A DNA stretch of 64,000 bases from Macrostomum lignano. Its lineage: Eukaryota. This document shows positions 1 through 64,000 of the stretch, piece after piece. The notes below the pieces were generated by a model that saw nothing but the letters and a program-made list of their open reading frames with translations, was not told the origin of the DNA and ran no database searches. Positions within the stretch are counted from its first letter, which is position 1. Each line of letters starts with the position of its first letter. Position numbers and translations under genes: made by a program. The stretch lies in NCBI GenBank assembly GCA_002269645.1, contig NIVC01000297.1, positions 248,001 to 312,000 on the forward strand. The letters run 5' to 3'.

Positions 1-365
1 CGTTCATCCGGGGCTTGTTGGATCTTGTAACGCTTGCCACCTGCGAATCTGTTTTCTCCATCTCCGATGCCTGCTCCTCCGCTGCTTCAAACGCTCTCGC
101 TTTTCGCAGGGCTTCGTCCAAGGAAATGTTGGTCTCTTGGAGTAGCCGCCGTCGTAACTTGTCTGATGTACAGGTCGCTACAAGCTGGTCTCTGATAAGG
201 GAGTCCTTCAGATTTTCGAACTCACAAGCCTCGGCTGAAGCACGCATTCGTGAATACCAAGCTTCGATTTTCTCTCCTTGTTGCTGGATGCAGTTCCTAA
301 ATTGGTATCGAGCGAAGACGATGTTCTTTCTCTCGTCAAACTGCTGCTTTAAAGCATTTAGCGTG
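1..365 (-). mobile_element. gag: Ty3/Gypsy LTR-retrotransposon gag fragment, truncated at the Polinton end
   Basis: Minus strand translates openly as TLNALKQQFDERKNIVFARYQFRNCIQQQGEKIEAWYSRMRASAEACEFENLKDSLIRDQLVATCTSDKLRRRLLQETNISLDEALRKARAFEAAEEQ, the typical invertebrate Gypsy gag pattern (R-x-Q-x-x-GE, CEF, IRDQ, LRRRLL). It is missing from the ORF track because it has no start codon in the window. Confidence 0.7.
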
Positions 366-429
366 AGTAGTATTATTAAATTACACGCACCCCACATTTT
401 TACATGTAAAAATGAATATAGTCCCCACC
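366..429 (+). repeat. Left terminal inverted repeat of the Polinton
   Basis: agtagtattattaaattacacgcaccccacatttttacatgtaaaaatgaatatagtccccacc matches the reverse complement of 20608-20671 at 61 of 64 positions. Confidence 0.9.
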
Positions 430-683
430 TACACTCGAACTGTAATACGCCTCCGTCAGTTCGAGCTAACGAACGAAACGCAACTCGCCCAAGCCGGCGT
501 TCGATAAGGTACAAATCTTAGCTTTCTTATCTTAATACGACACACTAACCAACACTAGCGTTCTCCCAAAAGAAATATTGAATTCAAAGTCCAATTCTTC
601 CTTAGCCTTGGCCATTTATTTCTGCAAAGTATATTTGACTGAATTCGCCGCAAGTCCATACGCATTAAAAACGAGTAAGCAAA

Positions 684-1235
684 TTACCGCAATCTAATAC
701 GCAGATAGTTCATCGCGAAAGAACGCAAACGATTATAACAGCGCTTAAACAGATTCTCGGCGCCACCACCACTAATCATGCTCGCTAGAAAATCCTTCAA
801 ACCACCACCACGATGCAGTTTAAAGTATAAATAAAACAAAACCCATATACCACAGTGCAGACTTGTTGGTTCTTGAATAGCAAAACGCGAATATTCCCAA
901 TTTCCCCCTCCACAATTCCGTATAAACCACCGACGTATTAACTCACATGGATTTAACCCCAAGGAATCGAAATACTCTCCCTTCCTAGAGCCCCTCCTAC
1001 CCAACCTAAAACCCCCCACCCATAACAAAACCCAATGAGAACCCGGCAAATTTGAAGTATCGGTATTCACGATCAGAAAATAATGCCTTCTGTCTCTCGG
1101 GATTCGCGGGATACTACTCAACAAATCGACAGGAAAAATACCCAAAAAACAAACGTCTTTAAAACCGTTACATAGAATAATCACAACACGTTGCAAGAAC
1201 AAGTTCGTTACACCTTCGCCTCGCCTCATTTCCAA
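684..1235 (-). CDS. Adenain-like (C5) maturation cysteine protease
   Basis: VNTDTSNLPGSHWV (His), YFDSLG (Asp) and QEPTSLHCG (Gln/Cys) motifs. Confidence 0.9.
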   Translation of the reverse strand: MEMRRGEGVTNLFLQRVVIILCNGFKDVCFLGIFPVDLLSSIPRIPRDRRHYFLIVNTDTSNLPGSHWVLLWVGGFRLGRRGSRKGEYFDSLGLNPCELIRRWFIRNCGGGNWEYSRFAIQEPTSLHCGIWVLFYLYFKLHRGGGLKDFLASMISGGGAENLFKRCYNRLRSFAMNYLRIRLR

Positions 1236-2548
1236 GCGGTTCCTGGCACAACGTCCCGCAGTTCGGTAATCTGTAGTTGCTTGTCGAAAACACCACCGAA
1301 AATAACGTTATAGACCTCCGCTGTAGCCGTTCCAAAACGCATCTCCAGTCGGACATTCCCTTCCTTATACAATTGTACCGCCGGCGCAACTCCCCCGTCA
1401 GATCCTAACGAATACGCGAGTATCGTATACCCTCCGTTGTAGTCCGCCATCGAGAACCCCAAATCCCGTCCTTGTAAATACAAACCCAGTTGTTGACGCA
1501 GAGTTGTATACTCCTTTGCACAATCCCCTGTGAAGTCGAATTGACTAGGCCGTGTCGGTACCGCCTCACCATTTACGTAAACTCCAACGCTGATCAAATT
1601 CGCATGCACGAAATTGAACGGATTTGTCGCCAGACTTCCATTAAATGCAGTATTTCCAACGACTACCACCAGCAAAAGACGTGGCACTCCGCTCGGAAAC
1701 AGATTTTCGTGCGTATGGCTTAACGACCCTTGCGGTATAGTGAACGTACCCAATGATAAACTGCGATGAGGGTACAAGGCATTATGGGTCTTCAAACCAT
1801 GTGCATGGGCTCCAATCACACTGGCAGATGGCTGAACATACCGCAAACGAAGCTCCGCACTCTGAATCTCAACCTCGTAATCCTTTAACACTGCCTCACC
1901 AATCTGTGCGGCACTTAACACGAATTTGCTCTTTGCCGGTAGTAACTTTATCCGCAAAGGCGTCTTTGACAACAAATACCGTGGCTGACGAAATAGATCC
2001 AAAAACAAAGGCCCTGAAACCGTACAAGTTCTCCCACCCGCAATTAGTGCCTGTCGCTTCACTCGCCCAACGTTCGCGACGCCGGTGGCATTCATTTTTC
2101 CAGCAGTGTCCTTGTAAAATCCCCAGGCAGCCAATCCGCCGTCTTGTCCCAACCGACCATACTCCAAAAGCGTCAGAAGCATGGCCTTGTACGGATACAT
2201 GAAGCTCCCGCCTTCAACGACCGTATCTCCTATCCGCAATTGCACGTCTTCGAACAGCGTACTCACCACCATGTTATTCAGACAGACATAGTTTTTCGCA
2301 GCATCCACAGCCCCTCCACTCTCGTCTACTACTCGGATTCCAACAGTTAGAACTGTTTCTTGTAAGTCGACATACAAATCTCCAGCCGGTACAATCTCGA
2401 ACTCAATTGGCCCTCCTTGCGTAATCCCATGTTGAGGCTGTATATCCGTGTAGCGACTGTCCACAACACTGAATTGTACTGGTGGGCTGTCAAATAACGT
2501 CAACTCACTTTTCAATCCAGCGACGTCAGGCCCCAACAACTGATCCAT
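1226..2548 (-). CDS. Major capsid protein (double jelly-roll, Polinton PY/hexon-like)
   Basis: 440 aa intact ORF; N-terminus KSELTLFDSPPVQ...PIEFEI...YVDLQET and FNGSLATNPFNF are characteristic of Polinton MCPs. Confidence 0.85.
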   Translation of the reverse strand: MDQLLGPDVAGLKSELTLFDSPPVQFSVVDSRYTDIQPQHGITQGGPIEFEIVPAGDLYVDLQETVLTVGIRVVDESGGAVDAAKNYVCLNNMVVSTLFEDVQLRIGDTVVEGGSFMYPYKAMLLTLLEYGRLGQDGGLAAWGFYKDTAGKMNATGVANVGRVKRQALIAGGRTCTVSGPLFLDLFRQPRYLLSKTPLRIKLLPAKSKFVLSAAQIGEAVLKDYEVEIQSAELRLRYVQPSASVIGAHAHGLKTHNALYPHRSLSLGTFTIPQGSLSHTHENLFPSGVPRLLLVVVVGNTAFNGSLATNPFNFVHANLISVGVYVNGEAVPTRPSQFDFTGDCAKEYTTLRQQLGLYLQGRDLGFSMADYNGGYTILAYSLGSDGGVAPAVQLYKEGNVRLEMRFGTATAEVYNVIFGGVFDKQLQITELRDVVPGTAWK

Positions 2549-2941
2549 CTACTTGCCAAACAAACTGAATAACTTTTTAGTCGTGGCGCTCGGCTTTTTC
2601 TTTTTACGTATGCGTCTAACTCGCCGACCACGTCCAACCTGTTTTTTTACCGCAGGTGTCTTTCTGCTTATACCCTTTTTCCTGACTCGTCGTCGCTTAA
2701 CCACAACTGGTCCATCAGTAGTCGTCAATCTACGTTTCTTACCCATTCCAATCGTCTTCTTCAGGAAGCTTAAACCGCCCTCTACTAAATCCTTCCGAGC
2801 TCTACGTAGCACGGGATATATCACTCTCTCTGTTAAATTCGTCAAATATCCGTATCCCTCGTACACAGGTATCGAACTCGACCCACCACCCGTCCGCGGC
2901 TGTGTACTAGGTCCCGAATAGAATGCAAAAACCGGATCCAT
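2549..2941 (-). CDS. Basic virion core protein (adenovirus pVII-like)
   Basis: 130 aa, very Arg/Lys-rich C-terminal half, xxGG putative protease sites (RTGG, VEGG); its stop TAG directly abuts the MCP ATG. Confidence 0.6.
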   Translation of the reverse strand: MDPVFAFYSGPSTQPRTGGGSSSIPVYEGYGYLTNLTERVIYPVLRRARKDLVEGGLSFLKKTIGMGKKRRLTTTDGPVVVKRRRVRKKGISRKTPAVKKQVGRGRRVRRIRKKKKPSATTKKLFSLFGK

Positions 2942-2970
2942 GAATGCCGAGCGAAACTATACGTCAAAAT

Positions 2971-4112
2971 CTACTTAAAGTGCTTTGCTAATACCCGTGC
3001 TGTCTCTTTATCTAGATCTGATTCAGCCAACCACTGACCTCTCGAGTCGGGCATTCCCTCCCACTTGACAAAATATCGCCTGCCCTTCTTCCCCATACGC
3101 TCAACACGCTCGACCCGATCAATTTTAACAACCTCCGCCTCAGGTTCAGCCACTAGAAGCAGTTCACCTTGGTTGAATCGACCCTCCAACACTGTCGAAT
3201 CGTCCTCGGGTCTAACAGACCATAAGACGGTGGCTTCGTAGAATACACCCGATGAATTCGATACACCCTATTACTCCATGTCGTTGTGTAACCCTTCTCA
3301 AATTTTCCCTTTTGACGTGCAAGTCGTACCCAATCACCAACCTTAAAACGCGGAATAGGCCTCACATCGTCGCCATACAACTCCTCCCACACCATGCCCT
3401 GCAGATGGCCATCCGCACTCACATCAATGGGGCTACGACCATTTAAACTGCGGTGTGGAGAGTTATTCAACGCAAGCTCTAATTTTGGTAGAACATCAAA
3501 CCACCGGGCCAGATTTCGAGTCCGAAATAGTCGTAGTAATCGCTCCTTCACGGTGCGTATCAATCGCTCAGCCATGCTCGCTTTGTAGGTACTCTGACTT
3601 ACGAAAAATCGTACGCCCTCACGCTTTAACATCGACTGAGTTTCTCGCCCAAGAAACTCTCGACCAGCATCGCCTTGTAAGTACAGCGGTTTAAACCCCG
3701 TGCGGAATATCTCATACAATACACGGCTCACCTCACTTGGCTTCTTCGTCTTCAAAGCTCTCAAGCGAGCCAACCTAGTGAAACAGTCGACTAATACGAG
3801 GATGTACCTGTAACCACGGTTTTCGTCCTGATATTGCGGTAAGTCTGCCAAATCAATCTGCATTTGAAATTTTGCAACGGGCGGTAGTTGTATTTTCGGA
3901 GTTTTGAACTTCCGATTCGACTTCTGGAACAGATGTATCTCCTTCGTCCTACGCACCCACTTGTCAACAACAGCCTTGGCTTTTTTTTGCGTTAACTCCG
4001 GATACCTCCGCCTCAAAACTCGTATAAATTGCTTCTTATTGCCACTAAACGCAGTAGGGCGTTCCAAGTCGAAAAATGCCACGTCCAGAAACTTAAAAAA
4101 AATCGCTTCCAT
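2971..4112 (-). CDS. Retroviral-type (rve) integrase with C-terminal chromodomain; one frameshift near 3200
   Basis: QIDLADL / LQGDAGREF / MAERLIRTVKE DDE motifs in ORF 3153-4112; chromodomain YFVKWEGMPDSRGQWLAESDL in overlapping ORF 2971-3192. Confidence 0.92.
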
Positions 4113-4139
4113 CCTCCGTATTAGCGACTCTCCAAATTT

Positions 4140-4313
4140 TTATGATGCAGAACCCACATTAGTATTGCAACAGTTAAAACTTGCCTTTACCGTTACGTCT
4201 CCGTCAGGCTCCTCTGCGCGCAGTACGCGTTCCAATAAATTCGCAATGCAACCACCCTCCCCCAAAAAACAAATTCTAAAACGCTTGTACAACCACTGAA
4301 ACACATTCGCCAT
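4140..4313 (-). CDS. Small hypothetical Polinton protein (57 aa)
   Basis: Hand-translated MANVFQWLYKRFRICFLGEGGCIANLLERVLRAEEPDGDVTVKASFNCCNTNVGSAS; fills the gap between two packed genes on the same strand. Confidence 0.35.
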   Translation of the reverse strand: MANVFQWLYKRFRICFLGEGGCIANLLERVLRAEEPDGDVTVKASFNCCNTNVGSAS

Positions 4314-4361
4314 CCCCAGACTCGATATATTTCACGTAAAATACAATGCTTATACATTACG

Positions 4362-5027
4362 CTAGAGTCTCATAATCTTCCAAGGCTTGCAAGTCCCCAC
4401 CGCGCGACTCTGACTCGGAGTAGGTTCCATGGGTGTTCCTTCCTCCAGAACGTTTCGCATATGCCGCCCTAGCATCGACGGTGGAATTGATTCCCTGCGA
4501 AGCAGTGAGACGAAACGTTCCAGCTCTGCCGCCGGAGGCGATCTCCCTCGTTTCAATGGTTGGTCGCGAGTGACATACTCTACTAGCTCGTCAAAATCTC
4601 CTCCTCCAATCTCATTCGCAGCACCTGTCAGCCTTGCCTTCAGACGGTCGAAACGTGGTTGTACATTACGGGGGAGTCGCCTCCCCTTCTCGGTCTCACC
4701 CTCCGTCGGGCCATCATGACCAACGGATGAGCGAACCTCTGGCGGGGTCTCACCATTCTTATTGTACAGAGACCGCGTTTGTAGCAACCGACTCTCCAAA
4801 TCAGTTCTTTCCAACTGTGCGGTTGTAGGCTGCAGACTAGTCGATTCACCAATCTCCCGGTCAAGCCTATTCATCTCACCTTGCATTTCAACAATATTCT
4901 TACCCAAAGCGTCCACAGGTCCGTCCAATACTCCCGTCCTTCGCTCATCTTTCGACGTACATTCCAAATAAGCCTGCAACGGCAGCAAAACCATTCGCTG
5001 AAGAGTTCCTCCTCTATTGACTGGCAT
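4362..5027 (-). CDS. Hypothetical Polinton protein (221 aa)
   Basis: Intact ORF packed 1 nt after the upstream stop in the structural cassette; no motif recognised. Confidence 0.6.
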   Translation of the reverse strand: MPVNRGGTLQRMVLLPLQAYLECTSKDERRTGVLDGPVDALGKNIVEMQGEMNRLDREIGESTSLQPTTAQLERTDLESRLLQTRSLYNKNGETPPEVRSSVGHDGPTEGETEKGRRLPRNVQPRFDRLKARLTGAANEIGGGDFDELVEYVTRDQPLKRGRSPPAAELERFVSLLRRESIPPSMLGRHMRNVLEEGTPMEPTPSQSRAVGTCKPWKIMRL

Positions 5028-5028
5028 A

Positions 5029-5466
5029 TTACCTACGCCGTCCGGCCCGAATTGCTCGAACTAGATTTGCCGTCCCCGCAGCCGTACCGGCCAATCCCGA
5101 TGTAATCCCTAGAGCCGTGCCAATGGCTGGCAAAGCAGAAATTATCGGAGCAAGAAACGGCAGGAAACCACCACGCTGTACCAAAATTTCCTTCCTGGCT
5201 CTAGTTGATTTTTTCTCCTTCAACAATTCTTGTATCGGTTTCCGATAGCGTTCTAAACGTTTCTTGTCACACGACTTTAACGGCACGCGTCCTTTTACGA
5301 TATTCAAAAGAAACTCAACCAGGCAACGCACCTCGCCCGGACTTAAACTTCGCAGAAATCGCTTGCGCTGGTCCAATCCCCGAAGCCTCGCGACAACTTG
5401 CAATAGGAAGGCACACTGGGACAATGATCGCGCGCTTTGTACGCTCTTTTCTGTCAGCCCGGTCAT
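5029..5466 (-). CDS. Conserved small Polinton virion protein with QRGG-FL site followed by a hydrophobic/amphipathic segment
   Basis: ILVQRGGFLPFLAPIISALPAIGTALG; this QxGGFL architecture is common in animal Polintons. Confidence 0.7.
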   Translation of the reverse strand: MTGLTEKSVQSARSLSQCAFLLQVVARLRGLDQRKRFLRSLSPGEVRCLVEFLLNIVKGRVPLKSCDKKRLERYRKPIQELLKEKKSTRARKEILVQRGGFLPFLAPIISALPAIGTALGITSGLAGTAAGTANLVRAIRAGRRR

Positions 5467-5510
5467 TGTCTATCATGCCTTCTACTGATTCCGACTGTAC
5501 TTGCTTATAA

Positions 5511-6467
5511 TCAATCGTCTCGTACCCTGAAGTGCAGCACAGCAATCACATGGCTTCCATCAGGGAAATTCAAATCTTGCCCCCGTTGGTCGGCCAGACG
5601 AATGGAGATCTCATTAATGTAGCTCCGATTTGTCCGCAAGTAATATGGCGTCTGCAAAGCATTTCCGTCTCGTCGAAATATTCCGTTCTTTTCCTGGCGA
5701 AACTCAACCACGCGAAGTAGCGGAACCTGACGACTTCCAACCATTTGATATTCAACAATGTCGCTATAGCAGTACATGTAAACACTCCGCAGTATCGCTT
5801 CGGGTATTCTATCCAAATAGACCTTCGTCAGACCCCACGCACGATTTTTCCTCCAATACTCAACCACCTCCTTTAACGTATCCCCGGCAGGCCGTATTAC
5901 CTGCGTACTCTTCATCCAGACGGCGAAACCAGGTTCCAAGACAGCACGAAAATCGTACCAATTCGAATCTAATATACCTGCCTCGTCCATTGCATTCGTT
6001 ATGTTCGTCCAGGATTCACCCGCCGCATCCGCGGGTTGGGTGCGTCCGTCGTGAGCTGTCAAACCCCACGTACTGAAACCAAAGCATGTCAAAAAACTCC
6101 TTGGCAGTTCAATGCCCATACGTCGGCTGCCGGAATTTCGCAAATACCAAACATATGCTTTAGTAGCCGGCGTCCACGACAAGTGTACCTCCAAATCATC
6201 GGCCTGCCAGACCTTACCCAAGAAGACTTCATCTGTTTTCTCGATAATTTTCTCGATGTTGCAATAATATATCACCTTCACCTCTTCTCGAAGTTCCGCC
6301 GAGGAAGTTTCCGCCGGCGGGCTGTTACATAGCAAATCCACCAAAGCCACTTCATACTTCCCAGCCGGCGCTAGATTCAATGGTGTAGTTAGCCGCACCC
6401 GAAACTCGTGCGCAGAATTGGTCGGATAACTACGATCGTTTGACGGAATAAACACAAAGAAACTCAT
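5511..6467 (-). CDS. Minor capsid protein (penton, single jelly-roll)
   Basis: N-terminal FxxxxPSN...PTNSAHEFRVRLTTPLNL...YEVAL and C-terminal YSDIVEYQMVG...LLRVV...ISIRLADQRG...VLHFR motifs. Confidence 0.8.
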   Translation of the reverse strand: MSFFVFIPSNDRSYPTNSAHEFRVRLTTPLNLAPAGKYEVALVDLLCNSPPAETSSAELREEVKVIYYCNIEKIIEKTDEVFLGKVWQADDLEVHLSWTPATKAYVWYLRNSGSRRMGIELPRSFLTCFGFSTWGLTAHDGRTQPADAAGESWTNITNAMDEAGILDSNWYDFRAVLEPGFAVWMKSTQVIRPAGDTLKEVVEYWRKNRAWGLTKVYLDRIPEAILRSVYMYCYSDIVEYQMVGSRQVPLLRVVEFRQEKNGIFRRDGNALQTPYYLRTNRSYINEISIRLADQRGQDLNFPDGSHVIAVLHFRVRDD

Positions 6468-6497
6468 AATCTCACCCCATAAGCTGTAGCCGCTTCC

Positions 6498-7219
6498 TCA
6501 AAACTTGCTTATAATATCCTCCTCCTTGATAGTCTCCGGACGCATATAAACAACCTGGTGAGTGTCACTCGGAAAGACATTCGTCCGTATGCGTATCATA
6601 TCCGGCGTGTCCTGTCGTAAGTCTATGAAGAGATAGCTGAAGGCCTTGTCACCCGTCGCGTCGTCATAAGCCTGCACCAGAAATCTACTAGCTCGGGGTA
6701 CATCTGCCGACCCAAATGTTCAACGGCGCTACGATCCCTAACATTTCGGCTTAAACAGATATAACTCGTCGATAAACTTCTTTTTCTTGCCTCAGGATCC
6801 GCAGGGTCAAACAAATTTTGGCACAAATAAAGACAAGTCAATGGCGTATGATGAGCCAATTTGGTGAATACAGCGGTAAAAGCGCGTTGCTTTGCAACTT
6901 CACCCTGCAAATCATCAACAACGACTAAATCGTGCGGCTTGAATCTAGCCAACAACTGATCGGGGAATCCCTGTACGAAGTGACATTCGCCACTTCCACC
7001 CAATGTCCAACATTCTCGAACTCGTTTTTCCTCAGACGAATGTAACTCTGTACCGTGACACCAAATTAGACGCCTTGGTACTACTCGAAACAGACCCAAG
7101 CGCTCCCTTACCAGTCGAAGCACCCATTCAGTCTTTCCCGAATTCGAAGGACCTGCGACGATAAACGTCGAGTCATGAGCAAATCGCAAGTCGAATGTAC
7201 GCCTGTCCATTCTAGGCAC
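6498..7219 (-). CDS. FtsK/A32-like genome-packaging ATPase; one frameshift near 6690
   Basis: Walker A GPSNSGKT, Walker B VVVDDL, HH...QNLF motif; the shifted frame continues AYDDATGDKAFSYLFIDLRQDTPDMIRIRTNVF to a stop at 6498-6500. Confidence 0.9.
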
Positions 7220-7633
7220 CCAAACGCTGTTTTACGTTCATAACACGGGATACCAGTTTTGCGGCCAAACGTTCCCCCCACTTAGTTGTAGGATCCGCAG
7301 CAATCTCTCGAGCTCCTGCTTCGAGTTGTTGATCGGCCTTTGAACGCTCTGCCACGTCCGAGTGCTTCTCGTATGCCAGGTCGTGTAAGAGACACAATTT
7401 ATCGAGCCGATTCTTCCCAGTATCGCCCCGCGCTAAACGTTCTCTCAATCTGGTCCCGGGCCGCAGAATTGGTAACCCCCCGGCAAATGAAGCTCCCCTG
7501 GGAGATGATTTATTACCCAATTAACAATACCAAACCCCGTCTGACCTCGACGACGAGATTTCTTAGCTCGAGTCGACTTTGCTGCTGTCGAACGCACTCG
7601 CTTCTTCTTCTTCTGTCGGCCTTGTGTTCCCAT
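7212..7633 (-). CDS. Parvovirus VP1u-type phospholipase A2 (PLA2X); one frameshift near 7455
   Basis: ELHLPGGYQFCGPG (Ca-binding loop) then TRLRERLARGDTGKNRLDKLCLLHDLAY (HD catalytic dyad); basic N-terminus. Confidence 0.85.
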
Positions 7634-7778
7634 CCACTTAATTGTACCAAAAGAACCAATTGCATTTGCTTATACACACAGTGGTTAAATCCACGAGCAG
7701 TATATTGTATTAATAATCAAAGTGACAAGCCGCCACCAATTCCCACCACCGACCGACGGGCTCCGGGCGTGACCAGCA

Positions 7779-8394
7779 TCACATGTTAGTGCTGCCCATG
7801 CCACCCGTCTCGCGAACCGCCACCGGCTCCGGTTGTCGGTGCCACACCCCCGGCAGCTGGCCCTCGCGAGCTCGACCGACTTCTACCGGGGGCGTGACGC
7901 AGCGCTCCAGAATCAATTGGGCCACGCTGGTGGCACACGACAGATGAACTTTCTCATCTGACGTGTTGTGCAGGATCACGCGGAGTTCCCCGGTATAGTC
8001 CGGGTCAACCACGCCACCCTGCACATTTAGGCCTCGGTTGGCCCAACTGGACCGGCTCGCTATCCGACCATAGGTGCCGGCGGCAGCATCACCCGGAGGC
8101 CGGTGCGAATGATGGCCGTGTCAAAGGCCTCCACAGTGCGGTCTTCGCACGTGGCTAGGTCGTAGCCCACCGACCCGGCCGTAGCTCGCGAGGCATCACT
8201 GCCCCGGCATCCGTGAGCACTACGCGCAGCGGGACCGTCGAGCAAGAGTCGGAGCTCATAGTGGCTGCGGGATCATAGTTCATCTTATGCTTAGGAGGTT
8301 CTTCGTCCTCTAAAATAAGTCTAGTACTACCCGCGTAATCCTCGTCCCAATCAAAAAAACTAAGCCTAGTACTAATCCCCTGCACTGCCATCAT
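7779..8394 (-). CDS. dut: dUTPase; two frameshifts (~8175, ~8075)
   Basis: Motifs across the shifted frames: SVGYDL, GRIASRSS, GGVVDPDYTGE, VAQLI, RETGGMGST. Confidence 0.85.
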
Positions 8395-8519
8395 AGGCCT
8401 AGAAAAACGAAGAGAAAGAAGGAAAGGCGGATTCTTGCATATACATTCGATAATTGCGCGCATATATTGTGTGCAGAAAAAGCATAAACAGACAGAAAAC
8501 AGAGAGCGGAGAGAACAAG

Positions 8520-11500
8520 TCAAGTCAACCGCCAATGACCAAATGGGAGGGATGAGTAGGGATCGAGCCAGGCTCGCTTCGTGTCGAAGAAGCTAAGCGC
8601 CTGCTTGCGCTGCTCAAGAAGATAAATCTTCTGTCGTCGCGAAGTAATCGTCCGCATCGTTACATGCTCCAAAACTCGATCCTTCAACACACTCAAAAAT
8701 ACATTGTGCTTCATACCTCTTACAATCGACTTCGACACGCCCTTGCAACGCACAATCTGACAGAGGCTTTCCTTTGCATACACCATTGAATAGTTTTTCG
8801 GGCGTAGAAATGCAAACTCCAACAGTGTACAACCGGAAACTTCATCTTTCCAGGCCATTAACTTCCCTTTATACTTTGTTGTATAAAGCGGATGAGAAGG
8901 TGGATAATTACTAGTGTCTAACACACCGCACTCCACCAAGTCTTTAAACAATGTCTCCTGAGGACTCGTCTCCGGGTCGGCCATAACCAATGCCAGGATC
9001 AAACTATCCGTATCTCCACCAAGCACGCGGCAGAAGCAAGCGACCTATGGCATTGAATCCTTGAATAGAAAAACTCGTAGACAAATGTTTTCGCAAGGTC
9101 CAGAATAGCGCTACCAATCAGAATTGGCTTGTTTAGCAATACTCGACGAGGAGTCAAACTCACGCCCGCTAGACGATCTGTATACAGAATCACGTCCATA
9201 AACTCCTCTTTAGCGACATACGTTTCCAACTTCTCGGCAGTAGTACACATGCGATAGCTGAGTCGGTCTCGAACTCGCTGCAGAAACTTGCCGTACACAG
9301 CATTGTTCAATAGTTTAAAGAAATCTCGATCGAAATCGCTAGTCGCCTCAGACCGCCGACGAATATTATGTTCAATATATTCCTGTAGAATAGGACCTTC
9401 TACGAATTCGAGAACACGATTAACCCGCGTCACGCGCATGCCTAACTCGAGGTAAAGACGCAATGCTCGATGATGTACAATGTACCCTGTTTTATGCGTA
9501 ACAGAGCCAATTAGTTTCCTTGTCGGAGAAGTGAATCGTTTTACGTCCTCGTATACCTCCGCATTCCTCTTCCTGGGATCAAGCTGGCGTTGCAGACAAA
9601 CCCAATCCTGCTTCATATGCTCGGTTAAATAGGCACTATCAATTCTTTCATGGCCAATAGCCAGAGGTAGATCGGCAGTTGAGTCGTGCAAAAACTTTGG
9701 GTAGTAAAGATCGACATTCAATAACGCCCCTCGTCCATTCGAGCAATAGCTAGACAACCAAGCCAAAAACTTGCTCGACTTGTTCGGATTTTCCAACTCA
9801 GCTGCCTCATCATCAACTGATAGATTTTCAATCACTTCACGGGGCAACCAACGATAGGCCTTATACGGCAGCGCCTGCACCATACAACTGGCATAAAGAG
9901 AATTAGCATCAAGGTAGGCCAAGTGAGTGCCATACGGTGCATTCCGCCGTAGTTCTCTTAAATGTCGTCGTCGTCATCCAGCTGCCGACGCATTCTTCTA
10001 CCATTGGATTATTTGCCGTAGTAAGATGGCGAGTGCCGAAACTGAACCCACCTCGAATCGAAGCTTCAACCTCGGAGTACATACGAGCGTCTGTAAACAA
10101 CTCGATCGGCTTCTTCACCTTCAACAGACACGCAGCCAGACTATACATTGGCGATCCGAGAAAATGACACACATCCAAACCGTATTCTCGAATTGCAGTG
10201 CGACGAAAACTCTCAAATACGTCGCATAACAGTAGTACATCCAACAGTAAATACGCAGTCAGATAGTCACGCAAATTGGCACAATCAAACTCTTGCCAAC
10301 TCTGCTGAGCGCGTGTGTACTCCTCCTTAGAACACTCTTGCCGGGTCATTGCGTCGTAAAACAAATCTCGCGATGGCAGTTCAGTCACACTGTCCAACTT
10401 CTCTTCAGAGTCCAAGTAACAATACGGAAACACTCCCTTCTGCTGCAGAGTAGACAGTTGGAGTTTAGGATAAACATTCAGCAAATCTCGACAGTGTACC
10501 AATTGTTCCTGCGTCAAACGGTTTGCCAGACTAGCTAGACTTGTCGACAAGTACGCAAAACGTGTCCTTGAAGCAGATTCAAACCNNNNNNNNNNNNNNN
10601 NNNNNNNNNNNNNNNNNNNNNNNNNNNNNNNNNNNNNNNNNNNNNNNNNNNNNNNNNNNNNNNNNNNNNNNNNNNNNNNNNNNNNNNNNNNNNNNNNNNN
10701 GCCAGACTAGCTAGACTTGTCGACAAGTACGCAAACGTGTCCTTGAAGCAGATTTCAAACCAAACAAAATTCTTCTTCTTCTGCTTTTGTTGCTGCGGCC
10801 GTTGACTGCCAACCAGCAGCGGTACCTTGAACTTTAATGAAAACGTCTTAAACCGTTCCCTAGACTCGGGAAGAACGTGCAGTTGAACGTCGTCTTCTCC
10901 ACTAAACACATTGTACACCTCACGAACAATTATTTTACCGTCATATCCTCGAAGATTGTGCAGGTAGACGATAATTCGATAGCGCTGCAGGGCAAGTTTT
11001 CGATTGCACGACATGCAAGCCATTCCACGTGGAAGACCACTCAAATGACAATGATCCCAGACTTGAGACTCGTCAGCGGAAAACTCGCGACGACAGACGT
11101 AGCATCGATCTGCGCTAGGACGCTGACCTAGATACTTTCTAAGCATTGGTCTATAAGTCATCTTGCTAGTCGCATTAGTTACTTCGAATGCAAGCTCGCG
11201 CAGAGCCAAGAGAAACCTGCCAATACAATCTGTTGTGCCAGGCGTAGAATAAAACAACTTGCATGGAGTATTGTATCTGCTCAACAAATCCTCCCTCGTT
11301 ACACTATCCAAATCCGGATCGACAACCAAACGAAAGGCCACACAAACGGGCACGTGAATTTGTAAAACACGGCTGTTAGCCGTAGGCACTGGCAGGCCCT
11401 TGACGAGGCCCCTCGATGCCTTTTCAACAGGTACAAGTAGACTCTCAATATCAGCATAAACCAAATACAGCGGCGGCAGTCGAGTCTCGTAGGCTGAAAA

Positions 11501-13142
11501 AGACAAAAGCTTTGCCCTCCTCTGGTAAAACCTCCTCCGTGACTGGCTTTGGCGTTCGAATGAAGCCGCCGCCGCCGCCGCCGCCTGGTTGCTCCTCCGT
11601 CGTCTGGCCACACACGTGTTCTTTCAAGATATAATCCCAAGACGTGGTGTGAATAAAGCTCGCCAGACATTCAGGACAATAGCGCCGGCGTTTAGCACGA
11701 GAACTCAACAGCCTATCCAGATTTAGCACCGCCATGTAGTGTCCATACTTGAATTCTGCGTAAGGTGGTATGAACAGACAATTGACTGGCGCAAGGTCAC
11801 CAGTGGAACGACGAAAATTAAAAAACAGCACGGCAGTATTCGTGGCATGACTCCAGACAAACACACGCATCAGTCTAATTCGAGGGTTCAGCCGGCAAAA
11901 CTTTCTGTAGCTCCCAATTGAGTGACGAGTCACTCCGGCGCGCGTAAATCGAAAGCTTTTCAGCCAAGGCCTGTAAGACGCCTTTCGCCTTTTACGGGCT
12001 TGCCCTTCGACCTGTGAGGAAAAGACGCTCGACACGACAGCATACATAAAACAATCATGCTGATCTGCTCGGTGCGGGCGTAGAAACAAAACCGCTCCCG
12101 GCATACGACCAACAGCCAGTGGAACGCGGAATGGAACGGAACGGGTCGGAGCGGATTCTGTTGGACCGCCGCCCGCCTGCGCGCCCGCCGCCGCCGCCGC
12201 CGCCACGCCCGCCGCCACCACCACCGCCGCCCCGCCACCCGCTCCCCACACGTCCTGCTGCTGTTGCCGACGACTGCTAGTGTTCGACTGTAGTAGTAGA
12301 TATTTTCGGCGGAATATGCACAGCATAACGTCGACCTTGACAACGCCGAGGAACTTCCAGTTACTACCTCGGGACTGAAAGTTGTCTAATTTAGCTACCA
12401 GATCGTTTGTTGCCTCGCTGTACCATTGGTTGAAAACGTCCTCAGAGAGAAGAAGTACACGGCGGCCGGCGGCTGGAGCATTCGCATCGAAGGAGACCAT
12501 AACGACTTTGGAATTGAAAAAGGGCGCGATTACTTCTACCTCTTCGTTGTGGGGGGATTCACCAACAGCCGTGTCATTGGCGGGGGGATAACGAGTACGA
12601 TACATTTTTACATTAAGATGTATACATGTACGGAGTAAACAGTCCGCAGATCCGAGAGAGTTAAAAAGACGAAAAAGTGGAACTTGCAGTTGTGGAAGTA
12701 ACTCGCTGGGTGGTTCGGTCTCGCCATCGTCCTCGTCCAGCAGAGGCGTGAACGTCAGAAAGTTCGCCCGACCTCGGTGTGCGGACTCGGTATGTTGTAC
12801 CGACCAGCCTGGTGGAGTGTCCTCTTCGATTAGCCGACGCACTGGTTCTCGAAGTAAAAGTTGGTCTGGTTGATAGCACGAGCCATTGTGCGAGTGCCCA
12901 TGGAGGGCGGCTTGACTGTTGAATCTCTGCCGGCACACAGGGCATCTGATTTGTTTCGTCGTCGTCGTCGACGGCTGGAATGGTGTTGGCGATTGTTGGC
13001 GACGGGGTGGTTGTGATAATCGCCTAAATAGTTTGCTCGGTGGCAAAAATAAGGAAGGAATGCACAGCCTTAAGTTTGGTGGACAGTCCGAAAATGTCCT
13101 CCGCCGCGTGGTTAAACTGTATTTTACTTTGCAGAGATACAA
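8520..13142 (-). CDS. polB: Protein-primed family B DNA polymerase (pPolB) with N-terminal terminal-protein region; split by several frameshifts and an N gap
   Basis: In order: FQSRGSNW, GHYMAVLNLDRLL, VYADIESLL (Exo I), DHCHLSG..RG.AC..CN zinc finger, HNLRGYD (Exo II), KGVFPY, YLLLDVLLLCDVFE (Exo III), IRGG, YLDANSLY (A), KLLNNAVYGK (B), GDTDS (C), PKNY, KGV. True start not resolved; the track start is TTG. Confidence 0.93.
10586..10700. other. Assembly gap (115 N) with a 61-bp sequence duplicated on both sides
   Basis: 10525-10585 and 10701-10761 are the same sequence apart from homopolymer lengths (aaaa/aaa, tt/ttt). Confidence 0.95.
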
Positions 13143-13435
13143 TTATGTAGACAATTTGAATATTTAGGAATGAACAGCAGGCTAGTAAGTAGTAGGTCGT
13201 TGATGGTGGTTGAAAGAATAGAATCGTATAACTTAGTCAATGGTAGTGTTTTTAGGGGTCTGAATCAGTTCGAATGGATCATCATGATAAACAAAAATCG
13301 TTGGGTACGCATGGGAATTTTACCTTCAGGTAGTAATAGTGGTAGGTGGTGTTTTTTCAACTTGGTAGGGGCTCGGTTGAATTTAGGTGTTTATCACTAG
13401 AGCAGAAAATCATTGTTGTTAATATCAAGTGCATG

Positions 13436-14818
13436 TCAGAGCTCACGACGAATGATGCCGCCAACAAGATGGGCTAGATCGGTCGTAGATGTATCCGATC
13501 TGATTAGAATTTCGTGTACGTTCGAGTAGTCCTGGTAGTGGCGTGTAAACGCCTCGTCTAGCGACCGTAGATAGTCCAGGGAGATGCCAGTCTCCTCACC
13601 GCTGCGTCCGCGCTGCGCGATGCGTTGAATGGCCAACTCCGGGTCAATGCGCAGGTAAATAAGCGTCGTGTTCGCGCCGGTAAAGGGTACCCCAGTCGCT
13701 TCGAGGACGTCTAGTTGGCGCTGAGCAATCGCCCATTCGGTGTCAGACAGCGAGCCTTGACGGTGTAGTACGTCTTGGAATGCTCGAGCCGACCCGAGGC
13801 AGCGGTCGAGGATAACCACCTTGTTGTTGGATTGTTGGTTAACCTCATTCCGGACCTGGGTGGTAACACAAGATTGGCAAAAGTAGCTATACCGTGCGTG
13901 TCTTTCGACATTGGTTGTACATGTAGTAGGAGCTATACGAAAGGAATTACTAGATACTATAGTACCACTTACTTTGCTGTCTCTGTCGAGCAAGTCGTGG
14001 GAGACGTGCTGTTGGAATGCGACGGCCGGAAGCTCGCCTCGATAGAATGACTGAAGCAGATTTACCGAGTCCGGGAGGAGCGGGTGTCGCGCGTACTGGT
14101 GAACAGGCTCGGGACCGAAGACGGCTTTGTCGGCCCAACCCTCGAGGCGGGAGGTGAGAGCCAGTTCTCGAAGCAACGTCGACTTCCCGGCACCGATTAC
14201 GCCCTCCAGGAGAAAAATGCGAGACTGGCTCGTCATATTGGCTAGAATTGGAACAAATTCTGGTTTCGGAGCGGCTTCCTGACACAATTGTTTAACAATG
14301 TTGATCATTTCTAAAATCTGGCTAGTAGTCTTTGCACCTATTATAACGATCTTAAGGGAATGAAAAATATTGCACACCGTCCTATTGAGTGGAGCAGTAC
14401 TACGGAGGGTGACGGCTTGTGGGAATATCTCCGCGTCGTAATACAGCCGAGCTGTGCGAAAAGGCCCGATAAAGTTTTTCAAGGTCGAAAATTTGAGTCC
14501 AGGATAGTGGAGCAGACCAACGGTTGTAGAGCTGATTATACGAATCGATGTTTTGATTAGTTTAATTACTTTAAGGTGTATGAAATTCAGGGCACGTAGA
14601 AGTTGGACTCGGGATCTACAGCCATAAAGCGTGAGTAGTCCGCCGGGGTAGAACTGACATGAAAATTGGGGCAGTCCGATACGAAGCATACTTGGCTTGG
14701 CGGAGTATAATTTGGAGGGGATTCCCGCCTGGCCTAGACGTTTTTTTAGCCTATTTAAATCTAACTTTTCTCCTGGAGGGGTACTCGTTCTGGCTTGCAC
14801 TATTAGTAGGACCAATCT
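13436..14818 (-). CDS. TBP-like domain in frame with a deoxynucleoside/thymidylate kinase
   Basis: N-terminal ~175 aa shows both TBP repeats (KLDL..., QFYPGGLLTLYGCRS; YDAEIFPQ..., NIFHSLKIVIIGAKT). C-terminal part has P-loop LEGVIGAGKST, EPV, ILDRCLGS, YLRIDPELAIQRIAQRGRSGE and DYLRSL of the dNK family. Confidence 0.85.
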   Translation of the reverse strand, partial: RLVLLIVQARTSTPPGEKLDLNRLKKRLGQAGIPSKLYSAKPSMLRIGLPQFSCQFYPGGLLTLYGCRSRVQLLRALNFIHLKVIKLIKTSIRIISSTTVGLLHYPGLKFSTLKNFIGPFRTARLYYDAEIFPQAVTLRSTAPLNRTVCNIFHSLKIVIIGAKTTSQILEMINIVKQLCQEAAPKPEFVPILANMTSQSRIFLLEGVIGAGKSTLLRELALTSRLEGWADKAVFGPEPVHQYARHPLLPDSVNLLQSFYRGELPAVAFQQHVSHDLLDRDSKVSGTIVSSNSFRIAPTTCTTNVERHARYSYFCQSCVTTQVRNEVNQQSNNKVVILDRCLGSARAFQDVLHRQGSLSDTEWAIAQRQLDVLEATGVPFTGANTTLIYLRIDPELAIQRIAQRGRSGEETGISLDYLRSLDEAFTRHYQDYSNVHEILIRSDTSTTDLAHLVGGIIRREL

Positions 14819-14956
14819 CTGAAAAGAATAAATACGAGAAAAAATTCAGTATAACGGTTAAGATTTTATATATTTCTGGGTGATGCGTTTCCGTTTACGG
14901 AGAATGGTAGTTAGAGTTATAGGTATAGCTTCCCGCCACCAAGTGAACGCTAACGG

Positions 14957-16047
14957 TCACTGTGCGAAGACTTCATCATCTTCGCTGTCCATGGGCTCCG
15001 TCGAGGCCCCCGAGTCCACGTCCCCTAGTGCTGGGTTGGAGGCTGCAGCTTTACCCGCTTTGGGGACAGTATTGGTAGCACCGCTTACAAGATCTTTGAC
15101 GGGAGTCACCGTGATCCAGTCTTCAGCTGCTGCTGCTGTTGTTGCTGCTCCAGTCGTCTTGGTGGGGCGTTTGGCGGGGCTGCGACGAGTTGGGCCTTGT
15201 CGTCGTTTTCGTCCGCTAACTGGTTTCACTAGCGTCGTCGTAGTTGTTGACTCTTCTTCCTCAGTTGCGGCGGTGGCGGCGATTGGAGTCGACGTAGTTG
15301 GGATGTGAAATCGCAAAGCTTGGGCTAGCATCGGCAGGTGTTTCGGGTCGTCGTCGACCAGTGTCAGCGAGCGAAGGGCGAGGCCGAGGCGCCATGTCTT
15401 GCTTTCCTTCTGACGATAAAGACTTGTGAGCTGAACGGAGAGATGGTAAAGACCGCTAAGTCCCCTCAGCTCGCTTGTGTCAACTTCACGTGGGTGTTGA
15501 TTAGGCAGTGCTCGAAAGGTGAAACATGGTAGTGTAGGTTTTATGGCAATCCACTGGGCAAAGCCCAGGTCGCCTTCCTCGGTGGCGCGGGAGATGCGAA
15601 GCAGCGGCATCGGATCGCCCATTTGCTTTAGTTTGATAGCGATGCCTCTTTCGACTTGTCTAGCGAGAGCAAGGGGAATGAAAAGCAGTAAGAATTCATG
15701 GTCTAGTGAGTATGCACATGTAACAAGGATGGCGAATTCTTCAACTTACTTGATGCATTGTAGGAATTTGCTGCAAAAGGCCGATGATGACAGTCCGATG
15801 GCCACCGCCTCACGGTCTCCGGCTAAAAACTCTCCGGCATCCTGTATTTGGACACCACGAAGAATCTCGACTGGGGTCGTGGTTTGAATCACTAGTGGGG
15901 ACCTCCTGTCGACTTTGGGGGCGTCCACGTTACGCTACGGAAGGTGCAGCTTGCTGTAGGAGCGTTGGGTTCGCCTAGGTGGAGATTACCAACGTCGGCT
16001 TGGATAGCACCCGGTTGGAATACGGATTCGGCAGCGAAACCAGCCAT
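14957..16047 (-). CDS. Putative ssDNA-binding protein (T7 gp2.5/NCLDV-SSB-like); intron 15660-15749 and one frameshift near 15920
   Basis: Kozak aacaccATGG at 16047, TATAAAA at ~16138-16144; GTAAGT...pyrimidine tract-CTAG 90-nt intron removes an in-frame TAA and joins QCIK to QVERG; PLVIQT motif, beta-rich core, acidic tail DSEDDEVFAQ. The gene model is better supported than the product call. Confidence 0.55.
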
Positions 16048-16742
16048 GGTGTTGATCTTGCCTTGCTCGGAACGCGTGTTTGAAGTGCCTTCTATTTGGA
16101 GTCTTAATGAAGATTTTATTTCGTTTAGGGGTACCTATTTTATAGAGTTGTTTTTTAAGGGGGGCGTGGGATCGTTGAAGATTGTAGTTGGTCTTCTGGC
16201 TGGTGAATTCCCAGGGACTTTGGACATTTTGTTAAAGAGTTTAGGGTTGGTGAGATGCGATGCAAATATACGTGCGTTAAGAGATAATTTTGGCATTATA
16301 GTAGTGCGTGCAAATCGGTGAATTGATTTGACATGCTATTTAAGTTCACTAATTTGGTGTTCACTAGTGGAATAGGAAATTGATCTCACTCGATGCGTTC
16401 GGGTTATAGTAGGCTAGGGTCGGTGAATTGACTGCATGCATTTCATGGGCGTAAATTGCGTGCTCATTGCTGGATTGATAAAAATTTGGAAATGCCTGCA
16501 CCCTAGTTTGGGTCACGGGTGACGTTTTCCCATAGAGGTCGGTTTGTAGAAAGATACCGAAAGGGGGGTTTTTACTGGCTTCGGCATTGAGTGGTTGGTT
16601 GACAGCGCGGCGCTATCTATATGCTATATGCCGATAACGGAAATTGTGCAATCCCCCGCGTGGGTTGAGTTTCATATGAAGGGGAGATCTAGGTCATTGA
16701 GTTAGAGAGGAGACTTGGAACTGTTCGAACGATAGATTGCGA

Positions 16743-18481
16743 ATGACAATGGCCGAGGCTCAGGACGGATCGCGGGAAGAGTATTGGAAGGCACAGGAGG
16801 GATACTTTGAAGAATTGGAACGCAAATTCGCTTTCGTGGACTACGGTAGCGATCGACTCCGACGAGTGTCGCCCTTGAGTAGACCGTCTGGTAAGTATAG
16901 TTTTTTATGACTGCCACTCCTCTTGTATGGCACCGTATTTTGATAGGGCATCATATACCGACTTCAGTAGACGGGCAGCAAGACCTCCGTCCGGTCGCGG
17001 TAGTTCCGCCTAGTGTGCGTGGCCGCGAGGATCCCTATGACGGGGAAATTACTATAGGGAGGAATACGTTCCCACCAAGGACAGAGGTATGTAATATGCA
17101 TTCTGAGTTCGATTGCTTTGTGGTAGTATAACTTACTATGCCTTCATCTACTGGTAGGATTACTTCAACGCAAGGACGGCAGCTTTGGAGGAGCTACGTG
17201 AGGGGACCCGAGGTTCGCTATCGTGACGCGGGTTACGACGTAAGATTGATTTTTAAGTTAGTAGTGCCTGAGCTTGTACTTGACGAGTTCATTTTGCCTT
17301 TTTTAGCAACTATGCATGAGTGACCGAGTAGTTTTGCAGCACCAGTGGGCGACGGCAGTTTGTACGCGAACGCATGAACTGGTGCCGGAGATGGTGGCTC
17401 GGGGAAGGGAGGTACGAGACAATATTCGTATGCTTTTCTTATCACATATTGCATTAATAAATAAAGAATTTCCATTCTCATTTTAGGAGTTTTTAGCCAT
17501 GGTGAGTGGAGATGTGCTTTTTGGTGTGGTATAATTCACTCGTCCGTATGAAAATAAATTTACTTGTCTGTTCTTTATTCTTGAATCGTAGATTCGCGGA
17601 CGTGGTCGTCGGACTCGAAACGAGGTATGGATATTGTTATTTTAATTGAGTGTGATCCTAGTTCAATATTGTAGCCCAGTTGTATTTTCTGCTGTTGCAT
17701 ATTCCAGGCTGCGTGTGTTTCGTCCAGCCCCACACAGCTTACAATGGTCAGTAGTCGCTTGGCATTGATTAAACATTTAAGATATAAAGGCTGGAATCTT
17801 ATTTGACATTTCAGGCGAATTGCGCGATCGGAGAAGGGCGAGCTCCCGGACCACCGCAGCCATGTGTCCCGGTTAGTGATACATCGAAAACCATGCTCTT
17901 TATTTTGGCGGTATGTACATAAGTAGCTCGGTTTGGGAGGTGCTCTTCACGTGCCGGTTTAAGATGGAGTTACGAGGTTTTATGGTAGTAGAATTCGTGT
18001 TATTTAGTGTGAGACGGGACCGTTAATGCATGAACCAGTTCTACTTTATGCTGCCACGCATTCAAGACTGCATGGCATTGATTAAAACTTGAGGGTGTAA
18101 AACAGTTGAAATCTTATTTTTTTAAATTGCAGACAAATTTCGTGTTCGGACGGGGGCGGACTCCTGGACCGCCGCAACCTTCCACGGTTGGTGTTACGTA
18201 GAAGAATATGCTCTTCTTTGTAGGGTGTTCACAGTCATATCGGGTGGGGGGGGGCAGGTTGGTAGTGGTTTAGGGTGAAATATGCAAGTCTATGGTGGTA
18301 GAGTTTGTGTTACAACAAAGAGTTATTTATACAATCAAATTTCAGATTCCGAAGCCGCCATCCGGAAGTGGATTCCCTGGTGGTGGTAGGGTTAGTAAAT
18401 TTTATATTGATTGCAGCGTAGTAAATTGACCTGGTAAATGTATGTCATCTTCTTTGGTTTCAGGATGCGGACCTGTCGTAG
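16743..18481 (+). CDS. 11-exon gene of unknown function inside the Polinton (~244 aa)
   Basis: Exons 16743-16890, 16947-17086, 17158-17239, 17307-17411, 17487-17501, 17592-17624, 17708-17746, 17815-17871, 18133-18186, 18346-18390, 18464-18481. All ten introns are GT-AG and the frame is maintained if one extra G is removed from the G-run near 17203. Confidence 0.72.
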
Positions 18482-19448
18482 GCATTCGGGACTCGGCGTG
18501 TGGGTTGGTTGACTCCGTCGCCGCCGTCGGCTTGTTTATGTGGACTGTAGGGGACTTGTATTTGTAAATGTTTCGTATGCGACTTTTATTCAGTGAAGGC
18601 TTGGACATATGTGTCTATTTATTCTTTTGGATTCGCTCTGTGTGCAGTATCGTACATGTAAATACAGTGTGGCGTAGATCCAAGGCCTTCGTTCGATGTA
18701 AGGGCTTGCCAGCGGGGTGTCTGTCTTGTTGTGTCATCGGTGGAAATATAGCGTTGTTAAAGGATAGGTTTGGATCTTGTTTGTCTTAGGGCTAAAGAGA
18801 GGGGTGATAAACTCGGGGTTTGAGTTTTCGGTGGTGTGGTTAGTTCTAGGGCTTCTGGGGTGGGGGGTCTGTATTATGGGGTCTGGTTTATCTCAAGTGG
18901 GGGGTGAAGCATGGGGGTGGGAGTCGAATCACCCCGGGGGAATCTTAACGCGGCAATATTTTTTAAATCGCATGTAATTTGCTTTAGTTCTTTAAATTCA
19001 ACTTTTATTCAATTTTATTTTATTTACTTGTTAAAAACTTTTAATACACAAATATACCGGTTCGTCAATGAATGTATTAAAACTTGTAGTGCTAAAATAC
19101 ACGGATTCGATGTTGGTTGAAGTAGCTACTGAAGCCGGCGTTCAATCGAGAGGGCGGATAAGGTAAACAAAAGTGCAAGATATGCATATGTAGATGCCGC
19201 GGAGACGGATGAAAAGTAACAGAAAATATGCGAAAAAGTATAAGTACGAATATGAGTGGTTGGTATCGAGGTTTTGAGTTCTATGGGTAAAATATTGAAG
19301 CCTAGTGACGGTCCCCCTGGTTCTAATCTGTACTACATAAAAATGGAAAATACTATCCTGATCCTAAAATTGTAGACGTTTCGAGAAGTTTAACAATACA
19401 GCATAATAATGTTTGTTAGCAGGTAGGCGAGTACACTTAATGGCGGAT

Positions 19449-20030
19449 TCAGTCAATCAACACGGCCGTGGACGATAGTGGAAAGGTCGGCATGGACGGC
19501 GAGCGTGGTGTTGAGGTCCATGTTGGGGCAGCACGGCGGTTTGGGTTCGGTCCGGGTGAAGGTGTTTCGGTGCTGACTCTGCAAATAAGAGCGGAATGCT
19601 TCGGTAGTTGGGGGCCATGTTTCGGATAATGATTAGAATTTACTTACGTCTGAGTGGCTTGAGAATACTCTTGGCTACGGAAGTCATTCGGACGGCGGGA
19701 CTCGGGAGAGCGGATGCGTTTGTAGCAGTGGTGAAGCAAAGCGAGCACCAGGAACAGAAAAATAATTAGAAAAACGACCTTCAGGGCCACCAGTTGCGCA
19801 CTTGCTAGGTTGATTAGTTTGTTGACGCTTTCTCCGATTGCAGTAAACATTTGGGTATTATTGTATGCCTGGACGGCTATACGATTTCGGAGCTCTTCTT
19901 GGGAGTAATGGGAATTCTCGGATAATTGTCTGACAACTGCCGAAAGTTGTCTGGTAGTTTCCGCGTTGTTTTGGGTGGCTTGGGCCTGTTTAATAAACAC
20001 AGCCAGTATTTTTTGTAGTCGGTTCGCCAT
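19449..20030 (-). CDS. Two-exon single-pass membrane protein (~170 aa) inside the Polinton
   Basis: Exon 20030-19648, intron 19647-19579 (GTAAGT...TTTGCAG), exon 19578-19449 in frame; TM segment VALKVVFLIIFLFLVLALL followed by HHCYKRIR; AATAAA downstream near 19000-19025. Confidence 0.65.
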
Positions 20031-20607
20031 TAAGATGGTTATACGAGACTCGGTGAACTAATAAACTTGCCAGACTATTCACTCGAGAATCCGACTTGAC
20101 GCCGTTTTTAGCGCTTGCGTCTAGAAGTTTGTATCTGTTCAAACCCTCAAGTCGTGGGGAGGGGTGGGGGTGGGGGGTACAAGTTGTGCGCGGGTGGTTG
20201 ATGAGAATCGGATTTTAATCGATTAATGTGGCGGGGTGGGTGTACATTTCGCTGTGTGCGCCCTAGCGTTTGGGGTAAGGTCTTTTCTCGGAAATGTAGC
20301 ACTTATGGTCCGGCGGGAACGGAGTATGGATCGTAGAGTTGGTATAGAATGCAAGTGGTTTATTTACGGAGCAAGTGGTTATTATAATCTTCGCAATATC
20401 TATTACTGGAAATGGCGCAGGCCGCGCTCGTGAGTAGTGTTGCCTAAGGCCGAGTAAAGCGTATACCTTATCGTGCGTTTAACACGGTTTCGGAATTTGA
20501 AGTGCTTGGTGAATAGTCTGTTGGTTTCCACCTACTCGGGTGCGACTGCGAGTATAAGATAAGTAGGGGTACGATTTGTAGGCGGCTCGCTTGAGCGGGT
20601 TAGGACG

Positions 20608-20671
20608 GGTGGGGACTGTATTCATTTTTACATGTAAAAATGAGGGGTGCGTGTAATTTTATAATACTACT
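20608..20671 (-). repeat. Right terminal inverted repeat of the Polinton
   Basis: Ends in ...ataatactact; inverted copy of 366-429 with 3 mismatches. Confidence 0.9.
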
Positions 20672-21609
20672 AACGGTACTTCTCAATTCACGGTTTTGAA
20701 AGGCCTTCTATTGTATTAAGTGTCTAAAACCTAAAATAATCAATTAATTGTTTACTAATGTAAATCTATTGATATGCGCACAGCAACTACTGACAACTAT
20801 TCCAGCAGTAGTATGATTAGGAATCGTTTGCGTGTCTTACAATGTATATTTGGAATTAATTTACTAGAATTAATGACATTTTCAACAACAGAAACTGCTG
20901 ATTGCTGATTTCAAGCAGTCGCTGTAAAATTATTCTATATCTGCGTGGCTTCTGTTAGTCAATCAATCACTCAATCAATCAGTTCATTAAATTCTAGTCG
21001 GACAAATATCTCCACAGTTATCGTTTTTTTTAAACGATCGAACACTTTTTATTGTTTTTATGGTAATAAATCTGTCTGTTACCTGTGTTACGAGTATTTA
21101 TTGCTGGTTACTCTAGACCCTGACCTCAGTGGCCCAATCAGCAAGTAACTATTGAGGTATATATTTATATATTATGTTTTTTCTAATTCAAATATTTTGC
21201 TTATTGTCTTGCTTGACAAGCACATGTACCAAAATATTATTGACAATGTCCTGTCTATGGTTTTTCTATAGTTTCTCTGATTAGGAATCTCAAACCTGTT
21301 TTTTATCATATTTTAAATGCTTTGTCTTCAACACAATATTTTGCTTTTGTTGTTGCAGACTGTTGCTTGACTAATCTGTTTCCTTCTTCTTTCTCTGTAT
21401 GTTGTGCTTTGCTTTTTGGTGAGTTAGCGTCTGTCGGAACTGCAACGTGCGACTTTCGATGTGCTATTTGGTCTACGCCCTCTCTCGTCTCTCTTCTCCC
21501 GTCTCTCCTCTCTCTTCTCCTCTCTCTCCTCTCTCTCCTCTCCTCTCTCTCCTCTCTCTTCTCCCCCTCTCCTCTCTCTTCTCCCCTCTCTCCTCTCTCT
21601 CCTCTTCTT

Positions 21610-22323
21610 GGCAGCCCCTCAAATGAAATGGCAGCCCCTCAAATGAAATGGCAGCCCCTCAAATGAAATGGCAGCCCCTCAAATGAAATGGCAGCCCCTC
21701 AAATGAAATGGCAGCCCCTCAAATGAAATGGCATCCCCTCAAATGAAATGGCAGCCCCTCAAATGAAATGGCAGCCCCTCAAATGAAATGGCAGCCCCTC
21801 AAATGAAATGGCAGCCTCTCAAATGAAATGGCAGCCTCTCAAATGAAATGGCAGCCTCTCAAATGAAATGGCAGCCCCTCAAATGAAATGGCAGCCCCTC
21901 AAATGAAATGGCAGCCTCTCAAATGAAATGGCAGCCTCTCAAATGAAATGGCATCCCCTCAAATGAAATGGCAGCCTCTCAAATAAAATGGCAGCCTCTC
22001 AAATGAAATGGCAGCCTCTCAAATGAAATGGCAGCCCCTCAAATAAAATGGCAGCCTCTCAAATGAAATGGCATCCCCTCAAATGAAATGGCAGCCTCTC
22101 AAATGAAATGGCAGCCTCTCAAATGAAATGGCAGCCCCTCAAATGAAATGGCAGCCTCTCAAATAAAATGGCAGCCTCTCAAATGAAATGGCAGCCTCTC
22201 AAATGAAATGGCAGCCTCTCAAATGAAATGGCAGCCTCTCAAATGAAATGGCAGCCTCTCAAATGAAATGGCAGCCTCTCAAATGAAATGGCAGCCTCTC
22301 AAATGAAATGGCAGCCCCTCAAA
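21610..22323. repeat. 20-bp minisatellite (ggcagcccctcaaatgaaat), ~35 copies
   Basis: Visible tandem array, preceded by a CT-rich tract at ~21472-21605. Confidence 0.95.
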
Positions 22324-22929
22324 CCCCCTTCCCCAAATAAAAATACTGGCTGGGTCCCTTAATCCCCCAGTCTCTTGCCCTTTACACCAGCTTCTCATAC
22401 GCGGCTAACCTTTGTTAAATGCCTATCTGCGTCATATTATATCGTATGTATGATATAATATTTTCTATTCGTTTCGCGCACTCTTTTTCTATTTTTCTAG
22501 TTGCTGCTGTTTCTACAAAATAAATGCATATATACATATATTTATAGATATATGAACCATGCCCTATCTCAGATTCGTGAGAGTCAGTCATATTTCTTAA
22601 TTTTGAGCAATATGAGCAGTTGCTATTATGTAGTTAATACAGAATTATTTAATATATTTAATCATACGGTAACAATACAATGCAACACGCTGTCAAGTTA
22701 ACATTGCCTGATTTGTACAAAGGCACTTTCTAACTCAGAAATTGCTACAGAAAAACAATTCGACTATTCTTTAGTCTTTGATCATTTTTGGGGGCTTTGC
22801 TTTTGTTGAACGACTTGAAACTCGTAGAAGCATGCTCTTGAATGCTACTGTGAGTAGGTAAGTTTAGCATATGCACTTTTTTAGTCTAATTTCTTCGTCT
22901 TTCTCCCCATGTTTCTTCCCTGCTTCTTA

Positions 22930-23310
22930 CCCCCTCTCACCCGCTTCTCCCCACATCTCAACTGCTTCTCCCCACCTCTCACTCGCTTCTCCCCACCTCT
23001 CACCCGCTTCTCCCCACCTCTCACTCGCTTCTTCCCACCTCTCACCCGCTTCTCCCCGCCTCTCACCCGCTTCTCCCCACCTCTCACTCGCTTCTCCCCA
23101 CCTCTCACCCGCTTCTCCCCGCCTCTCACCCGCTTCTCCCCGCCTCTCAACTGCTTCTCCCCACCTCTCACCCGCTTCTCCCCACCACTTCCCCCTCTGA
23201 CCCGTTTTTCCCTGGCTCTTACTTCCTTGTACCCGCCTCTTACCCGCTTCTGCCCGCCTCTTACCCGCTTCTGCCCGCCTCTTACCCGCCTCTTACCCGC
23301 TTCTCCCCCC
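22930..23310. repeat. 21-bp minisatellite (cctctcacccgcttctcccca)
   Basis: Visible tandem array. Confidence 0.9.
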
Positions 23311-25031
23311 TCCCATACGTATCTCCTAAATTGCTGCTTTCACCTGGTTGAAATTAAAAAAGTGTTTGGACACCGCATATCACTAGTAGCATTTTTCGTC
23401 TGCGTGCAAGCAGGAAAATTGTCCGAAATTCGAATGAAAAGTGCACGCGCGTACGCAAAGTCTATGCTGCTGTACTATATCGCTCCTCTATACGGCGAAT
23501 AGGTTTGAAAGTTATAATATAATTGCCTGCTTCCTACTATTCATCTTGTGCTAGCTCAACTAAATGCATGCAATGACCTTCTATCTATGAGAATTAAGAA
23601 AAAAAGTACTGATCGACAGTGTGGGTTTTTAATGGTTTTTATAGTAGCAGGAGTAGCTTATATTACGGATACAACTGGGCATATGTATCATATAACCCTT
23701 TTCTCGCAATCGCTTTTTGTATAATCTCACTATAATTAATTATAATCAATGTGAAGCTAAATTTCCCTCTAGCAACCGTTGCTGGGTGGGGGGGGGGGTT
23801 GGTGCCTCCCACGCAGCCTTAAATTTCTCCATTCCAATGCAGGCGCTAAAAACTCCAATTTCCCCTAGAGAGTATCGTAACTCATGCGGAGCTCTATCTT
23901 TATTCTATCTTTATACCCCGCTGCGCGAGAACCCAGGGGTTAAGACCATAGACTATAGCTTTGCTGCTCTCAAGCAATAGCAGCATGCAGCAGCTGGTGT
24001 CTGTGGTGTTGATGGAGGCCCACAGAGGAGCCTGAGAAGTAGTAAAGAAATTGTCTTTGACATCAATTGTAATCGTGCAGCAGGTCCTGTGTTGGCTAAA
24101 ATACCTTTAAAAAGTACAATATTGGAGGAGCTTATAGCTTTACTGCTTAGTAGGCCAACAAATAACTGTTTTATAGGTTTTTTGTCTTCCACCTTTTGAG
24201 CTGGCGGTTAACAAGGGTTGATGAGATGCAGGAGTCGCAATTAGTGAGTAAAAGGGAGATGAGTCATGACGAGAGTGGGAGCTATAACACACACCCCACA
24301 AAAACTATACTAATAATTGTCTTTCGGCTGCTAAATTATTAAACGTTTGCTTGGTTGGTTGCTGCATTCAAAATGCCTCTTCATTCACGATTCTCTGTGC
24401 ACTCCCTCTATTTATCATTCTAAAGCATTGAAAATAGAATTTTTCCCCTAAAAGTTACTATTTTACACTGACGCCCACACAAATATATATAGAAAGGCTT
24501 ATTAAACTTGCGCTTGCGCTTGTTGCTTTCCGTAAAGTCCGCTAAGCTAAAGCTACATGCGTATATAGTCTATAGAGAAGTATGCAAGTTAATCGCGGCA
24601 TTGGCTGAAACAAAAGTTCACTTCTTATTCCACCGACCAATCCCGCTTTCTATCTTTCCTTGAGCGAGCCTGCCGTGTAGGCTCCACGGGAGGGTAAGGC
24701 TTGGCTAATCTACATTCATTTTACAATATAAGCCTACCCTCCTGGAATTCATTCCTTGTTTAATACCTCTGTCCCGCTACCGAACCCAACTTGATTCTTT
24801 CTCCACTCTCTACACTCCCTGTCCCTCCACCCACCCGCCACTAGGCGTGCCCCGCAAGATTTTGGTTGGCCAGCTCTTACCCCCAACCCACCACCCCTCT
24901 GCCCGAGCGCGCGCGCGTGGAAGTAAGTGTACATTTCAAGTGAAATCGTGACGCTGGAGCGGGTCTTCGCGTTCTATTTTTAGAACTTAGCGTCCATTGG
25001 CCCGATAGTGGAGTCCGTTCGGATTGGATTG

Positions 25032-25041
25032 CCATATATGG
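25032..25041 (+). promoter_or_regulatory. CArG box / serum response element upstream of the EGR gene
   Basis: ccatatatgg is a perfect CC(A/T)6GG about 220 bp upstream of the ATG, with CCAAT boxes and a TGACG half-CRE nearby. Confidence 0.55.
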
Positions 25042-25253
25042 AAGCACGGCGCTCATTCATAAACTTTAACACAAGCTTGCTTAGAAAGCGGAATAAGCCA
25101 CGAGGAATTATAGTCATAGAGAAAAATATTTGCCTCTCTTCCTCCCAACCCAACTATAGCGGACACTGAGGTAACCTAATAAGTTTGCTCTGATCAATTT
25201 TCTTGCTTAATCCATTAGCATCGAGGCAAGATTTACGTTCGACAACCGGCTTT

Positions 25254-28765
<3,512 letters not shown>

Positions 28766-28804
28766 GGCTTGGGATAAAAATCCTATTGGGATTCCAAAAT
28801 TTGG

Positions 28805-29480
28805 AGATCTGGGATTTGGGATTGGGGATCTGATATTGGGAATCTGAGATTGGGGATCTGAGATTGGGAATCTGAGATTGGGAATCTGAGATTGGGAATC
28901 TGAGATTGGGAATCTGAGATTGGGGATCTGAGATTGGGGATCTGAGATTGGGAATCTGAGATTGGGAATCTGAGATTGGGAATCTGAGATTGGGGATCTG
29001 AGATTGGGAATCTGAGATTGGGAATCTGAGATTGGGAATCTGAGATTGGGAATCTGAGATTGGGGATCTGAGATTGGAAATCTGAGATTGGGGATCCGAT
29101 ATTGGGGATCTGATATTGGGGATCTGATATTGGGGATCTGAGATTGGGGATCTGAGATTGGGGATCTGAGATTGGGGATCTGAGATTGGGGATCTGAGAT
29201 TGGGAATCTGAGATTGGGAATCTGAGATTGGGGATCTGAGATTGGGAATCTGAGATTGGGGATCTGAGATTGGGAATCTGAGATTGGGGATCCGATATTG
29301 GGGATCTGAGATTGGGAATCTGAGATAAGAAATCTGAGAGTGGGGATCTGAGATTGGGGATCTGAGATTGGGGATCTGATATTGGGGATCTGATATTGGG
29401 GATCTGAGATTGGGGATCTGAGATTGGGGATCTGAGATTGGGGATCTGAGATTGGGGATCTGAGATTGGGGATCTGAGAT
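28805..29480. repeat. 14-bp minisatellite (ctgagattggg(g/a)at)
   Basis: Visible tandem array starting ~40 bp after the EGR stop. Confidence 0.95.
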
Positions 29481-29864
29481 AAACTATCCGAGATCATAGC
29501 TATTCTGTTAATTAAACTCTAAGATGGGTCATTTTCTCACTGTTGCAAAATCCTGTGTCTGTGAATGAAATAACAAAATTTGTTTACATGCTTTCAAACT
29601 TGTTGCCAGCTTAAATGACAACTTTATCGCATGCCAAAGTTCTATTTTCGTGCTATTTAGATAGGCTATTGGTTGAGTTCGTTACTGCTCATGTGAATTA
29701 TTATTGTCTGCGATTATTTATTGTTTAAATTCTGTTATTTTGAACTTGTTTTAACGATTTATTTTATATGGATTTTTAATTTTCAGCGATAGTAAATGCT
29801 CTACTCGGGCTGCAAACAGGTCACAGTACTGTCTGTTTTGACTGTTGAGCTGTAAGAGTGTGTC

Positions 29865-30300
29865 ACTGGATCGGAAAGTGTGACATCTATTAGATCTAAA
29901 AGTGTGTCACTAGATCAGAAAGTGTGACATCTATTAGATCTACAAGAGAGTCACTAGATCGGAAAGTGTGACATCTATTAGATCTACAAGAGAGTCACTA
30001 GATCGGAAAGTGTGACATCTATTAGATCTACAAGAGAGTCACTAGATCGGAAGGTGTGACATCTATTAGATATACAAGAGAGTCACTAGATCGGAAGGTG
30101 TGACATCTATTAGATCTACAAGAGTCACTAGATCGGAAGGTGTGACATCTATTAGATCTACAAGAGAGTCACTAGATCGGAAGGTGTGACATCTATTAGA
30201 TCTACAAGAGTCACTAGATCGGAAAGTGTGACATCTATTAGATCTAAAAGAGAGTCACTAGATCGGAAAGTGTGGGGTGAGACATCTACTAGATCTGTAA
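29865..30300. repeat. ~44-bp minisatellite (gagagtcactagatcggaaagtgtgacatctattagatctacaa)
   Basis: Visible tandem array. Confidence 0.9.
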
Positions 30301-30942
30301 GAGTGTCAGCAGTGCCATATTAAGATTTGTATCCCTCAGCTTGAATCCAAACATTCCCATTCGCTTACTTCCCTTCAGAATTCATAATTCATTTCGTTTT
30401 AATATTCTAACAACCTTAACACAATGCGAATTGTTTTATTTTCATTTCAAATTTCCAATCGAGTTTGTTAAAAATTTTTAGGATTAGATTTGGCATATTT
30501 TGATCTCTATCTAATTTGAATAACTAACTCAACTTAGGTGACACTTCGGTTAAATAATTTGAAAATATAACGCGATCTCATTCCAATTTGGTATGTTTGC
30601 ACCATCCAACCCTTCTCAAATATTTATTGTGCAGAGATTATCTCTTCGACTTGATGTAAATATTATGCTTGTGCGGCCGTCATGTTTGACAATCATGCTT
30701 AATTAACTAAATTTACAATTTGGCCTTTTATCAGTTCCAAATCGTTATCAGATATGACGCACATGGCAAACGCGTGCAGCTCAACGAGACCGAAATTTTA
30801 TCAGCACAGATCAGTGGAATTATTAGGAAAAGCTATGCAATCTACTTCAAGTAAGAAATATTGAGTTTGCACAAAACTATTGTGTTTTTTTGTTGTCATA
30901 ACAATACACGCAGCTGTTTGTACTGCGTTGCTGATGACCGGG

Positions 30943-31135
30943 GTAGCCTGGAGAGGCTGTGGGGTAGCCTGGGGAGGCTGTGGGGTAGCCTGGAGAGGCT
31001 GTGGGGTAGCCTGGGGAGGCTGTGGGGTAGCCTGGAGAGGCTGTGGGGTAGCCTGGGGAGGCTGTGGGGTAGCCTGGGGAGGCTTGGGGTAGCCTGGGGA
31101 GGCTGTGGGGTAGCCTGGGGATGCTTGGGGTAGCC
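30943..31135. repeat. 21-bp minisatellite (ggggtagcctggggaggctgt)
   Basis: Visible tandem array. Confidence 0.9.
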
Positions 31136-31369
31136 GTTAATTGCACGAGCAGAGCCAAGCCGAGATTCCAATTTAGCCCCGAATCAGTGTGACTGCACTT
31201 GGAATCGAGCCTGGGCCGCTGGCACACCAAAGATCACTGGGCTATATGTACGCTAGATACATATTGATATCTTTAAAAATTTATGGAAGGATGGATTGAT
31301 GCATTGATAGACTGAGGGATTGATGATTTGATGGATTGATGTCTGTAAGTGCCCAGCTACAGATGTTGA

Positions 31370-31685
31370 TACACACAGCTGGTCTGCAAGGGCTAGATAC
31401 AGACACACACAGCCAGTCTGCAAGGGCTAGATACAGACACACACAGCCAGTCTGCAAGGGCTAGATACAGACACACACAGCTGGTCTGCAAGGGCTAGAT
31501 ACAGACACACACAGCTAGTCTGCAAGGGCTAGATACAGGCACACACAGCCAGTCTGCAAGGGCTAGATACAGACACACACAGCTGGTCTGCAAGGGCTAG
31601 ATACAGACACACACAGCTAGTCTGCAAGGGCTAGATACAGGCACACACAGCCAGTCTGCAAGGGCTAGATACAGACACACACACT
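31370..31685. repeat. 34-bp minisatellite (ctgcaagggctagatacagacacacacagccagt)
   Basis: Visible tandem array. Confidence 0.9.
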
Positions 31686-32279
31686 GGACGAAGGGAAGAG
31701 AGAATGAAGGCAAGGTTATGGAGAATAAGGATGCGAATCCGTCCCATCTCGATTCCGGACTTTCAGTTTGACTGACATCCCGGACTCTGAGCTGCAGGGA
31801 GTGGGAGGTTTAGGGCAGGGGGGGCGAGGAGGCACCCCAGGGGGCATCGTGAGAGTTGCAGCCAATCCATTCCGTGCTGCACTCTATCAGCTGTCCATGG
31901 AGGAGACTGAGATGAGGCGGGAAAGGGGGGTTGATGGTGGCTGCGGCAATTTTTTAAGCCCAGCGCGCCCGAGAGAGGTCGCGCACACCAGTTTAGGGGC
32001 CTCCTCGCACAGTAGAGAATTTCCTGAATATCGATTTGTTAAAATTGAGCAACTAGCTGTTTCTATTCTAAGTTGTTCACGTGTATACAAATTAGAACAC
32101 CTGGGACAATTTTTTGTCGCTAATTTTTTTCGATTTTTTAAAGCGGCATGAACTGCAAGTGATGGGTGAGTTTCGGAGGGCTGGGTCGGGTTCGAATTTT
32201 GCTGTGAAGAGAGGGACACTAGGGGCTGAGGGTGGGGTGGATGGACTGGTGATAAATGTAGCTAGGGGGAGGGAGACGG

Positions 32280-32610
32280 GAGAGAGAGGTAGACATGGGG
32301 AGAGAGAGGGGTAGGTACACAGAGAAAGAGAGGTAGACAGGGGGAGAGAGAGGGGTAGGTACACAGAGGAAGAGAGGTAGACAGGGGGAGAGAGAGAGGG
32401 GTAGGTACACAGAGGAAGAGAGGTAGACAGGGGGAGAGAGAGGGGTAGGTACACAGAGGAAGAGAGGTAGACAGGGGGAGAGAGAGGGGTAGGTACACAG
32501 AAGAAGAGAGGTAGACAGGGGAGAGAGAGGGGTAGGTACACAGAAGAAGAGAGGTAGACAGGGGGAGAGAGAGGGGTAGGTACACAGAGGAAGAGAGGTA
32601 GACAGGGGAG
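32280..32610. repeat. ~44-bp purine-rich minisatellite
   Basis: Visible tandem array (gagaggggtaggtacacagaggaagagaggtagacagggg). Confidence 0.85.
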
Positions 32611-33049
32611 AGGGAAGGCAGTAGACAGAGGATAAATTGAAGTAGACAGAAGAGACAGACAGGGTAGAGAGGAAGGTATGGCAAGGCAAATTAATAATGC
32701 CTCATGCATTGATACGCATCAATGTCAATGTCAATACGCTGGTACAATATCTAATGACTGTTGCCAACAGAAATGAATAGGCTCGATAAAATGAGACACA
32801 GAGAGCTCTGCTAAGATAGAGCTACAGTCGGTTCACACAGTGCGACCTAACAGATAAGGCTTATTTCCACTTTTTTTCATTTTGCATCTCTATACCTCTC
32901 TTCTTATTCAAGCGTTCATTTGCTTGTCTCTTTAGATAACGTTCAGGTCAAGGAGATCTAGGTGAAAAGCTGCCATCTAGATGGATAGCTCTCCTTCTTT
33001 GAGAGATTTCTCAAAATATATATATTGTACTTTGAGACCGTTTTATTAG

Positions 33050-34470
33050 ACGGTTTGAAACAGTTTGAAATGGTTTGAGATGGTCTGAGATGGTTTGAGA
33101 CGGTTTGAGATGGTTTGAGATGGTCTGAGATGGTTTCAGATGGTCTGATGATGGTCTGAGATGGTTTGAAATGCTCTGAGATGGTTTGAGATGGTTTGAG
33201 ATGGTCTGAGATGGTTTGAGATGGTTTGAGATGGTTTGAAACAGTTTGAAATGGTTTGAGATGGTCTGAGATGGTCTGAGATGGTTTGAAATGCTCTGAG
33301 ATGGTTTGAGATGGTTTGAAATGCTCTGAGATGGTTTGAGATGGTCTGAGATGGTCTGAGATGGTTTGAGATGGTTTGAGATGGTTTGAGATGGTCTGAG
33401 ATGGTTTGAAACAGTTTGAAATGGTTTGAGATGGTCTGAGATGGTTTGAGACGGTTTCAGATGGTTTGAGATGGTCTGAGATGGTCTGAGATGGTCTGAG
33501 ATGGTCTGAGATGGTTTGAGATGGTTTGAGATGGTTTGAGATGGTCTGAGATGGTTTGAAACAGTTTGAAATGGTTTGAGATGGTCTGAGATGGTTTGAG
33601 ACGGTTTCAGATGGTTTGAGATGGTCTGAGATGGTTTCAGATGGTCTGATGATGGTCTGAGATGGTTTGAAATGCTCTGAGATGGTTTGAGATGGTTTGA
33701 GATGGTCTGATGGTCTGATGATGGTCTGAGATGGTTTGAAATGCTCTGAGATGGTTTCTGATGGTCTGAGATGGTTTGAAATGCTCTGAGATGGTTTGAG
33801 ATGGTTTGAGATGGTTTGAGATGGTCTGAGATGGTCTGAAATGGTCTGAGATGGTCTGAAATGGTCTGAGATGGTTTGAGACGGTTTGAGATGGTTTGAG
33901 ATGGTCTGAGATGGTCTTTGATTGTTTGAGATGGTTTGAGATGGTTTGAGATGGTCTTTGATGGTTTGAGATGGTCTGAGATGGTCTGAGATGATCTGAG
34001 ATGGTTTGAGATGGTCTGAGATGGTCTGAGATGGTCTGAGATGGTTTGAGACGGTTTGAGATGGTCTTTGATTGTTTGGGATGGTTTGAGATGGTTTGAG
34101 ATGGTCTGAGATGGTCATTGATTGTTTGAGATGGTTTGAGATGGTTTGAGATGGTTTGAGATGGTTTGAGATGGTCTGAGGTGGTCTTTGATTGTTTGAG
34201 ATGGTTTGAGATGGTTTGAGATGGTTTGAGATGGTCTGAGGTGGTCTTTGATTGTTTGAGATGGTTTGAGATGGTCTGAGATGGCTTGAGATGGTTTGAG
34301 ACGCTTGAGACACTTTGCGACAGTTTGAGATGGTTTAAGACGCTGTGAGATGGTTTAAGACGCTGTGAGATGGTTTGAGACAGTTTGAGACACGTTGAGA
34401 CATCTTGAGATGGTTTGAGACTCTGTGAGACACTTTGAGACAGTTTGAGATGATTTGAGACGGTTTGAGA
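33050..34470. repeat. 10-bp satellite (atggt(t/c)tgag), ~1.4 kb
   Basis: Visible tandem array; source of the spurious 451-aa ORF. Confidence 0.95.
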
Positions 34471-35299
34471 TGCCTCACAGCTGGCAGTTGCATTCCAGAT
34501 ATCAGATCTTATCCTTTCCCAGAAAAGTCTGCACTGGCTAGCAATTATTATATAAAATTGTCTACTTAAGATTCTCCGGCTGTATCTTTGCCCCCGAGTG
34601 TCTCAATGGATTCGAGAGTGCAGCAGCTGAGGCCGGGTGCTCTGTAATAACACCGTACTATGTGCAGCGAGCATGAGCAGCCTGATCAGACACAAAAAGC
34701 GTCGCTAAAAGACAGAGAAAAAGAGAAAGACAGTTTCTGCAAGCAGAAACAATGTGTAGAATCGCGGCCGCAGCTTCTCTATTGACAGTCGGACACTTCA
34801 TCTCTTTCTGCTGGCCTGTTTCTTCTCTTCTCTGCCTCTCTACCCTCCTGTCTCCATCTGCCTCTCAACATTCTATACGATTATAGCCGATCTTTTTGTC
34901 CACAAAAAAGCTTGGCCGGCCGTTAAGTTGAAAAAGCGCAGCAGCTGAGTAGTGCATGATTCAGTTCTTCTTAACTCGGTGGCTGGAAGATTAGTGAGCA
35001 CGCACACACATGTTCAGCGTAGTTTAAGCATGAGCACAAGCTCAGCTAGTGAGCTTGGGTAAGGTCAAGCCCAGTATATCACAAATTGTAACATTTAACG
35101 ACCTACATATTGATCAATACACAGTTTTTTACATTTCCCCTTTCTTAGAAAGACTGACGGGGCTGTCGAGGCACGACAGCCCCCTCTGGACTTGCACGGA
35201 GGCAGTCAGGAGTTCGAGCCTCCAACTACTCACCTCTTGACTGGCATACCGGAGGAACGGCCTAGCGGGAAGAAAAGGTAAGACAGTAAAGTAGGTTTG

Positions 35300-36235
35300 A
35301 GTGACTGCAATGACTGAGAGTGACTGCAGGTGACTGAGAGTGACTGCAGGAGAATGCAGGTGACTGTAGGTGACTGAGAGTGACTGAAGATGACTAAGAG
35401 TGACTGTAGGTGACTGAGAGTGACTGTAGGTGACTGAGAGTGACTTTAGGTGATTAAGAGTGACTGAAGATGACTAAGAGTGACTGTAGGTGACTGAGAG
35501 TGACTGTAGGTGACTGAGAGTGACTGTAGGTGACTAAGAGTGACTGTAGGTGACTAAGAGTGACTGTAGGTGACTGTAGGTGACTGTAGGTGACTAAGAG
35601 TGACTGTAGGTGACTAAGAGTGACTGTAGGTGACTGTAGGTGACTAAGAGTGACTGAAGATGACTAAGAGTGACCGTAGGTGACTGAGAGTGACTGTAGG
35701 TGACTAAGAGTGACTGAAGATGACTAAGAGTGACTGTAGGTGACAGAGAGTGACTGTAGGTGACTAAGAGTGACTGTAGGTGACTAAGAGTGACTCTAGG
35801 TGACTAAGAGTGACTGAAGGTGACTAAGAGTGACTGTAGGTGACTAAGAGTGACTGTAGGTGACTAAGAGTGACTGTAGGTGACTAAGAGTGACTGTAGG
35901 TGACTGTAGGTGACTGTAAGTGACTAAGAGTGACTGTAGGTGACTGAGAGTGACTGCAGGTGACTAAGAGGGACTGTAGGTGACTAAGAGGGACTGTAGG
36001 TGACTAAGAGTGACTGTGACTGACTAGGAGGGACTAGGAGTGGCTGGGAGTGACTGAGAGTGACCGGGAGTGACTGGGAGTGACTGAGAGTGACCAGGAG
36101 TGACTGGGAGTGGCTGGGAGTGACTAGGAGTGGCTTGGAGTGACTGAGAGTGACCGGGAGTGACTGGGAGTGACTGGGAGTGACTGGGAGTGACTCGGAG
36201 TGACTCGGAGTGACTGGGAGTGACTGGGAGTGACT
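35300..36235. repeat. 10-bp GTGACT-core satellite
   Basis: Visible tandem array of gtgactgtag / gtgactaaga / gtgactggga units. Confidence 0.95.
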
Positions 36236-37559
36236 GGCACTGGAGTGCAAGTTCATATAACGGCCCCCAGACCCAACCAGACACCAATGCAGCTCAGATG
36301 GAAGCATTTGGGAATTTCATTGCTTCCAGGGGAGAGGAGGTGAGGGGACGGCAGTGGAAGGGGTAATGGAAAAGATCGAATTATAAAGCCGCGGCCAGTT
36401 TGAGAAGAAATATCCCAGCAGTTCTTCATCCCCCCCCCAGAATCCAGAGCTCGCAGCCTCTCTGCCCTTCTCCATCGCATGCTCGACCCACCCGTCTCTC
36501 TCGCAAGCTCTCTTCTTTCGAAAATTCCTAATTTATCGCTCTCATTTTTGTGCTCGCGAGAATTACGCCGGTTTAGCCCCGTGCATGGCTTTTAATTGCT
36601 GCCCAGCAACCAGACTGGGTTAGCTCTGGGAGATGGGATGGAGAAAGGAGAAATCATAATTTTGCTATCCCGCAAAGGCACCAGCGGGAGCTGCTCGGAG
36701 TATCAAGACAATAAAATGCTGCCCACCATCACCGAACTTTCAGCCGTATGCATGACCCCTATTGCACTCTGCGTTCTGTTCTCTCAGTGCTCTTTTAAGT
36801 TGAGTAGGGGGCCTATTCTATCTCCTATTTTCTATCCCCTATCCTCTTTTATCTTCCCCTACTCTCTATCATCTATCCCTCATCTCCTATCTCCCATCCC
36901 TTATCCCCTAATCATCTATCCCCATCCTTTATCCCCTATCTTTTATCCCCATCCTTTAAGCTGCCCTATCCCTTAACCCCTATCCCCTATCCCATCCCCA
37001 ACCCCATCCTCTATCCCATTCTCCATCCCATCCTCTATCCCACCCTCCATCCCATCCTCTATCCCATTCTCCATCCCATCCTCTATCCCAACCTCCATCC
37101 CATCCTCTATCCCCTTGCCCGCAAAGTCCATCTTCACTGACCACTACAATCGCAATATAGCAGCAAGTACAGCCAAAGATAATCGATCGGAAACGCAATT
37201 CAGCTAAACAAATTACATGTAAACCAGCTGAATGCGTGGGCCGGACACTGCAGCACTTGTTCTGCACGCAATGGACGACAACTGCTCATTATAGCCGTTT
37301 AGCTAATAAATATTAACGAAGTCAATTGTGCAGCTGGGGAGCAGGGAAGGTAGGCTTGAGATGACGGCAACCAAGGGGAGGCTGCTTGAAGGACAGACTG
37401 CGGTGACTGAGACAAGCCAGAGGTGGAGCAGATTGTACTCTTACAACAATAGGACTGGGTGTAGTGAGGCTGGCTGCTCACATAAAAGCTCTTTCATTTA
37501 CTACTGCTTGATGAGAGCGTGTACTGTTGGCTATGGAGCTGTACCTCTAGCTGGTAATA

Positions 37560-37577
37560 AATAGATAGATGATAGTC

Positions 37578-37608
<31 letters not shown>

Positions 37609-37609
37609 A

Positions 37610-37643
<34 letters not shown>

Positions 37644-37730
37644 GATAGATAGATAGATAGATAGATAGATTATAGATAGATAGATAGATAGATAGATAGA
37701 TTGATAGATAGATAGATAGATAGATAGATT

Positions 37731-37772
<42 letters not shown>

Positions 37773-37803
37773 TATAGATAGATAGATAGATAGATAGATA
37801 GAT

Positions 37804-37834
<31 letters not shown>

Positions 37835-37950
37835 TATAGATAGATAAATAGATAGATAGATAGATAGATGGATAGATAGATTATAGATAGATAGATAGAT
37901 AGATAGATGATAGATAGATAAACAGACAGACAGACAGACAGACAGACAGC
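37560..37950. repeat. (GATA)n / (GACA)n microsatellite
   Basis: Visible. Confidence 0.95.
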
Positions 37951-38566
37951 CAGGCACAGACGGCAGCCATCGCTACCCGATTGCAGCTGGATTTCAGAAT
38001 GCTTAAAATGGCTTTCATCTCGCTAATTAACTGCGAACTGACATCCCTCGCTAGTCAGACGCAGCGTCGCTGTAGGGGGGGGGGTTGCTCAGCAAAGCGG
38101 AACAGCAGCTCAGGAAACAGCAATCCGCATCCTCCGCCACACCTCACCAATTCTCTTCCTTCTCTATATTACCTGAGAGAGCTTGCCAAGCTCAGGCCAA
38201 TGCAGCACCGACAGCCAGATCGGCGCTGATTGGCCCGACCGCGTGCACTGGTGGCAAAGCGGGTGGGATTTTCGCTTGGATAGGCTGCGCAACCCCCTGC
38301 CCTTGTTGCTTGCGGCATCAGCCGAGGTGCGCCAGGAGCATGAGGGAGAGGAGAGAACAGAGCGATGATGGGTTAGGAGGAAATTAGAAAGACTAAAAGC
38401 CGCTCCTCCCAGAGCTTACCTATAGCTTGTAGACCTCTCTCGCCCCTCCCCTCCCCTGCCGAGTGAATGAATGAAATGAAGGATCCGCGAGCGTCGCTGC
38501 TGGCAGTCTCAGGTATACTCAGAGAGAGCACCGCCGAAGCATGCTGGCCTCGAACCAGCCACCCTA

Positions 38567-40281
38567 GTGCCACCCGACATCTGTAGGCTCAGCCATGTAG
38601 TTTCCCAGAGCCCCCGAGATCCGGCCGACCCGCCCCCCAAAATGGAATTCGCCATGGCTGGCTTCGGCGAGATGAACGGCAACCCCGACGCCTGCCCGCC
38701 GCCGCACTCTTACAGGTCGCATCATCACCAGCCGCCGCTGCAGCACCCGCGAATGCTCGACCAGCCGCCGCCGCTCGATGACGAAGCCACGGCGATTGCC
38801 GATGGCGTCGTGGCGACCCCAGCAGGGAATCGTCGGGGCGGCGCCGCGGCCAGTTCCGACTGCGAGCGGGTGGTCATCAACGTCAGCGGTCTGCGGTTCG
38901 AGACGCAGCTGAAAACTCTGGCCCAGTTCCCGAGTCGTTGCTGGGCGACCCTCTCAAACGGAACCGCTACTACGACCCGTTGAGAAACGAATACTTTTTC
39001 GATCGTAATCGGCCTTCGTTCGACGCGATTTTGTACTTTTACCAGAGCGGCGGCAGGCTGCGCCGGCCCGTTAACGTCCCCATTGACGTCTTCACGGAGG
39101 AGATCCGCTTCTACGAGCTTGGCGAGGAGGCCATCGAGAAGTACCGCGACGACGAGGGCTTCATCAAAGAGGAGGTCAAGGTGCTGCCCGAAGACGAGTT
39201 CCAGCGCAAAGTCTGGCTGCTGTTCGAGTACCCGGAGAGCTCCATGGCAGCCAGGGTGATCGCCATCATCTCGGTTTGCGTCATCCTGCTCAGCATCGTG
39301 ATCTTCTGCATGGAGACTCTGCCCCACTTCCGGCACTACAAAGTCGTCAACGACACGTTCGGCAACGTCACCAGCCACGCTATCGAGGAGGATGACATAC
39401 CGCAATTTGACGAGCCCTTCTTCGTCATCGAGACAATCTGCATCATCTGGTTCACCTTCGAGCTGCTGGTCCGGTTCGCTTCGTCGCCGGAGAAGCTCGC
39501 CTTCTTCAAGAACATGATGAACTCCATCGACATCGTGGCCATCATTCCCTACTTCATCACGCTCGGCACGGTGATCGCAGACGACAGTCGAAGCAACCAG
39601 GCGATGTCTCTGGCCATCCTGCGGGTTATCCGTCTGGTGCGAGTGTTCCGAATCTTCAAGCTGAGCCGCCACTTCAAGGGACTGCAGATCCTCGGCCAGA
39701 CTCTCAGAGCATCGGTTCGAGAGCTCGGCCTGCTGGTGTTCTTCCTGCTCATCAGCGTGATCCTCTTCTCCTCAGCCGTGTACTTTGCCGAGGCCGACTC
39801 GGCCCTCAAGTCGCATTTCGACTCGATACCGTCGGCGTTCTGGTGGGCTGTGGTCACCATGACAACGGTTGGCTACGGCGATATGCGGCCCGTGACGGTC
39901 TGGGGCAAGCTGGTGGGGTCCCTGTGCGCCATAGCCGGTGTGCTGACCATAGCCCTGCCCGTGCCAGTGATTGTGTCCAACTTCAACTACTTCTACCACC
40001 GGGAGACCGAGTCCGAGGACAAGCAGACCTACGTGCACATCCAGTCCTGCCCGGCCTACAGCCGCGACTCCAACGCGGCGGTTCAGAAAAGCTCGCTGGC
40101 CTCGTTATCTGACGTCCTGGAAGCAGATCCAGAAGCTACAGAGGCGCTGCAGCAGCAGCCTATCGAACCGCAGCAGAGCACGCGGCGACAAAATCACTCC
40201 AAACAGCAGCAGCAGCAGCAGAATTCTGCAGGCACAGCAAGTCCCAAGTGTCCAGTTAGCTGCTTTGAAACTGACGTGTGA
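38567..40281 (+). CDS. Sh (KCNA): Intronless Shaker/Kv1 voltage-gated potassium channel; 1-nt frameshift near 38930
   Basis: T1 domain [23 protein letters not shown] then LLGDP...[16 protein letters not shown]; S4 [21 protein letters not shown]; pore TMTTVGYGD; PVP hinge; C-terminal PDZ ligand ETDV. ccg-agtcg lacks one G for P-E-S. Confidence 0.95.
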
Positions 40282-42279
40282 CGCCACACTCAGGCCCCTC
40301 TCCCCCCCGGTCCCCGAGCAGCTCCCGCGGCTTGTCGGAAAAATCTGTGGACTTCCTTAATTTGCAGAGAAATCACAAACACACGCACACAATGCGCACG
40401 AGAGCACACAAATATTTTAAATCGTCATTCTTTCGCCTTCATTCGACGCATGTTGAGTCCAGCTGCCGCTTGCAGGTCCAACATCTCAAGCTCGGTCTCA
40501 GACAAGCGACTCAGACAATGCGCCGGGCTACCATTATCAAATAACTGCCAACAATTCATTCATCAGTTTGGTAAGCTTGCCATTGCGGCCTTGTTGCTTG
40601 TTTAATGAAACAGGACCTGTCGAGAGCAGTGCTAAATTCTTATTAAGTAGTAGGGCCAGGGACCCTGGAGAACCATCGTCCCAGACATGAATCTGAGCAC
40701 ATAAGCCCCGAATGAATGTGGCCGCGAACGGAATGGAACCAAGGGGGTCTGCCCTCTTATTAACTACATATAGGTCAATAAGACCCTAGTGATGAGATCA
40801 GGTGCGCAATAGGTACAAACTGCGGTAGGAAATTAATATAAAAAACCCCATCAATTCAGACCAAAGATAGAAATAGCCGAAGGGGTCAGAGAGATCTAAG
40901 GCGGAAGGCTAAATAAACGAATGACTCATGCACCCAGAGCTCCGGGAACAATATTTGCGAATGAGATAGATAATAACCCGCACTGCAGCTGCCTCTTGCC
41001 CGCCAGATAAGCATGACATAAGTGTAAGCTATCATTTTTCTACCCAACAGCTTTTTTGAGCAGCTTCTGCGCTGCAGAGAAGTAAGGGGATGTGTGCAAA
41101 GAGAAACGGGAGAGAGAGAGGGGGGGTCCAAACCTGCAGTCAAATTGGCCATTGTTTCAGCGTCGCGTACGCGGGAGCCACCAGCTAAGAGGGGGGGGGG
41201 AAGCAGCCGACCCCAATCCCAGCAACTATCTATCCGCAGCAGCAGAAGCTGTCTCCCTCCTCAATCCCGACCCCAATTTCAGCTGTTCCCGAGCTCAAGA
41301 AAACTGGCAAAGCACGCATAAGGGCTGAATGAGTGATGGAGGATGGCATTGCTTAGGCAAGAGACGCAGCGGATAAGGATAAGGGCTTTAGGGAGGAGGG
41401 GGCGGGGCCGATGTACTCTTCTCGGATCCTGTGCCGCCCATAAGCCACGAGCTCTCCGCCATGGGCTTCTCTGCCTCCGCTAGCGCTCGAATCTGCGCAT
41501 TAGCTGTCCAGCCTCCCCTATATAGCCATTGGGTGATATATATACATATTTATTGCCATAAAAAGGAGTTTTTACAAGATAGGCAGAGAGAGAGACCGGG
41601 AGGGTTTGAGCAGTGCAGCTCAGAGGGAGGACCGCATCTCTCTATCCCATATACCGCATCCATCCCAGCCCCACAGCCACCCCAGCAGCTTAGGGGTTAG
41701 GGGGAGAAGATGGGGTTGGTTCTGACTGATTCGTCTCAGTGCCTGTGTTTCTATGCTAGATACAGATGTGACGCCTTCTCTCCCTTCCCCCCAACCACAC
41801 CTGAATCCCTAATCCCAATTAATTATCGTTCTATTTTTTATTGTTTGACAATCCCGCGCTTATCTGTTGCGCATCAATTCTTTGCAAAGTTAACTACGAT
41901 ACATATCGACTGCTGAAATAAGTCCGCGAATTTGTGTGCTTGTAGTTTTCAAGTTACCAAGTTTTAAAGGCTAAAATCTTGGACACGAATCATTGTTAGG
42001 ACCTTTTCCTTGTCAACTAGTAATTCTTTTATCATACTCGTATATACTAACTAAATTCAGTTTAGCAAACGGAACTCGTATCTCTTATCTAGGGGTGTTC
42101 GGGATGGCATTTTTTTCGGGGTTCGGGGTTAACCCCGATCCCGAACATTTATCGGGAACCCCGAACCCCATCCCGAACATTCATCGGGACCCCGAACCCC
42201 GAACACCCCTACTCTTATCTCACTGTCTACCGATTTCTTCTTTCTATCCCTATTCTCACTCTCCTCCCATTCTCAATCT

Positions 42280-43075
42280 CCTTTCCTCTCCCATTCTCAC
42301 TCTCCTTTCCTCTCCCATTCTCCTCTCCTCTCCCTCCCATTCTCCTCTCCTCTCCCTCCCATTCTCCTCTCCTCTCCCTCCCATTCTCCTCTCCTCTCCC
42401 TCCCATTCTCCTCTCCTCTCCCTCCCATTCTCCTCTCCTCTCCCTCCCATTCTCCTCTCCTCTCCCTCCCATTCTCCTCTCCTCTCCTCCCATTCTCCTC
42501 TCCTCTCCCTCCCATTCTCCTCTCCTCTCCCTCCCATTCTCCTCTCCTCTCCCTCCCATTCTCCTCTCCTCTCCCTCCCATTCTCCTCTCCTCTCCCTCC
42601 CATTCTCCTCTCCTCTCCCTCCCATTCTCCTCTCCTCTCCCTCCCATTCTCCTCTCCTCTCCCTCCCATTCTCCTCTCCTCTCCCTCCCATTCTCCTCTC
42701 CTCTCCCTCCCATTCTCCTCTCCCTCCCATTCTCCTCTCCTCTCCCTCCCATTCTCCTCTCCTCTCCCTCCCATTCTCCTCTCCTCTCCCTCCCATTCTC
42801 CTCTCCTCTCCCTCCCATTCTCCTCTCCTCTCCCTCCCATTCTCCTCTCCTCTCCCTCCCATTCTCCTCTCCTCTCCCTCCCATTCTCCTCTCCTCTCCC
42901 TCCCATTCTCCTCTCCTCTCCCTCCCATTCTCCTCTCCTCTCCCTCCCATTCTCCTCTCCTCTCCCTCCCATTCTCACTCTCCTTTACTCTCCCATTCTC
43001 ACTCTCTTTTCCTCTCCCATTCTCTCTCCTCTCCCTTCCATTCTCACTTTCCCCCAATTCTTACTCTCCTCTCCC
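42280..43075. repeat. 22-bp polypyrimidine minisatellite (cccattctcctctcctctccct)
   Basis: Visible tandem array. Confidence 0.95.
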
Positions 43076-43790
43076 ATTCTCACTCTCCTCTTCGACTCTC
43101 ACTCTCCTCTCCCATTCTCACTTCCGCTCGCATTCATTCGCAGAAGGGTAGTTTATGGTAAAAATTTCACAAAACCCTAAATTTCAGATGCGCTGGCCGA
43201 CAACCAGTTTCAGATATCTGCATCATCTGGAAATGCTCATTCTGCCATTAAAATAATTATAATCATAACTAAGATATAATTGCAACCTCCATCTATGTGA
43301 GCTGTTCTGTGCTATTCAACTTTTTAAAAATCCTTTAGTTTTAAATTAAGAATCAACTCCTTGATTACGTAATTGAATAATTGAAAAAGTTATATTTATG
43401 CATGCTACAAATGCTGTGCTAAGTTTTGGCGATTAAACATGATTCACTTACCATTGGATTAGTAATATAAATACACTCATCATGGCTATACTGAATAGTT
43501 ATAACTTTTATTTAAATAACACGAGCGTTCCCGAGAATCAACGCCTGGGCCTGGAATTGCTTTATTAGCTAAGCAGGCTTCCGGTTGCAGCAGCTCATCT
43601 ATTCCTGTCCCAGGACCACAAAAACTTTTGCTTGAATAATTGTTAATTATGCAAAACTTAAACTCATTTTATCCCAACCTATCGCTTGCCCTCCGTGTCG
43701 CCAGGCGCGACTCTCTCCGTCCCTTGAGACCTCAGAAAGCTTCAGCTCGAACGCTGAACTGTATGCGTTACAGCAGTACTGGGGTGGCCA

Positions 43791-43821
<31 letters not shown>

Positions 43822-45264
43822 AATCAATCAATCAATCAATCAATCTATGTACAGGTTGAAAAACACAGTAAAAATAGTTGCTAAGCAGCAATTTACTTGG
43901 AAAAACTTCGACCAGTCTCCTGTAATTAAATATCACTGAAAAGTACAGGAGCTGAGAACTAATCAATAAATGTATACTTTTATATAAATAGATATGATGA
44001 TAAATAAGTTAGCAGAGGGATTTACACAGCTCTGAAATTGGATCTCCCCGGAATAGCCCAGCCAATGAGCAGTGATGGCAATTACACGCATTTTTACACA
44101 AACTATTTTGTCTCGCTTCAATTAGAAACAGATTTGCGGTGCATCTTAGCGAAACGAATTCAAAAGAGAGGACAAAAAACTTTTCAGGCTAACAGATAAA
44201 AAGTGCATAAAGTTATTTCTTAAAAAATCGTACAATATATTAAAACAAACAAGCAAACGATAATTTGCAGCGAATAAAAGTGCAAGCAGGAGGGAGCCCC
44301 GGCGAGAATGTGGTCGATTTGTTTTACTTTGCAAAAAGCTTTCAATTACTACTTGCAAAGTACAATAAGTAGTATACACTGGACCGCTATTTAATAATTT
44401 AGCTAGTAGTTGCAATGTAAGCAGTTTATTATCACATTCGTAGGGAATTGGTTTAAAAAAAGTGGGAGGGTCATTCAAGGTCATGACACAAAGTAGCAAA
44501 AAGTACTTTTTGATAAAGATTTTTTTAGCATAACAGAGAAGCGCATAGAAATTGAATATTTATTTGCTTTTCTCTACCTGCTTGCGTAACCATACAAGGA
44601 AAGAAGTTCAGGGTACAAGTCGCCAAAAAATTGTCTAAGAGTTGCCTAAAGAGTCAATTGGAGTGGGACCTGAGGCGTTGTTTGCAATGACTCTTTAGCG
44701 ATTCTAAAGAGGGCAGAGAGGGTAAAGGAGAGGGTTATCAGGCGGGTAACCGTTCAGTGTCCCAATAATAAAAGCCCCAGTCAAACACAGAAGACAAACA
44801 CACGAGCAAAATAAAGTTGATAATATTAAAACAAACTAAACATAATTTAGTGGGCTGAGGGCACACTTTGAACAGTTAATCAGATATGAATAGCAGATAT
44901 GCAAAGTCACAATTATAATATATACTACTTATAGCACTAAAACAAGGTAATAGGGTGCCAGACAGGATGCTCAGATAAAAAATGATAAATAAATCAATTT
45001 TGTCCACCTAAATAAGAATTCAGACAATTATTCAGGTTGAACAAACAGGCTATACATACAACACATTTTAACTTGGTAATGGGAGGCTCCTCAGGTGAAA
45101 CCAGGAGAATCACAATTCAATAGTAGAGAGCAGAGAAAAAAGGTAAAAAGAACAGGGTTTACCAGCAGCGGCTTCAACAGTGGCAAAGAGTTAAGCAGTT
45201 GTGCGAAACAGCAGAGATGGATGCTAATGGGTTGTCAGTTCTTGGGATTTTTGCAACAGCTCAA

Positions 45265-45712
45265 GGGATTATCAATGATGGGGATTTTGAAGTGGATTAT
45301 CATTAAGGTATTATCGATGGTGGGGATTTTGAAGTGGATTATCATTAAGGTATTATCGATGGTGGGGATTTTGAAGTGGATTATGCCAAGGGATTATCAA
45401 TGATGGGGATTTTGAATTGGATTATGCCAAGGGATTATCAATGATGGGGATTTTGAAGTGGATTATGCCAAGGGATTATCAATAATGCGGATTTTGAAGT
45501 GGATTATGCCAAGGGATTATCAATAATGGGGATTTTGAAGTGGATTATGCCAAGGGATTATCAATAATGGGGATTTTGAAGTGGATTATGCCAAGGGATT
45601 ATCAATGATGGGGATTTTGAAGTGGATTATGCCAAGGGATTATCAATGATGGGGATTTTGAAGTGGATTATCGCCAAGGGATTATCAATGATGGGGATTT
45701 TGAATTGGATTT
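45265..45712. repeat. 41-bp minisatellite (ggattatgccaagggattatcaatgatggggattttgaagt)
   Basis: Visible tandem array. Confidence 0.9.
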
Positions 45713-45880
45713 AAGCAGGCGTGCATGGCTCGGGTTATTAAGCAAGCAACTAAGCAAACAAATTTAAAAACGCGGGAAAAAGGTGAGCCACTGCGAGAGT
45801 TACTCGTAGTCAAACAAACAAACAAGATTCATAGTGCAGCAACAAAATAGAGAAGAAAATTCTTCTAGAAGTGGATTTAC

Positions 45881-48800
45881 TTAGCCAGAGGCTGCAGCCG
45901 GAGGTTCTGAGCTCGAATCCTGCTGCTGCTGCCCGTAGCAGTGCAGGATGGCTTCGCAGACGAATTTAAACTGAGACGGAGTCTGAATCAGCATCGCTCG
46001 CTGGTCGCGCATTCGGCGAACAATTTCCAGCGGACAGACTGGCAGGCCGGCCTCCAGCAGGCACAGCGCCGTCTCCATGGTGATGAGGACTCCGGTTCGG
46101 CCAATCCCGGCCGAGCAGTGCACCACCATCGGCTCCAGGTGGCCGGAACGGAGCGATCGAACTTTGGACACGAATGCTAGGAATTCGGCGTGGCTCACTG
46201 GGGTGCCGTGATCTGGCCAACTGCTGTACTGCAGCTGCGTCACCTGCATGGGGATTAGGGACTGATTGTTGATAGCCTGCACTGTACACCCGCTAACTGG
46301 ACACCTGTACACCCGCTAACTGGACACCTGTACACCCGCTAACTGGACACCTGTACACCCTGCTAACTGGACACCTGTACACCCTGCTAACCAGACACCT
46401 GTACACCCTGCTAACTGGACACCTGTACACCCTGCTAACTGGACACCTGTACACCCTGCTAACTGGACACCTGTACACCCTGCTAACTAGACACCTGTAC
46501 ACCCCGCTAACTAGACACCTGTACACCCCGCTAACTAGACAACTGTACACCCCGCTAACTAGACACCTGTACACCCCGCTAACTGGACACCTGTACACCC
46601 TGCTAACTGGACACCTGTACACTCCGCTAACTGGACACCTGTACACCCTGCTAACTAGACACCTGTACACCCCGCTAACTAGACACCTGTACACCCCGCT
46701 AACTAGACACCTGTACACCCCGCTAACTAGACAACTGTACACCCCGCTAACTAGACACCTGTACACCCCGCTAACTGGACACCTGTACACCCTGCTAACT
46801 GGACACCTGTACACCCTGCTAACTGGACACCTGTACACCCTGCTAACTAGACACCTGTACACCCCGCTAACTAGACACCTGTACACCCCGCTAACTAGAG
46901 TATCACTTAAATACACTCACCTGTCTCTCTCGACCGCCCCGACTCAAAATGAACTCTCGCACGCAGATTCCAGCCGGGTCATCGGCCGAACCGGCAACAA
47001 CAGCAGGAGCGGCGGCGGCGCCATCCTCGGCCAGCTGCTCGGACACGCAGGTGACAGCAAGTCCAGCAAATTCGGCGCACTCGTACAGCTTCGGCCAGTA
47101 TTGATGGCATTTTGCTCGGCCACGCTCTACGCTAGCGGTTAGCATAGCAACTAGTGAGACGCTCTGCTCCCAGCACATCAACCAGAAATCGGCGCACGTG
47201 TTGGCCAGGGGTCCTTGGGCGGCGATGTAGCGGTTCACTATGCCGCTGGGCAGGGGAATCTCCATGTTGACGAAGCTGGCATTGATGTAGTCTGTGCCAG
47301 TGATGCTGGCGTCTTGTAGGGTCACCCGGGTGGCGTCGTCTGTTCATTTGATTGGGGGGGGGGTCTTATTAAGTTCTAGTCACGATTAGATTATTAAAGA
47401 GACCGGCTGACAGGCGGACAAACCGAATACAGACATAAGCAGACAGACAGACAGACGGACAGACAGACAGACAGACAGACGAACAGACAGGCACGCAGAC
47501 AGACAGACAGGCAGGCACGCAGACAGACAGACAGGCAGGCACGCAGACAGACAGACAGGCAGGCACGCAGACAGACAGACAGGCAGGCACGCAGACAGAC
47601 AGACAGACGGACGGACAGACAGACAGACGGACAGACAGACGGAGAGACAGACAAATAGACAGACAGACGGAGAGACAGACAAATAGACAGACAGACAGTA
47701 GAGACCCACAGACAGTAGACCCACAGACAGTACAGACCCGCAGACAGTACAGACCCGCAGACAGTACAGACCCACAGACAGTACAGACCCGCAGACAGTA
47801 CAGACCCGCAGACAGTACAAACCCGCAGACAGTACAGACCCACAGACAGTACAGACCCGCAGACAGACAGACCCGCAGACAGACAGACCCGCAGACACAC
47901 AGCACCAAGACCCTAGACAAAGCCAGCAGTAACACAGACACCAGCAACTCACACGGGCTGATGTCCCGGTACCGGTTCTTCACCACATTCTCAGGCTGCC
48001 TAGCCGCAGTCATACTCAGGCCGGGCTTTCTCCGATACAGATGCTCAAACTGCACCAGAGCGGTGCCATTGCGCAGCGATTCGTCGAGTTGTTGCATGGA
48101 CTCGGCTAAAGTCTGAGGCTGCTTCTGCTGCAGTTGTTGTTGCTGCTGTTGCTGCTGCTGCAGCAGGTGCTGCATCGCAGCTGGCTGCTGGGGGATCGTG
48201 GGGGCTTGATGACGGACGCTACTCCGGAGAGTGGAGACGGCACTCTGCTGTCCGGAATTACTCAACTCGTCCAGCGATGCCGCTGCTCGAATCTGCTTCT
48301 GCTGCTGCTGTTGCTGGGCGGCCCTGTCAACTCCGATCTCAGTCTCCTCGCCGCCAACGCCATCGTCTGTGTACATGGCCGGGCGCACAACCAGCACCAG
48401 CTCGCCAGAGTGCTTCTCGGCGGCCGCTTTAATGAACTGTACAGCTTGCTCGTGCGTGTGCGTGCCCATGTCCCGGCCGTTGATGTACAGCACCTGAGGT
48501 TGATTTGAAAATTATTATAACTTTATAACTTCAAAATGGCACTACTTTGATTTCAAAATGGCACTTCTTTGATTTCAAAATGGCACTACTTTGATTTCAA
48601 AATGGCACTACTTTGATTTCAAAATGGCACTACTTTGATTTCAAAATGGCACTACTTTGATTTCAAAATGGCACTACTTTGATTTCAAAATGGCACTACT
48701 TTTGATTTCAAAATGGCACTACTTTGATTTCAAAATGGCACTACTTTGATTTCAAAATGGCACTACTTTGATTTCAAAATGGCACTACTTTGATTTCAAA

Positions 48801-50193
48801 ATAGCACTACTTTTGATTTCAAAATAGCACTACTTTTGATTTCAAAATGGCACTACTTTGATTTCAAAATGGCACTACTTTGATTTCAAAATGGCACTAC
48901 TTCGATTTCAAGATGGCACTACTTTTTAAAAGTCTTAAAGTAGTCACCTGATCGCCTTCGTGCAGCCGAGGGATGCTTATGTCGGCAGGCATATTGGGCG
49001 CCACCTTGGAAACCAGAATAGGCAAGCCCTGGTCGTAACCGCCTTTAACATTGAATCCAAATCTACCAGATTCGTCCGGCTTAATGCGGATGGTTACCAG
49101 ACTCTCGGCGTAGTTGATGGCGCTCAGATGCTGTCCGGCGTCTTGCAGTCCGGGCGGCTGCGAAAATGGTATGGGGAAAATTTTGGATGTGATTGGGATT
49201 TTGGATGTTTATGTAGTTTCGGGATAAATGGGATTTGGAATAATTGTGTAGCTTTGGGATAAACAGGGTTTGGGATGATTCCGTAGTTTTGGGATAAATG
49301 GGATTTGGGATGACTATGTAGTTTTGGGATAAATGGGGTTTGGGATGATTGTGTAGCTTTGGGATAAACAGGGTTTGGGATGATTCCGTAGTTTTGGGAT
49401 AAAAGGGATTTGGGATAATTCGCTAGTTTTCGGATAAATGGGATTTGGGATAATGGGGATAATTGTATAGCCTTGGGATAAATATGATTTGTGATGATTA
49501 TGTAGTTTTGGGAAAAATGAGATTTGGGATAATTCTGTAGTTTTTGAGTAATGCTGTAAAGTAAAGATATACACTGTATGGTGCACTGAATGATAGGATT
49601 GAAGCATATATTTTGTTGACTAATAAATTCCTAAAAATATACCTAATAAGGTAACTCACGCGGATGTACAATATGGTGACCAGACCCAGAGCCTCAGCAG
49701 CTTCCATAGACAGAAAAGGCATGATGGAGAAGAGTTGGCAGAGCATAAGAGCAATGTAAAAATGACTGTTTTGCTAAGCAGTGAGAGAGGAGAGAGGAAA
49801 GAGGAGACAAAAGATATCAGTTTAGCTGTTGTCCATCCCCATTGGCGATGTTTCTGCAGCCCAATCACGGCTAGGATTGGCCAAGTAAGAAATGGCGAGG
49901 CAGAAACACGGAGCCTCTGTTATAATAGCTTGATTGCTGCGCTCATTTAAATTGTTACATTTTTTACTTTCCACTTAGTAAGTGAATGCTATGAGCCACC
50001 TGAATGCTAGCGGTTAAACCTGTGTCTTTGTGTCATCTTTATGTATGTCTGACTTTCTGTCTGTCTGTCTGTCTGTGTGTCTGTGTGTCTGTCTGTCTGT
50101 CTGACTTTCTGTCTGTCTGTGTGTCTGTCTGTCTGCCTGTTTGTCTGTCTGTCTCTCTGTCTGACTTTCTGTCTGTCTGTCTGTCTGTCTGAG

Positions 50194-50226
<33 letters not shown>

Positions 50227-50277
50227 GTCTGACTTTCTGTTTGTCTGTCTGTCTGTCTGAGTGTCTGTCTGTCTGAG

Positions 50278-50326
<49 letters not shown>

Positions 50327-50571
50327 GAGTGTCTGTCTGTCTGTCAGTCTCTGTCTGCCTGTTTGTCGGTCTGTCTGTCTGTCGATCTGTCTGTCTGTCT
50401 GTCTGTCTGTCTGCGTGTCTGTCTGTCTGTCTGCCTGTCTATCTGTCTGTTTTTCCGTCAGTCATAGTGTCTGTCTGTCTGTCTGCCTGTTTGTCTGTCT
50501 GTCTGTCTGAGTGTCTGTCTGTCTGTCAGTCTCTGTCTGCCTGTTTGTCGGTCTGTCTGTCTGTCTGTCGA

Positions 50572-50618
<47 letters not shown>

Positions 50619-50669
50619 GCGTGTCTGTCTGTCTGCCTGTCCATCTGTCTGTTTTTCCGTCTGTCATAG

Positions 50670-50763
<94 letters not shown>

Positions 50764-51355
50764 CCTGTCTATCTGTCTGTTTTTCCGTCAGTCATAGTGT
50801 CTGTCTGTCTGTCTGCCTGTCTGTCTGTCTGTCTGTCCGTGTCTCTATGCTGCACAGCAAGCGAGCAAAAAAGCTGACAGACCCCTACTGTAGCCACGGA
50901 ACTAGCCAGCAGCATAACCAGACAGCTGCTCGACAGGTGTGTTTGCAGAGAAAATCACACACGCGCAGGATTCGAGTCTCCTCTTATAATTACGGGGACT
51001 TAGTGCAGCGCAGGCAAAGGATCAAAGAAAGCCCGGAGGGCGACAAAAAGAGAGAGGAGGAGCTGAAAAGGAATAGGCAAAATCATTTTCAAATATGGCA
51101 AATGTGAAAGCCGTGGGTCAGGGGGAGACGGACTGAAAGAAAAAAATTAGTTAACGAAAAAGCCCTAATCGACAATTGACAAAATTAGAATTTTTCCCGA
51201 ATCGCTGGAATCTTGCGGAAAAAGATTGGCGCCCTGCTCTGATTGGCGAAGGCCATATTTGGAAATTGTCGTGAGCATGGACTGTAAATAAATGCTTTTA
51301 AAGGATTTCGCAGTTGATACTCAAATCGGAATCAATTAATCAATCAATCAAGAAG

Positions 51356-51391
<36 letters not shown>

Positions 51392-51523
51392 GAAGTCAAT
51401 CAATCCACTAATCAATCAATCAAGAAGTCAAATAATCAGTCAATCCAGAAGTCAATTAATTAATCAATTAATCATGAAGTCAATCAATTAATCAATAAAA
51501 CAAGAAGTCAATCAATCGCGAAG

Positions 51524-51577
<54 letters not shown>

Positions 51578-51783
51578 AGTCAATCAATCCACGAATCAAT
51601 GAATCAACTAAGAAGTCAATCAATTAATCAATCAATCAAGAAGTCAATCAATCCCCCAATCAATCAATCAATCAATAAATTAATCAATCAATCAATCAAT
51701 CAATTAATAAATCAATCAATCAACCAAGAAGTGAATTTATCGATCAATCAAGAAGTCAATCAATTAATCAATCAATCAAGAAG

Positions 51784-51815
<32 letters not shown>

Positions 51816-51975
51816 GAAGTCAATCAATCCACTAATCAATCAAGAAGTCAATCAATCCACTAATCAATCAATCAAGAAGTCAAATAATCAGTCAATCCAG
51901 AAGTCAATTAATTAATCAATTAATCATGAAGTCAATCAATTAATCAATAAAACAAGAAGTCAATCAATCGCGAAG

Positions 51976-52013
<38 letters not shown>

Positions 52014-52402
52014 AGTCAATTAATCCACGAATCAATGAATCAACTAAGAAGTCAATCAATTAATCAATCAATCAAGAAGTCAATCAATCCCCCAATCAAT
52101 CAATCAATCAATAAATTAATCAATCAATCAATCAATTAATCAATCAATCAATCAAAAAGTCAATCAATCCACGAATCGATGAATCAACTAAGAAATCAAT
52201 CAATTAATCAATCCATGAATCAATCAATCAATCAATCAATCAAAAAGTCAATCAATCCACGAATCAATGAATCAACTAAGAAGTCAATCAATTATTAATC
52301 AATCAATCAAGAAGTCAATCAATCCCCCAATCAATCAATCAATCAATAAATTAATCAATCAATCAATCAATCAATAAAACAAGAAGTCAATCAATCGCGA
52401 AG

Positions 52403-52440
<38 letters not shown>

Positions 52441-52779
52441 AGTCAATTAATCCACGAATCAATGAATCAACTAAGAAGTCAATCAATTAATCAATCAATC
52501 AAGAAGTCAATCAATCCCCCAATCAATCAATCAATCAATAAATTAATCAATCAATCAATCAATTAATCAATCAATCAATCAAAAAGTCAATCAATCCACG
52601 AATCGATGAATCAACTAAGAAGTCAATCAATTAATCAATCCATGAATCAATCAATCAATCAATCAATCAAAAAGTCAATCAATCCACGAATCAATGAATC
52701 AACTAAGAAGTCAATCAATTATTAATCAATCAATCAAGAAGTCAATCAATCCCCCAATCAATCAATCAATCAATAAATT

Positions 52780-52823
<44 letters not shown>

Positions 52824-55800
52824 CACCAATCAATCAATCAAAAAGTCAATCAATTAATCAATCAATCAATCAATCAATCAATCATCAATCAGACCTAATG
52901 CAGCAGCTGCTCACCTCCTTAGCAATGGACGAAGCGGCCGAACGGCCAAACGTGATGGAAGCGGGGCCGGCGCTGCTGCTGACGCCAGCGGCCGTGCTAA
53001 CGCTGGACCTGTGCTGGCCCAGAGCCGCCTGCGGCTGCTGCATCAGGCTGCCCTGCCTGCTAAATGAAGGCGGTTGTACAGCCGCCGAAGCCGGCGCCGC
53101 CGCGGCCGCCGCCACAGACGTGGATAATTGTCTAGCCGACGATCGAAATCCGGGACGATGCTGCTGATGAGGCGGAGGCTGAGATTTCAACGCTATCGCG
53201 GCTCCTCCACCGCCAGAGGCGCCGCCGCCTCTGTTCCTCGGCATAGTCGCATAAGAATAGGCACTCCTAGACGGCAGAAAGCCGCCGTCGCTGGTGCTGG
53301 CGCCGTCGTCATTAATTAGCCGACCATTGGACGCTGTTCTAGAATGATAGCCAGGCGGCCTCTGCAGAGTTCTCCTGGACGAAGGCGTCCTAGTGAAGGA
53401 CCGCTCTAGCCTAGGCCGGCGTTTCAATTCTTCGGCAGCTTGATGCTCGGTTCGACCGGAGTAGCGAAATTTTGAGCCGCCAACAAGGCCCATGATGGCG
53501 CCGGATTGTTGCGGCGGCGGCGGCCGGTGCAATCGAAAGAATGCGTGATGCTCTACGCAGGTTTGCCAAAGCCACTTGCATGCCCGGCTGCTCGCCAGGC
53601 TGAAAGTCAGAGTCTGGGTCGCTCCGGTAGAGTCTCGAACTGATAGCAGGAAATTCTTCCGTTTGAAACTGATTTTCAATAGGCTGAGCCAAGAGTACAA
53701 GTGAAGGCGTTGCGGCCCGCGGAACACAGCCACGCCGGAGGCGTTTACGCCTACTTGCATCTCCGTCTTCTCGGCGTCCTGCGGCGTTGCCATGGCGACG
53801 GGGGAGGATTAGGAAATTGTTAGCAAATCCCAGTTTTTTTCGGCAAGGACTAAGTTAAGAGAGCAGAACACTGAGATGGGGATCAGAACACTGAGATGAG
53901 GATCAGAACACTGAGATGAGGATCAGAGCACTGAGATGGGGATCAGAGCACTGAGATGGGGATCAGAGCACTGAGATGAGGATCAGAGCACTGAGATGGG
54001 GATCAGAGCACTGAGATGGGGATCAGAGCACTGAGATGGGGATCAGAGCACTGAGATGAGGATCAGAGCACTGAGATGGAGATTAGAGCACTGAGATGGG
54101 GATCAGAACACTGAGATGGGGCACTGAGATGGGGATCAGAACACTGAGATGGGGCACTGAGATGGGGATCAGAACACTGAGGTGGGGATCAGAGCACTGA
54201 GATGGGGATCAGAGCACTGAGATGGGGATCAGAACACTGAAGTGGGGATCAGAGCACTGAGATGAGGATCAGAGCACTGAGATGGGGATCAGAGCACTGA
54301 GATGGGGATCAGAGCACTGAGATGGGGATCAGAGCACTGAGATGGGGATCAGAGCACTGAGATGGGGATCAGAGCACTGAGATGAGGATCAGAGCACTGA
54401 GATGGAGATTAGAGCACTGAGATGGGGATCAGAACACTGAGATGGGGCACTGAGATGGGGATCAGAACACTGAGATGGGGCACTGAGATGGGGATCAGAA
54501 CACTGAGGTGGGGATCAGAGCACTGAGATGGGGATCAGAGCACTGAGATGGGGATCAGAACACTGAAGTGGGGATCAGAGCACTGAGATGAGGATCAGAG
54601 CACTGAGATGGGGATCAGAGCACTGAGATGGGGATCAGAGCACTGAGATGAGGATCAGAGCACTGAGATGGGGATCAGAGCACTGAGATGGGGATCAGAG
54701 CACTGAGATGAGGATCAGAGCACTGAGATGGAGATTAGAGCACTGAGATGGGGATCAGAACACTGAGATGGGGCACTGAGATGGGGATCAGAACACTGAG
54801 ATGGGGCACTGAGATGGGGATCAGAACACTGAGGTGGGGATCAGAGCACTGAGATGGGGATCAGAGCACTGAGATGGGGATCAGAACACTGAAGTGGGGA
54901 TCAGAGCACTGAGATGGAGATCAGAACACTGAGATGGGGATCAGAACACTGAGATGGGGATCAGAACACTGAGATGGGGCACTGAGATGGGGATCAGAAC
55001 ACTGAGATGGGGCACTGAGATGGGGATCAGAACACTGAGGTGGGGATCAGAGCACTGAGATGGGGATCAGAGCACTGAGATGGGGATCAGAACACTGAAG
55101 TGGGGATCAGAGCACTGAGATGGAGATCAGAACACTGAGATGGGGATCAGAACACTGAGATGGGGATCAGAACACTGAGATGGAGATTAGAGCACTGAGA
55201 TGGGGATCAGAACACTGAGATGGGGCACTGAGATGGGGATCAGAGCACTGAGATGGGGACCTGAACACTGAGATGAGGATCAGAGCACTGAGATGAGGAT
55301 CAGAGCACTGAGATGAGGATCAGAGCACTGAGATGAGGATCAGAGCACTGAGATGGGGATCAGAGCACTGAGATGGGGATCAGAGCACTGAGATGAGGAT
55401 CAGAGCACTGAGATGGAGATTAGAGCACTGAGATGGGGATCAGAACACTGAGATGGGGCACTGAGATGGGGATCAGAACACTGAGATGGGGCACTGAGAT
55501 GGGGATCAGAACACTGAGGTGGGGATCAGAGCACTGAGATGGGGATCAGAGCACTGAGATGGGGATCAGAACACTGAAGTGGGGATCAGAGCACTGAGAT
55601 GGAGATCAGAACACTGAGATGGGGATCAGAACACTGAGATGGGGATCAGAACACTGAGATGGAGATTAGAGCACTGAGATGGGGATCAGAACACTGAGAT
55701 GGGGCACTGAGATGGGGATCAGAGCACTGAGATGGGGATCTGAACACTGAGATGGGGATCAGAGCACTGAGATGGGGATCTGAACACTGAGATGGGGATC

Positions 55801-58800
55801 AGAACACTGAGATGGGATAAGAACACTGAGATGGGATAAGAACACTGAGATGGGATAAGAACACTGAGATGGGATAAGAACACTGAGATGGGGATCAGAA
55901 CACTGAGATGGGGAGCAGAACACTGAGATGGGGATCAGAGCACTGAGATGGGATCAGAACACTGAGATGGGGAGCAGAACACTGAGATGGGGATCAGAGC
56001 ACTGAGATGGGGATCAGAACACTGAGATGGAGATTAGAGCACTGAGATGGGATCAGAACACTGAGATGGGGAGCAGAACACTGAGATGGGGATCAGAACA
56101 CTGAGATGGGGATCAGAACACTGAGATGGAGATTAGAGCACTGAGATGGGGATCAGAACACTGAGATGGGGCACTGAGATGGGGATCAGAGCACTGAGAT
56201 GGGGATCTGAACACTGAGATGGGGATCAGAGCACTGAGATGGGGATCTGAACACTGAGATGGGGATCAGAACACTGAGATGGGATAAGAACACTGAGATG
56301 GGATAAGAACACTGAGATGGGATAAGAACACTGAGATGGGATAAGAACACTGAGATGGGGAGCAGAACACTGAGATGGGGATCAGAGCACTGAGATGGGA
56401 TCAGAACACTGAGATGGGGAGCAGAACACTGAGATGGGGATCAGAGCACTGAGATGGGGATCAGAACACTGAGATGGGATAAGAACACTGAGATGGGGAT
56501 CAGAACACTGAGATGGGGATCAGAACACTGAGATGGGGATCAGAACACTGAGATGGGATCAGAACACTGAGATGGGGAGCAGAACACTGAGATGGGGATC
56601 AGAGCACTGAGATGGGATCAGAACACTGAGATGGGATAAGAACACTGAGATGGGGATCAGAACACTGAGATGGGATAAGAACACTGAGATGGGGATCAGA
56701 ACACTGAGATGGGGATCAGAACACTGAGATGGGGAGCAGAACACTGAGATGGGGATCAGAGCACTGAGATGGAGATCAGAACACTGAAGTGGGGATCAGA
56801 ACACTGAGATATGGATCAGAACACTGAGATGGGGATCAGAAAACTGAGATGGGGATCAGAGCACTGAGATGAGGATCAGAACACTGAGATGGGGATCAGA
56901 GCACTGAGATGAGGATCAGAACATGGAGAACAGAACCGATATATAGGGGTCATGACAGAATGAAACTCACAGTGACAGGAAACAGGAAGCAGCCGTAGTG
57001 CTCCAACTGCCTGGCGGTGTGTAGGAAGCTCAACTCGGCACAAGCTGGCGTGAGGCTTCTGTAAAATTATATTTTTTGGTGAAAGACGGTTTAAATTTAA
57101 TGTCTAATATAGTTTTGATTATACTACTTTTAATAAAAATGACAGCGTTTTCTGTAGAATATTATAACCATACTGATTTTTTTATATCCATGGAGAAAAT
57201 TCATGCGATAAATTGTGGTTATAAAATCCTGTTTATTAGAACTTAATATAGTCACGTTATGACTGCTGCAAGCACTTATGCTATGCCTTTGATGGCAAAG
57301 GATTTTGCAGCAGCTTCGAACATGACAAAAAATTAAAGAATGGCATTTCGGATTTGAGTCTAGAAATGGGGATCAGAGTCTGGAAATGGAGATCCGAATC
57401 AAGGAATTGGGGATCAGAATTCTGAGATAAGGATCAGAATCGGGAGTGGGGATCAGAATCGGGAATAGGGATCAGAATCGGAAATGGGGATCAGAGTCGG
57501 GAAGTGGGGATTAGAATCGGGAAATGGGGATCAGAATCGGGAAATGGGGATTAGAATCAGGATATGGGGATCAGAATTTGGATATGGGGATCAGAATCGG
57601 GAAATGGGGAGCAGAATCAGGAAACGGGGATCAGAATCGGGATATGTGGATAAGAATTAAGAAATGGGGATCAGAATATTGATGAAACGGGAATTAGAAA
57701 TAAACATAGAATTGTAGAATTATTATGCGAACTTTGAAAAGCCATTTCTTTCACATGGCAATTACGATTATTCAATTTACAAATAATTCGATTTATCTAG
57801 TCACGTTTTGACTGCAGCAACTATAAAAATATTATTTAAACAAGTTGAAGCAGCTTCGAGCATGACAGTTCTGATTTACAATACAAAAATGCTGAAATTC
57901 ATCACTCTTTACCTGTGCTTCTGATGCAACAGGGCTACATCTTTCTCAAACGCAGGCGTCTGATTGGGCAAGAATCTAAAATCGCCAACGTAACCATCTC
58001 TGTGCTGCTCGGCATTGTAATCGCCTAATTCTGACTGCAGAGCGTAGCTGGCTAGCAGTACGGCCGTATCGTAGGGGCATAGCAACCGACCCGAGAGTAG
58101 GTCCTTTTTCAACTGTAGGAAAAAATGATAGCGAGTGTACTCCTCCTGTAAGCGCGACGGGTCCGAGGCGTAGAACTTCACGCCGAAGTGAAAGTTGTAG
58201 GGCGGCGGCACTGCAATGTCAATGGGATTTAGTTAGTTGTGACTGATCCCAACTGGGGAATTCTTACTGATCCCTGATCCCAATTGGGGATTTTTACTGA
58301 TCCCTGATCCCAACAGGGGATTCTCATCGATCCCTGATCCCAACTGGGAATTCTTACTGAATCTGATCCCAACTGGGGATTTTTACTGATCCCTGATCCC
58401 AACTGGTGATTTGCATCGATCCCTGATCCCAACTGGGGATTTTTACTGATCCCTGATCCCAACAGGGGATTCTCATCGATCCCTGATCCCAACAGGGGAT
58501 TCTCACTGATCCCTGATCCCAACTGGGAATTCTTACTGATCCCTGATCCCAACTGGGGATTCTTACTGATCCCTGATCCCAACTGGGAATTCTTACTGAT
58601 CCCTGATCCCGACTTGGGATTTTCAGTGATCCCTGATCCCAACTGGGTGATCCCTGATCCCAACTGGGGATTTGCATTGATCCCTATTTGGGATATCATA
58701 GTGGATTTGAATTCACCCCAGCTGAATGCAGAATGCCGATAGATCCCATCACGCAAAAGTACAAAAAAAATCAAAATACAAACGCACCATGTTTCAACTG

Positions 58801-59570
58801 CTTTCGCAGCGGCTTGGTCGGGTCCAACCAGTGCTGTAAAAAGTGGAACAATAAGATAAATAATTCTAAATAATATTGAAAAGCTTGAGATATAAGCTTT
58901 TAAAAGATGAGCAAAAAGCCACCTCACCTTAGAATTTGGTTCATCCTGAAACTCTAAGCCAAAATAGTCGCGTTCAAGCAATTCCAGATATTCGAATACG
59001 GAGTCCAATAAAGCTTGGCCTTTGCATTTTCTCTGAAAGCATTTTGCAGAGGTTCAATATAGCATATGATAAATAATAATAATCCATATTTCTGGGCGTT
59101 TAATTACATCAAGATTACAAAAAGTGACTTTCGAATTTAGACTTCACGCTACCAAAAGTACATTTTATCAAGACTTCAGGTACTGTTAAAGTACATTCAA
59201 TCTAGACTTAGAATTCATAAAAGTACTTTTAAATAACCAATATTCTAAAAACTATCGAATTACTTTCAACATAAATATTCGATATTATGTTTAAAAATTA
59301 CATTTCAATTTAAGAGTTTGTATCCATAAAAGTACTTTTCGATGAAGATAAGTACATTTTTAATCTGTATGAAAGACTACGGATGAACTTTGCAATTAGG
59401 ATTCACTTAACTTAATCAAGACATTAAAAATAAGTGCTCACATCAACATCGAACGAAGTGTGCGTATCGTCCAGAAAGATGACGATACACCTGACCTGAT
59501 TAGCTGGCTCCTGACGGCTGGCCGCCTCAGTCCTGGCTACGTGGTAACTGCCTATGAAGCGGAACGACAT
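45881..59570 (-). CDS. PTPN3/4: FERM-PDZ protein tyrosine phosphatase (PTPN3/PTPN4, PTP-Meg family), at least 10 exons
   Basis: Exons 59570-59442 ([11 protein letters not shown]...CIVIFLDDT), 59032-58928 ([14 protein letters not shown]), 58833-58788 (HWLDPTK), 58211-~57915, 57058-56971, 53778-~52915 (FERM-C/FA), 49157-48948 ([12 protein letters not shown]), 48493-47953, 47339-46921 (DYINA, AAQGP), 46243-45881 ([17 protein letters not shown]). Extra middle exons are possible. Confidence 0.93.
46280..46900. repeat. 24-bp minisatellite filling the last PTP intron
   Basis: (cacctgtacaccc(c/t)gctaact(a/g)ga)n. Confidence 0.95.
47430..47900. repeat. GACA-based compound microsatellite in a PTP intron
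   Basis: Visible. Confidence 0.9.
48530..48925. repeat. 22-bp minisatellite filling the PDZ intron
   Basis: (tttcaaaatggcactactttga)n. Confidence 0.95.
50045..50845. repeat. (TGTC)n compound microsatellite
   Basis: Visible. Confidence 0.95.
51335..52890. repeat. (AATC)n compound satellite with recurring interruptions
   Basis: Visible; blocks such as ccacgaatcaatgaatcaactaagaagtc recur. Confidence 0.95.
53865..56925. repeat. 20-bp satellite (gatcagagcactgagatggg), ~3 kb, with higher-order structure
   Basis: Visible tandem array filling one PTP intron. Confidence 0.97.
57365..57680. repeat. Degenerate ~20-bp minisatellite (gggatcagaatcgggaaat)
   Basis: Visible. Confidence 0.8.
58245..58685. 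repeat. 30-bp minisatellite (gatccctgatcccaactggggattcttact)
   Basis: Visible tandem array in a PTP intron. Confidence 0.9.
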
Positions 59571-59711
59571 CGCGTGTCATCCTAATTAACTATGTGACCG
59601 CCATGCAAAATAGTCGAAAGCAGGTTTCAGCATAAACTTATTATGATATAACCATATTCAAATATTTAATCAACTAATCTAAGCTTTGATTGCTATATTT
59701 AGTGGATTGTT

Positions 59712-59832
59712 CATGCTTGGGCGCAACCTAGGGATTCACCCAGCCGTTTCTATTGGCAACACACGCATGTAAGTCGCTATTGGACAGAATACTAGTCACG
59801 TGACTGAGCTCAACCAATAGCAACTTACATGT
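59712..59832. mobile_element. Truncated copy of the palindromic MITE-like element
   Basis: Closely matches 60875-61000, with central agtcacgtgact dyad. Confidence 0.6.
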
Positions 59833-60886
59833 AACGACTTACAATAGCAGTGTCATTTGCTGGCAATGCTTGAAATTTTGGCAATTAAAGACCAGGATGT
59901 CAGCTGGAGTTGGCTACAAATTTCATAATCTAAAGATAATACTTAAGCCTCTTATTGAAATAATTATTAGAAACATGTGAACTTTTGTTGTTACCAAATC
60001 AAATGATTTGGTAAAAGGTGTTCATGCAATTTTTATCTTTTAATTCTAGTTTTACTACACCTATTACATTTATTTGCTACTACACCCCTGTATAAACTAT
60101 GCCTGCATGCATTATTTACCTTATATACTTATGTGCTTAGAAGAGTAAAAGTTATTGCCTAGTAGCAAATTGTATAGCATGGTGCTCTTATATGCTAGCA
60201 TCCTAGAATCTATTCCAAATATAGTCAATCAGCCTAGATTTTTTGAGCTAAGCTTGAGTTGAATAGTCATTTAGCAAATTTTGAATAGTGAAGTAGTTAT
60301 TATTGGCTATTATTATACTATATAATTTTTGTTATAAACAATAACTAACCAGTTAGGAAAGTGGCATAACATATATTAGATACTAGGATAAATTTTTTGA
60401 GATTATCTATATATTGTTTCTATACCATAATATAGAAATTACTTATTTAAAAATTTAAATAAGAGTAACAAGTAATTACACATTTTTAACAAATTTGACA
60501 AATAAGTTTTGTATTAGGGACCTCAAATATGTCCTAATCAGGGAGCCCTTATATATGCCAGAATTTTTTGTGCCAAAGGCTACCTTCTCAATGATGAATA
60601 AGTAATAAGGAAAAGGTAAATAAACTTAGAATACATAGGTTACATACCCTTAAAATCAGGAAACTGACAGATTTCACTAGATTTTCTAGAATAAAAGGTT
60701 ATTTCTCAAGTGCACTTTGCACATTTGGAATAAGAGGAGAAAAAAGGCTTGCAACTTGGCACAGTTGGAACATGGCCTAGATTCCCTTGATCAGTAATTA
60801 TATTTAAGATAACAAATTTGCTAATTTTTATAATATATATTATATAATTCTTAGCATTTTTGGAAGTTTGTTAGTCATGCTTGGGT

Positions 60887-61038
60887 GCAACCTTGGGATT
60901 CACCTGGCCGTTTCTATTAGCAACACACACATGTAAGTTGCTATTGGACAGAATAGTAGTCATGTGACTGCTCTCAGCCAATAGCGACTTACATGTGTGT
61001 GTTGCCAATAGAAATGGCCGAGTGATTCCCAAGGTTGC
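60887..61038. mobile_element. Palindromic MITE-like element (~60-bp inverted arms)
   Basis: gcaaccttgggattcacctggccgtttctattagcaacacacacatgtaagttgctattgg pairs with the reverse complement of 60978-61038 with few mismatches. Confidence 0.7.
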
Positions 61039-61215
61039 GCATGTATGTTATTAGTTATAATTAGTAACTTTTGACAATTATTAATTTTATTTTATTTTAT
61101 TTTATAGACTACTCAAAGTTTAAATTCAATTCAATTTAGACAAAAACAAAGCCATTCCAAGTGATTAAGTCAAGGACTAAATAGGAGTAAAAGTAATAAT
61201 ATATTTATAAATACC

Positions 61216-61240
61216 CACGGTGCTTCCCACGTGGCAAAAT
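61216..61240 (+). repeat. Candidate left end (TIR) of the DDE transposon
   Basis: cacggtgcttcccacgtggcaaaa, 637 bp upstream of the transposase ATG; a CAC heptamer-like start is typical of Transib/Chapaev/RAG ends. No partner end inside the window. Confidence 0.35.
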
Positions 61241-61852
61241 GACTTAAAAAATTGCCCAAGAAAACGGTTACTAATGTTGCAGACTAGGGTGCCTCAGCTG
61301 TCTAAAACATATTTTAAAAGAATCATAAGTGCTTGTCTTGTCATGATAAAGCCAATTAAACACTTATACTATTTCAAGTGTCTTTAATATATTGTAAAGT
61401 GTAGAACTTCAAGTTTAATCATTTATGAGACAAGTACAATCAATAATTTTAAAGTGAGGGAGTGGTTGAACTCAAGTCACTGCCTCAAATCACGCAATAT
61501 GCCCCTAATTGTATGAAGAGCTTATATTGGAAAAGTGTCAGAGGGGTGGGGTGAACAGGAGTACATTCGTGCAATGTTCACCTCTCCAGGTGCAACTGCG
61601 TCTATCCTAGTAGTGGTTCTAAATGAGTGCTCTTGCATAGTGCTTTAGCCCTAATCAATAAATTTTACTTTCAGTTTATTGATTTTCATTTTTAGTATAT
61701 TGGATTGGCTTTAAAATGAGTTGATAAGGTGAGTTAGAGAAGCATTGGGTTAAATATTGTTAGTGTGACAAAGGTCAAGAAAATCAGCTCATACTCCTGA
61801 ATTCTAGCTAAACTCTACGACCTATCTTCTAGAAAAGATAGTTGATTAAGCA

Positions 61853-63847
61853 ATGCCCAACAGCTTGAAGTCCCATGACCAGTGCCAGCAGAGTGTATGT
61901 CTACTTTGTCTGCGAAAGGCTGAGCGCCGCCTGAATGACATCACAACTGTTGAGCAGTACGTCCTTCCGAATTATTCGTCTGTGCGGCATCTTCTGCCTG
62001 TTGGAGTCTGCGAGGGCTGCCGTCGAATTATTTCTTCGCTTGGAGGCCCAGCACCTCGGCCTTTGCCGCCCAGACTCAACTACGAGCAAATGCTAGCAGA
62101 TCTGAGCAGCATTCCTGTGAGTCGAAGATCGCAACCAAACTGCCCATGCGAGATCTGCAAGATTGCCCGCAGCAACCTGCGCAAAAATGCAGATCCACAC
62201 AGCACCTATGCAACTGGTACACTTAACTGCGCCAGAGGCCGTCCTTCAACTAGTGCAGATGCAGCCCAGGCTCCTTTGCGGCTCTGCTCTGGCTGCCACT
62301 CGCCCATCGGCAAGGGCAAGCCGCATCGCTGCAACAAAGCAACCCGGCTAGCAAATCTGAGCAGCTTGATCAGCCCTGGAACAGCAGAGCAAGTCGCTAG
62401 CACTACAGTTGCTGCCAAGCTGCAGGCCACCGGGGCAAGCACCGTTGCACTGAAAAGAGCGCAAGGAGGCAGACCTCTAGCTGTCACTGTGGCCAACACA
62501 GCCTGCAGCACACGACAGCTGGCTCCAACAACAGCTAACACGATGCTTCGGCTGAAAGTTGCATTAAATCTCAGCAACCGGCAAACTCTGCAAGCGGCCA
62601 GCATTTTGCGAAAAGGAGCCGGCTCAGGGAAGGCTGTGCAGTCGAACTTGGGTGCAAGCCTCACTGCCAGAAGCCGGCATCTGAAAGACTTTTTTGTGAG
62701 CAAGCTGCTTGAAGTCGACAGCAAAGTGGCTACCGCAAAAAACGCCGTGATCTGCAGTGATGTGCAAGGCCTGATTGAGAAGGTCGCTTCTGAGAGGGGC
62801 TACACGGATGTCGACGTAAAGCTTGGTCTTGACGGAGGCGGTGGATTTTTTAAAATTTGTGCCAGCCTGCTGCATCGAGGTGATAGCCAAGAAAGTCAGT
62901 CGACAAAGGACCAGCTGTTTGCCGATTCTGGAGTAAAAAAGCTGTTGCTGCTAGCAGCTGTGCCAGACATGAGCGAGTGCTACAATAGCATCAAAGTTCT
63001 CTTTCAGCATTTGAGCCTTGGAGGAGTAACGGTGAATGCAGTAGCAGCTGACATGAAGGTTGCGAACCTCATCTGTGGCCTCCAGTCACATGCATCCAGG
63101 CATCCATGCTGCTATTGCGAGGCTCCTGTGCCACTGAACACCTGTGGCCCGATGAGAACTGTTGGAAGAATACGACAGATGGCCGTGGACTTCGCCAGCA
63201 GCGGCAAAGAGAGAAGCAGTGCAAAGGATTTCTACAACTGCATTGAGGCCCCTCTGCTTCAGGCAGACGATGAAGCCGAGATTCTGTTCATTCTGCCTCC
63301 ACCGGAGCTGCATCTGATGCTTGGCATCACGAATCGCATCTTCGACGCATTGAACTCGGCGTGGGGCAACGACTGCGCGTATCAGTGGGCCCATGACCGC
63401 AGCATTGTGCGCGTTGGATACCGTGGCGGCAGCATGGAGGGAAACGCCTGCCGCACTCTGCTTCGCAAATCTGCAGAGCTTCATGAGTATCTGCCGCAGA
63501 ACCTGAAGCCCTACGGTTCTTGTTTGATGCGTTTAGATTCCGTCGTCAGTAGCTGCTTCGGTTCCCAGCTGCATGCAGATTTCCAGCAGCACATTTTGCA
63601 GTTCAAGACTGCATTTGAGCTGCTTGGTCTGCCAATTTTCCCGAAAGTGCACGTGCTGCTGCACCACGTAGGAACCTTCTGTAGCGCCACTGGTAGCGCA
63701 CTCGGCCTGTTTAGCGAACAATCCTTTGAGAGCGTGCACCGCGATTTCGCTCAAACTTGGCAGAGATTTGCTGTGCCCACGCAGCACAGCAAATTCCCAG
63801 ACGCGTTGCTCTCAGCTGTCATTGCATACAACAGCTTTCACATTTGA
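61853..63847 (+). CDS. Intact Chapaev/Transib/RAG1-like DDE transposase (664 aa)
   Basis: N-terminal H-x7-C-x2-C...P-x3-C-x2-C zinc finger; KLGLDGGG (D1), AADMKV (D2), HPCCYC and KVHVLLHH (Zn), PPELHLMLG, GNACR, SEQSFESVH (E). Confidence 0.82.
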   Translation: MPNSLKSHDQCQQSVCLLCLRKAERRLNDITTVEQYVLPNYSSVRHLLPVGVCEGCRRIISSLGGPAPRPLPPRLNYEQMLADLSSIPVSRRSQPNCPCEICKIARSNLRKNADPHSTYATGTLNCARGRPSTSADAAQAPLRLCSGCHSPIGKGKPHRCNKATRLANLSSLISPGTAEQVASTTVAAKLQATGASTVALKRAQGGRPLAVTVANTACSTRQLAPTTANTMLRLKVALNLSNRQTLQAASILRKGAGSGKAVQSNLGASLTARSRHLKDFFVSKLLEVDSKVATAKNAVICSDVQGLIEKVASERGYTDVDVKLGLDGGGGFFKICASLLHRGDSQESQSTKDQLFADSGVKKLLLLAAVPDMSECYNSIKVLFQHLSLGGVTVNAVAADMKVANLICGLQSHASRHPCCYCEAPVPLNTCGPMRTVGRIRQMAVDFASSGKERSSAKDFYNCIEAPLLQADDEAEILFILPPPELHLMLGITNRIFDALNSAWGNDCAYQWAHDRSIVRVGYRGGSMEGNACRTLLRKSAELHEYLPQNLKPYGSCLMRLDSVVSSCFGSQLHADFQQHILQFKTAFELLGLPIFPKVHVLLHHVGTFCSATGSALGLFSEQSFESVHRDFAQTWQRFAVPTQHSKFPDALLSAVIAYNSFHI

Positions 63848-64000
63848 CAATTTACTTGTAGCTTAGTTTCAAATTCCTTTTGTCTTTACTGTACGAACTT
63901 AACTTGTTCTTTGTTGAATTTCATTTAGTATTGCTTATTCTTCTACTATTTCTTAAAAATTTGTGGCCTAAATTTCAGCTTTATTTTGTTTAAATTTGCA

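Follow-up and report, generated by a model that had tools for sequence, protein, structure and literature searches.

Polintons, or Mavericks, share their basic architecture with the element described here, which occupies positions 366-20671 of the window, a 64-kb stretch of Macrostomum lignano DNA. In the part of the account by Barreat and Katzourakis (2021, PMC8097293) that we consulted, they too have terminal inverted repeats (TIRs) with (AGT)2 ends, a 6-bp TSD, a length of 20 kb, and genes for pPolB, integrase, ATPase, protease, and capsid; in the flatworm element the ATPase and protease are putative. The same text describes a single-strand layout for Xenopus (X. tropicalis) elements as well, and it states that intact vertebrate Polintons have no introns in their genes. 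In contrast, the flatworm element has at least 10 spliceosomal introns in RNA-like contigs, plus an SSB-TBP-dNK cassette. Therefore, Polinton genes can be spliced, contrary to what has been published on the vertebrate ones.

Alpha adintoviruses (Starrett et al. 2021, PMC8502044) resemble the element in having a PLA2-like virion gene, a pX-like protein, and an integrase. However, their PLA2X is a PLA2 with a C-terminal pX, whereas the flatworm pX-like match is on an ORF separate from the PLA2 ORF. In the consulted part of that account, animal alpha-adintovirus maps carry dUTPase and SSDBP labels (Supp. Fig. S2), TBP appears only in legends for related non-animal MELD viruses, and we found no dNK label, splicing, or late box. 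An earlier note on this DNA had asked whether the gene set was already described. As far as these sources go, this is so for dUTPase and SSDBP (animal alpha adintoviruses) and for TBP (MELD viruses) but not for the whole set, and we found no published Polinton with SSB, TBP, dNK, and dUTPase together. The dUTPase and SSB labels were previously known from animal adintoviruses and hence are not new.

Late or intermediate TBP-like factors include beta- and gammaherpesvirus ORF24/BcRF1/UL87, with a TATT box, and those of NCLDVs. They are proposed to read non-canonical late TATA elements, and the herpesvirus versions recruit host Pol II. They come from genomes larger than 100 kb, and they work alongside multi-subunit complexes or a polymerase of the virus. 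In contrast, the element is 20 kb, its TBP is ~186 aa, and profile searches found no partner. ASFV CP312R, ranavirus p31K, and T7 gp2.5 have the same predicted fold and acidic tail as the modeled element SSB. However, the element SSB is only ~10% identical to NCLDV/T7-type SSBs, and its gene is split by an intron and predicted to splice onto TBP. To place the element between Polintons and large viruses, as the earlier note did, is to describe its gene content rather than to show descent.

Ends, copies, and core genes

The element is a young, multi-copy, adintovirus-like Polinton, a virus-like mobile element of ~20 kb. Its inverted arms (359-429 and 20608-20678) are 71 nt long and 93% identical, and AGT-type Polinton ends are present (AGTAGT at 366 and ACTACT at 20671). 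The left TIR (366..429, plus strand) is flanked by AGCGTG and the right TIR (20608..20671, minus strand) by AACGGT, so no TSD matches across the two ends of the window copy. However, AGCGTG belongs as TSD to an insertion with its right end in contig C4380, and AACGGT to one with its left end in contig C1668. The DNA flanking the left end carries a Gypsy gag frame that runs on in the C4380 flank. Five left ends each pair with the right end of a different contig through an exact 6-mer, giving a 6-bp TSD. With its mismatched TSDs, the window copy is a chimera of two insertions. Its frame breaks, in the integrase, ATPase, PLA2, dUTPase, SSB exon 1, and exon 3 of the plus-strand gene, are probably assembly artefacts. 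Public M. lignano proteins are nearly identical to the products of the element's genes.

Splice joints came from RNA-like contigs of four studies; the runs were taken as RNA by guess, and the contigs give no level or timing. The structural block (684-7633) had been described as intronless and overlapping, and this holds. Stop/start overlaps are visible directly in the sequence, and only 1 of 12 joints over 300-12450 has intron ends (1086/1636; two of four runs), and it is out of frame.

Core genes were searched with Pfam profiles at family cut-offs, and several matches fall under the cut-off. All of these genes are on the minus strand. The putative adenain-like protease (684..1229; TATAAGGA at -140) has His/Asp/Cys motifs by eye but no profile match in Pfam or NCBIfam; an ORF 43-49% identical is at the same place in sister families. 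The major capsid protein (MCP; 1226..2548) is an open frame of 440 aa with 103 homologues (E values to 1e-187), of which one carries the name major capsid protein and many are F54H12.2-like. Next to it is a basic ORF of 130 aa (2549..2941; K+R 28%; TATTAGCA at -52), likely a core protein, whose N-terminus is kept in sister families. The retroviral-type integrase (2971..4112) is broken near 3.2 kb here but is 380 aa in both other copies spanning the break. Its rve match (3156-4112; E 3e-7) is just below the cut-off (31 versus 32.6 bits); an IS481-type DDE match has E 4e-14, and D-D-E can be read directly. ORF221 (4362..5027; ~221 aa) is kept in sister families. An ORF of 145 aa (5029..5466) has an adenovirus pX-like end (Adeno_PX, 5032-5466; E 1e-4, below cut-off), and one of 318 aa (5511..6467), without a Pfam match, is likely a minor capsid (penton) protein by position and size. 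The putative A32/FtsK-type packaging ATPase (6498..7210; broken near 6.7 kb here) has directly readable Walker A and B motifs and a weak Pox_A32 match (E 0.03); both it and the protease are kept in all families read. The PLA2-like virion protein (7212..7633; broken near 7.46 and 7.63 kb) matches the PLA2 profile over 7215-7520 (E 3e-4, below cut-off).

The dUTPase (7779..8463; broken near 8.1-8.2 kb here) has five motifs by eye and profile matches in two frames over 7782-8272 (E 3e-16 and 9e-5). It is a single open frame in one of four other copies spanning it. The pPolB region (8520..13142) matches DNA_pol_B_2 in pieces over 9002-10583 (E 5e-12), and a viral-contig scan found no relative. GC skew changes sign near 12.5 kb.

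The spliced accessory block

At least four minus-strand and at least six plus-strand GT-AG joints fall in 13.8-19.7 kb (from 15 of 20 joints listed), and none of 11 joined forms tested was present in 44 genomic loci. This confirms that the accessory block contains introns. Of the two-block layout in the earlier note, the overlapping, intronless structural genes and the accessory introns stand. The dUTPase is outside the accessory block, with pPolB on one side of it and the structural block on the other. Profiles, a structure model, and RNA-like joints otherwise bear out a Polinton with a canonical core plus dUTPase, dNK, TBP, a predicted SSB, a membrane ORF, and intron-containing genes.

The predicted SSB gene (14957..16047, minus strand; intron 15660-15749; exon 1 broken near 15.9 kb here) encodes an acidic tail and had no match in sequence searches. 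An alignment-based model (mean pLDDT 69.6) matched ASFV CP312R (Foldseek E 1.6e-5; Z 12.4, rmsd 4.5, 183 aligned) and T7 gp2.5 (Z 7.5, the value of the rows after CP312R). It also matched 117 viral models at E<=0.001, and the named ones among the 50 listed are NCLDV proteins. This model predicts an NCLDV/T7 gp2.5-type OB fold with an acidic C-tail.

The TBP homologue (14231..14818, minus strand) has two repeats, each of which can be aligned to TBPs of solved structure (residues 15-173; E ~0.007). NCBIfam TBP matches over 18-178 (E 6e-5), and 30 of 30 ESM atlas matches are TBP, scoring up to 0.96, with recognition under the usual level. It is 34-40% identical to sister-family TBPs and 20-29% identical to the host TBP and its paralogue, the two host TBP-family genes seen. 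Compared with host TBP, both TATA-reading Asn residues and the first intercalating Phe are replaced and the second Phe is Tyr, whereas the repeat-2 Phe pair is retained. (We take these two Asn and four Phe positions to be TATA-contact and intercalating residues.) Because canonical contact residues are changed, the protein is a diverged member of the TBP family rather than a canonical TBP.

The TBP frame starts at a phase-0 splice acceptor, and its first repeat is not preceded by an ATG. This acceptor pairs with a donor, likewise in phase 0, that lies after 15089 in the SSB tail. A GTRAG donor and a pyrimidine-AG acceptor, both in phase 0, were found in 10 of 12 loci from six groups, and 9 of those 10 loci lack an in-frame ATG near the TBP start. 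The joint itself was seen in RNA-like contigs of one of four runs (X8), with one side of 30 nt, and other RNA-like contigs run unspliced through it. Among public gene models, four are interrupted at the SSB donor motif, and none of them joins the TBP start. A TBP frame that opens at a splice acceptor, and the SSB-TBP fusion predicted from it, are new here.

The dNK gene (13436..14230, minus strand) has a 117-nt intron (13856-13972). One ORF (13439-14845) carries a dNK match (PF01712, E 7e-24) together with a TBP match that passes the cut-off (E 7e-6), an in-frame arrangement found in this family only. The best solved match is a named deoxyribonucleoside kinase (E 1.5e-8), and by sequence the P-loop, EP, xR, and lid motifs of the dCK/dGK/TK2/Dm-dNK family are present. 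The most numerous sister family has 29 of 68 SSB matches, but dNK was found in 0 of its 29 contigs and is absent beside TBP in all three stretches read. Against a diverged in-genome relative, w is 0.17-0.18 for dNK, 0.14-0.16 for dUTPase, and 0.17-0.20 for the pPolB palm; for the TBP piece it is just 0.48-0.60, on 43 codons. The kit is element-borne and, as judged from coding sequence, under purifying selection. These data support a large-virus-type kit (an NCLDV-type SSB fold, TBP, dNK, and dUTPase) in a real Polinton.

A single-pass membrane protein (19449..20030, minus strand) has one hydrophobic stretch of 19 residues (mean hydropathy 3.18) in ORF 19644-20030. Its 69-nt intron (19579-19647) was seen in four of four runs, and splicing appends a Pro/Ser/Thr-rich tail. 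One sister family has a weak homologue (E 8e-6). One accessory-block gene (16743..18481) is on the plus strand, opposite to the rest. It has ~11 short, mostly phase-0 exons (~240 codons), including two repeated Gly/Pro exons; six introns were seen in RNA-like contigs, and the remainder are predicted. There was no Pfam match for the three exons searched, and w is 0.39-0.40 against the diverged relative.

A box shared by structural genes

The 64-kb window has five matches to TATAAGCA, all of them between 2.6 and 7.7 kb and on the coding strand. They precede five of nine structural-block genes: PLA2X (-41), pX (-43), penton-like (-46), MCP (-124), and integrase (-242). A one-mismatch box precedes two more, and for the ATPase and ORF221 the 250 nt upstream contain none. 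The motif was picked by eye. At least one 8-mer was present in five of nine upstream windows in 7 of 2,000 random tilings of the structural block and in 0 of 2,000 Markov controls; when matches are simply counted, five are reached in 5 of 100 window shuffles. Four of four sister-family copies (MCP 64-75% identical) have four exact TATAAGCA each, all on the coding strand, and in the three read in one piece it precedes the PLA2X, penton-like, and pX orthologues. The box thus recurs in two sister families (three families in all). In a distant family that also carries a TBP, 6 of 11 upstream windows contain another box, TATAAATA.

The SSB gene has TATAAAA at -97, and a TATAAAA-type box precedes it in all three families looked at. 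New here is that TATAAGCA is shared by five of the nine structural-block genes, with an ordinary TATA at the SSB gene instead. Because several capsid-module genes share an odd TATA box in an element with its own TBP, this 20-kb element likely has its own early-to-late switch.

A candidate late switch and its alternatives

The ends, TSDs, gene content, introns, and the box with its conservation are observed, and the steps of the best explanation are inferred from them. Host RNA polymerase II would start the SSB unit at the ordinary TATA, and the host spliceosome would process the transcript. Alternative splicing could then yield SSB with its acidic tail or SSB-TBP (plus dNK in this family). The linear genome would be copied from its ends by pPolB, with the displaced strand coated by SSB, while dNK and dUTPase would help to supply clean dNTPs. 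The element TBP would bind TATAAGCA and bring host polymerase to the structural genes, which have no introns, and the integrase would insert new copies with 6-bp duplications. We favor this reading, in which a Polinton with a spliced early block (predicted SSB, TBP, and dNK) switches its capsid-module genes with its own TBP via TATAAGCA, as probable if far from certain. A stronger version is tentative: SSB spliced onto a specificity-shifted TBP may be the late-gene activator of an animal Polinton clade, a one-protein form of replication-coupled late transcription. The fusion would tether a TATAAGCA-reading factor to genomes undergoing strand displacement. Host TBP or its paralogue could also read the box.

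For Polinton gene timing, and whether it follows a viral program, the element supplies a factor (TBP), a cis-element (TATAAGCA, shared by three families), and a splice predicted to make that factor, and its host is a flatworm that can be worked with in the laboratory.

A stand-alone TBP would leave the late switch in place without the SSB-TBP fusion. A host trans-spliced leader joined at the phase-0 acceptor would provide the AUG, with the SSB donor minor or regulatory. The flatworm spliced leader ends in an AUG that can start ORFs, according to the part of PMC9851317 consulted, which exactly suits an acceptor without its own ATG, and the cis joint appears in just one run. However, across six groups the cis donor retains both its position and its phase, although TBP identity among them is only 32-62%, and no loose end at 14818 is among the ends listed, so we consider this rather unlikely. 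It is less probable still that host factors or a co-infecting large virus read TATAAGCA, with the element TBP a decoy or host-shutoff protein. Virophage late promoters mimic those of helper viruses, profile searches found no polymerase or TFIIB-like gene (hence no such partner for TBP) in the element, and several TBP DNA-contact positions are altered. However, box and TBP lineage co-occur in three families and the distant family differs in both. Spliceosomal introns also argue for nuclear host transcription rather than a cytoplasmic virus factory.

The earlier note had set a refutation test, that the accessory genes might be host DNA brought in by misassembly. There was some reason to suspect this, or a recent capture from the host: the window element is an assembly chimera, the introns are host-like, and the skew flips. 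However, the block adjoins pPolB in six other family contigs and lies inside the same right TIR, and it is joined to pPolB in sister families as well, so it is truly element-linked. All sister groups read have the order SSB-TBP-(dNK)-pPolB. The modeled SSB fold is NCLDV/phage-type, and identity to presumed host counterparts, in partial matches, is low (TBP, <=29%; dNK, ~25-40%). This reading, to which we give almost no weight, is refuted by the other copies. The earlier note also took the kit as the mark of a lineage adapted to infect differentiated cells productively, which would not be dividing, an extra claim compatible with our favored switch. The role of dNK and dUTPase in large DNA viruses is established, both are under purifying selection as strong as that on pPolB, and RNA-like contigs cover both early and structural genes. 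However, inheritance of copies needs integration in germline or stem cells, and no dNK was found in the sister family with the most copies, so we doubt this claim. The genome itself offers natural comparisons, with families that have or lack dNK, TBPs fused to dNK or not, and different boxes.

The element and its replication and transcription genes

The Polinton at 366-20671 has AGTAGT...ACTACT termini within 71-nt inverted arms. All of its core genes are on the minus strand, in the order pPolB, dUTPase, PLA2-like, ATPase, penton-like ORF, pX-like ORF, ORF221, integrase, basic ORF130, MCP, and protease. A homologue search found 103 MCP homologues, and we built a quick tree of 69 rows from 64 of them plus five proteins from the M. 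lignano genome. In this tree the element MCP fell in a cluster (SH-aLRT 100) that also contains two families from the same genome and three unnamed proteins; the fish, echinoderm, mollusc, and coral proteins that carry names (31-35% identity) stood apart. Public proteins nearly identical to element genes are labelled Macrostomum lignano. No relative turned up in viral contigs scanned with MCP, the pPolB palm, and an MCP alignment, and a metagenome scan found two short contigs at 33-35%.

Both dUTPase and dNK gave clear profile matches, and both repeats of TBP are present. The predicted SSB had no sequence match. Its single-sequence fold gave a pLDDT of 33.6, and a model built from a 15-row alignment matched African swine fever virus (ASFV) CP312R (Z 12.4, rmsd 4.5 over 183 residues, E 1.6e-5), T7 gp2.5, and many NCLDV proteins. 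Outside M. lignano, SSB had a single homologue, a 203-aa protein without a name that lies on a contig of 703 bp. A 128-aa ORF has a single strong hydrophobic helix. Against a diverged relative, dN/dS was 0.17-0.18 for dNK, 0.14-0.16 for dUTPase, 0.17-0.20 for pPolB, 0.39-0.40 for a plus-strand gene, and 0.48-0.60 for a 43-codon piece of TBP. Few changes separate members of the 95-97% subfamily, and dN/dS within it was not used as support.

The earlier note proposed a large-virus-style kit, and this is borne by a real element: the order SSB-TBP-(dNK)-pPolB was found again in sister families (MCP 64-75%) and in further groups. The most numerous sister family has no dNK, and an opposite-strand ORF of a sister family had no usable match in a structure atlas. 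The gene set is described in part. Maps of animal adintoviruses in the available portion of Starrett 2021 (PMC8502044, preprint 10.1101/697771) carry dUTPase and SSDBP labels, and its legends name TBP for non-animal MELD viruses. The accessible parts of PMC6431247, PMC12220804, and 10.64898/2026.10.13.758929 held nothing on these accessory genes. In the openly searchable literature, we found no paper on a Polinton dNK, the SSB-TBP splice, or the TATAAGCA box, a TATA-like sequence before structural genes.

Splicing and the start of TBP

Splicing was read from contigs of four runs, each from a different study. The runs are RNA-like by a software guess (none is recorded as RNA), and 15 of 20 splice joints were among those listed. 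On the minus strand, introns were found in dNK and SSB (three of four runs each), in the membrane gene (all four), and between the SSB tail and TBP (one). A gene on the plus strand at 16.7-18.5 kb has six more. Each of these introns is bounded by GT-AG, and 44 genomic loci contained none of the 11 joined forms tested. The spliced accessory block of the earlier note holds up with respect to its introns; that note did not name the plus-strand gene. In the available text of Barreat & Katzourakis (PMC8097293), intact vertebrate Mavericks had no introns, in contrast to this Polinton.

Within the plus-strand gene, two short phase-0 exons (17815-17871 and 18133-18186) are duplicates with a Gly/Pro-rich repeat, and such symmetric micro-exons could allow length variants. 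A further minus-strand GT-AG joint (1086-1636), from inside MCP to the protease ORF, was seen in two of four runs on contigs of a diverged subfamily. It is out of frame, which rules it out as a route to the protease.

A TBP-dNK fusion was rejected as an ancestral feature. The two share a frame with no stop between them in only 2 of 10 loci, both of the window element's family, and the dNK intron is missing from all six other loci measured, so both features are derived. The TBP-dNK ORF retrieved a single homologue, a host-labelled gene model; the TBP domain by itself drew 86 candidates, none of which scored. The conserved feature is the predicted SSB-TBP splice. In 10 of 12 loci the SSB tail carries a phase-0 GTRAG donor, placed after a K-x-L motif, and a phase-0 pyrimidine-AG acceptor stands at the first codon of TBP; the motif search did not match the other two. 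Nine of these 10 loci have no in-frame ATG nearby. Therefore, TBP needs an upstream exon, which may be SSB or a trans-spliced leader with an AUG; in flatworms such a leader AUG can start ORFs (PMC9851317, available part).

A box before the structural genes and a divergent TBP

TATAAGCA has five matches in the 64 kb, each within the structural block and on the coding strand. This count alone is unremarkable for the window (5 of 100 shuffles reach it). The boxes precede five of nine structural genes, with one-mismatch versions before two more, and this share was reached in 7 of 2,000 random tilings and 0 of 2,000 Markov trials. Each of four sister copies has four exact boxes before orthologous genes, and its opposite strand has no box. 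An ordinary TATA precedes the SSB gene.

TBP-like factors occur in herpesviruses and NCLDV. The element TBP is only 20-29% identical to host TBP-family proteins, which rejects recent capture of a host TBP. It departs from the host at several positions that we take to contact TATA. PF00352 has 150 scored matches in the M. lignano genome. Host genes aside, we read three divergent matches, and each sits between pPolB and ATPase in another Polinton; MCP in these families is near 30%. A distant fourth family has a weak TBP match, a different box (TATAAATA), and a Fic-domain ORF.

Single parts of this element have precedents; the splice and the box are conserved. The most likely mechanism, in our view more probable than not, is a cascade. 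Host Pol II would make an early spliced unit encoding SSB, TBP, and dNK, the genome would be replicated by protein priming, and the element TBP would then open the intronless structural genes at TATAAGCA. TBP may act fused to SSB, a reading that we rate as less likely than not, or alone, started from a leader AUG. With this conserved splice and box, a transcription cascade in a Polinton can be tested directly. Adaptation to differentiated cells, as the earlier note had it, is a guess.

State of the window copy and its insertions

Frame breaks affect integrase, ORF221, ATPase, PLA2, dUTPase, pPolB, SSB exon 1, and the plus-strand gene. Over 300-12450, short-read contigs disagree with the window at the 12 indels that have the best support; at 8 of these, three or more of the four runs do so at full depth. 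The N-gap is bridged in three runs, as a false duplication. Because the breaks are absent from short-read contigs, they are probably assembly errors. Homopolymer context did not account for them (runs of 1-4). About 115 codons (12606-12950), including a C2H2-like finger, precede the first ATG of pPolB. Sister-family counterparts are 40-56% identical and preceded by an ATG; splicing may supply the start in the window copy. The integrase C terminus (2971-3150), which by eye we take to resemble a chromodomain, is in frame in other copies.

The flanks of the window copy form no TSD with each other. Five left ends match right ends in other contigs by exact 6-mers: window-left with C4380, C1668-left with window-right, C362-left with C1431, C1430-left with C362-right, and C356-left with the far end in C1668. 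Near-identical insertions, differing by 0.06-0.8% substitutions, are cross-joined by the assembly. The left insertion site (2-365) lies within a Gypsy-type, PNMA-like gag ORF, whose upstream half was found past the right end in C4380 (L028:9220-9820). One insertion (C1668:41380-42966 in L024, with C356:648990) apparently has the left end at both termini, with a 1.6-kb inverted copy of 366-1952 and a matching 6-bp TSD. It has the appearance of an integrated copy-back (panhandle) derivative, a product to be expected when replication proceeds by strand displacement.

Among further genomic copies, one subfamily stands at 2-3%, and a relative with deletions is at about 70-88%. The deleted relative is present three times as near-identical matches (contigs C3945, C280, and C3654 of assembly G000), as are host TBP genes, pointing to duplication of a host segment or chromosome and not three insertions. 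Elsewhere in the window, ORFs at 38782-40278 (plus strand) and at 47372-48511, 52888-53808, and 58232-59053 (minus strand) are presumably host genes, resembling by eye a Shaker-type potassium channel and a FERM/PDZ protein. Tandem repeats are numerous from 21.4 kb onward.

Follow-up and report, generated by a model that had tools for sequence, protein, structure and literature searches.

Mixed cis- and trans-splicing in the early region of a flatworm Polinton/Maverick element

Early genes of a Polinton/Maverick element are processed by mixed cis- and trans-splicing. A TBP-like domain is joined in cis to an upstream gene, and dUTPase mRNA carrying the host spliced leader (SL) was found in one of four runs. 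Taken as a whole, we consider it probable that these events belong to one scheme, in which the acceptor-like sites of dNK and PolB are likely used in the same way and the region is probably one early unit. The first-pass annotation had proposed that the early genes are resolved by cis-splicing or SL trans-splicing; both processes were encountered, at 14818 and at 8265 respectively, whereas its idea that the SL AUG starts the TBP was not upheld.

Element, host and RNA data

The window, a 64,000-nt stretch of DNA, contains an element (Table 1) whose inverted-repeat arms are 71 nt each, 93% complementary and 20.2 kb apart, within the 15-25 kb range of the class. It encodes a protein-primed family B DNA polymerase (Pfam DNA_pol_B_2, E 5.1e-12), a retroviral-type integrase (rve, E 3.2e-7; at 31 bits slightly below the cut-off of 32.6) adjoined by a chromo domain, and candidates for a packaging ATPase (Pox_A32, a weak match at E 0.035) and a protease (a weak match to S273R, E 0.056). 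The region 1226-2548, without a match in the domain library, is a candidate capsid gene. The splice-bearing early genes belong to this Polinton/Maverick of a Macrostomum lignano-type host. The host genome encodes an SL ending in AUG; the SL gene equals the published 35-mer and is followed by GTAAG in 30 genomic places. A flatworm host with an AUG-ended SL, as assumed in the first-pass annotation, was thus borne out.

The window copy carries frameshifts and an N gap at 10585-10700, and its 6-bp flanks differ between the two ends. Three flanking 6-mers reappear at the opposite end of element copies on other contigs, so the family does have target-site duplications and different copies were probably mis-joined during assembly; in the window copy, two near-identical insertions have probably been scaffolded together. 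Divergent families of the element in the genome, with 32-40% protein identity between them, are designated A-F; their tree has weak support except for C+D.

RNA evidence comes from one examination of assembled contigs in 4 of 24 listed runs, whose RNA status rests on joints, poly(A) and SL in place of an RNA label on the record. It covers 24 of 62 loose contig ends and 15 of 24 joints. Assembly can lose rare SL tips or forms, contigs spanning several genes do not show one single transcript, and reads carry no assignment to the window copy (copies are 95-99.8% alike). A spliced antisense transcript, apparently non-coding, runs over 16.9-18.5 kb.

Table 1. Features of the element, in window coordinates
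Feature	Position	Strand	Remarks
Polinton/Maverick element	366..20671	-	termini AGTAGT...ACTACT; inverted repeats 71 nt; ~20.3 kb
Exon 1 of upstream gene	15750..16047	-	ATG at 16047; TATAAA at 16144
Intron 1 of upstream gene	15660..15749	-	90 nt, GT-AG; joint 15659/15750 in 3 of 4 runs
Exon 2 of upstream gene	15089..15659	-	ends ...V-K-D-L at alternative donor
Alternative intron	14819..15088	-	270 nt, GTAAGC...TTTTCAG, phase 0; joint 14818/15089
TBP-like exon	14279..14818	-	two-repeat TBP fold; first strand starts at residue 2
Acceptor-like site before dNK ATG (14236)	14242..14263	-	phase 1; candidate
dNK	13436..14236	-	Pfam dNK, E 6.7e-24
dNK intron	13972-13856	-	117 nt, in-frame GT-AG; joint 13853/13971 in 3 of 4 runs
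Acceptor-like TTCCAG at PolB start	12975..12995	-	phase 0; candidate; absent from first-pass annotation
PolB region, protein-primed	8520..12974	-	Pfam DNA_pol_B_2; frameshifts and N gap in window copy
Polypyrimidine-YAG, strongest of element	8399..8421	-	ATG at 8394; candidate acceptor
SL trans-splice acceptor	8265..8266	-	ccgcAG/ccactATG; SL 3' end as loose contig end, run X1
dUTPase	7779..8259	-	Pfam dUTPase, E 3.1e-16; frameshift in window copy
	
The TBP-like domain as an alternative last exon

Exon 1 of the gene upstream of the TBP-like domain carries a frameshift in the window copy and is open in two near copies, and donor and acceptor of intron 1 lie at the same place in the other families inspected. 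Unless the intron 14819..15088 is removed, the upstream frame continues into an acidic tail and stops at 14957. The upstream protein had no match in Pfam, NCBIfam or a PDB sequence search, and exon 2 alone gave an AlphaFold model of pLDDT 42 without a fold match by Foldseek. The name SSB for this gene is a label of the first-pass annotation with no domain or fold match behind it; the acidic tail would fit a single-stranded DNA-binding protein. P0001 has the same K-D-L donor but is left out of the evidence because it resembles the output of automatic gene prediction; an Atlas look-up of it gave matches to dNK only.

Three orphan acceptors had been described on the minus strand, and all three YAG sites were found in place (AG at 14820-14819, 14243-14242 and 8400-8399). 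By a crude pyrimidine score devised for this analysis, 8399 and 14819 rank first and second among the 456 YAG on the minus strand of the element, and 14242 ranks 59th. Likewise confirmed were the ATG-less TBP frame, with an in-frame TGA 9 codons ahead of R-L-V-L and its first Met at residue 44, and phase 0 of the acceptor at 14819. This acceptor is not an orphan, however, as the donor at 15088 is in use: the joint 14818/15089 (GT..AG, minus strand) was obtained in runs X1 and X10, two of the four and from two studies. Contigs of X3 and X4 pass through 14819 unspliced. In DNA, all six near copies covering the sites retain the intron, as is the case for a spliceosomal cis-intron.

Pfam TBP matched the exon in 6 of 7 members, and its model (pLDDT 90.5) adopts the two-repeat saddle fold, with Foldseek TM scores of 0.73-0.75 to TBP. 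According to the model, translation from Met44 would lead to loss of strand 2-11 and helix 21-30. Relatives of the exon outside this genome were found neither among proteins of similar length in the collection nor among metagenome contigs, which is weak evidence.

Of 20 divergent loci, 19 have a YAG immediately 5' of TBP codon 1, as do all loci listed in another comparison; the acceptor TAG of family B is an in-frame stop. All six families have a phase-0 GTRAG donor at K-x-L/V-S, although only 33 of the 153 V-S dipeptides at these loci are written GTRAG. Two copies of family F possess an in-frame ATG 11 codons ahead of the acceptor, and without the splice the whole TBP is untranslatable in five of the six families. 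Since donor and acceptor are conserved in 6/6 divergent families, the TBP-like domain represents an alternative last exon that is joined in cis to a donor within the upstream gene, and an SL AUG is unneeded.

This result bears on two other explanations. The first-pass annotation had the SL trans-spliced at 14818, its AUG starting a stand-alone TBP (M-R-L-V-L). Phase 0 and the AUG end of the host SL fit this proposal, and a minor SL form might have been dropped by the assembly together with other rare SL tips; yet the cis join is the only one seen at 14818, in both studies, its partner donor is conserved throughout the families, and in the available part of the published account trans-splicing predominates where an upstream donor is lacking, whereas a donor is present here. 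The proposal is therefore improbable, and as the main route to a TBP start the SL AUG is rejected on the cis joint and the conserved donor. A sequencing error masking a genomic ATG was also rejected: the near copies C362 and C1431 lack the TGA, but a stop closes their frame 13 codons upstream with no in-frame ATG, and the corrected start codon for which the first-pass annotation had allowed did not appear in either. Secondly, splicing could be host processing of decayed read-through copies, with no role for the element, which would agree with the broken window copy, the antisense transcript and the interpretation of introns in integrated viral elements elsewhere as domestication (PMC10675990, in part). 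This explanation is largely refuted by the preservation of donor, acceptor and phase across families of such low protein identity, and also has against it that most of these families need the splice for a whole TBP; we regard it as highly implausible.

The host spliced leader at the dUTPase gene

An SL junction on the element was detected in run X1, one of the four, at 8265 just 5' of the dUTPase ATG and after an AG; the SL sequence was checked against the genomic SL gene. In the same run, poly(A) was found at 7665. The first-pass annotation had expected a join of the SL or of an upstream exon at 8398 instead. There, and at 14818, 14241 and 12974, no SL was present among the loose ends covered (24/62), contigs being prone to lose rare forms. 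Three of the four runs have contigs that continue through 8399, and the ATG at 8394 opens an in-frame dUTPase extension of 45 codons. A genomic SL-dUTPase retrocopy as origin of the SL contig had no support, as none of 61 SL 21-mers lay within 20 kb of 98 dUTPase matches (compared by eye).

At 8265, the sole observed site, the SL AUG opens a short reading frame (M-P-L-stop) that is out of register with dUTPase and overlaps its ATG, so an initiator role is not demonstrated there. In all seven element families inspected, a YAG is located 5-24 nt 5' of the dUTPase ATG and is never phase 0; its mixed phases 1 and 2 are more suited to a leader before the gene's own ATG than to a coding fusion. TATAAG precedes dUTPase in families E and F, and the gene may therefore have its own promoter, outside any polycistron.

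dNK and the start of PolB

dNK is in frame with TBP only in the family of the window element. Contigs continue through 14242 in three runs, while the contig of the fourth, X10, stops 30 nt past the site at 14212, where seven copies show no sequence variant. This invariant contig end, which hints weakly at a join other than the SL at 14241, would favor a purely adenovirus-like arrangement, in which cis-splicing from upstream donors reaches all downstream genes and the SL contig arises as a by-product. Cis-splicing is indeed well supported and the SL was seen only once, and the ATG of adenovirus pTP is supplied by an upstream exon of 9 nt (PMC2397415, table). On the other hand, the SL contig survived assembly at 8265, contig depth is 73 downstream of the SL site and 24 upstream (a weak indication, as contig depth), and the dUTPase YAG is of the host trans-acceptor type in 7/7 families with its phases mixed. 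An exclusively cis-spliced early region is thus unlikely, and mixed cis- and trans-splicing is the reading retained here.

In the PolB frame, no in-frame ATG occurs between the acceptor-like site at 12975 and the preceding stop, and contigs pass through the site in three of four runs. Families A, C, D and E (4/6) have a phase-0 CAG at the PolB start (FQ/P-R-A-R-C), whereas families B and F (2/6) have an ATG (M-P-R-A-Q-C); B and F are not paired in the trees, which are weakly supported except for C+D. An in-frame ATG lies upstream of the acceptor in families D and E (in E, in one of two copies checked). With a phase-0 CAG replacing the ATG, the idea of the SL as initiator may apply to the polymerase. 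Judged from the sequence, the PolB start codon is likely also gained through splicing. That this Polinton PolB without its own start codon takes its initiator Met from the host SL AUG is a tentative proposal, which we put forward as possible. If true, replication of a virus-like element would depend on host trans-splicing, and the element would also have a TBP-like late-promoter factor made by alternative splicing.

Model and implications

Donor choice at 15088 would yield two products: the upstream protein with its acidic tail, and a protein in which its first ~290 residues are fused to the TBP-like domain (and dNK in the window family). SL addition would free downstream genes owning an ATG, namely dUTPase and probably dNK, and PolB, for which families A and C offer no usable ATG, would gain one at 12975 from the SL or from a cis exon. 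The genes may form a single polycistronic early unit. Speculatively, the conserved TATAAGC motif before late genes may be where the TBP-like product acts, a candidate target that is not enriched window-wide (10 seen and 6.1 expected; 12/100 shuffles).

Polinton annotation usually presents a compact series of simple ORFs. Here core early genes are unreadable without splicing, so they will be missed or cut short wherever annotation relies on ORFs. The element combines host SL machinery with adenovirus-like alternative cis-splicing, a combination relevant to how Polinton-like ancestors gave rise to adenovirus-style transcript complexity and to what binds these elements to their host lineage. Because the host is a transgenic laboratory model, the PolB start, the TBP fusion and the late promoter are accessible to RT-PCR and through existing reads. 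The literature searched (subscription papers were outside its scope) held no description of Polinton transcripts with SL trans-splicing or with conserved introns, and a term search of the accessible parts of PMC6880638, PMC11071296, 10.1101/2023.08.22.554363 and 10.1101/2024.01.15.575659 returned no relevant passage.

Comparison with known systems

TBP-like proteins of large DNA viruses (BFVD matches) share the two-repeat TBP fold at 10-22% identity; here, in contrast, a startless exon is spliced to an upstream protein, together with dNK in the window family. We know of no trans-splicing in adenoviruses, and the present element differs from their E2 unit in the coding region of ~290 residues fused to a TBP-like domain and in the host SL. 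What follows refers to the parts of the cited papers that were available. As in the E2 unit (DBP, pTP, Pol; PMC7851563, PMC2397415), the replication genes are co-oriented and reached by alternative splicing. With the Polintons/Mavericks described as adintoviruses (PMC8502044), the element shares pPolB, rve integrase, PLA2-like and pX-like genes, terminal inverted repeats and, as a candidate, the packaging ATPase. A TBP-like gene was already named there in a genome-map legend (Starrett et al., PMC8502044); 'splic' is absent from the main text of that paper, whose supplementary maps could show TBP-bearing or spliced elements. Different from those Polintons are the conserved spliceosomal introns in early genes, the alternative last exon and the SL-bearing mRNA. 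SL trans-splicing and operons of M. lignano (PMC8629364) feature the identical 35-nt SL, YTNCAG-type acceptors and the SL at a downstream gene, but the recipient here is a virus-like element. Finally, for Schistosoma the SL AUG is reported to provide the initiator codon (cited in PMC9851317), whereas it is out of frame at the one site observed here.

Element copies, families and transcript evidence

Domain matches to PolB, rve integrase, chromo, dNK, dUTPase, TBP, PLA2-like and pX-like proteins were obtained within the element, together with a weak match for the protease and a gene that we presume to encode the capsid. Frameshifts and an N gap interrupt the window copy; seven more near copies in the genome are 95-99.8% alike. 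The 6-mers flanking the two ends of the window copy differ, and either one is found again on another contig, at the opposite end of the copy there, which suggests that the assembly fused two near-identical insertions, possibly at the N gap. A protein search of the genome gave 73 TBP-like matches, which were grouped by eye into six families, A (including the window copy) to F, with 32-40% identity to A. Family B (L043-L064) has at least 30 near-identical copies, 12 of the 21 compared being identical over 1 kb; they lack dNK and most of PolB and keep the TBP splice sites. It is a recently amplified, internally deleted family.

Transcript evidence consisted of contigs from four runs of four studies, whose RNA status was guessed, out of 24 listed runs, and covered 24 of 62 loose ends and 15 of 24 joints. 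Assembled contigs drop rare transcript forms, and reads are not assignable to one single element copy.

Features of the element and its transcripts (window positions)
Feature	Position	Strand	Observation
Polinton/Maverick element	366-20671	minus	71-nt terminal inverted repeats, gene content
Small ORF near early terminus	20030-19450	minus	hydrophobic stretch
69-nt intron at last codon of small ORF	19647-19579		spliced in 4/4 runs
Antisense transcript	16900-18500	plus	five GT-AG introns (2-3 of 4 runs apiece)
Early-gene intron	15749-15660		used in 3/4 runs
Join ahead of TBP-like exon	15089 to 14818	minus	270-nt GT-AG intron removed, phase 0
Early-gene intron	13972-13856		used in 3/4 runs
SL join ahead of dUTPase	8265		run X1
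Poly(A)	7665		run X1
TATAAGC	7674, 6513, 5509, 4354, 2672	minus	late half

No exon of the antisense transcript holds a long ORF, and it is perhaps a regulatory or small-RNA precursor.

The TBP-like domain is an alternative last exon

The first-pass annotation had proposed that acceptors before TBP, dNK and dUTPase are used in cis or by the host spliced leader (SL). Its description of the sites holds: all three YAGs are present, and the TBP frame has an in-frame TGA and no Met before residue 44. By our own crude score, 8399 ranked first, 14819 second and 14242 59th among YAG sites of the element (n=456). The proposal was borne out in part: splicing was seen at the TBP acceptor, in cis (two of four runs, the contigs of the other two passing through unspliced), and at dUTPase, where the SL was joined in one of four runs at a site other than the proposed 8399.

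The TBP-like exon encodes a real two-repeat TBP fold whose first strand starts as early as residue 2; translation from Met44 would therefore truncate the fold. The intron ahead of it is present in the DNA of 6/6 near copies, a YAG directly precedes TBP codon 1 at 19 of 20 divergent loci, and the upstream ORF has a GTRAG donor at K-x-L|V-S in 6/6 families (background, 33 of 153 V-S pairs); since C and D are close kin, these amount to five independent cases. No in-frame ATG precedes the acceptor in five of the six families, F having one in two copies. The used cis join, the conserved donor and acceptor and the missing ATG together show that the upstream gene uses the TBP-like domain as its alternative last exon. 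The spliced product would fuse the first ~290 residues of the upstream protein to TBP and, in family A only, extend into dNK; unspliced at the 15088 donor, the upstream gene ends in an acidic tail. Its identity as SSB was not confirmed.

Before the dNK ATG an acceptor-like YAG of mixed phase occurs in families A, C, D, E and F, and contigs pass through it in three of four runs. The contig of the fourth (X10) stops at 14212, where seven copies hold no variant; this hints at a join into 14241 from an exon not ending in G, i.e. not the SL.

The early region may be transcribed as a single precursor, a reading to be taken with caution because TATAAG lies ahead of dUTPase in families E and F. Four of the five TATAAGC motifs stand directly ahead of late genes, and families B-F have the motif at corresponding intergenic positions; it may serve as a late promoter and be bound by the TBP-like protein. 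Across the whole window it is not enriched.

The spliced leader at dUTPase and its possible use at PolB

That the host is a flatworm, on which SL use depends, holds. The 3'-terminal 21 nt of the published M. lignano SL have 61 genome matches (control, 0), 30 of them directly followed by a GTAAG donor; in one gene that was inspected the 35-mer is complete and ends in ATG, and the element matches a UniRef entry labelled M. lignano. The other 31 matches lack GTAAG; three of six inspected (L085-L090) have common downstream sequence, suggestive of a repeat or retrocopy carrying the SL head.

The SL join lies five bases 5' of the dUTPase ATG, and none of the 98 dUTPase matches has a genomic SL match within 20 kb. 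A YAG stands 5-24 bases before this ATG in 7/7 inspected element families. Because its phase is always 1 or 2, the SL AUG does not serve as the dUTPase start codon. Positions 14241-14232 (dNK) and 8264-8255 (dUTPase) share AG|CCA-x-T-ATGA; at both, an SL AUG would open a frame of three codons, with a stop codon overlapping the ATG of the gene. Site 8399 is strongly acceptor-like, yet is read through in three of four runs; splicing there could yield a dUTPase longer by 45 residues.

A further acceptor-like site, beyond those of the first-pass annotation, lies at the PolB N-terminus. There a phase-0 TTCCAG in families A, C, D and E takes the place of the ATG of B and F; in C, D and E the two align codon by codon. 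Three small trees, with weak support, never pair B and F. Between site and previous stop no in-frame ATG was found in 6/6 A and 2/2 C copies, whose next Met lies 107-113 codons downstream, beyond a conserved zinc-finger-like motif; in D (2/2 copies) and E (1/2) an in-frame ATG does lie upstream. With an SL AUG, the protein would begin with the same M-P-x-x-x-C. In Schistosoma, translation is known to start at the SL AUG (cited in PMC9851317). Alternatively, the start may come from a cis exon, for which the adenovirus pTP is a precedent (PMC2397415), or from a fusion with the 15088 donor; both would be in frame. Contigs pass through the site in three of four runs, and initiation of PolB by the SL AUG is put forward tentatively, at somewhat below even chances.

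Comparison with known systems

Our literature search turned up no description of introns in Polinton transcripts or of their use of an SL; an adintovirus paper (PMC8502044) already lists a TBP-like gene. As far as the excerpts go, cis-splicing of the early genes resembles the adenovirus E2 unit (PMC7851563, PMC2397415), and SL use by the element resembles a host operon gene (PMC8629364).

Follow-up and report, generated by a model that had tools for sequence, protein, structure and literature searches.

What does a protein with the fold of the TATA-binding protein (TBP) do in a mobile element, and does the deoxynucleoside kinase (dNK) that follows it in the same reading frame belong to it? Both questions arise from a minus-strand frame at 13436-14845, open over 469 codons, in a 64-kb stretch of Macrostomum lignano DNA (the window; contig NIVC01000297.1, positions 248,001 to 312,000). 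The first-pass annotation of this DNA had read the frame as a Polinton-encoded TBP-like factor fused to a dNK. Here, we show that the TBP-like gene is a divergent, selected, and Polinton-wide gene of these elements. It lacks an ATG, is likely spliced in frame onto an upstream gene for a putative single-stranded DNA-binding protein (SSB), and likely provides a late transcription factor for host RNA polymerase II. We give this combined reading a probability of about 0.58.

The host element

The frame belongs to a Polinton/Maverick element (Table 1), in which AGTAGT begins both terminal inverted repeats, giving the AGT ends typical of this class. A 6-bp target-site duplication was seen at a sister element (C889), and none at the window copy or at the C362 element. 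Pfam detected both PF03175 (protein-primed DNA polymerase B, pPolB) and PF00665 (rve integrase), the latter at E 3e-7, just under the cut-off. All main genes lie on one strand in the order SSB, TBP-like, dNK, pPolB, ATPase, capsid-type genes, integrase, and protease, where the capsid and protease labels are our assignments from size, order, and motifs. The element shares its core genes and terminal repeats with known Polintons, Mavericks, and adintoviruses. For splicing, runs X1, X2, and X4, which come from three studies and whose RNA type is not stated on record, were treated as RNA-like because GT-AG joints were present there and absent from X15, which was treated as DNA-like.

Table 1. Positions of the features discussed, in window coordinates
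Feature	Position	Strand	Remarks
Polinton/Maverick element	362..20675	-	~20.3 kb; ~65-bp terminal inverted repeats at 362-429 and 20608-20675
Canonical TATAAAA box	16138..16144	-	~95 nt before SSB start
Putative SSB exon 1	15750..16047	-	about 100 codons, phase 2; frameshifted near 15916 in window copy
Putative SSB intron 1	15660..15749	-	90 nt, GT-AG; joint 15659/15750 in 2/3 RNA-like runs, 0/1 DNA-like
Putative SSB exon 2	14957..15659	-	rest of predicted OB-fold ssDNA-binding domain; basic/acidic low-complexity tail
Phase-0 splice donor in SSB tail	15083..15091	-	after Leu, before Val-Ser; GTRAGY; cut between 15089 and 15088; 6/6 lineages
Polypyrimidine tract and AG acceptor	14819..14843	-	AG at 14820-14819, abuts first TBP codon
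ATG-less TBP-like exon	14237..14818	-	194 codons including linker; two-repeat saddle fold
dNK acceptor and ATG	14234..14243	-	AG 14243-14242, ATG 14236-14234
dNK exon 1	13973..14236	-	88 codons; P-loop, EP motif, FQ
dNK intron	13856..13972	-	117 nt, in frame, stop-free; absent from sister families (gap in alignment A7)
dNK exon 2	13436..13855	-	DR motif, Arg-rich lid; stop 13436-13438
pPolB region and endonuclease-VII-like domain	8520..13142	-	several frames, N gap in window copy
Late block	684..7210	-	Pfam for integrase, pX, ATPase
TATAAGC upstream of ATPase gene	7668..7674	-	word search
ATPase gene	6623-7210	-	Pox_A32 E 0.03, below cut-off
TATAAGC upstream of minor-capsid-like gene	6507..6513	-	word search
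Minor-capsid-like gene	5511-6467	-	no Pfam match
TATAAGC upstream of pX-bearing core gene	5503..5509	-	word search
pX-bearing core gene	5029-5466	-	Adeno_PX, below cut-off
TATAAGC upstream of integrase gene	4348..4354	-	word search
Integrase gene	3153-4112	-	rve (PF00665)
TATAAGC upstream of major-capsid-like gene	2666..2672	-	word search
Major-capsid-like gene	1226-2548	-	no Pfam match
Putative protease gene	684-1229	-	no Pfam match

Further transcription units were observed. A separate multi-exon transcript lies on the plus strand inside the element (16560-18800), with six GT-AG joints in X1/X2 and none in the DNA-like run; its exons are short, coding-like, and frameshifted in the window copy. 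Near the left terminus, a small minus-strand gene (19579-20030) with a membrane segment predicted by eye and no Pfam match contains a 69-nt intron spliced in 3/3 RNA-like runs. What we take to be a gag-like retrotransposon frame (1-517) overlaps the right end of the element, and a 664-aa frame (61853-63847) lies close to the end of the window.

A TBP fold with an altered DNA-binding face

PF00352 (TBP) scored 26.2 bits (E 7e-6), above its cut-off of 22.9 bits, and the family profile matched solved TBPs with E-values down to 2e-9. An AlphaFold model of the TBP part (pLDDT 88.3), built from an alignment (A1) of seven natural copies from the M. lignano genome, matched solved TBPs with E 3e-10 and a TM score of 0.74 to human TBP. 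Profile and structure searches alike returned TBP matches, and the annotated arrangement, a TBP fold and a dNK (E 7e-24) in one stop-free frame with a Met at the junction (14236), was found as described.

Canonical TBP has Phe at all four intercalating positions, whereas the window protein has Pro, Tyr, Phe, and Phe, and Leu and Ser replace the central Asn pair. The alignments bear out the annotated retention of the second-repeat Phe pair (74/75 and 72/75 in the clade), loss of the first-repeat RF Phe, here Pro, and replacement of both Asn; the change of the other first-repeat Phe to Tyr had been missed. Across this wider clade (n = 75), the second stirrup Glu is also kept in 74 and the first Phe is Pro in 66. 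The first central Asn is retained in 53 of the 75, and both are gone in the window subfamily, a loss that could weaken DNA binding. The C-terminal stirrup of TBP contacts TFIIB, according to PMC10005294. An acidic stirrup of this kind is present at the sequence level, its Asp/Glu pair being invariant in 7/7 copies in A1. Overall, the C-terminal repeat (Phe pair, Pro, stirrup acids) is conserved as in cellular TBP, with which the protein shares the two-repeat saddle fold, and the N-terminal repeat, including its stirrup, is remodelled. Identity to the host TBP core is 17%. The protein also differs from TRF2/TBPL1: the host TRF2-like protein has lost three of the Phe, while the Polinton protein has lost one and kept three aromatics. 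A dN/dS of about 0.15 between two families indicates purifying selection on the TBP-like gene. Prediction of a complex between the TBP-like domain and pieces of host TFIIB gave no answer (score 0.02).

TBP-like genes are widespread in Polintons

The annotation did not know TBP as a standard Polinton gene. This view did not hold, since the gene was found in many Polinton groups, both in the M. lignano genome and in metagenomes. The genome contains at least 150 PF00352 matches, most of them outside the host TBP and TRF2-like loci, and 17 of 20 sampled loci adjoin pPolB, ATPase, or capsid genes. When 1.84 billion representatives were searched with a profile, 148 matches were obtained; in a quick tree that omitted one row, 58 of them group with the window family and are set off from cellular-type TBPs (SH-aLRT 94). 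Among the 25 metagenome loci of at least 4 kb, out of 67 found, 17 carry Polinton core genes, 5 encode archaeal-type TBPs, and in 3 no core gene was seen. Narrower searches gave less: none of 88 candidates scored in a single-sequence homologue search with the TBP part, and scans of viral contigs with alignments A1 and A4 yielded no confirmed match.

A careful tree rejected a clade of the window subfamily with host TBP (p-AU 0.019), and the host TRF2-like protein grouped with cellular rows. A single origin of Polinton TBPs may be compatible with this tree (66/89), which has long branches and in which unnamed rows and two short contigs were labelled by us.

A "TBP" label appears in the legend to Fig. 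5 of Starrett et al. 2021 (PMC8502044) for one or more MELD viruses or related elements. We found no mention of TBP in the accessible portions of PMC11161782, PMC10748475, and 10.64898/2026.06.19.733378 or in the text supplements of PMC8502044 and PMC10748475. Our search of openly readable text turned up no work devoted to Polinton TBPs or to their late promoters, and nothing on an SSB neighbour, spliced start, or late promoter words of a Polinton TBP; picture maps, Repbase reports, and subscription papers may mention such a gene.

The in-frame junction with the kinase is likely incidental

The dNK itself matches PF01712, and the P-loop, EP, FQ, D/E-R, and Arg lid motifs, to which we assigned the usual roles, look intact (alignment A7); a sister dNK matches insect dNK structures (E 1e-7). 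It would be conceivable that the fusion with TBP is a selected unit which, for instance, delivers nucleotides at viral promoters or at sites of replication. The junction is indeed in frame and stop-free in 7/7 other near-identical copies, and none of the nine listed letter differences of RNA runs inside the frame makes a stop (239 further differences were found over the stretch). The whole TBP-dNK frame is open in only two of these seven copies, and four are frameshifted.

A wider comparison argues strongly against a selected unit. A protein search of the M. lignano genome found 73 places, down to 28% identity, and 20 loci were sampled: 11 hold both TBP and dNK, 8 have no dNK, and 1 has lost the junction. 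A stop-free in-frame junction occurs in 0/11 of the sister-family loci with both genes; a stop precedes the dNK in eight (three of them degenerate copies), and three have an out-of-frame overlap. A stop between the domains in sister copies is what the annotation had named as evidence against its fusion. Each family examined has a separate ATG for dNK, preceded by an AG, and gene models include a stand-alone dNK, recorded for one family (PAA57108.1), and a transcript that skips TBP. In reads, which the annotation had proposed to check, the listed differences leave the fusion stop-free, and 117 nt of the frame are an intron, removed in 3/3 RNA-like runs and retained in the DNA-like run. Profile searches of protein representatives did not find an annotated SSB-TBP or TBP-dNK protein, and none of 7998 candidates in a search with A1 scored as a longer fused form, both weak negatives. 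We therefore regard a selected fusion as very unlikely and its status as a conserved trait as largely refuted; likely, the fusion is a missing stop in one family. Since no stop separates TBP and dNK in the window family, any TBP product there would also carry dNK (~710 aa with SSB).

Two further candidates were rejected: the protein P0017 as a second TBP-dNK fusion (probability 2%) and frameshifting that would carry ribosomes over from TBP to dNK in sister families, where the offset is +1 and no common slippery site was seen by eye.

The upstream gene is likely a viral SSB

The gene upstream of TBP gave no match in Pfam or PDB sequence searches. Its language-model look-alikes were NCLDV clusters with DUF2738/DUF5871/Pox_I3 on 10-17% of members (0.92-0.95). 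A structure model of low quality (pLDDT 46.5) found African swine fever virus (ASFV) CP312R as the best of 48,161 chains (Z 7.9, rmsd 4.4, 158 aligned), a Z score that falls in the range of chance best matches. T7 gp2.5 (Z 4.7), Enc34 SSB, DUF2815, BALF2, and ICP8 also ranked at the top, and 7 of the top 8 structure rows were ssDNA-binding proteins or the related DUF2815. BFVD matches of the model were uncharacterised NCLDV proteins. CP312R is described as an SSB in PMC9963768. A literature search for DUF2738 returned no paper. From these models, the upstream gene is likely a viral SSB, with T7 gp2.5/NCLDV-type SSBs (ASFV CP312R, DUF2738, poxvirus I3) as its first-ranked likeness, at low confidence. 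It differs from them in being split by an intron, in holding an internal donor for downstream exons, and in lacking a sequence-level match.

Two possible routes to a start codon for TBP

No ATG precedes the TBP domain; the first in-frame ATG (14689) lies inside it. A start at this ATG behind a TATA-like word (14864-14872) was rejected because the first strand and helix would be lost, the Met is structurally invariant, and the word is absent in other families. The AG acceptor abutting the domain occupies the same codon position, in phase 0, in 6/6 lineages, and 15-20 of its 22 bases are pyrimidines. Synonymous sites among these six lineages are near saturation (pS 0.63-0.85).

A partner for this acceptor is found in the SSB tail. 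The donor GTRAGY at Leu-Val-Ser is conserved in 6/6 otherwise unalignable tails. With donors included, AGY makes up 36/105 Ser codons and GTR 22/37 Val codons, and the product to the sixth power is 7e-5 if the lineages are independent. A dNK-less sister family retains the donor as well. Joining donor to TBP keeps the frame in 6/6 lineages, although the match of donor and acceptor frame counts as one inherited event and not as six, while joining donor to dNK leads to a stop after 2, 1, 25, or 0 codons, or is in frame in 1/5. The donor is used by three gene models (P0168, P0161, and P0172), and according to PMC5730564, Mlig gene models are guided by RNA-seq. One annotated protein, PAA86571.1, assigned by a copy-specific residue to the C273 copy, leaves the genome at the donor, and its last two residues can be matched to no acceptor other than that of dNK, 934 nt further downstream. 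Alternative 3' splicing from the SSB donor is thus backed by one model, and we infer an SSB-TBP product from frame and conservation.

Several observations count against the SSB-TBP splice. The PAA86571.1 model leaves out TBP, whose acceptor AG the C273 copy preserves, contigs of two RNA-like runs are unbroken from the SSB tail across TBP, and no joint into 14819 is listed in the three RNA-like runs, where contigs drop minor forms. On balance, we slightly favour a cis splice onto SSB as the source of the TBP start. The SSB-donor-to-dNK splice puts the SSB stop over the dNK ATG (14241-14233), a possible stop-restart, and the same overlap is seen in L047.

A host leader might also supply the start, a possible though less probable route that is not exclusive with the cis splice. 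In the form of this alternative that we weighed, the late factor would be the same, the early transcript would be cut after SSB, and a host spliced leader ending in AUG would be attached at 14818, so that TBP is made by itself (here as TBP-dNK, ~420 aa). According to PMC8629364, the leader of M. lignano has ATG at its end, trans-splicing affects 30% of the genes, and YTNCAG ranks first among acceptor motifs; a flatworm leader ATG is able to supply a start according to PMC12582326. The sequence of leader end plus donor is present 30 times in the M. lignano genome (control 0). The TBP acceptor is in phase 0, fits YTNCAG in 5/6 lineages, and lies 124-489 nt past the SSB stop with an AATAAA in 2/6 lineages, and other Polinton TBPs have their own Met near the same position, with no SSB detected beside them. 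However, this route leaves the conserved SSB-tail donor unexplained, AATAAA is missing in four of the six lineages, and no leader loose end falls at 14819 among 24 of 64 loose ends. PMC8629364 also cites Conrad 1993 for the rule that an acceptor is cis-spliced when a donor lies upstream in cis. We consider this alternative less probable but a strong rival, and the cis splice may coexist with it.

A lineage-specific word precedes late genes

A TATA-type word lies ahead of SSB in 6/6 families, and the TATAAAA box of the window element is the likely promoter of an early unit SSB-TBP-dNK-pPolB. A different word, TATAAGC, occurs five times in the element, always on the coding strand and once for each late gene so marked in Table 1, and is absent from the early block. 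Five occurrences in the late half compare with a shuffled mean of 0.28, and 0/500 shuffles reached five. The word is found in sense in 14/15 upstream regions and never in antisense, and over six lineages it fills 28/30 late-gene slots, its distance to the gene ranging from 13 to about 1,300 nt. An 8-letter word was not enriched over the whole window (2 seen, 1.8 expected); the signal lies in position and strand.

Other TBP-carrying Polintons of this host show other words: by eye, a second group has TTAAGA/ATAAGA before most late genes (2 elements), and a third has CTATAAATA (3 elements). A scan of metagenomic elements gave no single shared word, and most show no common word. A search for a TBP-less Polinton as control found none, the TBP-like gene being present in 5/5 other elements checked. 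The late word is a correlation and, on this basis, a predicted promoter element. In a second-group element, a 24-bp tandem array (L077:32-660) with 16 occurrences of TATAAGC precedes the pPolB region.

The two repeats of TBP divide the box between them, the C-terminal one reading its 5' half and the N-terminal one its 3' half. A conserved C-terminal and a remodelled N-terminal repeat therefore fit a word that keeps TATA and has a changed 3' end.

A herpesvirus-like late factor?

The annotation took the TBPs of NCLDVs as its reference. Viral TBP folds exist there, and NCLDV TBP-like proteins (e.g., from Heterosigma akashiwo virus, or ASFV B263R-like) are the best BFVD matches (E 3e-10 to 1e-6), yet identity to them is 6-20%, and the Polinton is a 20-kb, integrating element with spliceosomal introns. 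Most NCLDVs with TBP-like proteins carry their own polymerase. Phycodnaviruses mostly lack one, according to PMC5294985. By analogy, the better comparison is most likely the TBP mimic of beta/gamma-herpesviruses (KSHV ORF24, EBV BcRF1), likewise a viral TBP-fold protein of a virus that uses host RNA polymerase II; the Polinton protein likely works in a similar way without being one of these mimics. In these herpesviruses, late genes have a non-canonical TATA-like word and early genes a canonical TATA (10.1101/728139, PMC12529657). The window element resembles them, as far as the sequence alone can tell, in having TATAAGC before late genes and none in the early block. The word itself differs, being TATT in herpesviruses. 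ORF24 acts in a six-protein complex, with all four Phe kept and the acidic TFIIB residues absent according to PMC12529657, whereas the Polinton protein is a bare domain of ~185 aa with an acidic stirrup and Pro for the first Phe. Families of the six-protein herpesvirus activator were not found among 18 frames scanned, and the Polinton protein has no evident partner complex.

The early block lies behind a canonical TATA box, contains spliceosomal introns, and has separate acceptors before TBP and dNK. We propose that host TBP would drive the early unit of SSB, TBP-like, dNK, and pPolB, and that alternative 3' splicing would yield SSB as the major product, SSB-TBP as a minor one, and a dNK message. 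The TBP-like domain, with its kept C-terminal and remodelled N-terminal repeat, might then bind TATAAGC, and TFIIB and polymerase II would be recruited to capsid, packaging, and integrase genes. Such a late-factor role appears to us quite probable. Of the annotated proposal, a viral TBP that could redirect or compete with host TFIID, possibly with altered specificity, the divergence and the altered DNA face stand, now joined by purifying selection and a matching late word, and the dNK fusion as a unit does not. Far more tentatively, SSB-TBP might ride on displaced single strands and fire TATAAGC only on replicating genomes, each Polinton lineage having co-evolved its own TBP and word in one host.

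The same protein might instead be a decoy or host modulator that keeps the TFIIB stirrup, has poor DNA binding, and turns down host or early transcription, with late promoters read by host TBP or TRF2. Loss of both central Asn and one Phe would suit such a role, and TATAAGC is perhaps near enough to TATA for host TBP to read. Two observations make a decoy improbable: clade members retain three of the four aromatic positions as well as the Pro, while the host TRF2-like protein keeps one Phe, and late words differ between TBP lineages within one host that has one host TBP. A decayed capture of a host TBP gene with no present role could account for the missing ATG and for the frameshifts in 4/7 copies. 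We consider it refuted by the low dN/dS, by the at least 23 copies of identical score that one family contains, by the rejected grouping with host TBP, and by the relatives in metagenomic Polintons.

For a late factor, the element TBP and its lineage-specific late words would make a concrete early/late circuit that bears on the timing of Polinton capsid genes and on whether these elements behave as real viruses, and a far simpler circuit than one built on the six-protein herpesvirus complex. Three TBP/word pairs in one genome offer a natural series on how TBP specificity changes, in a host for which transgenesis is established (PMC8629364). Either source of the missing start codon would be unusual: an SSB-TBP splice fusion, if true, couples late transcription with replication, and a start taken from the host leader AUG, if true, makes a virus gene dependent on trans-splicing.

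Sister families

The most numerous sister family (L046/L170-L171, e.g., C593:60735-71983; 23 or more identical-scoring copies) is without dNK and most of pPolB and retains SSB, TBP, the donor, and the late block; it is likely a non-autonomous, recently spread derivative. Shorter derivatives (L052, L058, and L059) have a pPolB fragment joined to the end of a capsid gene and keep degenerate TBP and dNK. Elements of the third group (C4 [L195-L197], C261, and C1395) measure 10-14 kb, have 6-7-bp target-site duplications and a very divergent TBP-like gene, and lack the long polymerase frame in two of three. In the second group (L077-L094), TBP-like proteins are near-identical in the first repeat and vary strongly between copies in the second, which suggests recombination or diversifying selection.

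Follow-up and report, generated by a model that had tools for sequence, protein, structure and literature searches.

A spliced eleven-exon gene in the variable slot of a Polinton-type element from the flatworm Macrostomum lignano

In adenoviruses, spliced regulatory genes are found near the genome end in the terminal early units E1A/E4, and spliced leader exons serve the replication genes of the E2 replication unit. Among elements of the Polinton/Maverick type, intact vertebrate Mavericks are reported to have no introns (PMC8097293), and nematode Mavericks are described as having a variable GC-rich region beside the TIR with intron-containing cargo (10.1101/2022.07.12.499685). The regulatory 'Oncoid' genes of adintoviruses are typically located upstream of PolB (PMC8502044, section 3.2); in the same paper, TBP appears in a figure legend in connection with non-animal MELD viruses and 'splic' nowhere in the main text. 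The words intron, splic and exon were likewise absent from a paper on coral polintoviruses (PMC11131425). Two further papers describe group I introns in cryptophyte PLVs (PMC12220804) and introners in dinoflagellate Polinton-like elements (PMC11957031). Finally, schistosome micro-exon genes (MEGs) are defined by a coding region consisting mostly of very small symmetric exons (3-81 bp), and are characterized by signal peptides, long introns (0.2-5 kb) and exon skipping (PMC4350168; 10.1101/2023.06.21.545858). In the literature surveyed we found no description of the gene presented here or of Polintons in Macrostomum lignano, although annotated spliced Polinton genes may be contained in supplements.

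The element and the gene in its variable slot

The DNA analyzed, hereafter the window, is a stretch of 64,000 nucleotides of Macrostomum lignano, a free-living flatworm; the closest database protein to a neighboring ORF, with 95% identity, likewise bears the name of this species. It was found to harbor the following element, whose (AGT)2...(ACT)2 termini are a Polinton hallmark, described for Mavericks in PMC8097293.

366..20671, no strand assigned: Polinton/Maverick-type element of 20.3 kb, with 64-bp TIRs starting AGTAGT and ending ACTACT

A 6-bp target-site duplication was not found, and the flanks differ in both of the full copies examined. Pfam identified PolB (PF03175, E=3e-7) and an integrase (PF00665, E=3e-7). 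The ORFs at 684-7210, conserved in sibling subfamilies, gave no Pfam match; going by motifs, size and order only, they would encode putative capsid proteins, a packaging ATPase and a maturation protease. The putative capsid ORF had 0 matches among viral contigs. In the window copy, pPolB (8155-12605, minus strand, with an N run at 10586-10700) is spread over several frames, and indels in this region, e.g. at 11504, are contradicted by the DNA-like sequencing run X15 and resemble assembly errors. The left flank (1-365, minus strand) encodes a gag-like peptide, presumably akin to that of an LTR retrotransposon, and the Polinton thus seems to have been inserted into another mobile element. Dense tandem arrays with units of 8-24 nt fill the host region at 21469-57000, within which an ion-channel exon (PF00520) lies at 39244-40281.

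All recognized genes of the element are on the minus strand except the eleven-exon gene, in agreement with the original prediction of a single gene on the opposite strand. This gene is situated upstream of PolB, whose start lies at a distance of about 4 kb, in a variable slot near the right terminus of the element. Sibling subfamilies, with 65-75% identity in the putative capsid protein, have the same gene order and a different slot content:

C1680 (G000:C1680:63532-64415): two exons encoding 267 aa, acidic/Ser/Gly/Arg-rich, no Pfam match
C272 and C889: spliced plus-strand gene
C2529: intronless ORF of 181 aa
C277 and C1975: empty slot

Candidate downstream exons, one of them 15 nt, occur in the C272 slot gene (G000:C272:381101-389600, reversed, ~2820-3660), and in a high-copy subfamily (G000:C84 and G000:C424) the slot is occupied by an array of degenerate ~35-40-nt repeats together with AT-rich sequence that has apparent small exons. 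Homology between our gene and the slot genes of the siblings was considered and rejected, as the scores were reached by 82, 224 and 409 of 1000 shuffles, and a GHHI stretch in common with a slot gene was not significant either (176/2000 shuffles).

The gene itself (16743..18481, plus strand) has the following layout, in which all ten GT-AG introns agree in donor and length with those originally proposed:

16743..16890 (+): exon 1, 148 nt, ending in phase 1; acidic/aromatic, predicted helical; 60% identity in the diverged subfamily
16891-16946 (+): intron 1, 56 nt, phase 1, donor GTAAGT
16947..17086 (+): exon 2, 140 nt
17087-17157 (+): intron 2, 71 nt, donor GTATGT
17158..17239 (+): exon 3, 82 nt, frameshifted near 17204 in the window copy; 84 nt in 7/7 sisters
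17240-17306 (+): intron 3, 67 nt, donor GTAAGA
17307..17411 (+): exon 4, 105 nt, symmetric; numerous amino-acid changes between close copies
17412-17486 (+): intron 4, 75 nt, donor GTACGA
17487..17501 (+): exon 5, a micro-exon of 15 nt, a length it also has in the diverged subfamily
17502-17591 (+): intron 5, 90 nt, donor GTGAGT
17592..17624 (+): exon 6, 33 nt, with a basic RG patch, putatively NLS-like
17625-17707 (+): intron 6, 83 nt, donor GTATGG
17708..17746 (+): exon 7, 39 nt here vs 48 nt in the diverged subfamily
17747-17814 (+): intron 7, 68 nt, donor GTCAGT
17815..17871 (+): exon 8, 57 nt, Pro/Gly repeat unit 1; missing from the diverged subfamily
17872-18132 (+): intron 8, 261 nt, donor GTTAGT
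18133..18186 (+): exon 9, 54 nt, tandem duplicate of exon 8
18187-18345 (+): intron 9, 159 nt, donor GTTGGT
18346..18390 (+): exon 10, 45 nt
18391-18463 (+): intron 10, 73 nt, donor GTTAGT
18464..18481 (+): coding part of exon 11 with stop, 18 nt

The ten introns are thereby packed into 1.74 kb, eight of them being 56-90 nt and the longest 261 nt, while exons below 81 nt are confined to exons 5-10 (243 of 736 coding nt). GC content is 58% in exons vs 37% in introns, and the contrast obtained with the exon mask (0.217) is matched by no circular shift of more than 20 nt, the best of which reached 0.108. A donor G is found at +5 in 10/10 introns and at -1 in 9/10. Taking exon 3 as 84 nt, intron 1 is in phase 1 and the other nine in phase 0, as originally proposed, and exons 3-10 are all symmetric, which has a chance of 1.5e-4 for random lengths, the sites having been picked post hoc. 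The proposed run of symmetric exons 4-10 is hence correct as far as it goes, and was drawn one exon too short. On the other hand, the removal of a single G near 17203, suggested as a repair of the frame, does not fit an exon 3 of 82 nt vs 84 nt in the sisters, with the break near 17204. The uncorrected product of the window copy terminates at codon 119. With splice sites selected in hindsight, it is RNA data that put the gene model, which we regard as almost certainly real, to a proper test.

The spliced product has 244 aa with an X at the exon 3 break (~245 aa), and consists of a net acidic first two thirds, the RG/Arg patch of exon 6, and a tail of 34% Pro+Gly with PxxP repeats. A hydropathy scan detected no signal peptide or transmembrane segment (best -0.47 in the first 30 aa; 19-residue mean 0.73), and a regular-expression scan of the protein gave no LxCxE, CR1 or CXXC motif. 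The C-terminal DLS was discarded as a CtBP motif, lacking the leading Pro and not being retained in the diverged subfamily. For exon 1, a model built from a 3-row alignment has two helices (pLDDT 73, pTM 0.35) and no fold match. Sequence searches, of low sensitivity since they employed single exons of 35-49 aa, gave 4 candidates and 0 matches for exon 1 and 3 candidates and 0 matches for exon 4 in a set of 5.8 billion sequences, 0 matches for an exon-1 profile in 1.84 billion representatives, 0 Pfam matches for exons 1, 2 and 4, no usable match in the ESM Atlas, a best E of 0.36 among PDB sequences, and 0 matches for exon 1 among viral contigs. Three loci in metagenome contigs matched over 24 aa; one of these, L104, is located on the strand opposite the beginning of a long ORF of bacterial type and was dismissed as a chance match.

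Splicing of the gene and of its neighbors

Splice joints were sought in the assembled contigs, which drop rare isoforms, of four (X1, X2, X7 and X15) out of 24 listed sequencing runs. None of the runs is recorded as RNA, and typing is by guess only: 14 guessed-RNA runs contain 0.17-0.34 of the words of the region, and four others about 0.8. X2 (study P2), X7 (study P3) and X1 belong to the RNA-guessed runs. Exact joints at introns 2, 6, 8, 9 and 10 were found in contigs of both X2 and X7, and at introns 4, 5 and 7 in X2 only, the 15-nt exon 5 being situated between joints 4 and 5. The intron 3 acceptor is used in X7 together with an in-frame donor 12 nt upstream of the predicted one; a GT at this position is carried by one sister copy, and the alternative donor may therefore be copy-specific. 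In total, 8/10 introns are joined exactly, with the acceptor of intron 3 in addition, in the RNA-guessed contigs of two studies. Intron 1 removal was seen neither among the listed joints nor among three more from a summary table, and the listed contigs that reach this intron (X1, X2, X7) run through or into it; in the X7 contig, the record in question has intron 2 spliced. Of the junctions predicted, eight were thus recovered in full and one by its acceptor, and the first was not. No joint of this gene occurs in the DNA-like X15 or in X1, the latter set aside as splicing evidence for this gene, as it covers the gene unspliced and has the deletions of the C273 copies. An exon-skipping joint was likewise not found among 18 joints (15 listed, 3 from a summary table) in the contigs of the four runs.

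Splicing, which the original prediction took to be exceptional within the element, also occurs in its minus-strand genes, where four more introns are spliced (15660-15749, 14819-15088, 13856-13972 and 19579-19647). The genes in question, with the region separating the first from the eleven-exon gene, are:

13436..16101 (-): leftward spliced unit with an upstream exon, an ORF weakly resembling viral DUF2738/DUF5871 proteins, a TBP-like domain of two repeats and a deoxynucleoside kinase
16100..16742, no strand assigned: intergenic region between the eleven-exon gene and the leftward unit, a putative divergent promoter judging by gene orientation only
19579..20030 (-): convergent gene for a small protein that has one coiled-coil-like and one hydrophobic, transmembrane-like stretch

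The acceptor position and phase of intron 15660-15749 are common to 7/8 loci, as predicted from sequence in the siblings. For the second exon of the gene at 15089-16101 (-), the Atlas gave weak leads (0.83-0.89) pointing to viral proteins, of which some carry the label DUF2738/DUF5871; DUF2738 is a viral ssDNA-binding family. Splice 14819-15088 leads in frame into the TBP-like domain and then the deoxynucleoside kinase (dNK), and this TBP-like/dNK fusion (14240-14818 on the minus strand, on to 13436) has a complete reading frame only via splicing. The TBP-like domain scores 28 bits against Pfam TBP, above the cut-off, and 13/13 of its matches among PDB sequences are TBP (E 0.002-0.04); with Foldseek, a low-confidence model had TBP as top matches, none below E 0.001. 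The gene has 73 genome matches over many Polinton subfamilies. In the small convergent gene, intron 19579-19647 is spliced in X1, X2 and X7, and its product is possibly a membrane or fusion protein; a homolog is found in the subfamily C272/C889. Altogether, about 6 kb of the 20-kb element hold 14 short introns, 12 of which are joined exactly in contigs of the RNA-guessed runs.

Genomic copies and the origin of exons and introns

A genome search identified 11 loci: besides the window copy there are seven close sisters (94-100%), and a diverged subfamily (~69% alike) contributes the other three. All of these are Polinton copies or a deleted derivative, and ten adjoin the TBP-like gene of the element. 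The derivative (G000:C273:264560-267760) holds this gene and the right terminus only, and is preceded by about 600 bp of unrelated sequence, which in the other C273 copy likewise takes the place of the promoter region. Single-exon queries of the one host genome found no non-viral homolog, and the proposed capture of a host gene thus gained nothing from the search for a source locus or from the distribution of the copies. Exon 3 is 84 nt in 7/7 sisters, making the break near 17204 private to the window copy. Since X15 contradicts other indels of the window, this break may itself stem from an error of the assembly.

Both splice dinucleotides are intact in 61/64 introns of the seven sister copies. 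Of the eight close copies, two have an uninterrupted reading frame and six are disrupted by stops, frameshifts or the loss of a splice site, while all three copies of the diverged subfamily are decayed. At about 30% divergence the exon layout is nevertheless retained between the window gene and that subfamily: over 162 codons the mismatch is 0.32/0.23/0.42 by codon position and dN/dS is 0.42 (p=2e-5), and in the aligned columns 6/7 donors and 6/7 acceptors are kept, including both sites of intron 1. By sequence comparison, this demonstrates protein-level constraint between subfamilies. The intron interiors have a mismatch of 0.29, not above codon positions 1-2, so that of the expectation that splice sites would be conserved and introns diverge, only the former part was borne out. 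Comparison of the close copies gave a pN/pS of 0.26 in exons 1-2, which look constrained, and of 0.8-1.8 in later exons, and exons 3-6 differ from one sister by 11 nonsynonymous and 2 synonymous changes, vs 8 and 15 in the middle of pPolB, all of these being small counts. Only 4/19 indel sites fall in exons, though these make up 42% of the length (p=0.046). Copies that are 99-100% alike indicate a recent spread.

Exons 8 and 9 appear as parts of a tandem duplication on the plus strand (17757-18002 vs 18070-18312, within 17757..18312; 168/237 aligned bases identical, 71%), which spans either exon with its flanking intron and whose score was reached by 0/200 shuffles. Intron 8 additionally contains a remnant of the boundary between intron 6 and exon 7. 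Exons 8 and 9 are both missing from the diverged subfamily. As far as the aligned copies tell, the demonstrated use of exon symmetry is the frame-safe gain and loss of whole exons over evolution, and not skipping. Out of 91 intron pairs, only introns 7/8 and 8/9, i.e. the local duplication, paired better than all 200 shuffles, and a genome search with the gene region gave Polinton copies only and no dispersed intron repeat family. An introner origin is therefore unlikely, as the introns are not a repeat family.

Interpretation and comparison with known systems

Our preferred reading, to which we assign a probability of roughly 0.55, is that of a transcribed, spliced, lineage-specific native accessory gene of a flatworm Polinton, likely encoding an intracellular, probably nuclear and partly disordered regulator. 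This retains the core of the original prediction, namely that the virus carries a spliced, RG/Pro-rich gene whose strand is opposite to that of the core genes. Host RNA polymerase II would read a divergent promoter in an adenovirus-like manner, leftward into the replication and transcription helpers and rightward into the eleven-exon gene, and the host spliceosome would remove the introns, as observed for most of them. The acidic-aromatic helical start, the basic RG patch and the Pro/Gly tail would be the build of a motif-based hub protein, which might act in the nucleus by binding host proteins via short motifs, thereby favoring expression or replication of the element, while the phase-0 exons would allow tail modules to be gained and lost over evolutionary time with the frame intact. 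Splicing of the short intron 1 may, as a proposal, gate the full-length protein. Any specific regulatory role, suggested by composition and position only, is considered clearly doubtful. The reading of a native gene is supported because splice joints occur in contigs of two studies and none in the DNA-like run, because splice sites persist among the copies and the codons are constrained between subfamilies, and because whole exons were duplicated and lost, siblings fill the slot with unrelated genes and an intron of the leftward gene is common to 7/8 loci; it is weakened because no homolog or fold supports any function and the Oncoid motifs are missing, and because intron 1 is unspliced in the listed contigs, the runs are RNA by guess only, most close copies are damaged, pN/pS is high in later exons and the intron interiors are no more diverged than codon positions 1-2.

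Instead of being native, the gene could be captured host cargo like the wasp and krma genes of nematode Mavericks, with a host source that is lost or too diverged, and it may then act on the host, e.g. as a selfish toxin/antidote, rather than in the virus cycle. Nematode Mavericks do carry intron-containing cargo in a variable GC-rich region by the TIR (10.1101/2022.07.12.499685), the ten introns far exceed the one or two of neighboring viral genes, and slot content is swapped among subfamilies. We still hold capture to be unlikely: all 11 loci have a Polinton context, the 1.84 billion representatives gave 0 matches, no enzyme domain was detected, and the native viral neighbors have the same short-intron type, conserved across subfamilies. 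Alternatively, a once-coding viral gene may now be mostly decaying, its intron-1-retaining transcripts giving a short peptide or a non-coding RNA. The unspliced intron 1 of the listed contigs, the damage in 6/8 close and 3/3 diverged copies and a pN/pS near or above 1 in later exons all point in this direction. Such decay appears distinctly improbable, however, given two fully open close copies, the recent spread implied by copies 99-100% alike, a pN/pS of 0.26 in exons 1-2 and the low share of exonic indels (4/19, p=0.046); some of the damage may also be assembly error, as window indels (e.g. 11504) are contradicted by X15.

Isoform production in the manner of MEGs, with symmetric exons 3-10 skipped in many combinations into a pool of variant effectors, would suit the eight consecutive exons that are multiples of three (chance 1.5e-4), the in-frame alternative donor at intron 3 in X7, and the 11 changing vs 2 silent differences in exons 3-6 (8 vs 15 in the middle of pPolB). 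It is set against by 18 joints from four runs' contigs with no skip among them, by the lack of a signal peptide or anchor, and by introns of 56-261 nt vs 0.2-5 kb in MEGs, and the alternative donor matches the GT of one copy and so may be copy-specific. We consider this reading very improbable, and the diversification by skipping that was first envisaged was not upheld in contigs which, admittedly, drop rare forms. A bolder combination, which we rate as a long shot, would join a TBP-like protein of the element's own to spliced early expression on the adenovirus model; regulated excision of intron 1 would turn the effector on, and skipping of symmetric micro-exons would diversify it. If true, a virus would harbor a system of micro-exon diversification whose evolution was independent of that of schistosome MEGs. 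More generally, since annotation treats Mavericks as collections of intronless ORFs, a gene of this kind would escape surveys built on ORFs; seemingly 'empty' accessory regions of animal Polintons may hide regulatory genes, and these elements depend on the nuclear splicing of the host.

Several known systems resemble the native accessory gene that we favor. Nematode Maverick cargo (wasp proteases, krma kinases) is likewise intron-bearing and located in a variable region by the TIR, next to Maverick core genes that are intronless; the flatworm gene differs from it in having no enzyme domain or host family and ten introns with micro-exons, and in that the native viral neighbors are spliced as well. 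With the Oncoids, it shares being a non-core gene upstream of PolB for a motif-type rather than enzyme-type protein, but it is without LxCxE, CR1 or CXXC. A run of small symmetric exons, a flatworm host and fast-changing middle exons recall the schistosome MEGs, from which the Polinton gene is set apart by its viral carrier, its short introns, the lack of both signal peptide and anchor, and the absence of skip joints in the contigs. The anti-silencing protein VANC of the VANDAL transposons (PMC5735166) is also an accessory protein of a DNA mobile element that aids the element's own expression; this plant system is compared by function and not by sequence, as a functional analogy only. The two adenovirus arrangements, E1A/E4 and E2, are paralleled by a spliced, putatively regulatory gene near the end and a spliced leader exon before replication genes, as a likeness without demonstrated sequence similarity, whereas the flatworm exons are far more numerous and smaller, and the element is integrated. 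What stands out in the flatworm gene is the intron density, the micro-exons and the RNA support.
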